Shown here: piece by piece, positions 1-64,000 of the stretch
Numbering within the stretch: position 1 is the first letter of the stretch
How the letters are laid out: the number at the start of each line of letters is the position of its first letter
Origin: Rhynchopus sp. YZ270_cl-10
Lineage: Eukaryota
Length of the DNA stretch: 64,000 nt
Reading direction: 5' to 3'
Assembly (NCBI GenBank): GCA_964035575.1
Contig: OZ037841.1
Span: forward strand, 682,001-746,000
The notes under the pieces: generated by a model
What the model was told of the DNA's origin: nothing
The model's database searches: none
Seen by the model: the letters and a program-made list of their open reading frames with translations, nothing else
Position numbers and translations under genes: made by a program

Positions 1-1101
1 TTTTTCTGTCCAGGTTGAGGGGGGGAGGGTGAGGTGCAGCTCTGGGCAACGGAGAGCGGGGCCTCCCCTCGCCCCTCAAAAAAAAGAGAGAAAAAAGCGA
101 AAGTTGAAGATGCAAACGCTTCTGCGGATGGATACCCGCAAAAAGAAAATGCACAAAAAAAAAAATTGTCGGATTATGCCAGGGTTCCTACGTGAGAGCG
201 AGAACATGAAATTCTGGATTTTGCTTTTTTTTTCTCCTTTTTCCTGAGGTGGTTTTTTTATGATTTCTAGTGGGTTTCACTGTAGGACACACCACCAGTG
301 TGGTGAAATGGCCGAAATATAACACGGTTGCCACGAGGAGTTCCATTTAGCATTGTGAGCAATTCACTAGTGTGACCAAAATTTGTATCAATCAAGAATT
401 TGTCTCTTTTCCCGAAAATGACCCCACTACAGTGACGGTAGAGCTCGGAAAACCCGAAAAAAGGCAAAAAAAAAAACCCCCACCAAAAAAAAAGGAAAAA
501 AAGGAGAACCTAAAATTTGTAAATCCAGAATTTTGCTGTTTTTTTTCCGAGAACAAGGGGCTACCCTGGGTTGTGGGGAAGACCAGCAAACCTTGTCACC
601 CTTTCTAAACACACCAAGATGTGGCTTGTCAGAGCAAAGGTGATTCAGGTTTTGCTTTTTTTTTTAAAGATGATGAAACACGGCAAAAAAAAAACGTAGT
701 GTAGCCAGGTTTCCCTGTAGGGGGTCATATGCGAACAACTGAACCTCACCCTCTCGTGCTGAGTCACCTTTGGAGAAAGAAGTTATGAGTTTATAAGATG
801 AAACCCAAGCTTCATTTTAGTCACCTTTGATCACGAGAAAAGTAGTTGAAACGTGCGAAAACGCATCTCAGTCGAGTTCATGACACGAGAAAATAACCGT
901 AACAAGCCATTTTTCTCATCGTCCCCCCTGACTCCCCTCTGTGGGTCGACCCTTTCGGGCCTTTGGGGATCCAAAGTGTTTCGCTGAAAGCTTGGGTAGT
1001 ATTGTAGCGCACATCCCATGAGAGGGGATGTGATTTTCGCTGCAGCCGTCTTTTCTTTTCGTTCCGAAGGATTTAAAGCTACAACTTTTTTTAAATATTA
1101 T

Positions 1102-2097
1102 GGGTGGCACAACTTTTTTTTTTGTTTCCCGCTCGCTGACTCTGGGAAAAAAATGCGCGCGCGCGCAAAAAAAAAGTTTTTAAAAAAGTTTTGCCTGAAA
1201 AAAAGTTGTGGGAACAGGGTGATCCCGTGGGCTTTTTATATAAAATCGCCTCAGGGGCCCAAAAATGGGTGACCCAAAACACAGTTTTTTAGCATTTCCG
1301 GAATCCGTCCAGAAAGTGGTGGGGTCAATTTCGAAAATTGGACAATTTTTTGACCACTTAAATTTTTGAAAATGTGAGCCCGGTCACTACTACGTGGGTC
1401 CCAGTTTTGGCCAAAACATGCTGCTCAAAAAAGATCGGGTCTTTTGTTTGTGCGCTCAAAGCCGGGAAAACAAAAAGGTGAAAAAATGTGTTAAACTGAA
1501 GTACGGTTGTTGTGGTTAATTGAGTACTCAAAGAAAACAAACAAGCTTCTGTTTTTTTTCAATCCGTTTTGTTTGCCCTGCAGCGCTGCCTCCAATCTTT
1601 TTAGAATTGACAACAAGTTGTTTTATCAAAAAAATTTTCCCCTGAAAATTTTTCAGCCCCAAAACATGCCGCCATTGGCATTTCCGGAATCTGTCCGCAC
1701 TGTGGTGGGGTCAATTTGCCGAAATGGCCAAGTTCTCGGTTTTGGTCAAAAATGAGTGTGAGGTAAAGGGGCCAAGGTAAATCCCACAACTCAGATTTTC
1801 TCTCCCTGATGCTGAAACCATGAAAATGCGCGAAAGCACCGGCATTTGCATTTCCGGAATCCGCCCGTTGTGTGGTGGGGTCAATTTGCCGAAATGGAGG
1901 AGTTTTTATAAATTTTGGTCAAAATCGTGTACAACCCGGTGAAGAAAAAATATTTTCACTAAAAAAAAACCCCCAAATGTCCACCAGTACTCAGTACCCA
2001 GTACTGAAACTTTTTTTCCACCAAACTTTTTTTTTTTTGAATCTCGAAAAAAAAATGCGCGCGCGAGCGGGAAACAAAAAAAAAAGTTGTGCCACCC
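1102..2097. mobile_element. ~1 kb non-autonomous DNA transposon (MITE-like)
   Basis: 35-bp terminal inverted repeats GGGTGGCACAAC(T)nGTTTCCCGCTCGC at 1102-1136 and 2063-2097; three internal copies of GCATTTCCGGAATC..GTGGTGGGGTCAATTT (~1292, 1678, 1848); no coding capacity; TSD unclear. Confidence 0.75.
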
Positions 2098-2507
2098 TAA
2101 TGAGCCATTAGGTATTGAGTGTCCATTACCTATTCGCGCCCCCATCCTCGCTTCTGGCAGAGAGAGAAAAGAGCAAAAGAGAGATATCTCTGTAGATGCA
2201 CAGAAGTGTGTGGGGAGAGGGGGGCGCTCGTAGAGTAAAGACAAAGGGTCATAGACTTTCCAGCCACCTGGCGTGGCATTTTGCTTATAAGGAATGATCA
2301 CTATAAAAAGATAGTGGTAAGATGTGACTAGGCCAAGAGAGGCTTAGTACCAGACGCCTTTTTGAATGGATTAAAAATAAAAATGCATCAAAAGGCAGGG
2401 GAAAGGTGTATACAGTATTTGAGAGGGAACGTTCTCGTGCACATCAATCTTCATTTATTTTTTGCGGAAAATACAGGTGAAGGTTGATAAATAATAATAA
2501 CAATGTA

Positions 2508-2638
2508 TGGTGTGATCACCAAACGGATTCTCCGTGGTTCCCCCGAAGGTGCTCCGCAAATCTTAATATAGCCCGAAACAGTTCTCCGTGGTTCGTGGTT
2601 TCTCCCGTGGGTTGTCCGTACCCCCTGAAATCACACCA
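2508..2638. mobile_element. ~130-bp element with 9-bp TIR, copy 1
   Basis: TGGTGTGAT...ATCACACCA ends; near-identical copy at 12591-12724 with different flanks. Confidence 0.7.
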
Positions 2639-3879
2639 ATGCAGACGTCTCTAGGATGCATACGAGAAAAATAAAACATAGCGAGTTAGCTACCGATGCT
2701 TACTGCGTAGTCAGCGTCACGCCTACCTCGGTAGGTTACAGTGGGGGGGGAAAAAAGTAATATAGCGAGTCAAGGTAATACAGGCGTAGAAAAACCTTGT
2801 AAGGGCAGTAAAAAACGAAAAAAAAAACAAAAACGGGGCAGGTTCAAAAAGGCAAAAAAGTGGGTAAACAAGGGTGCCAAAAGGGGGGAACTTTAAAGAT
2901 GAACGTGCCTCCGCGCACGTATGCCCTAAAAAAAAGGGTGGGGTTTGGAGATTTGAATGTTGTCAATTGTTCAAGGTAGTGGAAGCAAAAAAAACAAAAC
3001 AAAAAAACAAAAACAAAAAAAAAAAATAGTTGAGTCGTAGACCCTGCCACTGCTTCTAATTTGAAAGAGAAGCAAGAAAAGTTGGTAAAGATGGACCTAA
3101 GCTTCTCTCTGTGCTTGGCTACCTGATCATCGTTATGAAATGCAAAACCCTCTCGTGACAGTGCCTTACACAATGCAGGTCGAGGCCAGCCCCAAAGGGT
3201 GGGTTAAGATGTAACAAACGAGTTGAGACACAATTGCGGTTTGACCACACAGCACCTCTTTGTTGATGATTTGCATCCGCCCCACAACGGAGACAAGCTT
3301 GAACATCCCAGAACCTCGCCACAGAGGGAGAGGAGTTGAAAGCGCAGAAACGCCACACCGGCGGACGCAGGGACACCGGTTCTGTTCTCCGCGGGGTTAT
3401 CGAACCCCAAAAGCACTTCATTGGTAGAGACATAGAAAGGGGGGGAAGGCTGGGTTTTAAAAGGACATTCTCTCCGACCTCTTACCCGCGAGGGGGTGCA
3501 GGTTTAGGTATTTTCTGGTGGTATTAAAAGGTTAGCCTTAGGGCCCGCATCTCCCTCTGTAATTTTAAACGGCGTGGAAAAGATAGTTGTAATTTTTTTT
3601 TTTTGAAAGAAAAGATGGACGCATCAGCAGAGAGGGGGGGGAAGATTTTTAGAAGCAAAAGAAATAAATTTCTCTTTTAAATTTTAGTTTAAACAACAGT
3701 GCACTCCGTATCCAAAACAGGGGGGGATGTCTGGGGGACAAAAAAACAGGGTTCTGTATTGAGAGAGAGGGGAGAAGAGAAGAAGTGTTGATAGTGCAAA
3801 ACGCCTCTGGGACGCAAGCACCTGACACTCCGTGGGGTTATCGGAACTGAAAAAAAAATCAGGGGGGGGGGGGGGGTTA

Positions 3880-5066
3880 GGGGATACGACTCCAGCCATT
3901 TTGGCTGGGACCAAACGCACGGAAAATTCATTTGGCATTATCTGGCCATCTCCAAGGCAACTGCGGGTGAAAAACACCCTCAGAGTGGGTCACAGGGGGC
4001 CTGTGGGTCGAAAAACGACCCAGAAGCCACCCCAGAATACAAAAAAATGGAAAAAAATAGTGAAAAACGGCTTTTTTCACGTTTTGGCCACTTTGGGCAA
4101 AATAGCGATTTTTCGAGAAAAAAATCAAAAACCGGGATATTTTTTGACATCACAAAGCCTCCTTTGGCACAAATATACCCCAAAAGTGGCCTGTGAGTCC
4201 ATTCCAACCTGTTTTGGACATATTTGACACTTTTGGAAGTGTTTTTTTGGTGTTTTTAGGTCAAAAAAATGCCCAAGACGTCCCCAAGACATCCCCAAGA
4301 CACTTTGCACACCCCCTGTTACGGTCATATTTTTTTCGTTTTTTTGCCTGAAACCCCCAAAATACCCCTCCCGGACCCCACATAGTCCCGAATATCCATC
4401 ACACACCCACTCAGAGTGAGTAGAAGCACCCCAAAAAAAATATTTTTTAAAGCCCTTCAACTTCAACATGGATGCTGCCGAAACTGAAGCACAATTTTAG
4501 GGCTTTAAAAAATATTTTTTTTGGGGTGCTTCTACTCACTCTGAGTGGGTGTGTGATGGATATTCGGGACTATGTGGGGTCCGGGAGGGGTATTTTGGGG
4601 GTTTCAGGCAAAAAAACGAAAAAAATATGACCGTAACAGGGGGTGTGCAAAGTGTCTTGGGGATGTCTTGGGGACGTCTTGGGCATTTTTTTGACCTAAA
4701 AACACCAAAAAAACACTTCCAAAAGTGTCAAATATGTCCAAAACAGGTTGGAATGGACTCACAGGCCACTTTTGGGGTATATTTGTGCCAAAGGAGGCTT
4801 TGTGATGTCAAAAAATATCCCGGTTTTTGATTTTTTTCTCGAAAAATCGCTATTTTGCCCAAAGTGGCCAAAACGTGAAAAAAGCCGTTTTTTCACTATT
4901 TTTTTCCATTTTTTTGTATTCTGGGGTGGCTTCTGGGTCGTTTTTCGACCCACAGGCCCCCTGTGACCCACTCTGAGGGTGTTTTTCACCCGCAGTTGCC
5001 TTGGAGATGACCAGATAATGCCAAATGAATTTTCCGTGCGCAAAAAATGGCTGGAGTCGTACCCCC
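3880..5066. mobile_element. Foldback element / long-TIR MITE
   Basis: Near-perfect inverted arms 3880-4456 and 4499-5066 (~570 bp) around a 42-bp spacer; ends GGGG(A/G)TACGAC; TA on both sides (3878-79, 5067-68) within a G-run. Confidence 0.9.
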
Positions 5067-6119
5067 TAGGGGGGGGGGGGGGGGGGGGGGGGGGTGTGTG
5101 AAAAGTTGGTAAGATGAACCTAAGTCTGGCTTAGTTACTGTGGAATGGGGTGGAAAAAGAGAAAATTTGAAAGGTGAATACACCTCGCTCGCACACAAAA
5201 TAAAAAAAGGGGGGAACAAATCGGGACAAGCAGCCCCGAGACATTCCTGGAGCAGGGGGAAAAACTTGACATATGAATGGAAACACCATCAGGGAAATAG
5301 CTTGGGTACTTTTACTGGTTTCAAAACCAGAACGAGCTGGTTTACTGGTTTGGGGAAAAAAAAAAAAAAAAAGTGGGATTCGGGATTCAGTTTTTCGCCT
5401 CCCCCGCACCACTTTCCCACTCACAGAAGAAAGCCTCACACGTAAGCGAACCCCTAAAAAGGGTTCATTGAGTGACTCTGTGGTGTAAAAAGCTGCATGT
5501 TTTGCACTATACCCAAATTTCTTTCGCCTGCGGCGCCACTTTATATTATTTTTTTGCTCCGCAAAAAAATAGAGTTTACAATGTCTTAGGGAACCCCCTT
5601 GCATTTTGCAGCCACAAATGCAACTTGACCAAAGCTGCAAAAAGTTGGTTGCAACAGCCCCTGCTTCTGGAAGACGTATTGACTTTGTACGGTTAGTGGA
5701 ACGTAAGGTGCAAGACCAAGCTCCGTTAACACAGGATTATATTCCATTTTCTTTGTTGTCTCGCAAAATTTACCCTTTGCCTCTCCACTCTGTGGTTGGC
5801 AGGGAGGCGCGGGCGAAGCGCGCGACGACCGCTTTCAACCGGGGAAATTTTTTTTCTAAACCAGCAAACCAGCAACATTCGAAAAGTGCACCTTTCAAGC
5901 TACTACCCTGAACACCATGCTTGGTCACACAAAAAAAAAAAAAGCACACCATCAAAATAACCACTTTGTAAGATGAATTCACCGCACCATCTTTTTCTAA
6001 TAAAGCAGTAAACATAAGAGGAGAGCCAATATTAATATTGAAACATTTTTTTTTGGGCTGTACTCCTCTCCTCCTTCGCAACACTTTTTTTGTTTCAAAA
6101 AGAAGAAAAAAAAATAGAA

Positions 6120-9100
6120 TCAAAACAGAACCCGCAAGCCGTTGGGAGAGGTTGGAACAATCCCTTTTGTTTTTGGTGTGGTTGACATCACATCTGCGGT
6201 TAGTGACGTGCTTGAACGACGCGGGGAGAGGTTCGTGGTGCCTGCACGCGAGCGTGCGGAGCGGCGCCTGTCACTTGCGCTTGGGCTGTACACATGACTG
6301 CCTAGGGAGTCCATAGAGCTGGCGACGCATGCCAACGAGAGAGGTGGGTTGTTTCCGAACGACAGCGACCTTACTCGACTACTGCGAGTCACCCAGGCAT
6401 TGCCGACGTTCTGGTCACGCCCCGATAGCGACGTCGACGACGACTTCGGTGTGAAGATCTCTGTCGACAGAGGCCTCTCTTTCGGCGTCTCTACCGGCGT
6501 CAGTGGCGTAAGGGAAGTGGCCATAGGCAGTGTGCTGTTGAACGCAGCACCCAGCTCCTCATCCGCTTCATAGTCGTAGAAGGAAGGAAGCTGGTTTATT
6601 TGGGACTGCCTTTTGTAGAAATCCTTCTGTGCTTGGTCACGTCGTCTTGTGATAAGGACGTATACTTCTGTTAAAAAGTCGAGCAACATTTTGATCAGCA
6701 GAATCGCGCCCGCAGCGACCAGCAAGGTGGTGCCAAAGGTGTAGTGCCAGCCGAGGGTGTTGTCTTCGTAGTGTGCCAGTGTGTGGAACGCCATGGCGGC
6801 GACCTGCATGGCGGTGCTGATGGAGAGCAGCACGGTGTCGCGCATTCTGGCGGAAGGACGAAGAAACATCTCAAGCAGCATCACAACAAGGATGACTGCC
6901 CCCTGTGCGCTCTTCATGTAGGCACACCCAAGCTGCGACTCAGGGCGCGTGGACTGGATCGCAGACAGCGCCAAAGAGGCGCACAGCTCGAGACACGAAA
7001 ACCACGCACACCCCTTCCTGTACGGCAGCAGCATGCAGATGTACCGCTGGCTCCACATGTACTTCCTCCCGGTGTTGACCCACTCCCCAGGCCCTAGGAC
7101 GAACTCTATTGGGTATGCACGCTTCTGCACCAGATGGTATGTTGCCCTCTTAGGGACGTTCCGGTGCATCAATTTGAACAGCATGTACGGCAACATTAAA
7201 CCCATGCAGGTCACAATGATGCCGACGAGGACGTGGACTGGTGATCTCGCGATGATGAGAATCCGCATTGCGCCGAGCGTGGTGCCTTGGTAGACAACGA
7301 AGAAGACGAAGATCGGTGCGGAGGGCACTCTGAGAAAGCCTTGCACGTCGAGGCCGTCAAAGAAGGTAGGGAAGATGCGAGGGCCCAGTATCTTCGCGAG
7401 CTGCATGGCGGCAAGGCAGATGAGGGTAGCGCCCAGGACAATCGCAAGGTTCCCCACAACAGCACCCATAGCCTCGCTGTCGTCAACAACAAGCCCTGTA
7501 GGGTTCATGATGCGCGACAGCCGGGTCGACTGCGTGCCCACCTCACACCGTGCGCTCATCAACCCAAGCCGCACCGCACCCGGTGCCCCAGCCCCAGCCA
7601 ACGCCCCCACACTCGCGACACCCGCCAGCACAACCCCACTCTCCGCAAGCTTCTCAGCCCCAGGGCTAATAGGCGACTGCGTCACCTCAAGGTCTGCACC
7701 AACAACACCCGGCTCCGGCTCCACCCAAGGCACAATCGTGGCGGGTGTCAAGGATTCAGGCAACGGTGCAGGGGTTGGTCCTGTTGTGGCACTAGGTAAG
7801 GCTGTCGGTGCTCCGGTGCCAACTGCCATACTCGGTGCTTCTGTGTCAGGAGGCGTCGGTGTGTTCGGTGCGGCGGTTGCGGCTGTGGTTGTGGGTTGTG
7901 TCTGCGGTGCGGCGGTCTGTGCAGCCGTCGGCAGTGGTGTAGCGAACCCTCCTGGTGCAGGTGTACCCGGCGGGGTGGGTGTGGCGAACCCTGCCGGTGT
8001 TGGCGAGGCAGGTGGCAGTGTCAGTGCAGGGGCTGCGGAAGGGGCTGTCGGGAGGGGTGTTGCTGGGAAGGGCGTCTCCGGTACTAGTGTTACCTGTGCC
8101 GGTGGTGCGGTCTGTGGTGGCTGTGTAGCTGTTGAGGCAGGCGGCAACGTAGCTGGCGTTGGTGTGCCTGGGGCAAGCGTTGTTGCAGGTGGCAGCGTCG
8201 CTGGCTGTGCTGTGAGCGGCAAGCCAGTAGCCGGCGCAGACGTCCATGGCGGAAACGTTTTCGGTGGTGAAGTGTCCGGCACAGCTGTCGGCAGCACTGG
8301 TGGGGTGAACGTGACTGGAGTCAACGTCGCTGGTGCTGGTGTCAATGGGCTCACTGTTGGTGGTGCGCTTGTTGGTGGTGCCGACGTTGGGGGCGCAGCA
8401 GTCAACGGAGCAGCCGTGAGCGGAGCAGATGTTAGGGGTGCTGGTGTTGGCGGGGACAGCGTCGGTGGTGCAATGGTAAGCGGTGGCGACGTTGGCGGGG
8501 CCACGGTTGGGGGCGCAACTGTTGGCGGTGCAACTGTCAGTGGCGCCGATGTCGGCGGGGACAGTGTCGGAGGCGCGTTGGTCAGCGGTGCGCTTGTTGG
8601 CGGTGCTGATGTTGGTGGTGCGCTTGTTGGTGGTGCAACTGTCGGTGGCGCCGATGTCGGCGGGGACAGTGTCGGAGGCGCGTTGGTCAGCGGTGCGCTT
8701 GTTGGCGGTGCTGATGTTGGTGGCGCTGCCGTTGGTGGTGCTGGTGTTGGCACAACCGTCGGCGGCGGCAGCGTCGCAGGTGCGGGGGTGGGTGGGGCTG
8801 GTGTGACGGCTGTGGCTGTCGGGTCGTCTACCTCCGCAACCAGCGTCGTTGTGCAGAGGTAGTCGTCCGCCCCACAGGCCATGTCGATCAGCCCTGGGCC
8901 CTCCTGGTACTCATAGCCTGCACAGAGCGCACCCTGCGGACGCACCCCTGCACTGTTGCCTGCTCCTGCATTTGTGTAGTACGACCCTCCAGACAGGTCG
9001 TGCGCAGCGTCGCCACACCACACCGTCGCCCCCGCAGGCAGCGCCACCCCACCAGCAGTCTCCCACTGCCCACCCACCTTCTTCAAATCGATCAGAAACT

Positions 9101-9902
9101 GCAGATCGATGTCCATTGTGCTGTAGAACACATCATCGGAACGCCCTGGGCGCAGCACCGCTGGGGTTGCACAGCTGGCCTTCAACTCCAAACACTTTCC
9201 GTTGTAAAACCCATCCACACACGGGTACGCGAGACCGGTGTAATACTTTACATCAAACATGCCTCCGGACAGCATCATATGGTTTGCTATGGCAGGGAAC
9301 CCTGCACACATGAACGAGAATGTGTCAGATGAGGACATCGACCCGGGAATTGAAAGCGAGGCTGTGAACCCTGCACTCTGAGCATGCAAGGTGCCCCCCT
9401 TCGCATACACGAGGCCACTGTTCCAGACCCCAAGGGTGTTGAAGGAGGACAGCTTCATGTCGACCTTGAACTCACTCCCAGTGTTTGTTTCGATACCAAG
9501 GCTTTGCGTCTCACTGTCAAGCATCTCGACGAACACCCTCAGGTACTTCGCACCGGTCCCCCAGGAAACAAGGGTTTGCCGTTTGCCATAGTCTTTCACC
9601 TCAATTCGGTAAAAGAAGGTGATAATGGGGTCATTGCTGAGGAGCATGCTCGGGTTGCTGAATGAAAGGCAGGAGGCGGAGCTGGGGGACGCTGCCTGTA
9701 TGTCGGTTCCCAGGTAGCTGTCGTATCCGGTGGTGAAGGTCCCGAGTGTCATATGGTTCCCTTTCCCAGAGAGGTCCTCGCCCACAGTGGACGAGGCTGC
9801 CCATCTCGCAGTCAGCTCCAGCTGCGCGTCACACCGTAACACTGCAACACACCAAATAGAGACCGAAAGCCACACATGAAAAATAGTCCCCTTACGTTTC
9901 AT
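6120..9902 (-). CDS. Adhesion-receptor-like membrane protein: signal peptide, LamG/concanavalin-like and C-type-lectin-like region, Pro/Thr (PPTxA) stalk, ~7 TM helices, Ser-rich tail (~1260 aa)
   Basis: ORF 6120-10184; best start is ATG 9902 (MKRKGTIFHVWLSVSIWCVAVLRCDA, signal-peptide-like) 2 nt after a polypyrimidine/AG site. Seven hydrophobic segments; C-terminal half clearly paralogous to 13773-17213 (SRxMNPTGLVV, FxRxPSAPxFxFxxxYQGTTLGAMR, LGPGEWVNT). Domain names are by-eye inference. Confidence 0.85.
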   Translation of the reverse strand: MKRKGTIFHVWLSVSIWCVAVLRCDAQLELTARWAASSTVGEDLSGKGNHMTLGTFTTGYDSYLGTDIQAASPSSASCLSFSNPSMLLSNDPIITFFYRIEVKDYGKRQTLVSWGTGAKYLRVFVEMLDSETQSLGIETNTGSEFKVDMKLSSFNTLGVWNSGLVYAKGGTLHAQSAGFTASLSIPGSMSSSDTFSFMCAGFPAIANHMMLSGGMFDVKYYTGLAYPCVDGFYNGKCLELKASCATPAVLRPGRSDDVFYSTMDIDLQFLIDLKKVGGQWETAGGVALPAGATVWCGDAAHDLSGGSYYTNAGAGNSAGVRPQGALCAGYEYQEGPGLIDMACGADDYLCTTTLVAEVDDPTATAVTPAPPTPAPATLPPPTVVPTPAPPTAAPPTSAPPTSAPLTNAPPTLSPPTSAPPTVAPPTSAPPTSAPPTSAPLTNAPPTLSPPTSAPLTVAPPTVAPPTVAPPTSPPLTIAPPTLSPPTPAPLTSAPLTAAPLTAAPPTSAPPTSAPPTVSPLTPAPATLTPVTFTPPVLPTAVPDTSPPKTFPPWTSAPATGLPLTAQPATLPPATTLAPGTPTPATLPPASTATQPPQTAPPAQVTLVPETPFPATPLPTAPSAAPALTLPPASPTPAGFATPTPPGTPAPGGFATPLPTAAQTAAPQTQPTTTAATAAPNTPTPPDTEAPSMAVGTGAPTALPSATTGPTPAPLPESLTPATIVPWVEPEPGVVGADLEVTQSPISPGAEKLAESGVVLAGVASVGALAGAGAPGAVRLGLMSARCEVGTQSTRLSRIMNPTGLVVDDSEAMGAVVGNLAIVLGATLICLAAMQLAKILGPRIFPTFFDGLDVQGFLRVPSAPIFVFFVVYQGTTLGAMRILIIARSPVHVLVGIIVTCMGLMLPYMLFKLMHRNVPKRATYHLVQKRAYPIEFVLGPGEWVNTGRKYMWSQRYICMLLPYRKGCAWFSCLELCASLALSAIQSTRPESQLGCAYMKSAQGAVILVVMLLEMFLRPSARMRDTVLLSISTAMQVAAMAFHTLAHYEDNTLGWHYTFGTTLLVAAGAILLIKMLLDFLTEVYVLITRRRDQAQKDFYKRQSQINQLPSFYDYEADEELGAAFNSTLPMATSLTPLTPVETPKERPLSTEIFTPKSSSTSLSGRDQNVGNAWVTRSSRVRSLSFGNNPPLSLACVASSMDSLGSHVYSPSASDRRRSARSRAGTTNLSPRRSSTSLTADVMSTTPKTKGIVPTSPNGLRVLF

Positions 9903-9904
9903 TC

Positions 9905-9990
9905 CTTGGGTGTGTGTTGTGTGGTGTGGGGGTGAGTGAAGAAGGTGGAGAAGGTGGAGAAGGAAAGAAGGGGGAGGGAAATGCGTTTTT
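9905..9990 (-). promoter_or_regulatory. Putative splice (trans-splice) acceptor with polypyrimidine tract
   Basis: C/T-rich tract then CAAG|GA ATG on the minus strand; an analogous CTCCAG acceptor at 17227-17228 precedes ATG 17213. Confidence 0.5.
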
Positions 9991-10958
9991 TGAAAGTTGG
10001 ATTTAGTGTAGCTCTTATTCGGTTTTCGCGATATTTTTTTGTTGTTGTGGCACAAAAAAAAAGAGGGATGAGTAGGGGAGGTAGGTTTGAGGTGGGGATG
10101 ATTTGAGAAATAAGTGAAAAATCTGAAAATAAATAAGGGGGTCAAATAATAATCTTGAAAGATGAATGCGTATCCCATCCACACATATCTTCAAGGGGAA
10201 ACAAAAACCCCTGGCTGAAAACTGAGGTGCTTATTCACATTCAGTACTGCCTTTTGGATTGGTTTTTCTTTCTTTTTTGAATAATTTTTGATTTTATTTT
10301 TTGAAAAATTGGGTCTATTAATGGCCATCTGAGAAGCTACATAAAACAAAACTATTCCTCCCCTTTTTTCCACTTCCCTGCACTCAAACTGAAGTTGTCA
10401 CTTGTAGACACTTCCGGAATGCAGGTATCAATGACCAAAGAAAGGGTCTGCAGACATACGAGCGAGTGATGCCAATTGATTTGAAAATATTCAAATATAC
10501 GGATATTTTCCTGCACTTAAACGCCCCGGGGGGGAAAAATGGGGTGTTTTCGAAAGCTGCGGAAGGTATAAAAAGACTTGGGTTTTCACACTTAAAAAGT
10601 CGAAATACATTTGTAATTTATATAAAGACTTGAGGGGAAACTGTGATCAAACAATTGGTGGACAACATATCTGTTGTTTTGGACAAAACAAGAGATATTT
10701 AAGGGATGTGTACAACACGTCAGATTTATGGTAGAGCATTTTTTTTTTTTCTTTGTAAAAAAGGGGGCCTGTTAGAGTAAGAAGAAAGAGCAGTTGAAAA
10801 TGTGCTAAAACGCATCTCAGTCGAGCTCAATCGTGGCTCAGTTCGTAAACGCGCACGTGCCATCCAATGCCATCGCTTTGGGGGAACGACTTGCCTTATG
10901 GCATCAGATGACTCCTTACGTAGTGGGGGGGCATCTACACGACGGTGATGTAACGGGT

Positions 10959-11170
10959 GTTACAAGTGGAGTTACAAGTGAGTTACATGTAACTCACTTG
11001 TAACCCACCAGTTACAACCTGATTTTGCCTGTAATTCATGTATCCCACTTGTAACTCACTTGTAACTCACTTGTAACTCACTTGTAACTCACTTGTAACT
11101 CACTTGTAACTCACTTGTAACTCACTTGTAACGGTTTTTCACTTGTAACGTTACAAGTAACTTCACTTGT
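10959..11170. repeat. 11-bp minisatellite (CACTTGTAACT)n with inverted copies
   Basis: About 8 head-to-tail units at 11046-11132; reverse-orientation GTTACAAGTG units at ~10959-10985 meeting at palindrome GTTACATGTAAC. Confidence 0.9.
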
Positions 11171-11198
11171 AATGTACTTACAAAAAAAAAAAGGAAAT

Positions 11199-11245
11199 AT
11201 TAGATTCATATACTTTCAGTTCACAGAATTAAAAGTATTTGAGAG
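11199..11245. repeat. ~47-bp dispersed repeat, second copy at ~12396-12441
   Basis: TTAGATTCATATACTTTCAGTT(C/T)ACAGAATT(A/G)AAAG(T/C)ATTTGAGA at both sites. Confidence 0.75.
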
Positions 11246-11406
11246 GGTCAGCGGAAGGAAATATTATAAGATGGTCCTTTGCCTCTCGTGCAGTCTTCTT
11301 GAGGAATAAATAAGTTGAAAATGCAAACGCCTCGCCGTTCGGCAGACGCTTTTTGTGGAGTGTGTAGGAACAAAAAAAAACATAAATGGTGTGGCTGACG
11401 ACCCCA

Positions 11407-11527
11407 AAATAGCAGAAAGTAGCAGAAAGTAGCACAAAATAGCACCTCCTTCAGCCGCGCCAAAAAATCCAGATGCCCAGAATAGCAGAAAGTAGCAGAA
11501 AATAGCAGAAAGTAGCAGAAAATAGCA
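11407..11527. repeat. 10-bp tandem repeat (AAAR TAGCAG) in two clusters
   Basis: AATAGCAGAAAGTAGCAGAA arrays at ~11407-11445 and ~11481-11527, each followed by C..TTCAGCC. Confidence 0.8.
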
Positions 11528-11663
11528 CCCCCTTTCAGCCACACCAATAAACTTTTCTGTGGATAAGTTGTATCGTGTTTACATCGCTCTCACCAAAAAA
11601 AAATTCGGGCACGCTCAGATACGTTTTTCATTTCCTCCCCAAGGCAGTTGTCTCAAAAAATAG

Positions 11664-11733
11664 AAACTTAACACTCATCACACGATAAAACCCATGGGAG
11701 AGGTTGTGGTGAAACGCACACACCTCGACCTGT
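11664..11733. repeat. ~70-bp dispersed repeat, second copy at ~25971-26040
   Basis: AAACTTAACACTCATCACACGA.AAAACCCATGGGAGAGGTTGT.GTGAAA.GCACACACCTCGACCTGT in both places, same orientation. Confidence 0.8.
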
Positions 11734-12590
11734 TTGGTGAGGAGTGGCTCTGCAACGCGGTTCTTCCCTAGAACTGCAAAGTGTGTTCAAAGTGCGTTGT
11801 TTCTATTTCCTCCTTCATTTCATGAGGTGACAAAAAAAAATTAATATGATCTTGCACGTGTTACCGTGGGATCCTAAATACCTAAATGCAGCAAAACAAA
11901 GAAAAGAAAAACAATATTGAAAGATGAACCTAAGCCTCTCTGTGCTTAGTCACCTGAAAGACACTATTTTTTTTTGTTGTTGTACAGATGAACCTGCACA
12001 ACAATCCCCGAACGGACCAGAACGAATCAGAACTAAAAAAAAAACACACACACACAAAAACAGAGTCAAAATTTCCAAAGTAGTTTCCAAAGTGTAAATA
12101 AAGTTTGGGACGATACATTCTTTTTTTGACGGTACAAAAAAAAAAGAAGGCGGGGAGAAGGTAAAAACAGTAAGACAACAAACATCGATGGGGTAAAAAA
12201 CCCTCCTTAGAGTTTTTGAAATCCCAAAACCCACCTTAGGTTTCACTTTAATCGGTGTTTGTTGTTTTACTGTAGTTGGTTTACCCGGATGATACAAGCT
12301 TTCAAACTGCTGGAAATTCCCTTAAGGGAGAGCTTCGGACAGTGAAATATGTTCTTTTTGGTGGGAAAACAGAGTCTTGTTGGGTAGACAGAAAGTTAGA
12401 TTCATATACTTTCAGTTTACAGAATTGAAAGCATTTGAGAAAATAAAAAAGTTATGCACCCCGACTGACCCACGTATGATGTCAGCCATCCGGATAAAAG
12501 CACAAGTACCCTGCTGCCAACAACAGAAGGTGTAACCACATGACATGACAATGCAGGACATCCCCACAAAGAGATTAGGATAACATCTCC

Positions 12591-12724
12591 TGGTGTGATC
12601 ACCAAACGGATTTCTCCGTGGTTCCCCCGAAGGTGCTCCGCAAATCTTAATATAGCCCGAAACAGTTCTCCGTGGTCCCCCCGTGGTTCTCCCGTGGGTT
12701 GTCCGTACCCCCTGAATCACATCA
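12591..12724. mobile_element. ~130-bp element with 9-bp TIR, copy 2
   Basis: Near-identical to 2508-2638. Confidence 0.7.
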
Positions 12725-13066
12725 ATCTGTGAAAATAAAGATGGGAGCCGTTTAAACGCACCTCTCTCATGAATGTACGTCAGGCAAATCCATCACAAAA
12801 AAGGAGAAAAAAAAAGACGCACACCCCGCAACATAAAAAGGGTGCAGGCTAGAGTCCAGAGGCTAGAGGGCATTAAAAAAAAAGCCTCGCAGAACAATGA
12901 ATATGCCTCGCACACATCTTTTCAAAAAGATAATAAAACAGAAACTCGAAGCAAATGCTCCTGAAAAGAGAAAAAACGAAGTCGAAAGTGCAACCGCCTC
13001 GCCAAACGTCGCGGACGACAAACACCAAAATAAATACAAATCATTCAATAAATCATTTTCCACATA

Positions 13067-13736
13067 CCTACCCCCCCCCCCGTGCATAAGTCCGACCCCC
13101 ATTACCCGTGCATAAGTCCGATGACCCGTGTATAAGTCCGGGCAGATTTGGGCTCAAGATCGGACTTATGCACAGGCCGACTTATACACCGGTTTTGTGT
13201 ACTGGTAGTGGGGAGAATTTTTTTTGAGGCGTTTTCCCGCTCGCGAAGCGAGCGGGAGGAAAAAATTGAGGTATTTTTCCGCGAGCGAAGCGAGCGTAAC
13301 TTTATTTTTATTGGTGGTGTATTCACCAGGGATCATCTTCACGCTTCTCGTGTCAAAACATCATCCTCACAATTCTCAATGGTGTGAACCTGTTACTGCA
13401 ACATTGTGGAAAACTTTGCACCCCAAACAGTCTCAACAGCCAAAAGGTGTCCCTTGTTGGGAGTTGGTTCTCATGTTTGATACCTGCACAGCAGGCATTC
13501 CTCTGAGTCCAATGCTGTTTGGCCTGTCTGCGGCGTTGTACCGAAGGTGCACGAAGACAGGGTAAATTTTGCGGGCGGTGTCACATGTGGGTCACTCACA
13601 CTGAGGTCATGTGCATGGGTGTGGGTGGGTGCACAAAACCGGTGTATAAGTCCGATACCCCGTGTATAAGTCCGGAGGCCCTCAGCCCCCCCAAAAATCG
13701 GACTTATACGCAGACTTATGCACGGGGGGGGGTAGG
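13067..13736. mobile_element. Tc1/mariner-superfamily (pogo/Tc2-like) MITE
   Basis: TIRs CCTAC(C)nGTGCATAAGTC / GACTTATGCAC(G)nTAGG, TA on both sides, multiple subterminal GTGYATAAGTCCG repeats in both orientations. Confidence 0.8.
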
Positions 13737-13772
13737 TAATTACACAACAGATGGTATGCATAAAAAAGAGAT

Positions 13773-16700
13773 TCACAACCTCCCCACATTTAATACACCG
13801 ATCGGCTTTTTTTTGACTGGGTGCGAACCATCTAAATCGCTGCTTCTCCCTACTACTGGAGACCCTCCTCCTCCCCCTCCCACCGCACCTGTAAGCGAAC
13901 GACCGCCTGGGTGGAGTGCGTTCCTATTACCCCAGCCTCCCCCTCCTGCAGTCCCTGCATCGCCGGTCAAACTGCGCCTGCGTTTCGGCAGAACCAACTC
14001 TCCCAGGAGGGGAGACCCTTGCCGCTGTGGTGGTGTAGGACTGCTACGTCTGTGGCTATAGGTGTGGTTGAAGAGCTCGTTGTCGTCGTCATCATCTTCA
14101 TCTAGCGGGGCGGGTGGTGGGGTTAGACTGAAGTTCATTGCGTGCTGGTCAGCTTCGTTGGACGCAAAGCGTGACACCTGGTCTGCACTTGTATATGTAT
14201 TGGAGAAACGGTCTGAAGAATGACGACGGGCCACAATCGGTTCTCCGATTTTTCTTCTGCGACGGCCTCGGCCACCTCCCCCACCCCCACCTCCACCCCC
14301 ACCCCCCGCAGTAAAGTTCCCCAACGCCGCTAAGTACGAAACCGCAAACGCGTCACCGCTCTGCACCGCAGGGAGCAGCTCCGCACTGCTCTTTACTACA
14401 GAGTTATCTGAAGAGCACGATGTCCCCAGAGACACTGGAGTCAGAGGTGACCTTGGCGGAGTGGAGTACAGCTGTGGGAGGGCTCCGATTGCAGAGTTTC
14501 TTCGTGGACGAGGTGCTGCATTGGCTTCGGCAAAGTTGAGGTACGGTGTGCACACAGTCGACTCAGGGGAGTTGTTGCTTCTGGAGCGCTGTGCTGCAGC
14601 GACAACAAGCCGTGACAAATCCAGGTCAATGTCATCCTCGCATAGATCCGCAGCATAGTTCCTCTCTCTGCCAAGCAGAATGCGTTGAGCCTCACGACGA
14701 CGCCCCGACCACAGCACAAAAAGCTCCGAAAGAACATCAAGCGAAACCTTCACCCCAATCAAGATGGCAGCCACAAACAGGAGCACGGTCCCCATTTCAT
14801 ACTGCCACGATGTGGTATTATCTTCGTAATGCGCAAAGGCCTCGAGCGCCATGGCCGTCGTCATTAATATCGAACACAACGAGAATATTACCGTATCACG
14901 TGGTCTTGCATGCGGACGCAGACGCACTTCTAGGTAGAGCATAATACAGAACACCAGCGCCTGGGAAATCTTGAGGTGTCCACACCCGACCTGCGACTCT
15001 GGCATCGTCGACTGCAGAGCTGACAGCGTAAACGCCGAAGCCATCTCGATGAACGAAAAGAAGCACGCACCCTGGCGATACGTCAGCACCACTGAGGAGT
15101 GCCGCTGCACCCACATCTCCTGCGCCGTAGTATTCACCCATTCCCCTGGACCAAGAATAAAGTTCTTCAATGGCGACGACGTGAACGCAGCGTAATGCGA
15201 ATCCGACGAGAGGTGCCGCCTGCTGCCATTCCCGGTCAGAAAATCCTTTTTGAACGGCTCCTCAAAGTAGATCGCCTTCTCTGGGACGCTCCCGTTGATG
15301 GCACGGAACATATACATTGGGATGCAGGTCACCATGCCTAGTGTGGCGATGCCGGCTATGGTGGCAGGGGTGTCCTCTGCAGAGAGCATGAGGCGCATGG
15401 CGCCCAGGGTCGTGCCTTGGTAGAGGAGCTGGAAGATGAAGAGCGGTGCGGAAGGGATGCGCATGAAGCCCTGCATGTCAAGGCCCTCAAAGAGGCGTGG
15501 CAGGTGGCTTTGGTAGCGTATAGTAGCCCGCAGTAGTAAATAGCAGAACAAAGCAAAGCCGGCCATGATCGCAAAGTTCCCCACAACAGTCCCAAACGCG
15601 GCAGACCCCCGCACCACTAACCCAGTAGGGTTCATCATGCGTGACATCCGGTCCGCCTTCCCCCCCACCTCGCATTTTGTGCTGACAAGTGCTAAACGCA
15701 TTGCCGCCGTCGCCCCCGCCCCACCCCCCACCACAGCACCAATCCCCACCACCTCAGACGCCTTCTCAGTGTCCTTTTCGACCTGCGTCGATTCGTTCGT
15801 TGGAATCACAGTGGAGGTCGTGTTCAGCGTGGCATTGAGTGGGGCATCCGTAAGTGTAAGTGTCGGTGCCATGGTGAGAATCCTTCCCATGGCAGGCACC
15901 GAGGAAGTTGGTGGGGATAATGTGGGTGTCGGTGTTGGGGGAGAGGGTGTTGGTGCGAGAGTTGGGGGTGGTTGGGTTGGCACTGCGGTGGGCGGTGAAG
16001 GTGTCGGTGGTGCAGATGTGGGCGGTGCTGCTGTCGGAGGAGCCGGGGTAGGTGCGAGAGTTGGCGGAGCGGGTGTGGGCTCTGCTGTAGGCGGTGCCGG
16101 AGTGGGCGGCGACAGTGTTGATGGGATGCGGGTCGGAGGTGACAACGTCTCGGGGATGAGTGTTGCAGGCACCTCGGTGTCAGGCGCCTTGGTATTGACG
16201 TATGACATGTTGAGGAACTTTGCGGCACCTTCGTTGCCCACTGCCACCTGCACGTTGGTAGCAGAGGCAGACAGAACAGCAACACTGGCCATCTCCGTGC
16301 CACTCCAGGTGTCCTGCAACACCAACTTCAACCCACCGACTGCATCCACAACAGAGAACATATGCACCTCCGTCGCTGTCGTGACCACCAACACATCCAG
16401 GTCAGACCTCGCTGCCATGTGGGTCACCCCAGTCAACCCACTCAACTCCTGCGACAGGTCTACTGTCCCCAATCCCCGGACCACCTGCTTCACCCCACCC
16501 CCACCCGAAACAAACCCACACCCCCCTGAACACCCACCGGACACCGCATAGTCGGTGACGAAGGTCATTGCCGTGCCCGAGCCGCTGAAGGGCTCGCTGC
16601 TTAGCGTGTTTCCTTTGACGTAGACCACCGGGGCAGTGGCGCCGGTCAAAATGTCGCCGTTCGGGAAGAACGCTAGCGGGGCGCATGCTACCCCTACTGC

Positions 16701-17213
16701 TTCCAGTGTGGTGCTGACTGCGGCAGAGTCGTCGAACTCTGTGAGTTCGAGGGTGTCCGTTGCGCCCAGGGTCGCGACCAGGGAGGAGGCGCCAACTGCA
16801 ACGGCGGCCATGTATGTGCAGGCTCCCGCTGCCCCGGTGAGGTCGATCGTGGCGTCAGGTGCCCAGAGTGTGAGCTCGCCGGAGGCTGCGGGAAATCTGA
16901 ATGCTTTGAGCGCGGTTTCGGTCTTCAAAAACAGCACGGTGTCTGCGAGGGCCGCACCGACCGCACCGTGCTCGTAGCGACGGTCCGACACGACGGAGGG
17001 ACGCTCTTTGTAGTCCTTCGACGTGAACGTGGCTGCAGCATACCCTACGGTGTCGTCCATGAGGAAGAGCTGGTACCGCGTACGTGCTGCAAGGAGGTAG
17101 TCCAAGCTCAGGGGGCCTGTCTGCGACACTGTCGAACGCGAGGAGACCAGCACTGCTGCATCTGCACTACACAAAGCAAGAAGCACGACACACACAACAT
17201 GACGGAGTGCCAT
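13773..17213 (-). CDS. Adhesion-receptor-like membrane protein, paralog of 6120-9902 (signal peptide, beta-rich ectodomain, Pro/Thr stalk, ~7 TM, long low-complexity tail; 1146 aa)
   Basis: Intact ORF, N-terminal MALRHVVCVVLLALCSADA signal peptide, PPT repeats, TM region alignable by eye with the neighbouring gene. Confidence 0.88.
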   Translation of the reverse strand: MALRHVVCVVLLALCSADAAVLVSSRSTVSQTGPLSLDYLLAARTRYQLFLMDDTVGYAAATFTSKDYKERPSVVSDRRYEHGAVGAALADTVLFLKTETALKAFRFPAASGELTLWAPDATIDLTGAAGACTYMAAVAVGASSLVATLGATDTLELTEFDDSAAVSTTLEAVGVACAPLAFFPNGDILTGATAPVVYVKGNTLSSEPFSGSGTAMTFVTDYAVSGGCSGGCGFVSGGGGVKQVVRGLGTVDLSQELSGLTGVTHMAARSDLDVLVVTTATEVHMFSVVDAVGGLKLVLQDTWSGTEMASVAVLSASATNVQVAVGNEGAAKFLNMSYVNTKAPDTEVPATLIPETLSPPTRIPSTLSPPTPAPPTAEPTPAPPTLAPTPAPPTAAPPTSAPPTPSPPTAVPTQPPPTLAPTPSPPTPTPTLSPPTSSVPAMGRILTMAPTLTLTDAPLNATLNTTSTVIPTNESTQVEKDTEKASEVVGIGAVVGGGAGATAAMRLALVSTKCEVGGKADRMSRMMNPTGLVVRGSAAFGTVVGNFAIMAGFALFCYLLLRATIRYQSHLPRLFEGLDMQGFMRIPSAPLFIFQLLYQGTTLGAMRLMLSAEDTPATIAGIATLGMVTCIPMYMFRAINGSVPEKAIYFEEPFKKDFLTGNGSRRHLSSDSHYAAFTSSPLKNFILGPGEWVNTTAQEMWVQRHSSVVLTYRQGACFFSFIEMASAFTLSALQSTMPESQVGCGHLKISQALVFCIMLYLEVRLRPHARPRDTVIFSLCSILMTTAMALEAFAHYEDNTTSWQYEMGTVLLFVAAILIGVKVSLDVLSELFVLWSGRRREAQRILLGRERNYAADLCEDDIDLDLSRLVVAAAQRSRSNNSPESTVCTPYLNFAEANAAPRPRRNSAIGALPQLYSTPPRSPLTPVSLGTSCSSDNSVVKSSAELLPAVQSGDAFAVSYLAALGNFTAGGGGGGGGGGGGRGRRRRKIGEPIVARRHSSDRFSNTYTSADQVSRFASNEADQHAMNFSLTPPPAPLDEDDDDDNELFNHTYSHRRSSPTPPQRQGSPLLGELVLPKRRRSLTGDAGTAGGGGWGNRNALHPGGRSLTGAVGGGGGGSPVVGRSSDLDGSHPVKKKPIGVLNVGRL

Positions 17214-18680
17214 TACGGCACGTTGTCTGGAGAGGTGTTGGGAGGTGGAGGGGAGCAGGAGAGGTTAGTAGTGAAAGGTGGCAGAAGGGATAGGTTGGGT
17301 AGGTTGGGTAGGTTCCAATTGAAGTGCCAATACATGGGCAAAACAAGGAGGTGGGGGGAGGAGGAGGAGGTCGGAAATGAGAACCACGCACGGGGTTAGA
17401 GCAACAACGAAGCGAGAGTTCGTTGTTAGTACACAGCGAGAAGAGAGAAAGAAAGAGAGACAAGACAAAGAGGAATCCTGATGCATGAATAGGCACGCAT
17501 ATACGGCGGCGCATATGAACCCTCAGGGTACGTTCGTAGCGGGGTACTCTAAATAGGGTTCCTAGGCCACCGTGCATGAGTTTCTGTCGTCAAAAAAAAA
17601 TGGTAGTTATCGATGCAGGCATCTCCGACTACTCCACGTACGATGCAAGTCCCGGATGAAAGTACAAGTACCCTGCGACCAAAACAGATGTGAAAAAGAA
17701 ACCTAATGGCTTGCCCGTACCATGGTGTGAACGGGGGGAAATAATGAACACTTGAAAGGCGAGTTTGCTTTTCTCACGTCTTTAAAAAAAAACAACCATT
17801 CATTTGTAAGAACAAAATAATTATCTGTGGAAAACACGCAACCAGCCTCATCAAAAAAAAAACAAGCAACAAAAACGTTCAAAAGGCCAACGGCGTACGG
17901 AAACATCCACCCCAAAAAGAGCAAACTTTGTTTGTGCCCAAGACAGTGTAAAAAAAGTTGGAATATTCAGTTTACGCTCAAAGCGCTGCCCGAGGTCATT
18001 ATAGACGAGACAAGCCCTCTGTTCGAACAAAGAAATCAAGAAGGGGAAGAAATAGAACAATCTCTGAACTAAGGGAGCAGCACACACTGCACCCTTCCAC
18101 ACAAGCTGCAGCAGCTAGATATCTGCAGACGGTAAAAAAAATTAAAACACTCGCGATTTGTGGTGTAGTGTAGACACCCAAGTACACTACATTATGTATT
18201 TATTTTTCTTGCAGTATCGGCAATCGATAATGTGCAGTGAATCAAATGGCCTTCTATACCAGGCCCTTACGCGGAGTGCAGACTGCAGCGATAGTTACAC
18301 ACTCCAACAGATTACCGAAAATAATAATAAAAAAAGGACAACAAACTGCGAGATGGGTGTTGTGCGTCGCTGCGCACAACACATACCCATCTCCTTCTAT
18401 CGGTGTCACATATCACAACACACCTTTTCAGATGCTTTACAACACTAACTCTGTTCACCCCATTTCACTCTGATTGTTGCCCTGGTTTACACCAAGGCCG
18501 CAAACAGGACAGTAGACTAACACGGACAACACATCAACACAGAAGTTGAAGGTGTCTTTGGTCCATGCATTCCTTACAAACACTGGCCTTCGTTTATACA
18601 CTCAACCCCCTCCCACTCCCACGCTATTTCCAAGACAAAATAGTTGGGGGAAAAAAATCCCTCTCTGAGGTTCTGCTAAA

Positions 18681-21180
18681 TCATTTTGCATTTTCTTCAG
18701 CACGAACGACAAAGGTTTTAAGGTATGCAATGCACTCGAAGCTGCCACGTGTTTGCGCGACGTAGAACGCCGCGAGGATGATGTCGGCAGGTTGGTCAGT
18801 GGTTTCAAGCAGAAGATGCGCCATGTCAATACGATCGAAGTACGCAGCCAGCCCGAGGGGGGTCATATTCTTAGGCGTGCCCGTATTAGTCACGATGCCA
18901 CGCTCACAGAAACTGCGAACCTCCCGCCTGAGCACAGTCTGAGCAAACCACGTCTTGAACCGTAGCCAGGTGGACTCATCCCGTCGTACAGAGCCTTCGT
19001 TCGCGACGTACACAACCTGCTCAATGGTATGCGCATGGCACACAGGATCGGCACCGCCATCAAGCAGAGCCCGTACTACATCAAAGGAGTTCTTCCGTAC
19101 CGCAGCGCAGATAGGTGTGTCAACTGTGAAGAGGGAAATAATGATGAAAAGTTTGTCAGGCCTAGAAGGTCTAGGCCGCAAGCGCATAATCAATTAAACA
19201 TGGATACCCGGTAACGAAAATTACCGGGTTTTAGATTTTTCATTACCGGGTATTACCGGGTCCAAATGGGTAATAAAAAGGAATAAAAGGAAACACCCGA
19301 CACCGTCGGGAAAGCTACGCCTAGGTGCAGGGGCACATGGGTTCAGGTGAAGCTGGGCCCAAAAAATGGATACCCAAGGAACAGTACGGCGTGTATCGTA
19401 AAACCACTGACCGAAGCATCACGTCAGCTGAAGTTATACGAGTTGCGGGGCGTTCTTAAAGAAGGCTCATGAAATAAGCCCTTAGAGAAATAACTTATAC
19501 AACGTAGATGAGTTCTTCGCACTACTGTCAAACGACGGCACCTTGCGGACGTGGCAAAAAAAGAGAGACAGAAAGGTAGCCATCCACAATCGTGTAGTAT
19601 GCACAATGGCCGTGCATAGCTCTGCGGAAAGGTGATTGGTCACATTATTTGGAGAAGCCTTCAACGCTGAGACAGCAAAGCAAAATACACCAAAAAACAC
19701 CCCCATAAAAAGACATACAATTCTGACCTACATTTGGATCTGCGTTGTGCGAGAGGAGGAAGGAGACCATTGTGAGGTTGCCTTGCGCAGAGGCGATGGC
19801 GAGGAGGGAGGACCCTTGCGGATTGATGCGGTTCACATTGGCGCCGTGCTGCACGAGGTAGTCTGCCATGCCGCCATAGCGCCACTCAACGGCTGCTTCC
19901 AAAGGCGAAGCTGGGTGGTACGGTGAGGTGTCTGCAACCACTTGCGGGTCTGTCGCGGGAGGCTCCACAACAGCGCCTGCAGCAACCAGGATCTTGACCA
20001 CTTCCGCCATCCCATTCGCAGCAGCCAGCAGCAACGGGGTGCGCCCTGTCACATCCGCCCTGTTGACCTCTTTAACGACATCACCCCTGTTGCGGATCTC
20101 CTTCAATAACGCAAGCAGGATCGGCACGTTTCCTGAGGGGGGGGTTTGATGAAATATCTTGGAAAAAAATGGTTGGCTCTGCTTTTTGCCGAATATTCAA
20201 TTTCCGTCTACCCATTTCTGTTGATGGCCAACTTTGCAATGAAAAAGGCCGATTTGGAACATTATTTTTACACCATGTGCCTTTGGGGAGTAGGGGAGGC
20301 TGGTTTGCAGATTAATAGAATAATAAGATGGTCAATAGGAATCGTCAGAAAAACAGTTTTGGTCCATATTAAGTGGATGCGATTTATTTTGGGGTACAGT
20401 TTGGCAGTCCAAACATTTTCCCAAACCACCGTATATTTTCCCACTCTCAAGAGATCCAAAAAAAACTACACAAAAAAAAAACCCCCCCACAATATTAAAA
20501 CATCCCCACCCACACATACCCTTCCTTGCAGCAACATTCACCGGGGTCGCCCCCATCCAGAGGTACGTTGTGCGGCCTAGGGTTCCGACGGGCATGGTGT
20601 AGTGCTTTGAAAAGTCTGTTACTGGGTCGCGGACACGCGAGACAGCACATGGGTCTGCACCATGCTCGAGGAGAAGCAGCACTATAGCCTCTGCTGAGGA
20701 CAACGCAGCAGCGATGAGGACGGATGCGTGGGCCTGGCCGAAGCCTTCCTCCATGGAGGCACCCCCCTGCAGCAGCAGCCGCACCACCTCAACGTGGTTG
20801 TTGAGACACGCTGCAAAGAGGGGCGACGGCGCCTTCGGTGGCACCACACCACTCTCTTCATCGTCTATCTCAGCCTCCACCAGCAGACGTACTTTCTCCA
20901 CATCTCCTTCGGCTGCAAACTTCCGAAGCCGTATTGTCCACTCATCCGGCCCCCACCCCCACGCCTGAAGCTCGCGTCTCGCAACCAGCCGTTGTACAGT
21001 GACCAGATGCACAGTGTCTCCAGCGCAGATCCCATCCAGCCCAGCCTCCGTGGTAAAGCACTCCGCCCGCAGCCCGGTCTCGACCAACAACGCGTCGCCG
21101 ATGGCCTTCCACACATCGCATTCGCTTTCAGGCAGCTCAACACAAAAGCTCTGCCCCTCCACAACAACGTGGATGTCCAT
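18681..21180 (-). CDS. Ankyrin-repeat protein, 3 exons (20520-21180, 19719-20132, 18681-19123; ~505 aa)
   Basis: Ankyrin motifs SPLFAAC..HVEVVRLLL..GA, GRTPLLLAA.NG..EVVKILV, TPLGLAA. Phase-1 GTATGT...CAG introns at 20133-20519 and 19124-19718 join frames and restore ankyrin consensus (ARKG|NVPILLALL). An extra small exon in intron 2 cannot be excluded. Confidence 0.8.
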
Positions 21181-21828
21181 TTTTTTTAGAAAAACCTCGA
21201 GATGCTTCTCACTGGTGGTGTTTTATTTTGTTTGAGAATGTGTAGTTCTGAAGTGGATGGGGGGTCATATGAGGGGAGAGGAGATAGAGTAGAGTTGCAA
21301 TACAAAGCCCTCTCGTGAACAGTGTACTTTGGTTGTCCGGCTGTGGGGGATCCATTTCGTGGTTTACATCTGATTGGTAAAGAGAAGTACGAAGCACAGT
21401 GGGTCACGAGAGGAGAGGTTTTGCCCCTTTTATCAAAATCTTTTGAGAGCTCCTAGGGAAGCAAAACTAAATGTGACTACAAATCTTTCTCGTGAACAGT
21501 GCGCCTTTTGATGCGTGACCAGAACACCACATGTTTTTTTTTCAGTTAAAAATACGCGTATTTTGAATACATCTTTGGGATTCTGATAACGTATTTTTAA
21601 TCACTGCTAAGAGAGGGAGCGACCTACACTACAAAAGATGAAGCGGGAAGGGGGCGAATGTCTTTTTTTTTATAGATTCAAAAACTGTGAAAAAAAAAAG
21701 CAAAAGAAGGATGGATGAAAGGGGGTTTGGTTTATTAGCACTCTGATGATGGGCTATATAGTTTTTTTTTCTCATAAAATAACTGAAATTGTTTTCTTTC
21801 TGGGGTCGTGGGGTCGTGGGTTTATGTT

Positions 21829-21859
<31 letters not shown>

Positions 21860-23551
21860 TTTTCCATTTTTTTCTTTTTGATAATCCTTTGAGGGGTAGG
21901 GCAAGGGAGGGGAACTACCACGCATACATTCTTCAACAATTTTATTTCCGTTTTATTTTATTTTTTTTGCAATTTTTTTTGGGAAGAGTGAGAGAGGTGG
22001 AGGAGGAGGGGGAATATTGACAGGGATACTGAGATTTCCCTCACAAAAAAAAATACTCAAAGAAAATGATAAAATATTTCCCCCTCCCAAAAAATTCGAA
22101 GGGGAAAAAAAAAATTGTTGAAGATGAATCTGAACTTACTGTGCTGAGTCATCTTTTTAGAGGGTCATTACCATGAACTATTTCCCCTAAATCATTCCCT
22201 TCACAAACCAGGAAAGGAAAAGGCGGGATGACAGGGGGGTTTTTTTTGTGTACATTTATTATGTACGCACTTCACATGGTTGTGATATTATTCATAAAAA
22301 AGAGAAGTTGAAAGTGCAAACGCTTCACCGTTCATCGGCGGACGCAGGCATCAATCAGAAAAATATCGCCCTCATTTTAGATGCTCGCTGGAGGGAACTC
22401 TACGCGCATTTTTTTTTAAAAAAAAACATCGGAAAGATCCCCTACACTTCGCTTTGTTCACCGCACCTATTAAAAGAGAGAGAAAAATACACATACGAAG
22501 AAGACAAAAGATGGGTAAAGCACAAAAAAACTGATAAAAACAAAAAAAAGGGGGAAACATATTTCCCTATCATGTGGCCCATTTGAGGGTAATACCCACG
22601 GTATGCTCTCAAAGAAAAAAATGGGGGAAGGGGAGAGAAGCGTTTTCATGTGGCCTTTGTCACTGCATAATACTTGATTATAGACTACTATCACTGGATA
22701 GCAGCCTATAAGCATTGTATAAAAAAAAGAGGGGAAAAGAGAGAGAAATTTTTAAAGGTGAATCCAAGACTCTCGTACTAGGTCACCTTTTAAAAGCGTT
22801 GCACATTGTAAAGTGAGACGAGGGGGGGAAAGGTTTTGTGCGAAATGCATTTTTCGCCCGAGCGGGTGTGAACTAAAGAGAGAGGGAAAAATAGGGGGGA
22901 CTTCTTCGCAGGAATCGGATGAGTCGTCTTTATTGAGTCTCTGTTACCATGCAAGAAAGGGTCTTGGTTGGTTTGTATTTGCGTGGTTCTGATGGTTGAA
23001 ACAAAACAACAGCAAAAACACACTTCGTTAGACAATACTTTATTCTAGATTGGTTCTAAGCTTCGCTTAGCCACCTTTTTGTGATGGTCTATCTTGAGTT
23101 ACGGGGGGAAAGAGAATTTGCAAGATAGACATGCCTCTCGAGCAACACGTGTCTTTAAAATAAAAAGAAAAAAACCCACAGATTTGTGCGAAAAACAAAG
23201 GCAACCCCAGTCAACATAACCTGAAACCTGAATACCTAAACTGAATCAGTGGGGGGGTGTACACACATACAAAGGGGGGGAGAACATTTTTGTGGTAAGA
23301 TGATCTTAAGCCTCTCTGTGCTTAATCACTTTACTACTTTTAAAAAAACACCAAAAAAAAAGGGGGGGGAAAAACTAACGGGGCTGTGGTAACTCACCAA
23401 CGCCTCGTGGGACAGATGTGCGTACAAAAAGAAAAATCAAAAAATCAAAATGTAAGATGAATGTGCCTCTCGTGCACATCTCAACAAAAAGGAGAGGTGT
23501 GAAGTTTTTGTTTTTTTTTTAGCACAAACACCTCAACGATGCAGGCAGCTA

Positions 23552-23639
23552 CACGGTGGCCAGGTCCAGGTGGGATAGCAATTGCTATCCCGCTTTTTTA
23601 CTGTCCCACCTTCAATTCCACCTGGACCTTGCCACCGTG
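23552..23639. mobile_element. 88-bp Tc1/mariner-type MITE
   Basis: 22-bp TIR CACGGTGGC(C/A)AGGTCCAGGTGG with one mismatch, TA TSD on both sides; internal perfect 20-bp palindrome GGGATAGCAATTGCTATCCC (23572-23591). Confidence 0.8.
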
Positions 23640-23942
23640 TACAAGGATAAAACATAGAAACTGACGTCATATTAGTGAAGTACAAGAAACGAAGAATAAA
23701 AGGGGTCACTGGGGGGGCAACAAAATCCATTTTTTTGTCCTTTACTTAATACGATATAAGACAATGTTGTCATGGCCATATCTCGTTTATGTAGTAAAAA
23801 AAAAATAACAATAGGCAAAGTACAAATCTTCCACGACTCTTCCCCCTTCCCCCTTTTTTTTTGGACCTTTTTTATTTTCTAGTCACTTCTGGCAACTATT
23901 TCTGGTATTTTCGGGCCACTCTCTAGGACGTTTTCTGGGGGT

Positions 23943-23977
<35 letters not shown>

Positions 23978-26917
23978 GGTAGTGTCTTGGGGGTTGGACA
24001 CTGCACTGCGTAGATAAGACGAAACCCTAACAAGGTGCAGGCTCTTTCCCTTTGGACCCCTATCCCACACCCCTCCCCAAGCATCGCTTTACCTACGGGG
24101 CTGTCATGGGCAGGTAATGGTTGAATTTGCCACGAGTTAGAATAAGGGTAGATAGAGGGGAAAATAAACACGCGCGTGTGAAGAAGGCGGTTGGTTGAAT
24201 GGAGAGGGGGGTAAAGTCAGAGGGCACATGAAGAATTTCACAAGGCGCTAGAACCCGGACACGTGTCCGTATGAAAAAACTTCCACCTCCTCGATTCATC
24301 AGGGACGATATGAAACTATGCTTGATATTTGACGGGCGGGGGGGGGGGGCAAAGAAGAAGAAAAAAAGGATGAATGTGCCTCTCATCCACACATCCAAAA
24401 AATGCGCAACGCTTTTTTGAGAAATGAAAGGCAGTAATGAAAAAAAGGCGTACCCACAACGACTACTCAACAAGGTAGCAGCAAATCGCCTTTTGCACAA
24501 CAAAAGGCCTAACGTGGGGGTTCCTTGTGATTTTTAAAAATGATGCAATCAAAAAAAAATTGGTAGAGTTATAGAAAGGAACGTAATGTGCATGTGCCAC
24601 ATGATGCAATCAAAAAAAAGAAGAAGAACAAAAAAAAGGGTCGCCACAAGCCTTCAGCCTTTGTTCAGTAAAAGTTTTTTGTATCCAAAGTCTTTATGTG
24701 GTACACATCAGCTTCGATCACAAAGGGTAAAATATGGATTTAACCAAATAAAGAAAAGTTGAAAGGTGTACATGCCTCAGGTGCACACACATCTCAAAAG
24801 TGAAAAAAACATACTATAAATCAGGGTATTTCCTAACTCTGGTAATAAAAAAAACAAGCGCTTTTTTTTTTGCACGGGATGCTGGGATTGCTCCCAAAAT
24901 GCAACAAAACGCGGTTTTGGGCTGCGAAAACCCACAAATCCCGCGCGCTTCTTATTTTATTTTCATTTTTGGGCATTTTTCGACTTTTTTGGGAAAATGC
25001 CAGATTTAGGAAATACCCTTCTATCAAAGCTAAACCAAGGAACCACCTTGCCAGCCGACTGTTGTGAGTGGATGACAATACAGTGGCTCGGTCAAGGTGG
25101 GCATGGCCGATATGAGATTTAAAAAAAATAAAAATAAAAATGCATCAAAAAAGGTTGAAAAGATGAATTGGGGGTCTCACGGACAATACACATTCGCTTG
25201 AAGGGTTGGTACATTTCCATCATACCAAAAAAAAAACTATGAAAACTATGCACAAAAAACAGGAATCCAACTGGGAGAAGAAAAAAAATCACACCAACAG
25301 GGACACCATTGTTTCTTTTCTAGAGCTGCGATTGCAAGAAGGGGCGGGGGGTATAGGTGCAGGGAGGTGATCAATTTCGAACTTTTATGCTGGGGAAACG
25401 TGGGTAGGAAAAGGCACGGCAATAATATTGTAGTGGAAAGAGGGCCGTGTTTGGGGGGTTTTTTTTGTTGTTGTTCTAGTGTTGTTACGACAATCGCTTA
25501 AACACCCACCGAGGGAAGGATTCTCGGCGAAATTGCTATAAAACCCACGTTACTAATACCCATTTGCGATAAAACCCACTGGGTATTATCGTAAGCTTTT
25601 GATAATTACCCCTTCTCGGTACTGTATTAGCAAGGCTGTTTTTTAGTTCTGAGAATCTTGAGGGGAAACAAACAACAACAACCTCAAAGAAACTGTTGCA
25701 ATACTGCTGACCCAACATCGTAGTTCATCATTTCCAAACAGAGGTTGGATGTAGGCACCCTGAGGATGTGGTTCACAATTATTTGTTTGCAAAATATGAC
25801 AAAAGTCAGTCATCATATAAGATGATCAGCTTTTCTCTGGTGCAGCATTCAAAAAAAGAAAAAATAAAATGAAACCAAGTCTTTTCTGCTGAGTCACCTT
25901 TAGACAAAAAGGTGTAGTACGTGACATGGTGTTTTGTGCAATTTAGAAGAAAAAAAATAGAAAACAATAGAAACTTAACACTCATCACACGAAAAAACCC
26001 ATGGGAGAGGTTGTAGTGAAATGCACACACCTCGACCTGTCCCCCCGGGAATGGCTAAAAATTGTGTTCCGAGCTTTCTGGCCGGTACGTTTGAAAAAAG
26101 GCCCCTGGAAGAAGATCGTCCACCTTTGGAGCCTCGTGAGAGCACTGTTGATAGTGCCAAAAAAACCGTCTTTCTGGGACACAAAAAAGGAAAACAATAT
26201 ACTCAAAATTAGTTTCAAAAATTAATAGTAAAAAGAAGTTGAAAGTGCAAACGCCTCGCCGTTCATCGGCGGACGTATGGCACTGGTTCCCAAAACAAAA
26301 CGTAAAGGCATTCAGCGTCAGGCGTTGGCAGTGAGTAGTGTGAGGGGGGGCAGTACGAAAACTGAACGGGGGTTTGGTTGTGTGTGTATGAATGCCGCTG
26401 TAGTGTAGGGAGTTCCTGAGAGGTACATCACCTATGTGGGGTGTGTGCGTGCGTAGGGGGGGTGAGGTGGGAGGGGGGAAGGGGGGTGGAGTTATGCTTC
26501 GTTCCATTCGACAATCGCCCACCGGGTAGGGCACACTGCAATGCAAATGTTCTAAAATAGAGGGTTGAAAGTGCACAATAAACGCCCGTTTTGTGGACAC
26601 AGGGCACTGACCGCTCAAATGGTGTCCCACAGGCTCGGCTGTACCAACAAAATGACCCTATCAAAAAGGTAGGTTTACTAAAGAGAAGTTGAAAATGCAA
26701 ACTCCCCGTTCATCGTACGCAGGGATAAAACAAAGATCCCAACACCACCTTTTTGTATAGGCTAGGGTACATCGCCGGGCAGATTAGTATTTTTGAATAA
26801 TTTGGTTGTATTAGTATAGACAGGATGAACGTATATTTCCTGTGTATCATGTACACCTCGCGAAGAGAGGTGTACATAGTACCCATACGATGCATGTGGT
26901 CATTACTATAGACATTT

Positions 26918-27023
26918 ACCGTACCGGTAACATAATAATTATGACCGTAAAAAAGGTAAAACTCCCCGAAAAATCCGGAAAAGGTCAAACATTTTTACGG
27001 TCAGTACATGTTACCGGTTCGGT
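26918..27023. repeat. ~105-bp palindromic (mini-foldback) element
   Basis: ACCGTACCGGTAACAT / ATGTTACCGGTTCGGT outer arms and TGACCGTAAAAA / TTTTTACGGTCA inner arms. Confidence 0.7.
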
Positions 27024-27764
27024 GTATTAAAAAAAAAAGAAGAAGAAAAAAATCTTTTTCGAGGGGGGAGTGTCAGGTTCAAAGGAATAGTTCATCAAAA
27101 CAAAATGGTGCAAAACGCCTCAACAGACGCAAAGCACCGGATCTCCGCGGGGTTTATCGAACCGTGGAGGGGGCAGTTCAGTTGATATGCACAGCGGGAA
27201 CGATAATACGCAAGAAAAAATAATTTTGGTTACGGATTTCAAAGTATAATATTATAGAAAAAATCAACCCCGTTCAAGAAGGGGTAAAAGGCATGGGAGG
27301 TACGAAGAAGAAGGGGGAATGACAACAACCACATCTTTTTAACAAAGAAGGGTCTTCTGCCATCCCCTCCTCTCTCTCCCTCCTCTCTCTCCACCAACCC
27401 TTCTCTTCTCTGTGCTTTTCAAAGAAGCTATTTTGAATTTTTTTTTTCAAAAAAAATAATAATAATAAAAAAAAAAAGAGAAGCTGAAAGCTCAAACACC
27501 CTACCGTTCATCGGCGGACGCAGGGCACTGATTCTCCGCGGGTCATCGAAAACCCCAGAGAGCACTTCATTGGTATGCACACGGTGACCAAAATAAAAAA
27601 AAATGCTGTCTTGTTTTTTTGAAAAAACTTTATTTTTTGCCCGTTCGAACAGAAAAATTTGATGACGATGAGAAAGGGAAACAAAGAGCGACACACGCAG
27701 AATAAAAGAGTGGGAGAGGAAGAGGGAGAGAAATCTGGGAAAGATTTTTTTTGACGCATTTTTT

Positions 27765-27912
27765 TTTTTCCTTACACGTAGTGTTATTAGAAACTCGAGT
27801 AATAAAGCCAACGTTTAATCGCCTGATACCGACTATTTTCTCCTCCCCTTTAAAAATCACTTGCGCCAAAATTCAGATCTCATACACTGTTTTTGGCTGC
27901 GTTCAACGAAAA
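27765..27912 (+). repeat. Split direct repeat A1
   Basis: Identical to 32296-32443. Confidence 0.92.
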
Positions 27913-27998
27913 ATTGTTAAGCCTACGCTCATTTTTCTTGAATCGTTCCCCCACTAACATACCACCTTCTCACCCACCCCCTCGCCCACCCCCACACT

Positions 27999-29348
27999 AT
28001 GTCTGTAATGGAGCTGGACGCCCCCCGCGGGGTCACCGACCAGGTGGTGCCGCAGGGTTTCGGCCGCGGGACCCTCCCCCCGGGTGCCAACATCGCCCTC
28101 CCTCCTGGTCCCCCCGATGAGTTCGGGATGGCCATGGGCATGGCAGTCGCTGCCACCGTTCGGGCGCAGGCCGGGGAGGCCGTCGCCCTCAACAACGCCG
28201 CCGCGCACTCCGCGGTGACCGAGGCGAGGGCGGGGCAGTACGTCGCGCAGGCGGGGGCGGAGGCGGAGGCACGGGCACTCCGTGCAGAGGCAGGGGGGCA
28301 CGTGCGCGAGGCACAGGCGGCGGCGAATGCGGCGGTGGTGCAGGCGGAGGCGAATGCGACGAACCGAGAGACCGAGGCGGCGGCAGGTGCACGATTGGCC
28401 GAGATGCAGGCAGAGGTACATCGCGCCCGAGACGCGGAGAACGCGACGAAGGCACTATACGACGCTCGCGCGGAACAGATCCGCGAGCAAGCCCTGGCCG
28501 CGGTCGCGCACGCCGAAGTGAAGGCGGAGCTCGACCGCGCCAGGGAGGCGCTAAGGAACCAAGCCGCGCAACAGCAGGCACCTGCTGCCCCAACGCCTAC
28601 GTTTGCTGCCCCAACGCCTACGTTTGCAGCTCCCGCCCACCCCTCTGCAGCGGTCGCGGACGAGCTCGAGCGGCTGCGTGCGGAGCTCGCCCACGCCCGG
28701 GGAAACGGACAGACCCTCAGGGCCGGCGCCGGGGGTCTGCGTCACGCGCCGGGGGACGCCGCCCACGCTCCCGCTCCCACAGCAAGGGTCTACGCCGCCT
28801 CCGCAGCGGGCAGCAGCAGCAGCAGCCGCAGCAACAGCATCGGGGTGCGGGGCGCTCTGTGTCCGCTGGACGTGGACGACTGGTGGCACGCCGACGACGC
28901 CACCCTGGGGTTGGTGCACCTACACCAGCTCCGACGCTACGACGCGCTGGTGGAGTCTCGCACCGGAGGCGTTCGAAGAGCGCAAGCCCACGAGGCCACC
29001 CACCACCTCCGGCAGCTGGGGAAGATCCTCCACGCCCTCCCCTCCCTATCGTGCATGGAGGACTTCGAGGACCTGCTGAAGGACCTCGTGAAGTCGACAT
29101 TCGTCAGGATGGAGGCCCTCCAGGAGGGGGTGGTGGAGGGGAGCTGGGAGGCAGCGACGGCGTTGGAGCGGACGTACTTCTCCGCCCCCGCAGTCCCCAA
29201 CTACCTCCAGGCGGCGAGGAAGAAGGCGGACAGCGTGCGCAGGCCGGAGAAGGAGAAGGAGGGGTCGCGCAGGGGGGGGCGGGGCAGCCGCAAGGAGAAG
29301 CAGAAGGAAGGGACGCCGAACGTACAGCCAGCTGCCTCCAGGAAGTAA
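27999..29348 (+). CDS. Gag-like ORF1 of YR retrotransposon (449 aa, Ala-rich coiled coil, basic C-terminus)
   Basis: First ORF after repeat A1, ATG start, intact; assignment by position, no zinc knuckle seen. Confidence 0.75.
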   Translation: MSVMELDAPRGVTDQVVPQGFGRGTLPPGANIALPPGPPDEFGMAMGMAVAATVRAQAGEAVALNNAAAHSAVTEARAGQYVAQAGAEAEARALRAEAGGHVREAQAAANAAVVQAEANATNRETEAAAGARLAEMQAEVHRARDAENATKALYDARAEQIREQALAAVAHAEVKAELDRAREALRNQAAQQQAPAAPTPTFAAPTPTFAAPAHPSAAVADELERLRAELAHARGNGQTLRAGAGGLRHAPGDAAHAPAPTARVYAASAAGSSSSSRSNSIGVRGALCPLDVDDWWHADDATLGLVHLHQLRRYDALVESRTGGVRRAQAHEATHHLRQLGKILHALPSLSCMEDFEDLLKDLVKSTFVRMEALQEGVVEGSWEAATALERTYFSAPAVPNYLQAARKKADSVRRPEKEKEGSRRGGRGSRKEKQKEGTPNVQPAASRK

Positions 29349-29383
29349 TCGGTGCGCCGCTCGCGGCCTCCCCTTTCACGACG

Positions 29384-30376
29384 ATGCTCGAGAGTATGGG
29401 GGTCCTTTCGACTGCAAAGGTCGGGAGGCCGCGGGCAAAGGAGGCTCCCCTCACCAAAAGGGAAGCCAAAGCGGTCGCCAAGAAGGCCGCACAGACCCTA
29501 GGCGACGCACTGGCGCCGTCTACCTGGAAGGGACTGGAGGGGTGCCACCGACGCCTGCTTCAGTTCAGAGAGGAGTGGGCCGTCACGACAGGCACGCTCC
29601 TTCCTTGGGACCTCTGCATAATCTACTGGGTGCAGAGGCTCCTCTCAGACCGGACCGCTCCCATAGCAGAGTCGTCAGCCCTGGAGTACTGCAGCCGTGC
29701 AGTGAGCTCGCTGGCGCGTATGGGGACAAAGCTGGACTCGCCGCTCCTGCGCGACTTTGTGCGCGCCCTCAAGCGGAAGGGCGGCCTGCGACCCCACCGC
29801 CAAGCAAAACCTGCCACCTCAGAAGTGGTGGCGACAGTGCTGGAGCAGACGACGGACCCCGACACCTGCCTGGCCATCGCCGTAGCCTGGTGCGGAGCAG
29901 CCCGAGTGTCCGATGTGTTGCGCCTACGCTCGACGGACCTCTCCTTCGAGGGGGGGTTCGTCGCCATCAATTGGTCGGAGACGAAGTCCGACCCCTTCCG
30001 GATCGGAGTTACAACGGGGGTGCACGTGGCCGAGCGATGGATGGGGATGCTGAGGACGAAAGTATTGGGGTTGAAAGCAGGAGAACTCCTGGTGGAGTCC
30101 ACCTACCGCCGCGTCGTTGCGGCCCTCCAAAAGGTCGACCCAGAGCTGAGCGGCCACTCCCTCCGCCGGGGAGCACTAGCGGAACTCCTGGAGCAGGGCA
30201 TCTGTCTCGAGTCCCTGCGCCAGCTGTCTCGTCACTCCTCCCTCGACGCACTGGCGCGTTACCTCCCGGCGGGGAAGATCAGCCTAGCACGCGACTCGGC
30301 CACGACATCCCTGGTGCTGGGAAGGAGGCTGGAAACCCGGGGCCGGTTCTCTGCCCTGCTTTCCCGGGCGCATTAG
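29384..30376 (+). CDS. Tyrosine recombinase (phage-integrase family)
   Basis: Catalytic motifs GAARVSD (R), ETKSD (K), GHSLRRG (HxxR), SRHSS...ARY (H, Y). First ATG at 29384; frame open from 28859. Confidence 0.9.
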   Translation: MLESMGVLSTAKVGRPRAKEAPLTKREAKAVAKKAAQTLGDALAPSTWKGLEGCHRRLLQFREEWAVTTGTLLPWDLCIIYWVQRLLSDRTAPIAESSALEYCSRAVSSLARMGTKLDSPLLRDFVRALKRKGGLRPHRQAKPATSEVVATVLEQTTDPDTCLAIAVAWCGAARVSDVLRLRSTDLSFEGGFVAINWSETKSDPFRIGVTTGVHVAERWMGMLRTKVLGLKAGELLVESTYRRVVAALQKVDPELSGHSLRRGALAELLEQGICLESLRQLSRHSSLDALARYLPAGKISLARDSATTSLVLGRRLETRGRFSALLSRAH

Positions 30377-30417
30377 GCCATCGGGCCCCAGGGGTGCGTC
30401 CCGGCTACGACCCAACA

Positions 30418-32133
30418 ATGAACGTGGCCGCTCCGCTGAAGGTCCCTCCCCCGCCGCCGCTGCCGCGACGGATGCCGTCTGACATGTGGCCGGACATCTG
30501 CTTGGTGTACGCTAAGGAAGCTACGGTGGCAATTGACGGCAGACATGTGGGTCCTCCTGCCGCCAGAGGTGGCGCCGCGGACTCGCTGGCCCCCATCTCC
30601 TCCGCTTCGCTGGACCTAGATGCGCTTGTTGCTTTAGATTCTAGGGGTATCCTTTCCGGGGTGATTGACGTGATTCGGGACCCGAGGGCGTTCGAGGCGG
30701 CTTTCCTGCCCGAGGCACAGGCGACCCTGCGGGAGAAGCGGACGCGGACGGGTGTGTCTCGCCACATGCATCGCCACATGAAGGACCTGACGGAGTGGGG
30801 TGTGGTGCGCAGATCGCAGGTGCAGCACGTCGTCCTTCCGGCGTTCACGGTGGAGAAGAAGAGCGGCGGACTGCGACTGGTCTGCGACGGGCGGAAGCTC
30901 AATTCGTTGATGCGCGCCCCGCCGCCCATGCTGCTGCCGTCCATCCACTCCGTGATCCAGCGTTTCCTGTCTGCCAACTTCGTGGTGCAGGCGGACGGGA
31001 AGAGCTGGTTCTACCAGTTTCCGCTAGCTGACGGTGTGGACTCCTACTTCGGTGTGAACCTCGCTGGCGCCAGGGGGTGCTACTCGCGTGCTGTGCTCCG
31101 CAAGCTGTGCATGGGGTGGAGCTGGGCCCCCTGCATCGCCCAACGTTCAGGCTGGGTGCTTCTCCCCGAGGAAGATGGTTTGCCGTGGGTGGACAACTTC
31201 TTCGTGATCGGTATGTCTCACGAGGATGCGCTTGAGAAGTACCGCAGGTTCCTGGTGCGTGCGTCTGCCGTGGGCGCCGAGCTGAACGAGGGCAGTGAGT
31301 TTGGTTCCCCTGAGTCGAGGTTTGTTGCCCTGGGTCTTGACTTCGACCTGGAGTCGTGTCCGCACAGGTACCGGTCTGAACCTGCATGGGTGCTTAAATT
31401 TGTGAGCTCTCACTATTTAAGTGCTGTGCTGGAGAACCGGGCCTCTGCCCGTGAGTTTTACAAGGCTCTCGGTGGTATGATTTGGTTTTTGTATTCCACT
31501 GGGAGGCGTTTGTGTTATTTTTCTTCGTCTCTTTCATTCCTCAGACGGTCCGCGTCCTCACTGGCGGAGACGCCGGAGGACTGGGACCGCCCCCTACCCA
31601 TTGTTCCCTCCGTCTTGTCGGAGTTTCGTGTTATTGTGGGCACCATCGAGTCTAACGAGTGGGTCGAGCACCAGCAGTCCAGACCCACGGTGGTCGGATG
31701 GTCAGATGCCTCGGACTCCGAATGGGCCGCTCTCCTTGAGACTGACCCCGAACCTGTTATTCAGGGGGTTTTTGATGAGCCATCGGCTCATCACATTTAC
31801 ATCAAGGAGCTTTTTGCAGCGTGGCAGGCGGTGAGGCTGGCGGCTGGTAGTAACCGGGGCTGTTCTCTCGACCTGCAGGTGGACAACACGGCCGCGGTGG
31901 CGGCGATCAACAAGGGTCACAGTAAGAACTTCTTTGCGAACAACCTGCTGTGCGCCATGTTTGACGACGCACAGGCCGCCGACATCTCGATAGGGGCGTC
32001 GTGGGTTCCCACGGACGTCCAGCGTGCAGATGAGTTCACCCGGGGCACGGTCGCCCCCCCGTGTTCGGTGTGTATCCCCCCCGTACCCCCCAAGCACGCG
32101 GCGATAGCCGCGTTATCTTCATCATGTTGTTAA
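30418..32133 (+). CDS. Reverse transcriptase - RNase H
   Basis: RT motifs FTVEKKSGGLRLVCDGRKLN, DGKSWFYQF, LCMGWSWAP, WVDNF; RNase H motifs SDAS, HIYIKEL, VDNTA, WVPT...ADEFTR. First ATG 30418; frame open from 29542. Confidence 0.9.
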   Translation: MNVAAPLKVPPPPPLPRRMPSDMWPDICLVYAKEATVAIDGRHVGPPAARGGAADSLAPISSASLDLDALVALDSRGILSGVIDVIRDPRAFEAAFLPEAQATLREKRTRTGVSRHMHRHMKDLTEWGVVRRSQVQHVVLPAFTVEKKSGGLRLVCDGRKLNSLMRAPPPMLLPSIHSVIQRFLSANFVVQADGKSWFYQFPLADGVDSYFGVNLAGARGCYSRAVLRKLCMGWSWAPCIAQRSGWVLLPEEDGLPWVDNFFVIGMSHEDALEKYRRFLVRASAVGAELNEGSEFGSPESRFVALGLDFDLESCPHRYRSEPAWVLKFVSSHYLSAVLENRASAREFYKALGGMIWFLYSTGRRLCYFSSSLSFLRRSASSLAETPEDWDRPLPIVPSVLSEFRVIVGTIESNEWVEHQQSRPTVVGWSDASDSEWAALLETDPEPVIQGVFDEPSAHHIYIKELFAAWQAVRLAAGSNRGCSLDLQVDNTAAVAAINKGHSKNFFANNLLCAMFDDAQAADISIGASWVPTDVQRADEFTRGTVAPPCSVCIPPVPPKHAAIAALSSSCC

Positions 32134-32215
32134 GCGTAATCATTTCTAGTGTGTCATGCATCATCCCTCTCTGCGTTGTTCTTTTCAGCCGCTTCGCGGT
32201 CCCTTTGGGCCTGTA

Positions 32216-32508
32216 GGCTGCGTTCAACGAAAATAATCTTCCCCCCCTTTTTCTAGTCGAGTAATCAAGATCAGTTGGCGACTGTAAGAGTCGAGTTTTT
32301 CCTTACACGTAGTGTTATTAGAAACTCGAGTAATAAAGCCAACGTTTAATCGCCTGATACCGACTATTTTCTCCTCCCCTTTAAAAATCACTTGCGCCAA
32401 AATTCAGATCTCATACACTGTTTTTGGCTGCGTTCAACGAAAATAATCTTCCCCCCCTTTTTCTAGTCGAGTAATCAAGATCAGTTGGCGACTGTAAGAG
32501 TCGAGTTT
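32216..32508 (+). repeat. Split direct repeats B1-A2-B2
   Basis: 210-bp period; A and B share the 18-mer GGCTGCGTTCAACGAAAA. Confidence 0.92.
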
Positions 32509-33802
32509 CTTTTTTTTTTTTTGGAAACAAATATAGAGAAGTGGTGCAAAGACCTCACCGGGATCAAGGTGAACGTAGACACACCACTATATAAGAAAGT
32601 GAAGTGCAAAAAATAGTGCAAAACGCCTCTTGGATGCAGGCACCTTGACACACTTCGCGGGTTATCAAACCCCAGAAGAAAACACAGTGTGCACTTCTTC
32701 AAAAAAAAAACCCCCAACAGCAAAAAAAGAAAAAAAGAAGCAACATATTGACACAAAGAGAGAGGGAGGAAATGGAAAAAGAGGGGAGGAGGAGTGGGCG
32801 TGCAACATCTCTGGGATGTAGGCACTAAAAAAAAAAGAAAGAAAACTTGAAAGATGGATAAACCTCACGTGGAAGAAGGGGGTACAATTGGGAGGAGGGA
32901 AGACAAAAAAAAAAAGAAGAAGAAGACTTGAAAGATATGAATATGCATCTCGTGCATACACATCTTTGGGGAGGAAAAGATAGAACAAGACTGATCAAAT
33001 CATAAAATCGACAAAACATATGAAGAAAAAGAAAAGACAAAAAAAAAAAATGGAAAATTTGAGAGATGAATGCATGCACATCTCAAAGAGAGAAGAAAAA
33101 AAATTTTTTTTGTACCAAAGATAAACATAATCCTAAATACAAGACCACCTGATTTTTTTTTTTTTTTCCGCCCTGAAATTGGTGAACTTTGGTGGTCTTA
33201 AAACCACTTTTTTTAACTCAAGGCAAAATCAGGTGGTGGAGAAACTGACAAAAAAAAAAAAATGTTTTTTGTCCCCAGTTTATGAGATAACAAAATCGAG
33301 AAAAAATAAGGGTTTTTTGGCAAGGAAATCCTGCCTCTTTATACCCTATTAATAAAAAGATAAGGAGGTAGAACCTACACTCCCCTATCCCCCCCCCACA
33401 CACTCCACTTTTTTTGTCAACCCACCCGCCCCTCACAAAACCCCCCATATTTTCCCAAACTATTCCCTTCTCTCTCTCTCTCTGCCTCCCCTTCAAAAAT
33501 TTCTCCCCATTGAAGCAACAATAACCTACCAAAATAGGTTATGTTCACTGTTCACAACGTCGCCCGAAGAGATAGACGCAAAGTATCTATTTTTTTTTGA
33601 TAAATTGTTGGAGTAGTGTAGTTGCCTCGGTTTGTGTTGCCACAGTGGTGCAATCTCCACTATCAATTTTCTATTTATTTTATTTTTGGGTGTAGACAGG
33701 ATGAGAACTCCACTATACTTCCCCCCGCACCCCCATTCCACCCCTTTTTTGATAATCTCGCAGTTCCTCCCCTACCCCTCTCTTTCTCTCTTTCTTGCTG
33801 CT

Positions 33803-36800
33803 TCACAGTTTTAATTCACCACTGCAGAAGTGTTTTTGGAGTTCCGGTGTTGTGCCTACCTTTTCAAAGAGCTCCTCCGTGAGACGTCTGTTGTCCTTTT
33901 TGACAGAGGTGTCTCGTTCTATTGTAGTGAGAATCGCGAGACTGCGTGCTGCGAAGTAGGGCATATTCAATGAATTTGCGTGGTCGTAACAGGACCGGAG
34001 GGAGGACCGGACACTACCATTTGCCACTCCTTGGCGGAGCCATAGCGCTACCAACGCCTCCATGAGAAGCAGCGCCGGACGCCATGAAGGAATCTCCTTG
34101 ACGGCCTCTGACATAATCGAAAGGGCCTTCTTTGCGCCGTGTCGCAGATCTGACATTGCGACAGTGGTCGCAGCAACAGAAGCATGCGTCACAGCCTCTA
34201 CAAACGCATGCAACGACACCAACACAACAAACGTCGCCGGAAACTGCCTTGCCTCATCCAGCAGCACCACCGCACTGACCAAAAACCGCAACGCATCGTC
34301 CCCACCACTTCCTCCAATGATCCCTACGTTCTGCTCTCCCTGTACAGGAGGTGCGACAACACTGGTCGCAGCCATCCCCACAGCGGAAATGCATTGTAGT
34401 AAAAACACAATCTGTCGATCCGAAATGCAGCTATTCAAACTAAAGCCTTTGCCGAAGGAGTAGAGGCGCGCGCCGTCGGGTTGGGGTCGTTCTCGATCGG
34501 AGTCGTGGGAGAGCATGTCCCCGGTGATTAGCTTTTGGCTTTTTTTGAGTTTTTGTCTCGTAATTTCTGCGAGCTTGCTGCCGCGTTCCATTCGGTCGCC
34601 ACCGAGGATGAGAACATCGATGTAGATTGAGAAGAGAACGGAATACGCCTCGCAACGTGAGTTGTTTGAGAAGTTTGCGAACTTCGCAAGCTCCAGGAGG
34701 TGCCCCCAACGGCCCGACGAGCCGCCCTTCTTTGTATTGCGCGCTCCTGTAAAGCAGAGGTACACATCGACTGTGAGGTAGTACAGTGCAGTGGTGGCCA
34801 GATCCCCATCTGAAGACATCTGGTTGTGTGACGATACGTAGGTCTGGACGGTCTTGGGCTCAGAGTAGTATGTGCACAGAACAATGCCAAACTTCTCGAT
34901 CGTCGCGGAGTCGTTTGGGTACCGCGACACCGCACCCTCCATGGCAGCGACAGCGTCGTCTCTGGTACGGCGGCGGTTGCTTCCTAGGCCGTACCATATG
35001 TTGGCAGGGTTGTAGGTGTGGAGGAACATCACCAGCGCACCACGCTTCGACTTCCCGACAGTGTTGAAGCCGTCACGGAGGGACCGAAGCTGTGTCTCCA
35101 TCCGCCGCAGACGCTCGCTCCAGAAGACACGCTCACGGATGCTCTCCGCCGCGTTCGACTTAGGGGTGTTCGAGTTGCGGTCAAGACTGCTGAGCACCTG
35201 CTGGCAGTTTGCACGCTCCTTTTCCACCATCGTCAGATAGTGTTCATACAACAACAACCCACGCAACGCATGATGCCGGAACAACGGCACACACCCCTTT
35301 GAGTGATGCACCATCGCAAGAACATGCCGTGCAAGGAAGACATCTACGACACTCACCTCCTCGGCCTCCCCATGGTAGTACGTCAGCCCGCAGAGGACGG
35401 AGCTGTGGTCACCTGGCGCACCTTCGACGGGGGTGCTGCGGTGGCGCTCCCTTCTGGTACGCCTCTGTCTGAGGTTGGGTGGTGGCGACGACATGAGAAG
35501 GTGTTTGTCGTGCACTGCAGGAGAATGCGAGGAGGGCGCGTTGCTGGCAGACGCCGTCACGGTGATGCTACGGTACGCACTTTGCGCACTGCCTCCAGCC
35601 GGCCCCGAGAGCGAATGCGTCGAGTACTGCGGCTGCGAGCTGGGCAGCTTCCAGTTGTTCATGAACGACGACGACGCAGACGTTGCATTCGCATTCTTCA
35701 TGTTACGCTCTCCAATGTAGACCTCAGACCTTGCCTGCGTCATCTTCAGATATTCCTTCCAGTCAAGCATATTCAGGATGTGGAGATGGCACGACAGCCC
35801 CATGCCTTTATCATCTGAGTGTGCCCCTCCCTCAAAGCCGTATCGTGTGTCAAAGCAGAAGTGCACCTTTGACTGTGGTCCACCCCGTCGGATTGTACAG
35901 CAGGTATCGTCAGAATTGAAGTCGGTCTTGCCGTGCCACAGATCCGAGCGGAGAAGGTCATTTCCTGCAACGCTTTTTAAGAGCATATCTGCGTGGCGTG
36001 CGGCTCCGTCCATATCGCCAGATTGGTAGAGGAGAAATGCGGAGACGGAGACCCAATGGTAGAACGCACCTCCTTTGGGCTTGAGGGTGTCGTGGGTGTC
36101 CATTTTCTTTGCGATGGTGATCGCTTTTTGGTAGTAAACCAACGCCTTTTCCATGTTGTTTTTGAGGTATTCTACATCCGCAGTTTTGCCTAGATAGATG
36201 AGAGAACGTGATACGAGGTCTCCTTCGGTGAAGTGGTGAAGCAAGATGCAAGGGTCAATGCAGACCCCAGCAACGAAGCTCTGCTCGAGGTATTCCGCAA
36301 CGTGGCGGTGGTACTGTCTCCGCTCATTCGCGAGGAGCATCGAGTACAACACATCCTGCATCAGTTGGATTCTGAACCCAAACACAGGGGAGTCCTCATA
36401 GGCCCGCAAGATCTTATCGCTCACCTTCTTCACCAACGACGTCGCGGATCCACCAGATATCATTGAATGTACCCCACTCTTCTCGGACCCTACCTTCCGC
36501 AAACCACCCCCACTCTTCACAATAACCAAAAACCCTAAACTCTCCAATTTATGCACCAGATCGGAGACACTATAGGCTACCCCGTTTTTCTCCAACACAT
36601 CCTGCAAAAGAGCGAGGGAGAATGTCGAACCTATTACACTGGCGACCTTAAGAAGGTTTTGAAGCTGTGGTGACAGACGGTCCACACGACCGGTGATGAC
36701 ACCTTCGATGCGGTCCGGGAGGGGAAGCTTGGAGACATCGACGCCTTGCTGGAAGGAGATGAAGTAGCGTTCTCCGAGGGCTCGGGTGGTGTGCCCTGCA

Positions 36801-39800
36801 CCTGCCTCAGTCACTTCGAGTACCCCATTTGAACCAAACATCAAATGTGAGACGATCGTACTGAGGTTGGTAGGTGGTGGTGTGGCATCCTGCTGTGGAA
36901 GGGGTGTCAGCAGCGGACCTGCCGCACCCCTATTCTGCTGGTGTACAGGGGAGAACTCAGGAAGGCCTTTCGCAGTGCCCTCCTCGGCAGGTGTGGTAAG
37001 GTCGCAGAGTGAGACGAAGAGTTGTTCGGAAAACCCAGGGTTGCCCATGCATTTTTTGTGAATGACATTGAGAACGTCCTCTCGGACCAGAGCACCGGAG
37101 ATCTTGTTGAGAAGGTTCGCGGTGTCCTTTTTCGCAAGCGGGGTGAGGACCACTTTGGTTGCAGGGCCGTTCCTATCAAAGCAGTTGACGCCACCCCAAT
37201 CGCGGTAGTGTTCTTCCTTTACCAGGGTGCGTGCTTGGTCTTCTTCGTCTTCTTCCTCATCACCACGTTTTTTATCATTGCTCTCCACCCTTCGTGTTGC
37301 AATTACCGCGAAGTACGGTGAATTTCTCACAATATACGTTAATACCCGCAACGAGCTTTGATCGCACCAATGAATGTTATCTACTGTTAGCACTACTGGT
37401 TGGATTTTCGTTGCCGTTCCGTCCGGCGCCACGTCTAAGGTGTATTCACGCGAAAAAATGCCGGCAATGACCTCAAGCATGATGTCTGTTCTCTCGGAGT
37501 CTGAGAGCTTCATGGATTCTTCCGTTTCCTGGAGCTGTTCGCCAAGCGGGAGAATGCAGTTGAGGAGCGGGCGGAGGTGGATGTTGTTGTCGAAGCTGTC
37601 CAACTCTTGGGACAGCCATTCCATGGTGCGTTCTTCGAGAAGCCGTTTGATGAGCAGGGCGATCACGTAGTAGGGGGTGTTCTTCTCGAGGGGCGAGCAT
37701 TGGGCTGTGTGCACGGCAGGGCGGTTCTCGTAGTAGGAGCTTTGCCCAGCGCCGAAGCCGTGCTGGAGGTACAGCTTGGAGGCGCCGATGCCACCCTGCG
37801 AGGTCTCGGCAAAGCTTTGTATCTTCTCAAGCAGGAGTGTCTTGCCCTCGCCAGCATCGCCTTGGATGACTATCGTGCGCTCTGCAGGCGATGAATCCCC
37901 AAGGTCAATGATCTTCTCCGCATTCTTCTGAATACACAGAACCGCAGAAAACAAAACAATCATCTCCTTCTCGCGTCCAAATATCTTAAGTTCCTCCCCC
38001 GCAGGCTTGACCCCAGGTGTCGCAGTCGTAGGTGAGCCTACTGTCTCGCCGGCCTTGATGACAGGTTGGAGGGCAAGTGTAGGTTGTGATGCATGTGGAG
38101 CAGCGCCAGAAGACTTCTCGACAGTCCACACCTTAGTGAGAATCTTCTTGCCCTTCATCTTGACGTCCTGCCCGTTGTTGAAGGCAAACATATTGAAGGA
38201 TTGGCACAGCGAGCGGGTCGAGTCGTCGCAGCAGACTGTGGAGAGGTGCACGCCGTCTTTGCGGCTGGTCTGACGCATGGCAAACTGCATGACACGTGCC
38301 GCAGTGTTGACGCCGTCGCCCAATACAGTGTACTCACGGCGTTGCTTAGCTCCGCACATCCCGCAGTACACCTTTGACCGAGAAATACCGCACGATGCAT
38401 AAAAGTTTGGCAGAACGTAAGTCACCTTCTCTGAGGTGGTCTGGTTCAGCGCCTGTCCAGATGTGTCCTGGTGTGTGAAGTTCTCCCTCCACCGCTCCAG
38501 CTTTTGGACCAGGTCGTGCGCAAAGTCTACTGCACGGAGCGAGTCATCTTCGTGCGAATGCCCTGGCAGCCCAAACACACACAGCAGCAACGCGCCTTTG
38601 TCGTCGTAAAGAACTTTGTTGAGGATCCCGTCGCGCTTGCCAAGCTCAGTCAGGACAGACTGCACGACGTGCTGGAGGAGGTAGTCGATGGGGAGGGTCT
38701 GCTGTGCTTTGGACTCACGGTGCTTCTCCATGATGTTGAGGTGGATGAAGATGGTTGACACGATGCGAAGCTCGCCCTCCTCACCCCAGGTGTTTGTGAT
38801 TGTGTCGAAGAGAAAGCTTTTCACTTTGTATTTGAACTCGTCTTCGTTGCGCTTCTGCACCTCTGCGACAATACGCTCCTGCACCATCTCAGGCGCGTTC
38901 ACAAGAGTGGCATCACGCTTGAAGAAGAAGCTGTCCGCTGCTGAGGACACATGCTTATATGCTACGGGGTCCTCCGCCACGGTGCCCGCAAACCCTGCGG
39001 AGTAGATGGCCTCTGTCTTGATGGTACGCAGCTTGCGACGCGGCTCTTCCTTTTCCTTGGGGCTCACACCACCACCGTCGTCCTCATCATCGACAGGCTC
39101 TGTGAGCACCCCGTGAATAGCAGAGGAGAGAACCAACTGATCCATGATGGCGAGATCTACATTGTCAACGGAGTCTTTGACACCAGCTCCGGTGGTGACG
39201 TAACGCCATTCGTCTCGCACTCCGCCGACAATAGAGAATTTGATGTCACCTATGCCGATGGAAATGTGGACACCGAGACGGATTGGGTCGCTGTCGTCTG
39301 TGAATTGGATGTGTTCGTTCTTGGTGGCATCGAGGACCGCGATGGCACAGCCGTATGCCTTCGCTGCCAGGTCCATGAGAGAGCGTTTTGAGGATTCTTC
39401 GAACGTCTGCCGCGTCTGCCCGCCAGCACTCCGTATCAGATCCTCGTCGTGCTTCCATATCGCAAACAGCGCATCCCCAGAGAACTGCACCACATCCCCA
39501 CCACTCTCCCCCACAATCCGCAACAGAAGCGAAAAAAACGCGTTCAAATGAGTCGCAATACCATTCGAACCGTCTCGACTGTTCCGCATTGCCTCTGTGA
39601 TCGTTGTAAACCCGCACACATCAATAAAACACGTCGCCGCCGGGAACTCATACGCCTCATAAGCTACCCGCTCCCTCTCCGCAAGAATCTGCATCAACAC
39701 ATTCGGGATAAAACTGACCAAACTTCTCGTATCATAGGCCTTAACAGCCTCGAGGTCTCTCGACCGTTGGAGCTGTTGCTCAAACTTTGATGCAATATCT

Positions 39801-40222
39801 TCTACTGGCGGAGGAGGTGGTGGTGGCATATGTGGCAACGTCATCCCCAACACTGTTGAATCTGCCATGGATGACATCGAGGATGTGGACAGATGTTTTG
39901 CGGATCCAGGGATAGGGGAGGTAGGGATTTCTGGGCTGTCGATCGCGCCTGAGGGAGAACCGACTACTTCGCTGGTTGGGAGAAGTGGAGAGCCGGAGGC
40001 ACCTGTGTCAGGGGGTGGCAGTGGTGGTGGTGTGCCCTTTGCGCTAGCATCGTAGCGTCTCAGATCTGCCACCAAGTCCTCCTCTGCAGCTACCGCCTGT
40101 TGAACCCTTTCGGCTTCACGAAGCCGGTCCTCATACCCCTGCATGGGCGAGACCTTCTTCTTCTTCGCCGCCTTCTTCACCTCCTCAAACCCCTCTTTCG
40201 GAGCATTAAGCTGTGTTTCCAT
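33803..40222 (-). CDS. Soluble adenylyl cyclase-like protein (ADCY10/sAC architecture: two class III cyclase domains, P-loop STAND NTPase, helical/TPR-like C-terminus; 2139 aa)
   Basis: C1 FIDVCGFT, GDVVQFSGDA; C2 NKVLYDDKG, REYTVLGDGVNTAARVM; Walker A GDAGEGKT, Walker B VLTVDNIHWCD; GNP motif; no TM. True start could be a downstream Met. Confidence 0.92.
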   Translation of the reverse strand: METQLNAPKEGFEEVKKAAKKKKVSPMQGYEDRLREAERVQQAVAAEEDLVADLRRYDASAKGTPPPLPPPDTGASGSPLLPTSEVVGSPSGAIDSPEIPTSPIPGSAKHLSTSSMSSMADSTVLGMTLPHMPPPPPPPVEDIASKFEQQLQRSRDLEAVKAYDTRSLVSFIPNVLMQILAERERVAYEAYEFPAATCFIDVCGFTTITEAMRNSRDGSNGIATHLNAFFSLLLRIVGESGGDVVQFSGDALFAIWKHDEDLIRSAGGQTRQTFEESSKRSLMDLAAKAYGCAIAVLDATKNEHIQFTDDSDPIRLGVHISIGIGDIKFSIVGGVRDEWRYVTTGAGVKDSVDNVDLAIMDQLVLSSAIHGVLTEPVDDEDDGGGVSPKEKEEPRRKLRTIKTEAIYSAGFAGTVAEDPVAYKHVSSAADSFFFKRDATLVNAPEMVQERIVAEVQKRNEDEFKYKVKSFLFDTITNTWGEEGELRIVSTIFIHLNIMEKHRESKAQQTLPIDYLLQHVVQSVLTELGKRDGILNKVLYDDKGALLLCVFGLPGHSHEDDSLRAVDFAHDLVQKLERWRENFTHQDTSGQALNQTTSEKVTYVLPNFYASCGISRSKVYCGMCGAKQRREYTVLGDGVNTAARVMQFAMRQTSRKDGVHLSTVCCDDSTRSLCQSFNMFAFNNGQDVKMKGKKILTKVWTVEKSSGAAPHASQPTLALQPVIKAGETVGSPTTATPGVKPAGEELKIFGREKEMIVLFSAVLCIQKNAEKIIDLGDSSPAERTIVIQGDAGEGKTLLLEKIQSFAETSQGGIGASKLYLQHGFGAGQSSYYENRPAVHTAQCSPLEKNTPYYVIALLIKRLLEERTMEWLSQELDSFDNNIHLRPLLNCILPLGEQLQETEESMKLSDSERTDIMLEVIAGIFSREYTLDVAPDGTATKIQPVVLTVDNIHWCDQSSLRVLTYIVRNSPYFAVIATRRVESNDKKRGDEEEDEEDQARTLVKEEHYRDWGGVNCFDRNGPATKVVLTPLAKKDTANLLNKISGALVREDVLNVIHKKCMGNPGFSEQLFVSLCDLTTPAEEGTAKGLPEFSPVHQQNRGAAGPLLTPLPQQDATPPPTNLSTIVSHLMFGSNGVLEVTEAGAGHTTRALGERYFISFQQGVDVSKLPLPDRIEGVITGRVDRLSPQLQNLLKVASVIGSTFSLALLQDVLEKNGVAYSVSDLVHKLESLGFLVIVKSGGGLRKVGSEKSGVHSMISGGSATSLVKKVSDKILRAYEDSPVFGFRIQLMQDVLYSMLLANERRQYHRHVAEYLEQSFVAGVCIDPCILLHHFTEGDLVSRSLIYLGKTADVEYLKNNMEKALVYYQKAITIAKKMDTHDTLKPKGGAFYHWVSVSAFLLYQSGDMDGAARHADMLLKSVAGNDLLRSDLWHGKTDFNSDDTCCTIRRGGPQSKVHFCFDTRYGFEGGAHSDDKGMGLSCHLHILNMLDWKEYLKMTQARSEVYIGERNMKNANATSASSSFMNNWKLPSSQPQYSTHSLSGPAGGSAQSAYRSITVTASASNAPSSHSPAVHDKHLLMSSPPPNLRQRRTRRERHRSTPVEGAPGDHSSVLCGLTYYHGEAEEVSVVDVFLARHVLAMVHHSKGCVPLFRHHALRGLLLYEHYLTMVEKERANCQQVLSSLDRNSNTPKSNAAESIRERVFWSERLRRMETQLRSLRDGFNTVGKSKRGALVMFLHTYNPANIWYGLGSNRRRTRDDAVAAMEGAVSRYPNDSATIEKFGIVLCTYYSEPKTVQTYVSSHNQMSSDGDLATTALYYLTVDVYLCFTGARNTKKGGSSGRWGHLLELAKFANFSNNSRCEAYSVLFSIYIDVLILGGDRMERGSKLAEITRQKLKKSQKLITGDMLSHDSDRERPQPDGARLYSFGKGFSLNSCISDRQIVFLLQCISAVGMAATSVVAPPVQGEQNVGIIGGSGGDDALRFLVSAVVLLDEARQFPATFVVLVSLHAFVEAVTHASVAATTVAMSDLRHGAKKALSIMSEAVKEIPSWRPALLLMEALVALWLRQGVANGSVRSSLRSCYDHANSLNMPYFAARSLAILTTIERDTSVKKDNRRLTEELFEKVGTTPELQKHFCSGELKL

Positions 40223-41302
40223 AATGGAGAGAAGAGAAGAGAGGAGGGGGGGAAGGGTGAAGAAGAAAAAAATGGGGGGAAAAGAGAAAGACCGTCCCCA
40301 CCCTTAACAGGTGGGAAAAACGGTGTTTGTGTACTGCAACCAAGACAAAGTGGTTGTGAGAAGCGTGGGGGGGGGAAAGGGGGGGTGGGGGGGAGTGTGT
40401 GTGTGTGGGGAGGGGGCTGTGGGAGGGGTGGGAAATGGGTGTTTTGAGTGAGAATGGAACCAAAAAATGGGGTGGTATCCAAATGGCTGTGTTGTTCATT
40501 CACGGGTGGGTGTTTTTTTGGGAAGCAGAATACATCAGCATGCAGCTGGTGAGCTGACGGCAAAGTGCAGCAGTGGCGCTCCACCATGAGGCTACCCAGG
40601 GCTCTTTGTTGGGTGCATTTCCCATTCCCGAGGAAGCATTACCACAACCTGTGTGCAGTCGGAGCATGCTGGTGTGTTGCGTCCCTCATGGATCGCTTTG
40701 CCCACTGCTTCCGTTGCAGCCGTGGCTGTCTGCTGTCACTGCAGGGTTCTCCGTGCAGGTTGGGCAACCACACAGAACTTCGCATGACGTCCAGTCCCCA
40801 CCACGTCGCCTTGTGTGTCAGGTCCGAACACACTGTCTGCGCCCCAACAGTCAGCGGCATCCCATCCCAAGTGCACCAAAGCAAGAAAGCCAAATCGTTC
40901 CCATCAAATCACCCACAACCCACAGCACAAAGAACCAAAGCTGCGCAGTGAAAACACCGTTCTGCCTCTAACAGGGGCATCACACATCAATGGTCAACCC
41001 TGTCCCACAGTCCAAGCTCCTCTCGAACAGGTTTTTGGTGATGCTCACCACCGGTCTTCCGACTGTGTTGTCCTTTCAGGAGCTCTCGCAAGCGAAAGGA
41101 CTCCGGGTTGGACGAACACATCAACAGACACACCACAGTAGATTGCGAGTCCCCACCCTGCCCACCCTGCCCATCCCAACTCCACCGTGATGCACAGGAT
41201 ACAACCTCGTCCTCAAGACAGTGCTCGTCGCCATCTCCCAGCACCTTTTCAAATGTGACCAAAACAAAGAACCGTTCAGCTTTCAATCCACCATCTCAAC
41301 CC

Positions 41303-43250
41303 CTTCACATGATCTCTCCCAACCCAACAGCCAACGACACTGCACCCGAAGCCTTCCTCCACATTTGTGCTGCACAGACAACACACAGCACAACCCCAGC
41401 CGCTGGTGGGTCAACACAAGATCGACACACCTGCGCGCAAAGCCAGAAGCTCTTCACACCTGCATCGCACACAGAAGCGAACGTGCAGTGTGGCAACCCA
41501 ACCCAGAGATCTCCCTTCTCACAGGCGCTCACTCAACCATGCGAACGTGCAGCGTACCCCACCCACCCTCGCAGCACAGAGTGGACAACAAATCAACACC
41601 TCTGAGCTGCCACACAAAAGACCCAACCCACCCAAACATAAAGACAAACAGATGCATTCAGTAGACCATCGTGAAACGTATCCGGTTATAATCAGTGTCG
41701 ATCAGCGAGCTGGGATTATGATTTGTCATCATGTCAATGCAGGCAGCAGGACTCTTCTCAAAAACTTCGGCTGCTTTGAATGCAAGAAAAAAAGTTGTGT
41801 CAATTCCCACCCACCTACCCACCCCCTGCTTTTTTTGGAACCAGGCCACATGTCTCTGCTTACTTCTGTTAAAAGCGAACACAGGCAAAAAAGAGGTTGC
41901 TCTCTCCTCCTGTCGCTTTCCTTCGCTAAGACTCAGGTAGTATCCTACCCGCCTCACTTCCCTTCTCCCGCCACCCACCCACCGTATCTATCGGACTACA
42001 CATCACGTCACAGATGATCATCAGACCACCACGCACAACACGCTACCAAGTGAAGACATGCGTTGTTGTTTGGGTGTCTGGCATTGCTCGAAATTCTGCA
42101 CCACCCGCACACCTCACCCAACCCACCACGAAGGTCCACACTCCCTCATCGCCCTTCCTTCGGCAGAACTGCCTCTCCCACCTCCCTTGCTTCCTCGACG
42201 AAACGTTGCATCGCATGGCACATCACAGAAAAGCACCTCTTGTCTCGTCCATCCTCACATATAGTGCAGACAACACACAGCACAACCCCAGCCGCTGGTG
42301 GGTCAACACAAGATCGACACACCTGCGCGCAAAGCCAGAAGCTCTTCACACCTGCATCGCACACAGAAGCGAACGTGCAGTGTGGCACCCCAACCCAACC
42401 CAGAGATCTCCCTTCTCACAGACGCTCACTCAACCACGCGAACGTGCAGCGTACCCCACCCACCCTCGCAGCACAGAGTGGACAACAAGTCAACACTTCT
42501 GAGCTGCCACACAGAAGACCCAACCCACCCAACCAGGACCACCTCTTACTTTTTGGAACCAGGCCACATCTCTCTGTTTCCTTCTGTTCAAAGCGAAAGT
42601 GAAGGTCAGCCGTCATAAGTCCTCTGCACCCGACAGCAGAAGGTGTACAAATAAACTGAGACTCACCGGACCGCAATGTGAGGGAATACGAGGACATTCG
42701 CATCCTCCCTCCTGTCCCAACCCCTACCACCCACCCCGGCTCTTCACATGATCCCTCTCCCAACCCAACAGCCAACGACACTGCACCCGAAGCCTTCCTC
42801 CACATTTGTGCTGCACAGACAACACACAGCACAACCCCAGCCGCTGGTGGGTCAACACAAGATCGACACACCTGCGCGCAAAGCCAGAAGCTCTTCACAC
42901 TTGCATCGCACACAGAAGCGAACGTGCAGTGTGGCAACCCAACCCAACCCAGAGATCTCCCTTCTCACAGACGCTCACTCAACCACGCGAACGTGCAGCG
43001 TACCCCACCCACCCTCGCAGCACAGAGTGGACAACAAGTCAACACTTCTGAGCTGCCACACAGAAGACCCAACCCACCCAACCATGAAGACAAACAGATG
43101 CATTCAGTAGACCATCGTGAAACGTATCCGGTTATAATCAGTGTCGATCAGCGAGCTGGGATTATGATTTGTCATCATTTGCATGCAGCCACGGGGAGAC
43201 GGAGGTTGCTCTCTCCCCTCCTGCAGCCTTCCTTCGCTGAGACTCAGGTA
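41303..43250. repeat. Local mosaic duplication of a CA-rich unit
   Basis: ~430-bp copies at 41303-41732 and 42742-43178, a ~270-bp partial copy at 42267-42534, plus shared short blocks (~41832/42550, ~41918/43229). Confidence 0.85.
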
Positions 43251-44109
43251 TCCCCCCTTCCCCACCCATCCACCTACTCACCCCAATCCTATAGCTAGCA
43301 AATTATATGAGGGAGATCCTTTTTTTTTAAAAAATGTACTTTTATTCCTGCCACGTACTCCTCCTTGGTCTTTGTACTTCCCAAATCACGTAGGGGAGGA
43401 AACAAAAAAAGGTAAATTTGAATGTGCAAACGCCGTTCTGACGTCTGCACCGCAAAACAGGAAAAGGGTGGAACGCCAATACCAACCGCATGGGCGTGCG
43501 CGCGAGTTTGGGGAGGGGATGAAATAAAATAAGAGTTGGGTCGATGAAAAAAGCCTTTCGTGCTTCCGTCACCTTCTGTATAAAAAGCGGGGGTGGTCTT
43601 AACCTCCACACCAATGTGCACACCCTCTTCGACTCACCACGCCTACAGTTTCTTTGGTGAGGAGTGAGGAATTAAACCGCTGTCGGCAGCACACTTCACT
43701 TGAACGTTGTCCTCCCCACCCGCTTTAAAAAAAGGAAAATAAGGGTGGTCAGAAAAGAGACCGTGAAAAAAAAGTGCGTTTTTGAAAACATAAACTGGAA
43801 TCGTTGCTTTCGCCAACCACGACCGCGGAACGGCAAGACAGGCTTGTCTTGCAGTGCACGTGGTTGTGATGTATTAAAAGAGAAGTCCGAAAGTGCAAAC
43901 GCCTCACCGTATATAGGCAGACGTAGGGTATCGTGTTTCTCCGAGGGGTTATCGAATCCCCTATTAAAATGCAGTGGCATAGACGAGCCAATTCCTCTAT
44001 AAAAATACATTTTCTAGTCGCACACAAAGGGGCAAAAGGGGGCAAAAAAGGGGCAAAAAAAGGGGCAAAAAAAAGACACGCAGATTACAAAATAAAGTGA
44101 AAGTTGAAC

Positions 44110-45715
44110 ACCACATAGACTGTGTGATGGAGTGCCTCTCCGGATACAGGGAGGTCGAGAGGTTTACGCTTCAGTACTTCCGAAGCATGAAACCGCAACA
44201 ACGACTGCGTAAATAAGAAGAGGGAGGGAGGGGAGAAACTGCAAAAACAAAAAACAAAAAAAAAAAACAGTAAAGAAAAAGAACGGTTGAGGAAAAGATG
44301 CATACGTTCTTAGCAGTAACGAATACATCTTATTTAAAAAAAAAAAAAAATGTTTACAAGATGACCTTAAGCCTCTCGTGCTTGTCACCTTGAAAAAAAA
44401 AGTGAGGTTGACAGTGCAAACACCTCTGGGGTGTGTGCACTGACAAACAATGTGGAGGAAAAAAAAAATTACAGCAATGCCATCTGGAAGCATAGTGCAA
44501 CCATTTGGCAAAGATGTGAATGGTGACTCCGGCATCACAGCACAATATATTCCCACGAAATCAATACATCCCGGGTGAGACGGAGCTCTGCAGAACAAAT
44601 GCAGCGAACTAAAAGGGAAAGGGAGGCGGAAGGGGTGGAGAAAAGGATGGGGAAGGGGGAGGAGGGGGAAATGAAGATCGACATGAGCAGGGGGTCGTCA
44701 TCAGTCATTGGCCTCCTATTTATTTATTTTTTTGAAAAATGTATACATAACAAAACGTATTTGTGCGAAAAATAAGAAATGTGTGTTTTAAAAAAATAGC
44801 TTATAATAAATGAACTAAGCCGATTCGTGGTTTAGTTCCCTGAAGGATGTGAAAAATCACATGCGACGCACATAAAAAACCAAGAACCCACCTTTCGGAA
44901 CGTGGGCCCTTCGGCGCAAAAAAAGTAAATCTTGTTGGCAGGTGTATATAGGGGAGGGGGGTGGATGTGAAGAACATAATTTGATATCTTCCGAAAAAAA
45001 TAAAAACTGTGTCTGCTGTCACCCTGTTTTCTTCATAAGTAAATGTGAGAGCTGGGGCAACAATCTGCAAAAGCACAGTCATTCAAAAGGCGAAAACGCA
45101 GATAAGTGAGAAAAAAGTTGAATGAAAAAAGCAACAATAAGAACAATGGTTTATACTTTTTTTGTTTTTTTTTTTTTTTTTGAAATTTAAAAACAAACCA
45201 GACAGATTCTAACCAAACCATCCATTGATAACGTTGCCCAAAATAAGACAAATACTCTCTATTTGTTGAACACAACACGCCTCGAGGTGACACACCTTGT
45301 GTGCGCAAAAGAGAAATGACTCACAGGGAACACACTTTATCAAACCCACTGTTGGTATTCTTTGCCGGTTTATAAGCTCTTTAGGAAGAAAAAAGACGTA
45401 ATAAAGAAGCAAACGCTCGCAAAAAAGCGCGCACCAAACGTGATGACCACAGCACTGTACTAATTCAGCATAATGCCACACGACACAAGCGCTACGAGCT
45501 AAGTAGAAAGTTGTGCTATCTGGGGCGGAAGAGAGGAGGGTGAGATGGTGCGGTGGCACGCACCACTCCCGGTATCATAGCAAAAGTCAATTTGGTATGA
45601 AATAAGACAAAACAATAAAAGCCAGCGGTGTGCAAACTTCTCACGCAAGGGAAAGCATATCCCCCACGTCTCCTCCGCTCTTCCTCTGCCCTTCACGAAG
45701 CTGCCGCCTTGGCAT
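44110..45715 (-). CDS. Putative micro-exon gene, unknown product (partial model)
   Basis: Exons 45325-45378, 45219-45258, 45008-45064, 44892-44930 and one starting at 44839 are bounded by GT..AG and join in frame (AYKPAKNTNSGFDKVCSLEYLSYFGQRYQWMIVAPALTFTYEENRVTADTIYFFCAEGPTFRKGTKPRIG). Further candidate exons near 45644-45715, 45420-45515, 44473-44610, 44110-44204. No homology recognised. Confidence 0.4.
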
Positions 45716-46073
45716 CTCGTGGAGCACTAATATAAAGATTGATTCCTAAAGCCTGCGACAGCAGAAAAAATAAGAAAGCGCAAAATGCTTCCAGAATAAA
45801 AATAAAAAAAATAATGCACAAATGTGTTTTTTTTTTTTTTCCTTTTCGTTCCGTTTTTTTTTGAAATATTGGTTGCCTTTATAATGATCGAAATAGTGCA
45901 CATCCGAGGGATGTGATCCACTATTCATATTAGTTTTTTTGTTGTTAAAACGACGACAAACACGACTCAAAACAAAAGTGGATGTGCAATGATTAGGAAA
46001 ACAACAACCAACTAACCACGAACAACAGATACCACACGGCAAAGACTAAAGACTCAAGATAACGACACGCATC

Positions 46074-49000
46074 TTAGATGTCATCGTCAGCGACACTGCC
46101 AGGGCGGCTGGCCGGCTGCGACTTGGGAGACATCTCCTGCGACCCCCCCTCGTTGTAAAGGAGAGACTCTGTGCGGCTGTCGTTCCCGTTCCCGTACTTG
46201 TGTGGCGAACGCTCCTCCATGGCGTAGTCGTGCTCCTGCTCGTCCTTGACCTCTGCTTCGAACTGTTTGTTCCACTTCTCGTCGTCTGCGTCGTTCTCCT
46301 GCTGCCTACGCCTGCAGAGGAGGAAGGCCGCCGCCAGACAGCACGACAGCAGCAGCAGCAGCAGCAGCCACCACCAGCACGCGAAGAAGTCGTCGCAGTC
46401 GTCGTCGCTGTCGCCCTCTCTGTCGGGCGCTCCGAGGGTCGCGTTCTCGGCAGTCGCGTTGTACACATGTACCACGTCCGTGCACAGTCCAAAGTACGTC
46501 TCGTACACACACTCAGGCTCCTGTGCGCACGTTTCTGCCAGCAGCGATGAGCACACAACACCTGTGCACACAGCCGCTGCAGCTGTTCCTGCCTCGCCCA
46601 CCTGTGCACCCTTGCAGCGGCACTCCCAGTCGTTCAGTGCCGTCACGTCAGGGTCGTAGCAGTCCTGGCCTGCCTTCGCACATGTGTCGCCTGCACACGA
46701 CGGGCACTCTGCCGTGCACTCGTTCGTCCCACACTTGCCCGGCATCATGAGGCCGTTGTAGCCGGTCTGCGGCGCCACACAGCTGCACACCCACGTGTCA
46801 TCTGCTGCCACGTCTGTGTCGATGCACGTCTGCTCTGCGTCCCTGCACACCTTTGCGTTTGCCTCCACCTCACACTCTCCCACAAAGGTGCAGGTTGCTG
46901 GTGCACCCTGCATGCTCCCAGTCGACGGTGACGGGCACTTGCACAGCCAGTCGTTTGTCACGTCTGCGTTGGTGTCTGGGTCGTAGCACTGCAAGAAGGA
47001 GGTGTGGTGTGAGTGGAAAAGCTTGCTGGCAGAAGTGAATGAGAGAGCAGAGAATACTTGTATAGTAAAGGCTGACACGGGGAAAGCACATGTTACATTT
47101 TCTCCCACAAATACAAGGAGCATATCAATACAAAAAAAAAACCCCCCATTTCTGCATACCGCTTGTCCGGCGTGGTGGCACGTCTTCATGTTGTCCTCAA
47201 CCAAACACTCATCAAACTTGCAGGCAGCAACGTGTCCCACAGCAGACCCAGTCGAGGGACGCGCGCATTCGCACATCCAGTCGTTCAAATCTCTGTCGCC
47301 CGTGTTGCTGTCCACGCAGACCTGGCCATTGGCCTCGCACTGTGACTTCACGTTGTCTTCAAGACACTCGTCGCGTGTGCAGGTTGCACGCATCTGCGCC
47401 CCACTCCCCACTGCAGGTGCGATGCACTCGCACCGCCAGTCCCCGGTGGCAACACGGTCGTCGTCGAAGCAGAGCTGCCCCTCGCAAGCATAGCCGCTCT
47501 CGTCACCCTTGCGTGCGCAGGTCTCGCACACCGCCGTGCACTCATCGAGCACGCACACTGCAGGCGCCATGATGCCAGCGTCCTTCTGCGAGAAGGGTGC
47601 CTGGCAGTGGCACACCCAGTCATCAGCCAGCTCCGGATCCTCGTCGAAGCAGTACTGTCCTGCCGCAAGACACGTCTCTCTGTTCGCCGCGACCTGGCAC
47701 TCGTCATGTCCGTCGAATTTGCACACAGCCGGCTTGCCTGCTGCCGATCCGCTTCCGCTTTGGCAGGCACACGACCAGTCGTTCAGGGAAGACGCATCTG
47801 TGTTCTCGTCCATGCACAGCTGTCCAGCCTCGCGGCACGTTGTCACTGTCTTGCACTCGTCGACAGCTGTTGTGAATAGGTGTGGTTTTTAACAATAATA
47901 ACAATAATACAATAAAGGTCAAGAACATCTTGTCGGAAGAGGAGAACGTGCTTGTAATAGAAACAAATAATATAAAATACAAAATACAAAAACACAAATA
48001 CACAAAACAAACAGAAGAACATACAACAAATGGCAGGGTGGGCAACATGCTTCTCAGAGGAGGTGATGCAGCGGCACTCCCAGTCACCACGCATACTCGG
48101 GGACGTGTTCGGGTCAACACAGTGCTGTCCAGCCTCGGCGCAGACGTCTGTGTGGACTGGGACAGGGGCACCTGCAGGAAGTGGGGAACGTGGCCCGGCA
48201 CATGTCTGCTGCATGTTGATGGCAGCATTGCACTGCGACCTCTGCTTGTTGAACGCAGAGTCGGCCACGACACACCAGTCACCCTTCGTGTCGCGTGTTG
48301 GGTTGCAGCACCCAGTCGTGCAGGGCTCACTCACACCAGGCCCAGTCCCGTCGGTGTCGAGACGCCAGCCGCACGCACACTCGCATCCGTCCTGTGTGAA
48401 GCGGTAGAAGTGGTCGCATTTGCGTGCACCCGCAGTCGTGACGGCCACACACTCGTCAACAAGGCAGCTCTCCACAGCACGCCCAATCGCAACAGCCGTG
48501 GCCGGGGGTGCGCACAGACATGCCCAGTCGTTCAGGCTCAGGGCCGAGTCGTTCGGGTCTGCGCACTGCTGTCCTGCAGCAGTGCACACGTTCGACTCAC
48601 TCGCACTGGCACGTGCACAGGTCGGACAGATGTCGTTGCACTCATCAATGACGCACGACGCCGCCGCACTCTCCACAGGGAGACCGCGGAAGGGCGGGAG
48701 GCACGCGCATTTGAAGCTGTCTGCGCCTGCGTCTGGTGCACCAGGCACACACTGCTGGCCGGCACTGGTGCACACCTCGCGCAGGGCATCCTTCGCACAC
48801 CCACCCTCGTACGTGCACGTCGCCACTCCTGCGTACATGACACCCTTCGACGGGGCCGGGCAGTTGCACGTCCAGTCGTTCAGGCTTGCCGGTGCGGTGC
48901 TGTGGTCGATGCAGATCTGCCCCGCAGCCGCACAGCGTGCACCGTACTGCACACACTCGTCGAGGAGGCACGTGGCCTGCGCCGCAACAGCCTCCCCACT

Positions 49001-52000
49001 CGCAGGCGCCACACAGCGGCACACCCAGTCCCCGAGGGCCGACGCACGGGTGTCGTGGTCCACGCAGGTCTGCCCCTTCGCAAGGCACGTCACACCGTTC
49101 AGGTCGCACTCGTCCACAACGCAGGCGGCTGCGTGCACCAAGCCCTCTCCAGTCCCGACAGTGCAGAGGCATGACCAGTCCGACAGACTCGTTGGCGAGG
49201 TGTCGTGGTCCACGCACTTCTGCCCAGCAGAAGTGCAGGTGTGCACTGAGCCACTCTGCGCACAGGTCTCGCACCGCACCTCACACTCGTCCAACACACA
49301 GGCCGCACGCCCCTCTTTTGTCTGTGCACCTGTAAGTGGGGCAAGGCAGCGGCAGTGCCACGTCGCGTCCTCCTCGACACACATCTGGCCCGCTCCACAG
49401 GCATCCGCATGCGTTGCGCAGAGCGTCTGCCTTTCGCAGTCCGTTGATGCACGTCCCATTGCGGGCGCACCCGCTCCTGTTGCCCCACCTGCTCCTGCTC
49501 CCGACCCTCCCGCTCCCAGGCCCACGCCACCAGCACACTGGCACAGCCAGTTCCCAAGCTGCGACGCCACTCCCTGCTGAGGGTCGAGACAGGTCTGTCC
49601 AGCAGCAGCACAGACAGCGTCACCGTTGAGCCCCCCAGGCGCCCATGAGGCAGGAGCAGCACACTCGTCAACAACACAGACAGCAGGCTCGCTGCGCCCT
49701 GCGGTTCCGGTGTACGGGTACATGCACTCGCACACCCAGTCCCCACGCACCGTGTTATCGGGGTCGACGCAGTGCTGCACCTTTGCACCGGCAGTATCGC
49801 GCACAGCCTCGCAGATGTGTCTGTTTGTGGCAGAGGCACATTCGTCGTCACGGCACACTGCCACTGCCGCCACCTGCTGCCCAACAGCAGGCGCACTGCA
49901 GGCGCACACCCAGTCCCGCAGGCTGTGCACAGCTGTGTTCGGGTCCTCGCAGGTCTGCCCCGCCACCGCGCATGTGTGTGTCATCGACCCGGGCAGCGTC
50001 GCACACGACGCACACGCCGCACGGCACTCGTCAAGCGTGCACACCGCCGCCGCCTGTGCCCCCACAAGCCCCATCTGCGGGGCCACACAGCGGCACTGCC
50101 AGTCCCCGTCGACCGCAGGGTTCGGGTCCACACAGGTCTGCCCCGCAGCCGTGCACACGTCTGCCTTGGCAGCGTCCACGCATTCCCCCTTGTACACGCA
50201 GGACGCAGCCTTCCCCACAGCAGACCCCGTCGCAGGTGCCATGCAGTCGCACGTCCAGTCGCCCTGCACATTCGCCGACAGGTCGTGGTCGCGGCAGAGC
50301 TGTCCCGCGGCCGTGCACGTCGGCTCGTGCAGCACGCATTCGTCAAACGTGCACGCAGCCGCCCCAGCCACCTTGCGTCCCACAGCCGGCGCGTGGCAGG
50401 TGCAGAACCAGTCGTCCAGCGAGTCCGGCGCAATGTTCGGGTCCTCGCACGTCTGCTCTGCAGCAACGCACACCTTCGCTGCGTCCGTCCCACACTCGTT
50501 CAACGTGCACACGGCCGCCGCAGCACGCGCGTACGTGTCCGACCCCGCACACTTGCAGCGCCAGTCCGACATCCCCGTCACAGGGTTCTTGCTCCCCTCA
50601 ACACAGGTCTGACCTGCAAGTGTGCACAGCGACCCGGCCCCCTGGTTCGCACACGTCCCACACGTAGCCTCACACTCGTCAAGCTCGCACACTGTCGCCC
50701 CACCCTTCTTCGAAGGGCCCGTCTGCGGCGCAATGCACTCACACGACCCCTCAAGCATAATGTTCGCAGCGTCCGGCACACAGGCCTGCCCAAGAGACGT
50801 GCACTGCTCCCCGTGCATCGCACACCACGACATCGGCGGCAGCAGGCAGTTCGCAGGCATCCCCGTCCCACGGCGCAGCTCCTTCTGCCCCACGCACACG
50901 CACGTCCAGTCCCCGCGGCTCAGTGAGTCTGTGTTCGGGTCCTCACACACCTGCCCTGCTGCAGTGCACACAGAGGACACCGCAGGCGCAGCACACTCGT
51001 CCAGCAGGCACGTAGACACACGGCCAGTCGCCTTCCCAAGCGATGGAGCCGGGCACTCGCACTGCCAGTCCCCCATCCCCCCGATCACACGTGTGTTCGG
51101 GTCTGTGCAGCGCTGCCCCGCAGCCCCGCACACTGCAGCAAGGCGGCCGTTGTTCAGCGCACACTCGTCCACGTGGCACGACGCCACTGCCGCTGCCGCA
51201 CTCCCGGTCTGCTCCCCAGGGCACACACACAACCAGTCCTTCACGTTTGCAACAGACGTCGACGTCTCCTTGCAGCGCTGTCCCGCGTGCTCACACACGT
51301 TCCCGTCCCCCTTGTCTGCACACGTCGGGCACACTGCCACACACTCGTCCAGCACACACGTTGCCTTTGCCGCGTGCCTGCTCACACCTGTCGCAGGGGC
51401 CACACACTCGCACACCCAGTCCCCCTCCAGCGCCGGGTTCGGGTCGTAGCACGTCTGCCCCACCTGTGTGCACACCTCAGACACGTCCGCCCGCTCGCAC
51501 TCTCCGACGTACGAGCACACTGCCACTCCTGCCGTCTGTGCACCTGTTGCTGGTGCAGGGCACACGCACTCCCAGTCCCCCGACGTGCCAACCATGTTCT
51601 TGTCCACGCAGAGCTGCCCTGCCGCAAGGCACACCGTCCCGTGCGCCTCGCACTCGTTCACCACACACTGCGTCGCTGCCCCAAGCTTTGCCGGCCCGCT
51701 TGCAGGTGACACACACACGCAGCTCCAGTCCCCGCTGCTTGCTGTGCGTGTGTCTGGGTCCACGCAGCGCTGCCCTGCCTCTGTGCAGAGGTTCGACACA
51801 GCAACAGCTGACCCTGAGGACGACGATGCCACAGGACACTGCTGGCGCGCACCCGCAACACACTTCGGGTCCGTCTGCCCTGCAGACAGCACACACCACG
51901 CACCCTCAGCCGAGTGGTCTGGGTTGCAGCACCCCGCAAGACACTTCGAGGACACACCAGGCCCGTACACATTCGCAGCCGCACCAATCAACGACGCTGC

Positions 52001-55000
52001 CTCAACCTGCCACCCACACTCACACGCACACCCGTCCACAGAGAGACGCGGGGTTGTCAGGTGGTGGCAGGTGCGGGCCCCAAAGTTGCTGACCTCCATG
52101 CACTCGTCCTGCTGGCACACAGCCACGTTTGCAACAGCAGAGGGTGCACCAGATCCGCACACACACATCCAGTCGCGCGTGCTTGTCGGTGCCGTGTTCG
52201 GGTCCGTGCATGTCTGCCCGTTCCGCGTGCACATGTTCCCGCCCCCGTTGTCCGCGCAGGTCAGGCACTGCTCCGTGCACTCGTCCAGCGTGCACGTCGC
52301 CGCAGCTGCAACCGCAAACACCGACCCCTGCGGGCAGTGGCACTCCCAGTCGCCCTTGCCCGGCGACGTCGGGACAGGGTCGATGCACACCTGTCCATGC
52401 TTCTCGCACTCGTGGAAGTTGTCGCCAATGCTGCACTCGTTCTCCATGCACACTGCTGGCGACGCAACCGCAGTCCCAGTCGACGGCATCGGGCATGTGC
52501 ACATCCAGTCCCCGAGCGACGACGCCAGTTTGTTCGGGTCCGCACACGTCTGTCCAGGTCCGCAGTCGTGTCCCTGCACAGTACACTCGTCCACAAGGCA
52601 CTGTGGCACACCCTGCGTCGTCCGCCCAGCAGCAGGCGCACGGCACAAACATTCCCAGTCCCCAAGCGAGCGGGCGTCCGTGTTCGTGTCTGTGCACGTC
52701 GTTCCCCCCGCAGCACACACACTGCTGGGACACGGCCCCGACGCATCACACACCTCTGCACACTCGTCCACCAGGCACACTGCGGGCTTCCCCTGAGCAG
52801 ACCCCTTTGCATTCTTGCTGCTCCCACCCTCGCACAAGCACAGCCAGTCACCAACAGACCCCGCATCCGTATTCGGGTCCGTGCACGTCTGCCCAGCGCT
52901 CGCACACACATCCCCACCGCACGTCGGGCACGTCTCCACACACTCGTCCAGCACACACGTCGCAGGCGCTCCCTGCACAGACACACCACGTGCCGGTGTC
53001 ACACATTCGCACTCCCATGTGTTCTTCCGTGTCACGTCCGGGTCGTAGCAGCCCTGGCGAGCCGCTGTGCACACACGACGAATCGTCTCGATCTTGCACT
53101 CACTTGCAGGCTCGTTGCAATGCGCAGCGGACACCGGTCCCAGCGCCGTCGTCGCAGTCGAGTTGTGCAGACAGACACACTCCCACGTCCCCACAGTCGA
53201 CATGTCCGTGTCACGGCACAGCTGTCCCTCGTCCGCACACGCCGCACCTGCAGCCCCTGTCCGGCACTCGTCCATCACACACGTCGCTGCAGCAGCGGTC
53301 ATGAACCCTGTTGCCGGTGATGCACACTCGCACCGCCAGTCGCCTGTCACGTCCCAGTCGTGGTCCACACACACCTGCACCACACCACCGCTGCTGGCAG
53401 CCGCACACACACCCGCCTTGGCAGCATCCGCGCACTCGTCTTCCTCGCAGCGGGCCACGTGGCCGTGTGCCGTACGGTTGCTCGGTGCAGCACACGTGCA
53501 CGTCCAGTCACCAAGCGCATCCGTGTCCGGGTCCTCGCACGTCTGCCCCGCCTCCTCGCACAGGTTCGTTTCCACACCATTCACCATGCGCACCGCAGTC
53601 GCAACCCCGACCACAGCACACTCGTCCACAGCACACGCCGCAGGCTCCTTGCTGCGCCCCACACGCTCGTTCGGCGGAGGGCAATAGCACTTCCAGAACC
53701 CCTCCAGCGACAGGTCCTCATCTGAACAGGTCTGCCCAACAGCCGTGCACACGTGCCCGTAGAGGGTGCACTCGTCCACAACACACGCCGCAGGTCCTGC
53801 GACAGCTGTGCCTCCCCACGGGGCCACACACGCACATGTCCAGTCCCCAAGCGACAGTGCAGACCGGTCGGGGTCCGAGCACACCTGCCCCTTTTCCGCA
53901 CACGTCTTCTCGTGGAAGGTGCACTCGTCCGTCTGGCACTTGGCCGCCGCAGCCGTCCCACGCCCAACACTCGGCGCACGGCACTCGCACCGCCAGTCCC
54001 CAAGCGCACTGTTGTCCGGGTCGACGCAGTCCTGCTCCGCAGCCGTGCACGTCGACGCATGCAGCTCACACTCGTTCACCATGCACACAGCCGCAGCACC
54101 AACCTTCGTCCCGCTCATCGGCGCCGTGCAGCGGCACTCCCACGAGTTCACCCCACTCACAGGGCTTGTGTCCAGGTCCACGCACACCTGGTTTGCACGC
54201 GAGCAAGTGTCCCCAGCACACGTCGAGCACGCATCCGCACACTCGTCCAGCACACACACTGCAGGCCCAGCCGTCACAGGCAGCCCGTGGCTCGGCTGTG
54301 TGCACACACAGCGCCAGTCCAGCAGTACCGTCACGTCGGGGTCCTCGCACGTCTGCCCACGGCTCTCGCACACACTCGCCACCGCATGGTCCTCGCACTC
54401 CCCAACATGCACGCACGCTGCCGACGCCCCTACCGCCTTCTGCGTCGCAGGTGCCACACAACGGCACTCCCAGTCACCCAGCGACCCAGCACTGCGGTCG
54501 GGGTCCGTGCAGGTCTGCCCGTGCCCCGTGCAGACATGGCCGTGCTCCCTGCACTCGTCCTGCTCGCAGGATGCAGCCGCCGCAATCGCACTCCCCTTGC
54601 GTGGCGCCACACACTCGCAGCGCCAGTCCCCAAGCGAGGCTGCGCCCTGTGCCGTGTCCACGCAGTGCTGCTGCACACTTGCACAGACGTGCCCGTGCGC
54701 CACACACTCGTCCACAGGGCAGTCCGCTACATTCGCAACAGCCACCATTGTCGACGGCGGGGCACACAGACACTCCCAGTCCCCAAGGCCGTTCATCGAC
54801 GGGTTCGGGTCCACGCACACCTGCTGCGCACCACGGCACACGTCCTTCTCGCACGTCGCACATGTCGCCTCACACTCGTCCAGCGCGCACTGCCCCACAG
54901 CCGCCCCAACCGCACTGCCCACAGCCGGCGTACGGCAGCGACACTCCCATGTGTCCGGCGCCAGGTGGTCGGTGTCGACACAGTCCTGCGGCGGGCTTGC

Positions 55001-58000
55001 CCCCTCGCACGTCTGGCGGTGTGCGTTGCACTCGTCCACTGTGCACACCGCCACTCCGGCACGCTGCGTCGCTGTGCTTGGCAGCGCACACACACATTCC
55101 CAGTCGTTCGCCAGAGTTGCGTCGGGGTCCACACAGGTCTGCGCAGTTCCTGCTGCCGCTGTGCACACTGCCCCGTGGATCGTGCACTCGTCAAGCGTGC
55201 ACTGCACGACAGGCGCACCCGTGTGCGTTCCGTGCTGCGGCGGAGGGCACACGCATTCAAAGTCGTGCAGGCTGCCGACGTGGCTGTCGTGGCAGAGCTG
55301 CCCGTGGTCCGCACACACCGCCCCGTTCACAACACCTGCGTACTGCTCGCTGCACTCGTCCACGCTGCACACAGCCAGTGCACCGCGTGCCGCAAAGTCG
55401 GTGAACGGTGCTCCACAGCGGCACTCCCAGTCCCCTGTCGACCGTGCGTCTGTGTTCACGTCCAGGCAGGTCTGTCCTTCCGTGGCGCACAGGTTCCCAC
55501 CCCCTGTGTCTGCGCATGTCGGGCACTGCACCTTGCACTCGTCCAGCACACACGACACCACAGCAGACCCGACACTCACCCCCGCACCCACAGAGCACTC
55601 GCAGTACCAGTCCCCATCAGTGTGGTGGTCAGGGTCCACACAGACCTGTCCCTCCGCAGCACAAGCGTTCCCGGTCCCCTTGTCGGCACACGTCGGGCAC
55701 CGCGCCGCACACTCGTTCAGCATACACGTGCCTGCAGCCGCCTGCACGGCCGTTCCGGTGCTCGGTGGCGGGCAGCGGCACTCCCAGTCCCCCTCCACGA
55801 GCGGGTCTGGGTCCACGCAGTCCTGGCCTGCCGCAGCACACGCAGCCACAGATGGTGAAGTCGTGTCCGCACACTCATCCGTCATGCACACGTCGACTGC
55901 CGCCGCAGTGTGGCTCGCTGTGCTCGGGAGGGCACATTTGCACACCCAGTCAAGCACATGCTTCGGGTCCTTGCTCATGTCCTCACACGTCTGCTGTGCA
56001 GCAGAGCACACTGTCCCCGCACAGGTCCCGCACGTCGCCACACACTCATCCAGCTCGCACACTGCCGCACCCCCGACACCTGGCGTCCCCACCGCAGGAG
56101 CACGGCACTTGCACACCCAGTCCGACAGACGCGACGTGTCAGGGTCCTCGCAGTCCTGGTCGTGCAGCTCACACACAGGCGTCGACCCCGGCGCCGCACG
56201 AGCACAGCTTGCACACGTCGCCACACACTCATCAAGCGTGCACACTGCAAGCGACATGACAGCTCCGGTAGCAGAGTTGTACGGCGCAATGCAGTGGCAC
56301 TCCCAGTCCCCCACAGCTGCAGACGGGTCCACGCAGTGCTGACCTGCTGCCGAACACACAAAGTTGTCCTTGCACTCCTCCGTCGGCTGGCAGTCCGCAG
56401 CACGCGCCACCCCGGGAAGTCCGCGGTCGGGCGCAACGCACTCGCACAGCCACGTCCCATGTGCGTGCTTGTCTGCGTCCGTGCACTGCTGGCCCACGTT
56501 CATGCACACCTCCCCGTGCGTCTTGCACTCGTCCTCCTCACACGTTGCGTTCCCTGCCGTCGCCGACCCCACCGTAGGCGACACACACTCGCACCGCCAG
56601 TCATCCTTCTTCTCCAGGTCCGGGTCGTAGCAGATCTGCCCCAGCGTGCACACAATCCCCTCGCACTCGTCTGTCTCGCAGCGAGCCGCCGCAGCCACCG
56701 CAGTCGTGTGCGACGGTGCTGCACACAGGCAGCGCCAGTTCCCTGTCTGCGAGGCTGCCTTGTTCGGGTCTTCGCACGTCTGGCCCGCCGCCGTGCAGGT
56801 GTGCGAACCCCCTGCTGTCTTCTGCGCGCACGTGGGGCACACCACAACGCACTCGTCCACCTCGCACCGGGCCACAGGCGCCGCCAGGTTCGTCCCCACT
56901 GCAGGCGCCACACACTTGCACATCCAGTCCCCAAGGCTCGCGCTTGTTGCCACAGGGTCCTCGCAAATCTGACCGGCCTCTGTGCACACGTTCGTCGAGT
57001 TCTCAACCGCACACGTCGGGCACACCTCCACACACTCGTCCAGCACGCACGCCGCCGCCCCACCCTGCTGCGACACATGCGGCGCAGGCCCAGTCGTGCA
57101 CTCGCACACCCATGTGTCCGGCTGCCCCTTTGCTGCGTCCACACACTTCTGTCCCACTGTGCTGCACACCGCCCCGTGCGTCACGCACTCGTCCTCCTCG
57201 CACACTGCCACCTGCTGCATACCGGGCTGTCCTGTGCGCGGCAGCACGCACTCGCACCGCCAGTCGTCCAGCGTCTTCATGTCGGGGTCCACACACCGCT
57301 GCTGCACGTCCGTGCACACGTTGTTCTGCGCGTTCGGCACACCTGCAACAGGCGCACGGCGTGGGCGGCCACCATCCTGCGGCACCTGTCCTGAAGGCAT
57401 GCAGAACTGCTCAAGGCCACCTGCGCCCGCACCACCCGACTGCTGGCACTGCGGCTTGTCCTTGTTGTACAAGTCGAGAGCATCCACAACACACCAGTCC
57501 GCACGTGCCTTCGTAGGGTTGCAGCAACCCCCCGTGCACGCACCCTGTCCCTGCCCCATGTCCCAGCCACACTCGCACAGGCATCCATCCTCAGTGTAGC
57601 GCGGCAGGTGCTGGCACTGCACCGCCCCAGACCGCTCCACACACTCGTCCTTCCCGTCCGTGCACGCAGGGACAACAGGTGTCGCCACAGCAGTCTTCGT
57701 GCTTGGCGCAGGGCACTTACACATCCAGTCCCCCAGGTTGGTGTGGCTTGGCGCCGGGTCCTCGCAGATCTGCCCCGCAGCCGTGCACACGTTTCCAGTT
57801 CCCGTGTCCGCACATGTCGGACACTGCACTACGCACTCGTCCAGCACACACACAGCAACAGCGTGGCGCACAGCAGTGCCCGTCCCCGGCGCAGCACAGT
57901 GGCACTCCCAGTTCCCGTGTACCGTCGTGTCAGGGTCAACACAGGTCTGGTGCGCGTCCTCGCACACAGCCGCAATCACCGGGTCTTCACACTCGTTGTC

Positions 58001-61000
58001 CTCACACACAGCCGCAGCAGCAACCGCAGACGTGTTCGACGGCGGCGGGCACACACACTGCCACGTCCCAGCCGTGTGGTGGTCCTTGTCGAGACAGGCC
58101 TGTCCCGCAGACACACACACCTGCTCCTTCGTCCGGCACTCGTCCTCCTCACACACCGCCACCGCAGTCAGCGCCGTCCCCACCTGCGGGTCCACGCAGT
58201 GGCACTCCCAGTCGCTCACCGTCGTCAGCGACCGTTCCACACACGTCTGTCCCGCCTTCTCGCACACGTTCCCAGCGCCACCGGGCTTGTCCGCACACGT
58301 CGGGCACTGCGCCTTGCACTCGTCCAGCTCACACACGGCCACTGCCATTGTCTGCGTGCCTGTGAGCGGCGCCTTGCATACACAACGCCAGTCGCGTACG
58401 CTTGTGTACGACACGTCCATGTCCTCGCATGTCTGCTCTGCCTCCTCGCACACATGCGCACCGTTCGCCGCAGTCCGCGCACAGGTCGGGCACACCGCAA
58501 CACACTCGTCAAGCACACAGTCTGCAGGCATGTTCGGTGCGGTCACACTCCCCGTCTTGAGCACAGCGGGTGGGATACACGTACACTCAACCTTCGCATC
58601 CTTCGTCGCTCCACCCGTCGTGCACGCCTGTCCAACACCGTGGCAGATCGCACCGTGCTCCTCGCAGTCGCCTGGAGGGTCCTTGCACACTGCCGCACCC
58701 ATCGTCCCCGGCGTCCCTGTTGCGGGCGGCACACACTCACACTTCCACGAGTCGGGTGCCGTCTTCGCTGCGTCCACACAGGTCTGTCCCACAGACGTGC
58801 AGGTCCGGCTGTGCAGGGTGCACTCGTCGTAGTCACAGTCCGGAGACGCCTTCATCAGCGCAGACGCTGTGCTTGGGAGAGGACACACGCACGTCCAGGT
58901 GTCCGGTGTCTTCTGGTCTGCGTCCACACACGTCTGCGGCGTGCCCCCAGCAGCCGCACACACCTTCGCGTTCTTCCCCCCGTCCACAGTGCACTCGTCC
59001 ACAAGCGGCTCGGGTGTCGGTGCAGGTGTTGGCCCCGGTGTCGCAGGTGCGTCCGTCGCAGGCGCGTCAGTCGGCGGTGCGCCTGTCGGCGGCGCCAGCG
59101 ACGCCGGTGGGCGTGTTGCGGGCGCAGCGGTCTCAGGGAGCGGTGTTGGCGGCGCCAGTGTCGACGGCGATCCCGTCGCAGGCGCGTCCGTCGGCGGCAG
59201 CATCACGCAGTCCCCGGTACCCCACTTGCACTGCGGGTTTGTTGCACACTTGTCTGCCGTGCAAAGGTCGTAGCACATCGACCCCTCGCACGCACCCTTC
59301 GCAGCGTCCCACACACAGGCGTCGTCATCCTCGCACGCAGACTGCCCAGAGGACGACAGGTCCGCACAGGACGCAGCCACAGCCCCACCAACCAGCACCT
59401 TCCCAAACGTGCTAGTCTTGTCGCAGAGGCGGTCCAGCACATCCAACTTCAGGTTGTCCAGCTCAACGTTCACAAAGTGTGCGTCGCGCGGGTCGCTGAT
59501 CAGCGGCTTCAGCTTCGCCTCTGCGTTCTCGTCTGCAAACGTGTGCTTCTTGAAGCGGCGGATCACCACACCCAACACTGTCACGTCCTCGTCACGCAGC
59601 TTCGCCTGCCCCTCCAGCAGCGACGTCTTGTAGCGCGGCTTCCACTTCGGGTCTGCGTACTTCCCACACCCCTTCGAGCACGCGTCCCCGTCGTAGTCCG
59701 TCAGCCCACCATCCGCAACAATCACCACAATGTGCTTCCTCCACGCAGGGCTCTGCGAGGGCAGGAAGGTGTGGTCCGCCACGTCGTTCATTGCGTCGTG
59801 CAGGTACGTCCACTGCGACTGGTAGTTGTCCTCGTGCCAGTCCAGGTCACCGTTCAGCTCCGCACGGTTCCCAGACAGCAGACCATCGGTGCACTCACCC
59901 ACCTTGCATCCCATCGGGTGGTCCTCGTCCGGGCGTGCGTCCGCCTTCGAGAACTGGATGAAGGTAATGCGCAGGCCCGGTGAGTTCTTTGCAATAGCCG
60001 CACCCACCTTGTGGTCGTCACCCGTCAGCGGCACAGTCTTGAGCCAGTCACGCATCATCTCAATCATCGCGTAGAATCCGTGTGAGTGTGAACCAAAGCG
60101 TCTGCGCATCGAACCAGACCCGTCCAGGATGAAGGCCACGTCCAGCCCATCGCACTCATCCAGGGCCGGCGTCGTGCAGTACGACGCCTGCCCGCTTGCG
60201 TGGTGCCACTTGCAGTCCGCGTCGTTACTGCAGTCGCAGCGCTGTGTGTGCTTGCTGCACGTCTTCGGCAAACACGACGACGACGTCGCATCCCACATGC
60301 ACTTGTCATCAGCGTCGCACGGAGTCTTGTCCGTGTGCTTCTTCGCGCACTCCGTCTTCGCACAGCCGTCCGTCTTCATGTGGCACTTCGGGTTCTTGTC
60401 GCACTTCTTCTCGTCAGGGAGCCCCGCACACTCATCCTCCGTGCACTTCCCGCCTACCCAGTCGCACACATCCTTCTTCTCGCAGTCCTGCTGCGTCCCG
60501 TGCGCACACTTGTCCTCCGTGCAGAAGTCCACCACCACCGCAGGCGGGGCTGTCGGCACCGTCCCCACAGGTGGACGCCACGTGCAGTCCGTCCTGTCCT
60601 CGCACCGCGTCTGTGTGTCCTGCAGACACTTCTTCACCGTGCACGTCTTGTCATTCGCAAACGTGCACACGTCCACCACACAGTAGTCCGGGTCTCCCGC
60701 AGGCGGCGTGCACGGCGTTGGCACTGTCGCAGACGTACCCAGACACGTGTCCTTGTCCTTCACGTCTTGGCACGGATCCGTCACGCAGGCGTCCTTCCCC
60801 CAGATCACGTCCCAGAGACACGTGTCGTCCTTCTCGCACGCTGCCTTGTCCTTGTCTGTACAACCCTTTGCCGGCGCACACACCTTCCCAGCCCACGTGC
60901 ACCCCGCCTTCGTGCACGTGTCCTGGTCGCAGTGGGGGAAGCACACAGAATCCGCACACTGACCCGCAGACGCGTCCCACGCACACCCTGTGTCCAGCTC

Positions 61001-64000
61001 GCAGTCTTGCATGTTCCCGTACTGCAGACACCCCGCAGTGTGCCCCACCGCCTTCCCGAACTTACTCCCAAGGTCGCACAGCTTCAGCAGCACTGACCCT
61101 GCCACGTCGTCCAGCATCACGTTCATAAAGTGGTCGCTTGCAGGTGCCGTCACAACCGGCATCAGCTTCACCTCTGCGTTGTCGTCCTGGAAGGTGTGCT
61201 TCTGGAAGCGGCGGATCACCACACCCAACACCATCACGTCCTCCGAACGCAGTTTCTGCTGCGCAGCATCCAGCTGACCGGGGTACGACGACTTCCACCT
61301 CCTGTCGATGCAGCGTCTGTCCCCACAACGTGTTTCGCAGCACGCATCACCGTCAATGTCTGTGATACCACCGTCTGCAATCAGGATCACAACGTGCTCA
61401 CGCCACGCAGGGCTCTGCGAGGGCAGGAAGGTGTGGTCTGCCACATCCTGCATGGCGTCGTGCAGGTACGTCCACTGCGACTGGTAGTTGTCCTCGTGCC
61501 AGTCAATGTCACCGTTCAGCTCCGCACGGTTCCCAGACAGCAGACCATCGGTGCACTCACCCACCTTGCATCCCATCGGGTGGTCCTCGTCCGGGCGTGC
61601 GTCCGCCTTCGAGAACTGGATGAAGGTCATACGGAATCCCTTGCCCTTCGAGTCGATGTTCGCACCCATCGTGTGGTCGTCACCCGTCAGCGGCACAGTC
61701 TTGACCCAGTCGCGCAGAATCTCCATCAGACCGTAGAATCCGTGGTTGTGGCGTCCGAACGAACGCTGCATCGAACCAGACCCGTCCAGAATGAAGGCCA
61801 CATCCAGGTCGGGACACGTGTCATACGATGTCGCCACACACGACGCCCCGCTCTGCCCGTGGTGCCACTTGCAGTCTGCATCGGCAGTGCAGTCGCAGTG
61901 GTCCGTGTGCTTCTCACAAGTTTTCGGGACACACGCATCCGTGCCTGCCGCTGTCATGCACTTGTCGTCAGCGTCACATTTCGACTTGTCCGTGTACTTT
62001 GCGCACTCAGTCACCTTGCACACCTGCGGGTCCGCGTTCAAATCCCAGTGGCACGACAGGTCCTTGTCGCAGTCCTTCTCGATCTTGTGCTTCGCGCAAA
62101 CAGTGCCCCCGCACGCCTTTCCGTCCCACTTGCACAACGGGTCCTTGTCGCACACCTTCTGCGTTGTGTGCTGACACTCCTTTTCTGCGCAGTAATCCAC
62201 CAACGTAGATGTCGGCGGTGTTGTCGTCCCAGCACCTCCAGGCTGCACCCACTGGCAGTCCGTCTTGGTCTCGCACCGGCCCTTCCCGTCCTCAAGACAC
62301 TTCTTCACCTCACACGTCTTTGCTCCAGCGTTGAACAGGCACACATCCAATTTGCAGAAGTCCGGGTCACCTGCAGGCGCCACACATGAACGCATCGTGA
62401 CACCCACAGAGTCGCATGTGTCCTCGTCTTTCATGTCACGGCACGGGTTGTCCACGCATGTGTCCTTCCCCCACACAACGTCCCACAGACACGTGTCGTC
62501 CTTCTTGCAGTCGTCCACGTCCTTCGCCGTGCAGCCAGGCTTGTACTCACACATCTTCCCGTTCCACGCACACGCGCTCTGTGCGTTGCACTCCTTCTCC
62601 GTGCAGAGTGGGTAGCACACAGACTCCGTGCAGGCCGGGCTCGAAGACCCGTCCCACGCACACGCAGTGTCTGCTGCACACTCGTTCTCCTCCACGTATC
62701 TAGAACAGCCAGGTGCCACACCGCCAAGCGTCTTCCCGAACAGGCTGTCACGGTCGCACAGCTTGTTCAGCACCTGTCCTGCAATCTCGTCCAGCATCAG
62801 GTTCATGAAGTGGTCTGCCTTCGGCTCGCTCACAAGCGGCATCAGCTTCACCTCTGCGTTGTCGTCCTGGAAGGTGTGCTTCTGGAAGCGGCGCATCACA
62901 ATCCCGAACACCTGTACGTCCTCCGAACGCAGCTTCTCCTGCGCAGCATCCAGCTGACCGGGGTACGACGACTTCCATTTCCTGTCGATGCAGCGTCTGT
63001 CCCCACAACGTGTTTCGCAGCACGCATCACCGTCAATGTCTGTGATACCACCGTCTGCAATCAGGATCACAACGTGCTCACGCCACGCAGGGCTCTGCGA
63101 GGGCAGGAAGGTGTGGTCTGCCACATCCTGCATGGCGTCGTGCAGGTACGTCCACTGCGACTGGTAGTTGTCCTCGTGCCAGTCAATGTCACCGTTCAGC
63201 TCCGCACGGTTCCCAGACAGCAGACCATCGGTGCACTCACCCACCTTGCATCCCATCGGGTGGTCCTCGTCCGGGCGTGCGTCCGCCTTCGAGAACTGGA
63301 TGAAGGTCATACGGAATCCCTTGCCCTTCGAGTCGATGTTCGCACCCATCGTGTGGTCGTCACCCGTCAGCGGCACAGTCTTCATCCAGTCACGCAGAAT
63401 CTCCATCAGACCGTAGAATCCGTGGTTGTGGCGTCCGAACGAACGCTGCATCGAACCAGACCCGTCCAGAATGAAGGCCACATCCAGGTCGGGACACGTG
63501 TTGAAGCTTGTGCCCGCACAGTACCCACCCGACTGACTGTGTGACCACAGGCAGTCACTGTCCTTGTCACAGGCACACTTGTCGTCGTGCTTCTCACAAG
63601 TCTTCGGGACACACACGTCCGCCGCGTCCCACATGCACTTGTCGTCAGCATCGCAAGTCCCCTGTTTGGTGTACTTGGTTGCACACTCAGTCATCACGCA
63701 CACCTGCGGATCCGTCGCCACGTTGTAGGTGCACTTCTTGTTCCGGTCGCAGTCCTTCTCGTTCTTGTTCTTTGCACACTCTGTCAGCCCGCACGCCTTT
63801 CCGTCCCACTTGCAGGACGTGTCCTTGTCGCAGTCAGTCTGCTTATCATAGACACACTTCTTCACGTCGCAGAAGCCGACAAGCACGGACGGTGGTCCGC
63901 TCGGGAGACTCCCTGCAGGCGGCACCCACTCGCAGTCTGTCTTTGTCTCGCACCGGCCCTTCCCGTCCTCAAGACACTTCTTCACCTCGCACGTCTTCGA
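46074..64000 (-). CDS. Giant Cys-rich type I membrane protein: >=3 vWA domains, PSI/Cys-rich linkers, Pro/Thr hinge, very many EGF-like repeats, one TM, short acidic tail (>5,860 aa in window; start lies beyond the window)
   Basis: Exons 48025-64000, 47160-47866, 46074-46988. vWA with MIDAS DVAFILDGSGSM three times; repeats DEC..C..GQ.C.DP....DW.C.C..P..G; TM WWWLLLLLLLSCCLAAAFLLC followed by RRR. Frame is open to the window edge. Confidence 0.92.
46989..47159 (-). other. GT-AG intron, 171 nt, phase 0
   Basis: GTATGC...TTGCAG; removal restores repeat consensus GQA|CYDPD. Confidence 0.85.
47867..48024 (-). other. GT-AG intron, 158 nt, phase 1
   Basis: GTATGT...CAACAG; joins the 5380-aa and 590-aa ORFs as PAIC-S-VDECK. 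Confidence 0.9.

What the first reader, a model, noticed from the sequence alone, without database searches (positions are those of the whole stretch)
101..45650. Dense family of orientation-locked RNA hairpins on the transcribed strand
Seen: about 35-40 related motifs (by-eye count) in the non-coding DNA and none noticed inside the long CDSs. Nearly all share one orientation (apparent exceptions ~2319, ~21405). On the minus strand, which carries all host genes, they share GAGG(C)..TTCA(T/A)CT followed by a U-rich tract. Stems pair better on the minus strand because plus-strand A-C mismatches become G-U pairs (AAGGUGA/UCAUCUU at 11921 and 44357; GCGUCU-GUUG-AGGCGU at ~27114). Stem sequences vary while pairing persists (CTAA/TTAG vs CTCA/TGAG at 736; ACGTGC/GCACGT at 2903; CACC/GGTG at 44421), and the loop ACGAGAG is conserved. 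Inference: a structured cis-element acting in pre-mRNA (splicing, trans-splicing/polyadenylation or stability signal with a protein-bound loop), possibly a domesticated retroposon analogous to Leishmania SIDERs. I do not recognise it as a described family.
Basis: partly seen in the sequence, partly recalled or inferred. Interest (0 to 1): 0.85.

Follow-up and report, generated by a model that had tools for sequence, protein, structure and literature searches.

The report
Tiny one-way hairpin repeats, diplonemid
The DNA between the genes of this marine protist (likely a diplonemid) carries dozens of related 35-120-base hairpin repeats that all face the same way as the genes; they are likely decaying copies of miniature mobile elements that jump as single strands, not RNA signals selected one by one.

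Summary
Covariance models find 33 copies (E<0.1), all on the gene-bearing minus strand; about 25 weaker copies were added by eye. None lies in a CDS or in the ankyrin-gene introns. Public DNA contigs show a sharply bounded ~35-bp unit with A/T-run flanks at hundreds or more loci. The two 'exceptions' are internal loop inversions with normal flanks. The host is likely a diplonemid.

The RNA cis-element reading is weakened. In type II the stems diverge as fast as the loop (16-19% vs 19%). Private changes give G-U no more often than A-C (14 vs 16). The first AG downstream lies at no fixed distance. The wobble bias sits in the subfamily masters, and DNA folding shows the same strand preference.

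Best reading: non-autonomous mobile hairpins with a fixed 3' end (…AAC, then a T-run), a 5' end that pairs with a subterminal arm, and no target duplication. They are likely moved as single-stranded DNA by an HUH enzyme into one strand. They are not Helitron2 or SIDER members by the tests run. No enzyme, empty site or RNA data were available, and only one gene cluster was seen.

The parts
11909..11961 (-). Type II copy, near the genome-wide master (core 11921-11955)
   Evidence: CM R1 E 1.7e-10, training; sharp depth block, 1044 contigs
22743..22794 (-). Type II copy
   Evidence: training
44346..44396 (-). Type II copy, directly beside type I copy 44398
   Evidence: training; RNA z -4.6
22109..22160 (-). 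Type II copy
   Evidence: training
724..775 (-). Type II copy with a compensatory A-U to C-G change
   Evidence: training
783..832 (-). Type II copy
   Evidence: training
25854..25905 (-). Type II copy
   Evidence: training
11256..11305 (-). Type II copy
   Evidence: training
3076..3130 (-). Type II copy
   Evidence: training
23285..23337 (-). Type II copy
   Evidence: training
43529..43580 (-). Type II copy
   Evidence: training
44795..44847 (-). Type II copy
   Evidence: training
5099..5145 (-). Type II copy, loop shortened
   Evidence: E 0.044, not in training
23034..23082 (-). Type II copy, loop shortened
   Evidence: E 0.065, not in training
32920..32971 (-). Type III copy (other upper stem, same 3' end)
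   Evidence: training
23110..23160 (-). Type III copy
   Evidence: training
23442..23487 (-). Type III copy
   Evidence: E 0.04, not in training
24749..24800 (-). Type III copy found by both models
   Evidence: not in training
26229..26288 (-). Type I copy
   Evidence: CM R3 E 3e-15, training
22298..22356 (-). Type I copy, high copy number genome-wide, A-run flanks
   Evidence: training
27474..27576 (-). Type I long form: extra hairpin, and a 5' end that pairs with the 3' subterminal arm
3326..3426 (-). Type I long form
32600..32702 (-). Type I long form
43876..43960 (-). Type I long form, partial
27096..27162 (-). Type I long form, partial
3778..3848 (-). Type I long form, partial, next to the fold-back element
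44398..44445 (-). Type I copy, nearly perfect stem
   Evidence: training
43408..43455 (-). Type I copy
   Evidence: training
12972..13030 (-). Type I copy
   Evidence: training
11305..11353 (-). Type I copy
   Evidence: E 1.7e-5, not in training
26679..26725 (-). Type I copy
   Evidence: E 7.6e-5, not in training
26555..26612 (-). Type I copy
   Evidence: E 0.0014, not in training
94..144 (-). Type I copy
   Evidence: E 0.0039, not in training
21294..21334 (-). Type I-prime copy (ACGAGA loop); sits just upstream of the likely SL acceptor of the ankyrin gene (~21248)
   Evidence: by eye, below model threshold; depth 202,000 at 21328 in X1; fold
3128..3175 (-). Type I-prime copy
   Evidence: by eye
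2307..2365 (-). Type II copy with inverted inner hairpin, flanks in normal orientation
   Evidence: CM minus E 0.5; inner part aligns better reversed, score 36 vs 26
21372..21440 (-). Type I-prime copy with inverted inner hairpin, flank in normal orientation
   Evidence: reversed score 27 vs 16; flank read by eye
11705..11815 (-). Very abundant ~110-bp long module with a related 3' end and terminal pairing; partial second copy 25962-26050
   Evidence: depth ~800,000 vs ~70 in X1; link to the family by eye
830..45935 (-). About 20 further weak copies picked by eye (near 845, 2401, 2895, 5168, 5970, 10157, 10793, 12897, 21480, 24367, 25160, 25820, 26147, 32545, 32850, 33065, 44295, 45275, 45931)
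   Evidence: none reaches E<0.1 in the CMs

Best explanation
These hairpins are several related, very high-copy families of 35-120-bp repeats between the genes, all facing one way, and they are likely non-autonomous mobile elements that an unidentified HUH-type (rolling-circle or peel-and-paste) transposase would copy as single-stranded DNA and paste into T-runs of the gene-bearing strand. Shown: sharp ends; T-rich flanks on both sides; a shared 3' end (stem arm, 4-6 nt, AAC, pyrimidine run); a 5' end complementary to the 3' subterminal arm in short and long forms; masters that pair best on the gene-bearing strand; copies whose private changes ignore the G-U versus A-C distinction. Inferred: the imperfect hairpin is the enzyme's strand-specific handle, and that keeps Watson-Crick compensation among subfamily masters. 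The lock would arise at insertion, because the non-template strand of the polycistronic unit (or the lagging-strand template of a fork moving in a fixed direction) is the exposed single strand. After insertion most copies would decay neutrally, while a few may be co-opted as polypyrimidine tracts.
For: Boundaries and copy number: depth 460,062 inside 11921-11955 vs 73 in the flank; 1044 contigs laid, 500 with unrelated flanks whose consensus is an A-run on both sides (same for type I). Depth is not a copy number, so hundreds of loci is the safe floor.

Neutral decay of copies: type II stems 16% and 19%, loop 19% divergent; single changes G-U 7, A-C 11, with 10 and 10 expected; type I G-U 7, A-C 5.

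Polarised masters: 4 consensus G-U pairs and 0 consensus A-C among 23 modelled pairs. Double WC-to-WC changes 7 vs 1.7 expected. DNA parameters also favour minus (5 of 5 pairs; 24 of 33).

Lock not explained by target bias: A-runs 60%, purine tracts up to 73%, P(33 of 33) = 7.5e-5 even at 0.75. None of the 15 best-supported contig joints changes strand (891 not shown).

Precedents (passages read): Helitron2/Helentron insert in T-runs with asymmetric inverted repeats (PMC5148889, PMC3627910, PMC4067079). IS200/IS605 use one strand's imperfect palindrome and are oriented by the exposed single strand (PMC3201880, PMC5371812, PMC5027513). D. papillatum encodes Helitron-like ORFs (PMC10161547).
Against: No transposase with these ends is in the window, and the genome could not be searched. 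No empty site for any copy was seen. The separate 3' hairpin behind the 3' ATIR that defines Helitron2 is missing, and 35-55 bp is far shorter than the elements described in the papers read. The type I 3' arm is more conserved (8%) than its 5' arm (18%) or tail (25%), which could reflect selection or model anchoring. Disruptive 'other' single changes in type II are fewer than expected (16 vs 25.8). Some of the 7 compensations may come from the model-fitted alignment or shared ancestry. The TSD test excluded low-complexity repeats and the copies are old. Only one gene cluster was seen, so a lock to transcription cannot be told from a lock to replication or from regional clustering. I found no paper showing a transcription-locked eukaryotic HUH element.
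Confidence: 0.42

Rival explanations
1. SINE-like retroposons. The sense-strand RNA hairpin would be the handle for a reverse transcriptase, and the U-rich tail would prime on an A-run of the template strand; families differ 5' and share the 3' end.
For: Fixed 3' end with variable 5' part; G-U-rich masters; tandem co-oriented neighbours (15 of 57 gaps at most 100 bp); oriented retroposons exist in Leishmania (PMC2689281, passages); D. papillatum has many LINE/SLACS ORFs (PMC10161547).
Against: No TSD excess. No poly(A) on the folding strand. 5' ends are set by pairing rather than random truncation. No tRNA, 5S or 7SL head (ARAGORN 0 genes; Rfam nothing at any copy).
Confidence: 0.2
2. One reading: a selected pre-mRNA cis-element (processing, stability or anti-termination signal) whose loop or bulge binds a protein, spread along the polycistronic spacer.
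For: 33 of 33 on the gene-bearing strand; absent from CDSs and introns; excess compensation in type II; pyrimidine fraction 0.73 downstream vs 0.54 at random; the copy at 21300 precedes a likely SL acceptor; D. papillatum has long 3' UTRs (PMC10161547 section 7).
Against: Private G-U 14 vs A-C 16. Type II loop as divergent as stems. Type I covariation not above shuffles (64 of 500). Two copies carry flipped loops. First AG spread widely. Density uneven: 0 in 17203-18680, 22 in 21182-27780. The likely acceptors of genes 1 and 2 and of the introns have no hairpin.
Confidence: 0.2
3. Ordinary cut-and-paste mini-MITEs that insert either way, with the opposite orientation then purged by selection.
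For: Short terminal inverted arms (one copy has CAGTG/CACTG ends, 44398); the genome is rich in true MITEs; two weak opposite-orientation candidates (33640-33676, E 0.49; ~21915-21945 by eye).
Against: Arms are imperfect and asymmetric, with a conserved unpaired 3' tail; no TA or other fixed TSD; near-total purging of 40-bp intergenic inserts is implausible, and this orientation is the one that adds cryptic pyrimidine tracts.
Confidence: 0.08
4. The lock is regional (one replication direction, or insertion beside earlier copies) and only coincides with gene direction here.
For: One cluster only; all dispersed non-TIR repeat pairs in the window are direct; IS200/IS605 orientation follows replication (PMC5371812).
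Against: The lock holds over 46 kb and five genes, across gaps of 4-10 kb; this rival gives no origin for the element.
Confidence: 0.1

Closest known systems
Non-autonomous Helitron2/Helentron elements (HINE, DINE-1)
   Same: Insertion in T-runs with variable terminal Ts, no TSD, a 5' inverted repeat at the very end paired to a subterminal 3' repeat, alternative 5' ends, very high copy number (PMC3627910, PMC4067079, PMC5148889, passages).
   Different: 35-120 bp; arms 5-9 bp and imperfect; no separate 3' hairpin behind the 3' arm; tail 4-15 nt, not 20-30; no RepHel partner seen; strict co-orientation with genes not found described.
IS200/IS605 ends and PATEs (Y1 HUH, peel-and-paste)
   Same: Imperfect palindrome active on one strand, short conserved motif 3' of the stem foot (TCAA in IS608, PMC3201880; TCAA or AAC in many copies here), orientation set by the exposed single strand (PMC5371812, PMC5027513).
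   Different: Prokaryotic; two ends each with a hairpin and a guide sequence; no guide-cleavage pairing shown here; no TnpA.
Leishmania SIDER1/2 retroposons
   Same: Euglenozoan, intergenic, high copy, degenerate, biased orientation in directional gene clusters (PMC2689281, PMC2323293, passages).
   Different: SIDERs are ~550 bp with a 79-bp ingi signature, an A-rich 3' end and TSD vestiges, are about 4:1 sense, and are antisense in spacers. These are ten times shorter, U-tailed and 33 of 33 one way.
Bacterial REP / ERIC palindromes (recalled, not from a call)
   Same: Tiny imperfect intergenic palindromes in hundreds of copies, strand-polarised, spread in trans.
   Different: Bacterial; no sequence relation tested; no RAYT-like gene seen.
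T. cruzi SIRE (VIPER-derived)
   Same: Short non-autonomous euglenozoan repeat; a YR element with the same split-repeat layout lies in the window (PMC6681497, passages).
   Different: The window's YR-element repeats show no similarity to the hairpins, and that element lies in the opposite orientation.

Membership tests
Helitron2/Helentron non-autonomous (HINE) | 5' ATIR 0-2 bp from the 5' end, complementary to a subterminal 3' ATIR (8-15 bp) | tested here: inconclusive
   Asymmetric pairing present in short and long forms, but arms are 5-9 bp and imperfect
Helitron2/Helentron non-autonomous (HINE) | Separate 3' hairpin downstream of the 3' ATIR, 20-30 bp to the end | tested here: not met
   Only a 4-15-nt unpaired tail follows the arm
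Helitron2/Helentron non-autonomous (HINE) | Insertion in TT/T-rich target without TSD | tested here: inconclusive
   T-rich flanks on both sides and no TSD excess, but no empty site seen
Helitron2/Helentron non-autonomous (HINE) | Autonomous RepHel partner with the same termini | not testable with these tools
   No genome held; none among the window ORFs scanned
Helitron1 | 5'-TC, 3'-CTRR, hairpin 10-12 nt from the end, A/T target | tested here: not met
   3' tails read AAC then pyrimidines, no conserved CTRR
SIDER / ingi-related retroposon | A-rich 3' stretch and TSD vestiges on a ~550-bp element | tested here: not met
   35-120 bp, U-rich tail on the folding strand, TSD 3 of 33 vs 10.7% control
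SIDER / ingi-related retroposon | 79-bp 5' signature | not tested
   No tool-supplied signature sequence was at hand; most copies are shorter than the signature
tRNA/5S/7SL-derived SINE | Pol III RNA-derived head | tested here: not met
   ARAGORN 0 genes; 4 Rfam matches at E<=1, none at a copy; a B-box-like hairpin in long forms is by eye only
IS200/IS605 end or PATE | Two hairpin ends with guide and cleavage tetranucleotides; TnpA | tested here: inconclusive
   One-strand hairpin and a 3' TCAA/AAC motif present; no guide pairing or second end shown
Selected structured cis-regulatory RNA | Stem and loop more conserved than neutral, with private changes biased to G-U | tested here: not met
   Type II stem 16-19% vs loop 19%; G-U 14 vs A-C 16 pooled
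Selected structured cis-regulatory RNA | Covariation above controls | tested here: inconclusive
   Type II/III score 0.279, 0 of 500 shuffles; type I 64 of 500; relatedness not controlled
Selected structured cis-regulatory RNA | Fixed position relative to SL, poly(A) or splice sites in RNA | not testable with these tools
   No RNA run to lay; proxy test (first AG) shows no fixed distance
Known Rfam family (H/ACA, ribozyme, SECIS, snRNA) | Match to a curated model | tested here: not met

The most novel reading that the evidence does not exclude
A eukaryotic counterpart of bacterial single-strand 'peel-and-paste' or REP elements: 35-55-bp hairpins that a diplonemid HUH enzyme inserts only into the strand displaced by polycistronic transcription, coating the genome with one-way marks of which some are now used in mRNA processing.
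Probability: 0.22. Interest if true: 0.85.

Novelty: new variant of a known kind. Interest (0 to 1): 0.52.

Why it matters
Diplonemids are abundant marine protists whose repeats are largely unclassified (PMC10161547). A repeat this small, this abundant and this strictly oriented would point to a transposition route that reads the direction of transcription or replication, which I did not find described for a eukaryote. Even if neutral, the copies would mark the direction of polycistronic units in assemblies without RNA data. They also add pyrimidine tracts that trans-splicing could co-opt. The case also shows that a G-U strand bias in a repeat consensus is not evidence of selection on RNA structure.

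Tried and rejected
Whole genome not held, so no genome-wide orientation test. No RNA holder listed. The ESM Atlas call did not complete.

Collection scans: the type I 22-mer gave 0 in viral contigs and metagenome contigs. The type II 20-mer gave 0 in genome contigs and 2 overlapping metagenome loci, L001 and L002, with no hairpin and no CM hit, rejected as chance.

The second read-laying was meant to give a genome-wide substitution spectrum but listed no variants. RNAalifold gave no consensus on the MAFFT alignment A3, so structures were set by hand. Model R2 had a mis-registered lower stem (seen); its pair counts were discarded and the model rebuilt as R3.

Rejected readings: splice or SL acceptor as the general role (no fixed AG distance); H/ACA or C/D snoRNA, hammerhead, tRNA-like (no boxes or core by eye); derivation from the YR element's repeats (no similarity); integron attC-like site (GTT/AAC at one end only, by eye; attC consensus recalled). 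A sub-threshold Pfam 'Toxin_cobra-type' hit lies in an antisense shadow ORF of the Cys-rich gene and was not pursued.

Earlier-findings look-ups by place, sequence and Diplonema words were empty.
Full report
Host. The window is eukaryotic, with five host genes on the minus strand: two paralogous Pro/Thr-stalk membrane proteins (6120-9878, 13773-17202), an ankyrin gene whose frame stays open with GT-AG introns near 20519-20133 and ~19718-19124 (the second donor is ambiguous), an adenylate-cyclase/AAA protein (33803-40222) and a Cys-rich gene with an open frame of more than 5385 aa. The only named eukaryotic homologues are from Diplonema ambulator (34%) and D. japonicum (26%), so the host is likely a diplonemid. 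D. papillatum has unidirectional gene clusters, SL trans-splicing, long 3' UTRs, 52% repeats and some Helitron-like ORFs (PMC10161547: passages, outline, sections 7 and 9). A search of its 7 text-held supplementary files found no 'hairpin', 'stem-loop' or 'palindrom'. I did not list the files, so the supplementary text on repeats may not have been among them and may bear on novelty.

Observation. Profile searches on both strands confirm the family. nhmmer gave 12 type I and 12 type II hits at E<0.01, all one way, and 0 in a reversed control. CM R1 gave 18 of 24 matches at E<0.1 and CM R3 16 of 31, all minus; the union is 33, of which 25 trained the models and 8 are new. About 25 weaker copies were added by eye. 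Counts per non-coding block were 14, 8, 0, 0, 0, 22, 5 and 9, the zeros being the ankyrin downstream region and its two introns. A regex gave 16 minus vs 2 plus, with 1.6 and 1.3 expected. Strand bias of the background is too weak to explain this: A-runs 117 vs 77, long purine tracts 19 vs 7, and P(33 of 33) is 7.5e-5 even at 0.75. The two reported exceptions are not reversed insertions: their inner hairpin aligns better reversed (36 vs 26; 27 vs 16) while the flanks keep the usual orientation. Two weak candidates for truly opposite copies remain (33640-33676, E 0.49; ~21930 by eye).

Anatomy, read on minus. Type II is a T-run, a 6-7-bp lower stem with one G-U, a 6-bp upper stem, a 7-8-nt ACGAGAG loop, a 2-nt 3' bulge, a 4-6-nt tail ending AAC, and a T-run. 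Type I has a 5-bp lower stem, a pyrimidine internal loop, a 5-bp upper stem with two wobbles, a variable top and the same kind of tail. Long forms of 90-110 bp add a hairpin and a new 5' end that again pairs with the 3' subterminal arm. AAC follows within 16 nt in 25 of 56 copies, 17 of them at the same two offsets, against 20% in the background. Laying public DNA contigs shows a sharp block at 11921-11955: depth 460,062 against 73, 1044 contigs in X1 and 873 in X4, and loose ends whose consensus is an A-run on both sides (likewise for type I). Summed contig depth is not a copy number; several hundred loci for this one subfamily is a floor. None of the 15 best-supported joints changes strand, and four link separate hairpin units in the same orientation (891 joints not shown). 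A-runs of 5 or more flank 17 of 33 copies on the left and 16 of 33 on the right, against 28% of random 35-mers. There is no excess of target duplications: 3 of 33 vs 10.7% (low-complexity repeats excluded).

Is the fold selected in RNA? The minus strand folds better in 38 of 47 curated cores, against 308 of 600 random segments (269 favoured plus). For the 33 model hits it is 25 with RNA and 24 with DNA parameters, so the bias does not identify the molecule. Against their consensus, 14 type II copies (4 type III hits left out) differ at 16% and 19% of arm positions and 19% of loop positions. Single changes at Watson-Crick pairs gave 7 G-U, 11 A-C and 16 other, with 10, 10 and 26 expected; double changes restoring a pair were 7, with 1.7 expected. 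Eleven type I copies gave 7 G-U and 5 A-C, and one compensation; covariation was not above shuffles, whereas the type II/III alignment was (0 of 500). Results against my reading are the deficit of 'other' changes in type II and the more conserved 3' arm of type I (8% vs 18%). The first AG downstream has quartiles of 13-41 nt (random 5-32). The likely real acceptors have pyrimidine tracts and, for gene 2, a TACTAAC, without a hairpin; only the copy at 21300 sits where it could serve an SL acceptor.

Mechanism. Structure kept among masters but not among copies, sharp ends, a subfamily series and very high copy number are what a mobile element gives. The missing duplication, the T-run target, the 5' end defined by pairing and the fixed short tail fit single-strand HUH chemistry better than target-primed reverse transcription. 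Helitron2 and Helentron derivatives have asymmetric inverted repeats and insert in T-runs (PMC3627910, PMC4067079, PMC5148889, PMC11417382; passages). Rep-mobilised elements insert in a fixed orientation at their target (PMC10288648, passages). IS608 is cut only on the strand carrying its imperfect palindromes, ends in TCAA 3' of the stem, and is oriented by the exposed single strand (PMC3201880, PMC5371812, PMC5027513; passages; PATEs in PMC7290912, passages). I infer that the exposed strand here is the non-template strand of the gene cluster or a lagging-strand template. The enzyme, the intermediate and the target choice are all inferred. I put 0.42 on this route, 0.2 on a SINE-like route, 0.2 on a selected cis-element and 0.18 on the remaining two rivals.

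Comparison. It works like a minimal Helitron2 derivative or a PATE/REP, but fails the Helitron2 3'-hairpin test and the Helitron1 CTRR test. It fails the SIDER size, tail and TSD tests; SIDERs are also only about 4:1 sense and antisense in spacers (PMC2689281, PMC2323293; passages). Rfam and ARAGORN give nothing at any copy. Ten literature searches (listings read, 13 papers opened) showed no description of such a family in diplonemids; subscription papers and repeat databases were not searchable. The REP/ERIC comparison is recalled.

Verdict. A real, apparently undescribed and strongly polarised mini-repeat family, most likely selfish and largely neutral. The one-way lock is the surprising part and rests on a single gene cluster. 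New variant of a known kind; interest 0.52.

Noticed in passing
window 27765-32508 (+): Young tyrosine-recombinase retroelement: Phage_integrase ORF, a second long ORF with RT/RNase H-like motifs by eye only (no Pfam hit), split direct repeats A1 = A2 (148 bp, 100%) and B1 = B2 (83 bp, 100%) in Ngaro/VIPER order, between T-runs, antisense to the host genes.
   Followed up: partly
window 3878-5068: 1.19-kb fold-back palindrome, 95.5% self-complementary, between G-runs; fold-back element or assembly artefact.
   Followed up: no
window 1097-2101, 13065-13738, 23550-23641, 12167-12273, 11377-11556: TIR-bounded MITE-like elements without model hits; the one at 11377-11556 is skipped in other copies of its flanking repeat (joints), i.e. 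it has an empty site.
   Followed up: partly
window 11705-11815 and 25962-26050: Module with summed contig depth ~800,000 vs ~70, among the most abundant repeats in the stretch laid.
   Followed up: partly
window 10955-11170: 11-bp tandem array with an inverted block.
   Followed up: no
window 41303-43191: 270-450-bp tandem units upstream of the cyclase gene, 96-99% identical, free of hairpin copies.
   Followed up: no
window 46074-64000 (-): Cys-rich repeat membrane protein with an open frame of more than 5385 aa and no passing Pfam family in the parts scanned.
   Followed up: no
window 2508-2640/12591-12726, 11200-11244/12396-12440, 12461-12527/17625-17688: Other dispersed non-TIR repeat pairs are all direct as well, so co-orientation may extend beyond this family.
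   Followed up: partly
window ~716 and ~21265 (-): Two copies are followed by the same short ATGACCCC..CAG acceptor-like ending.
   Followed up: no
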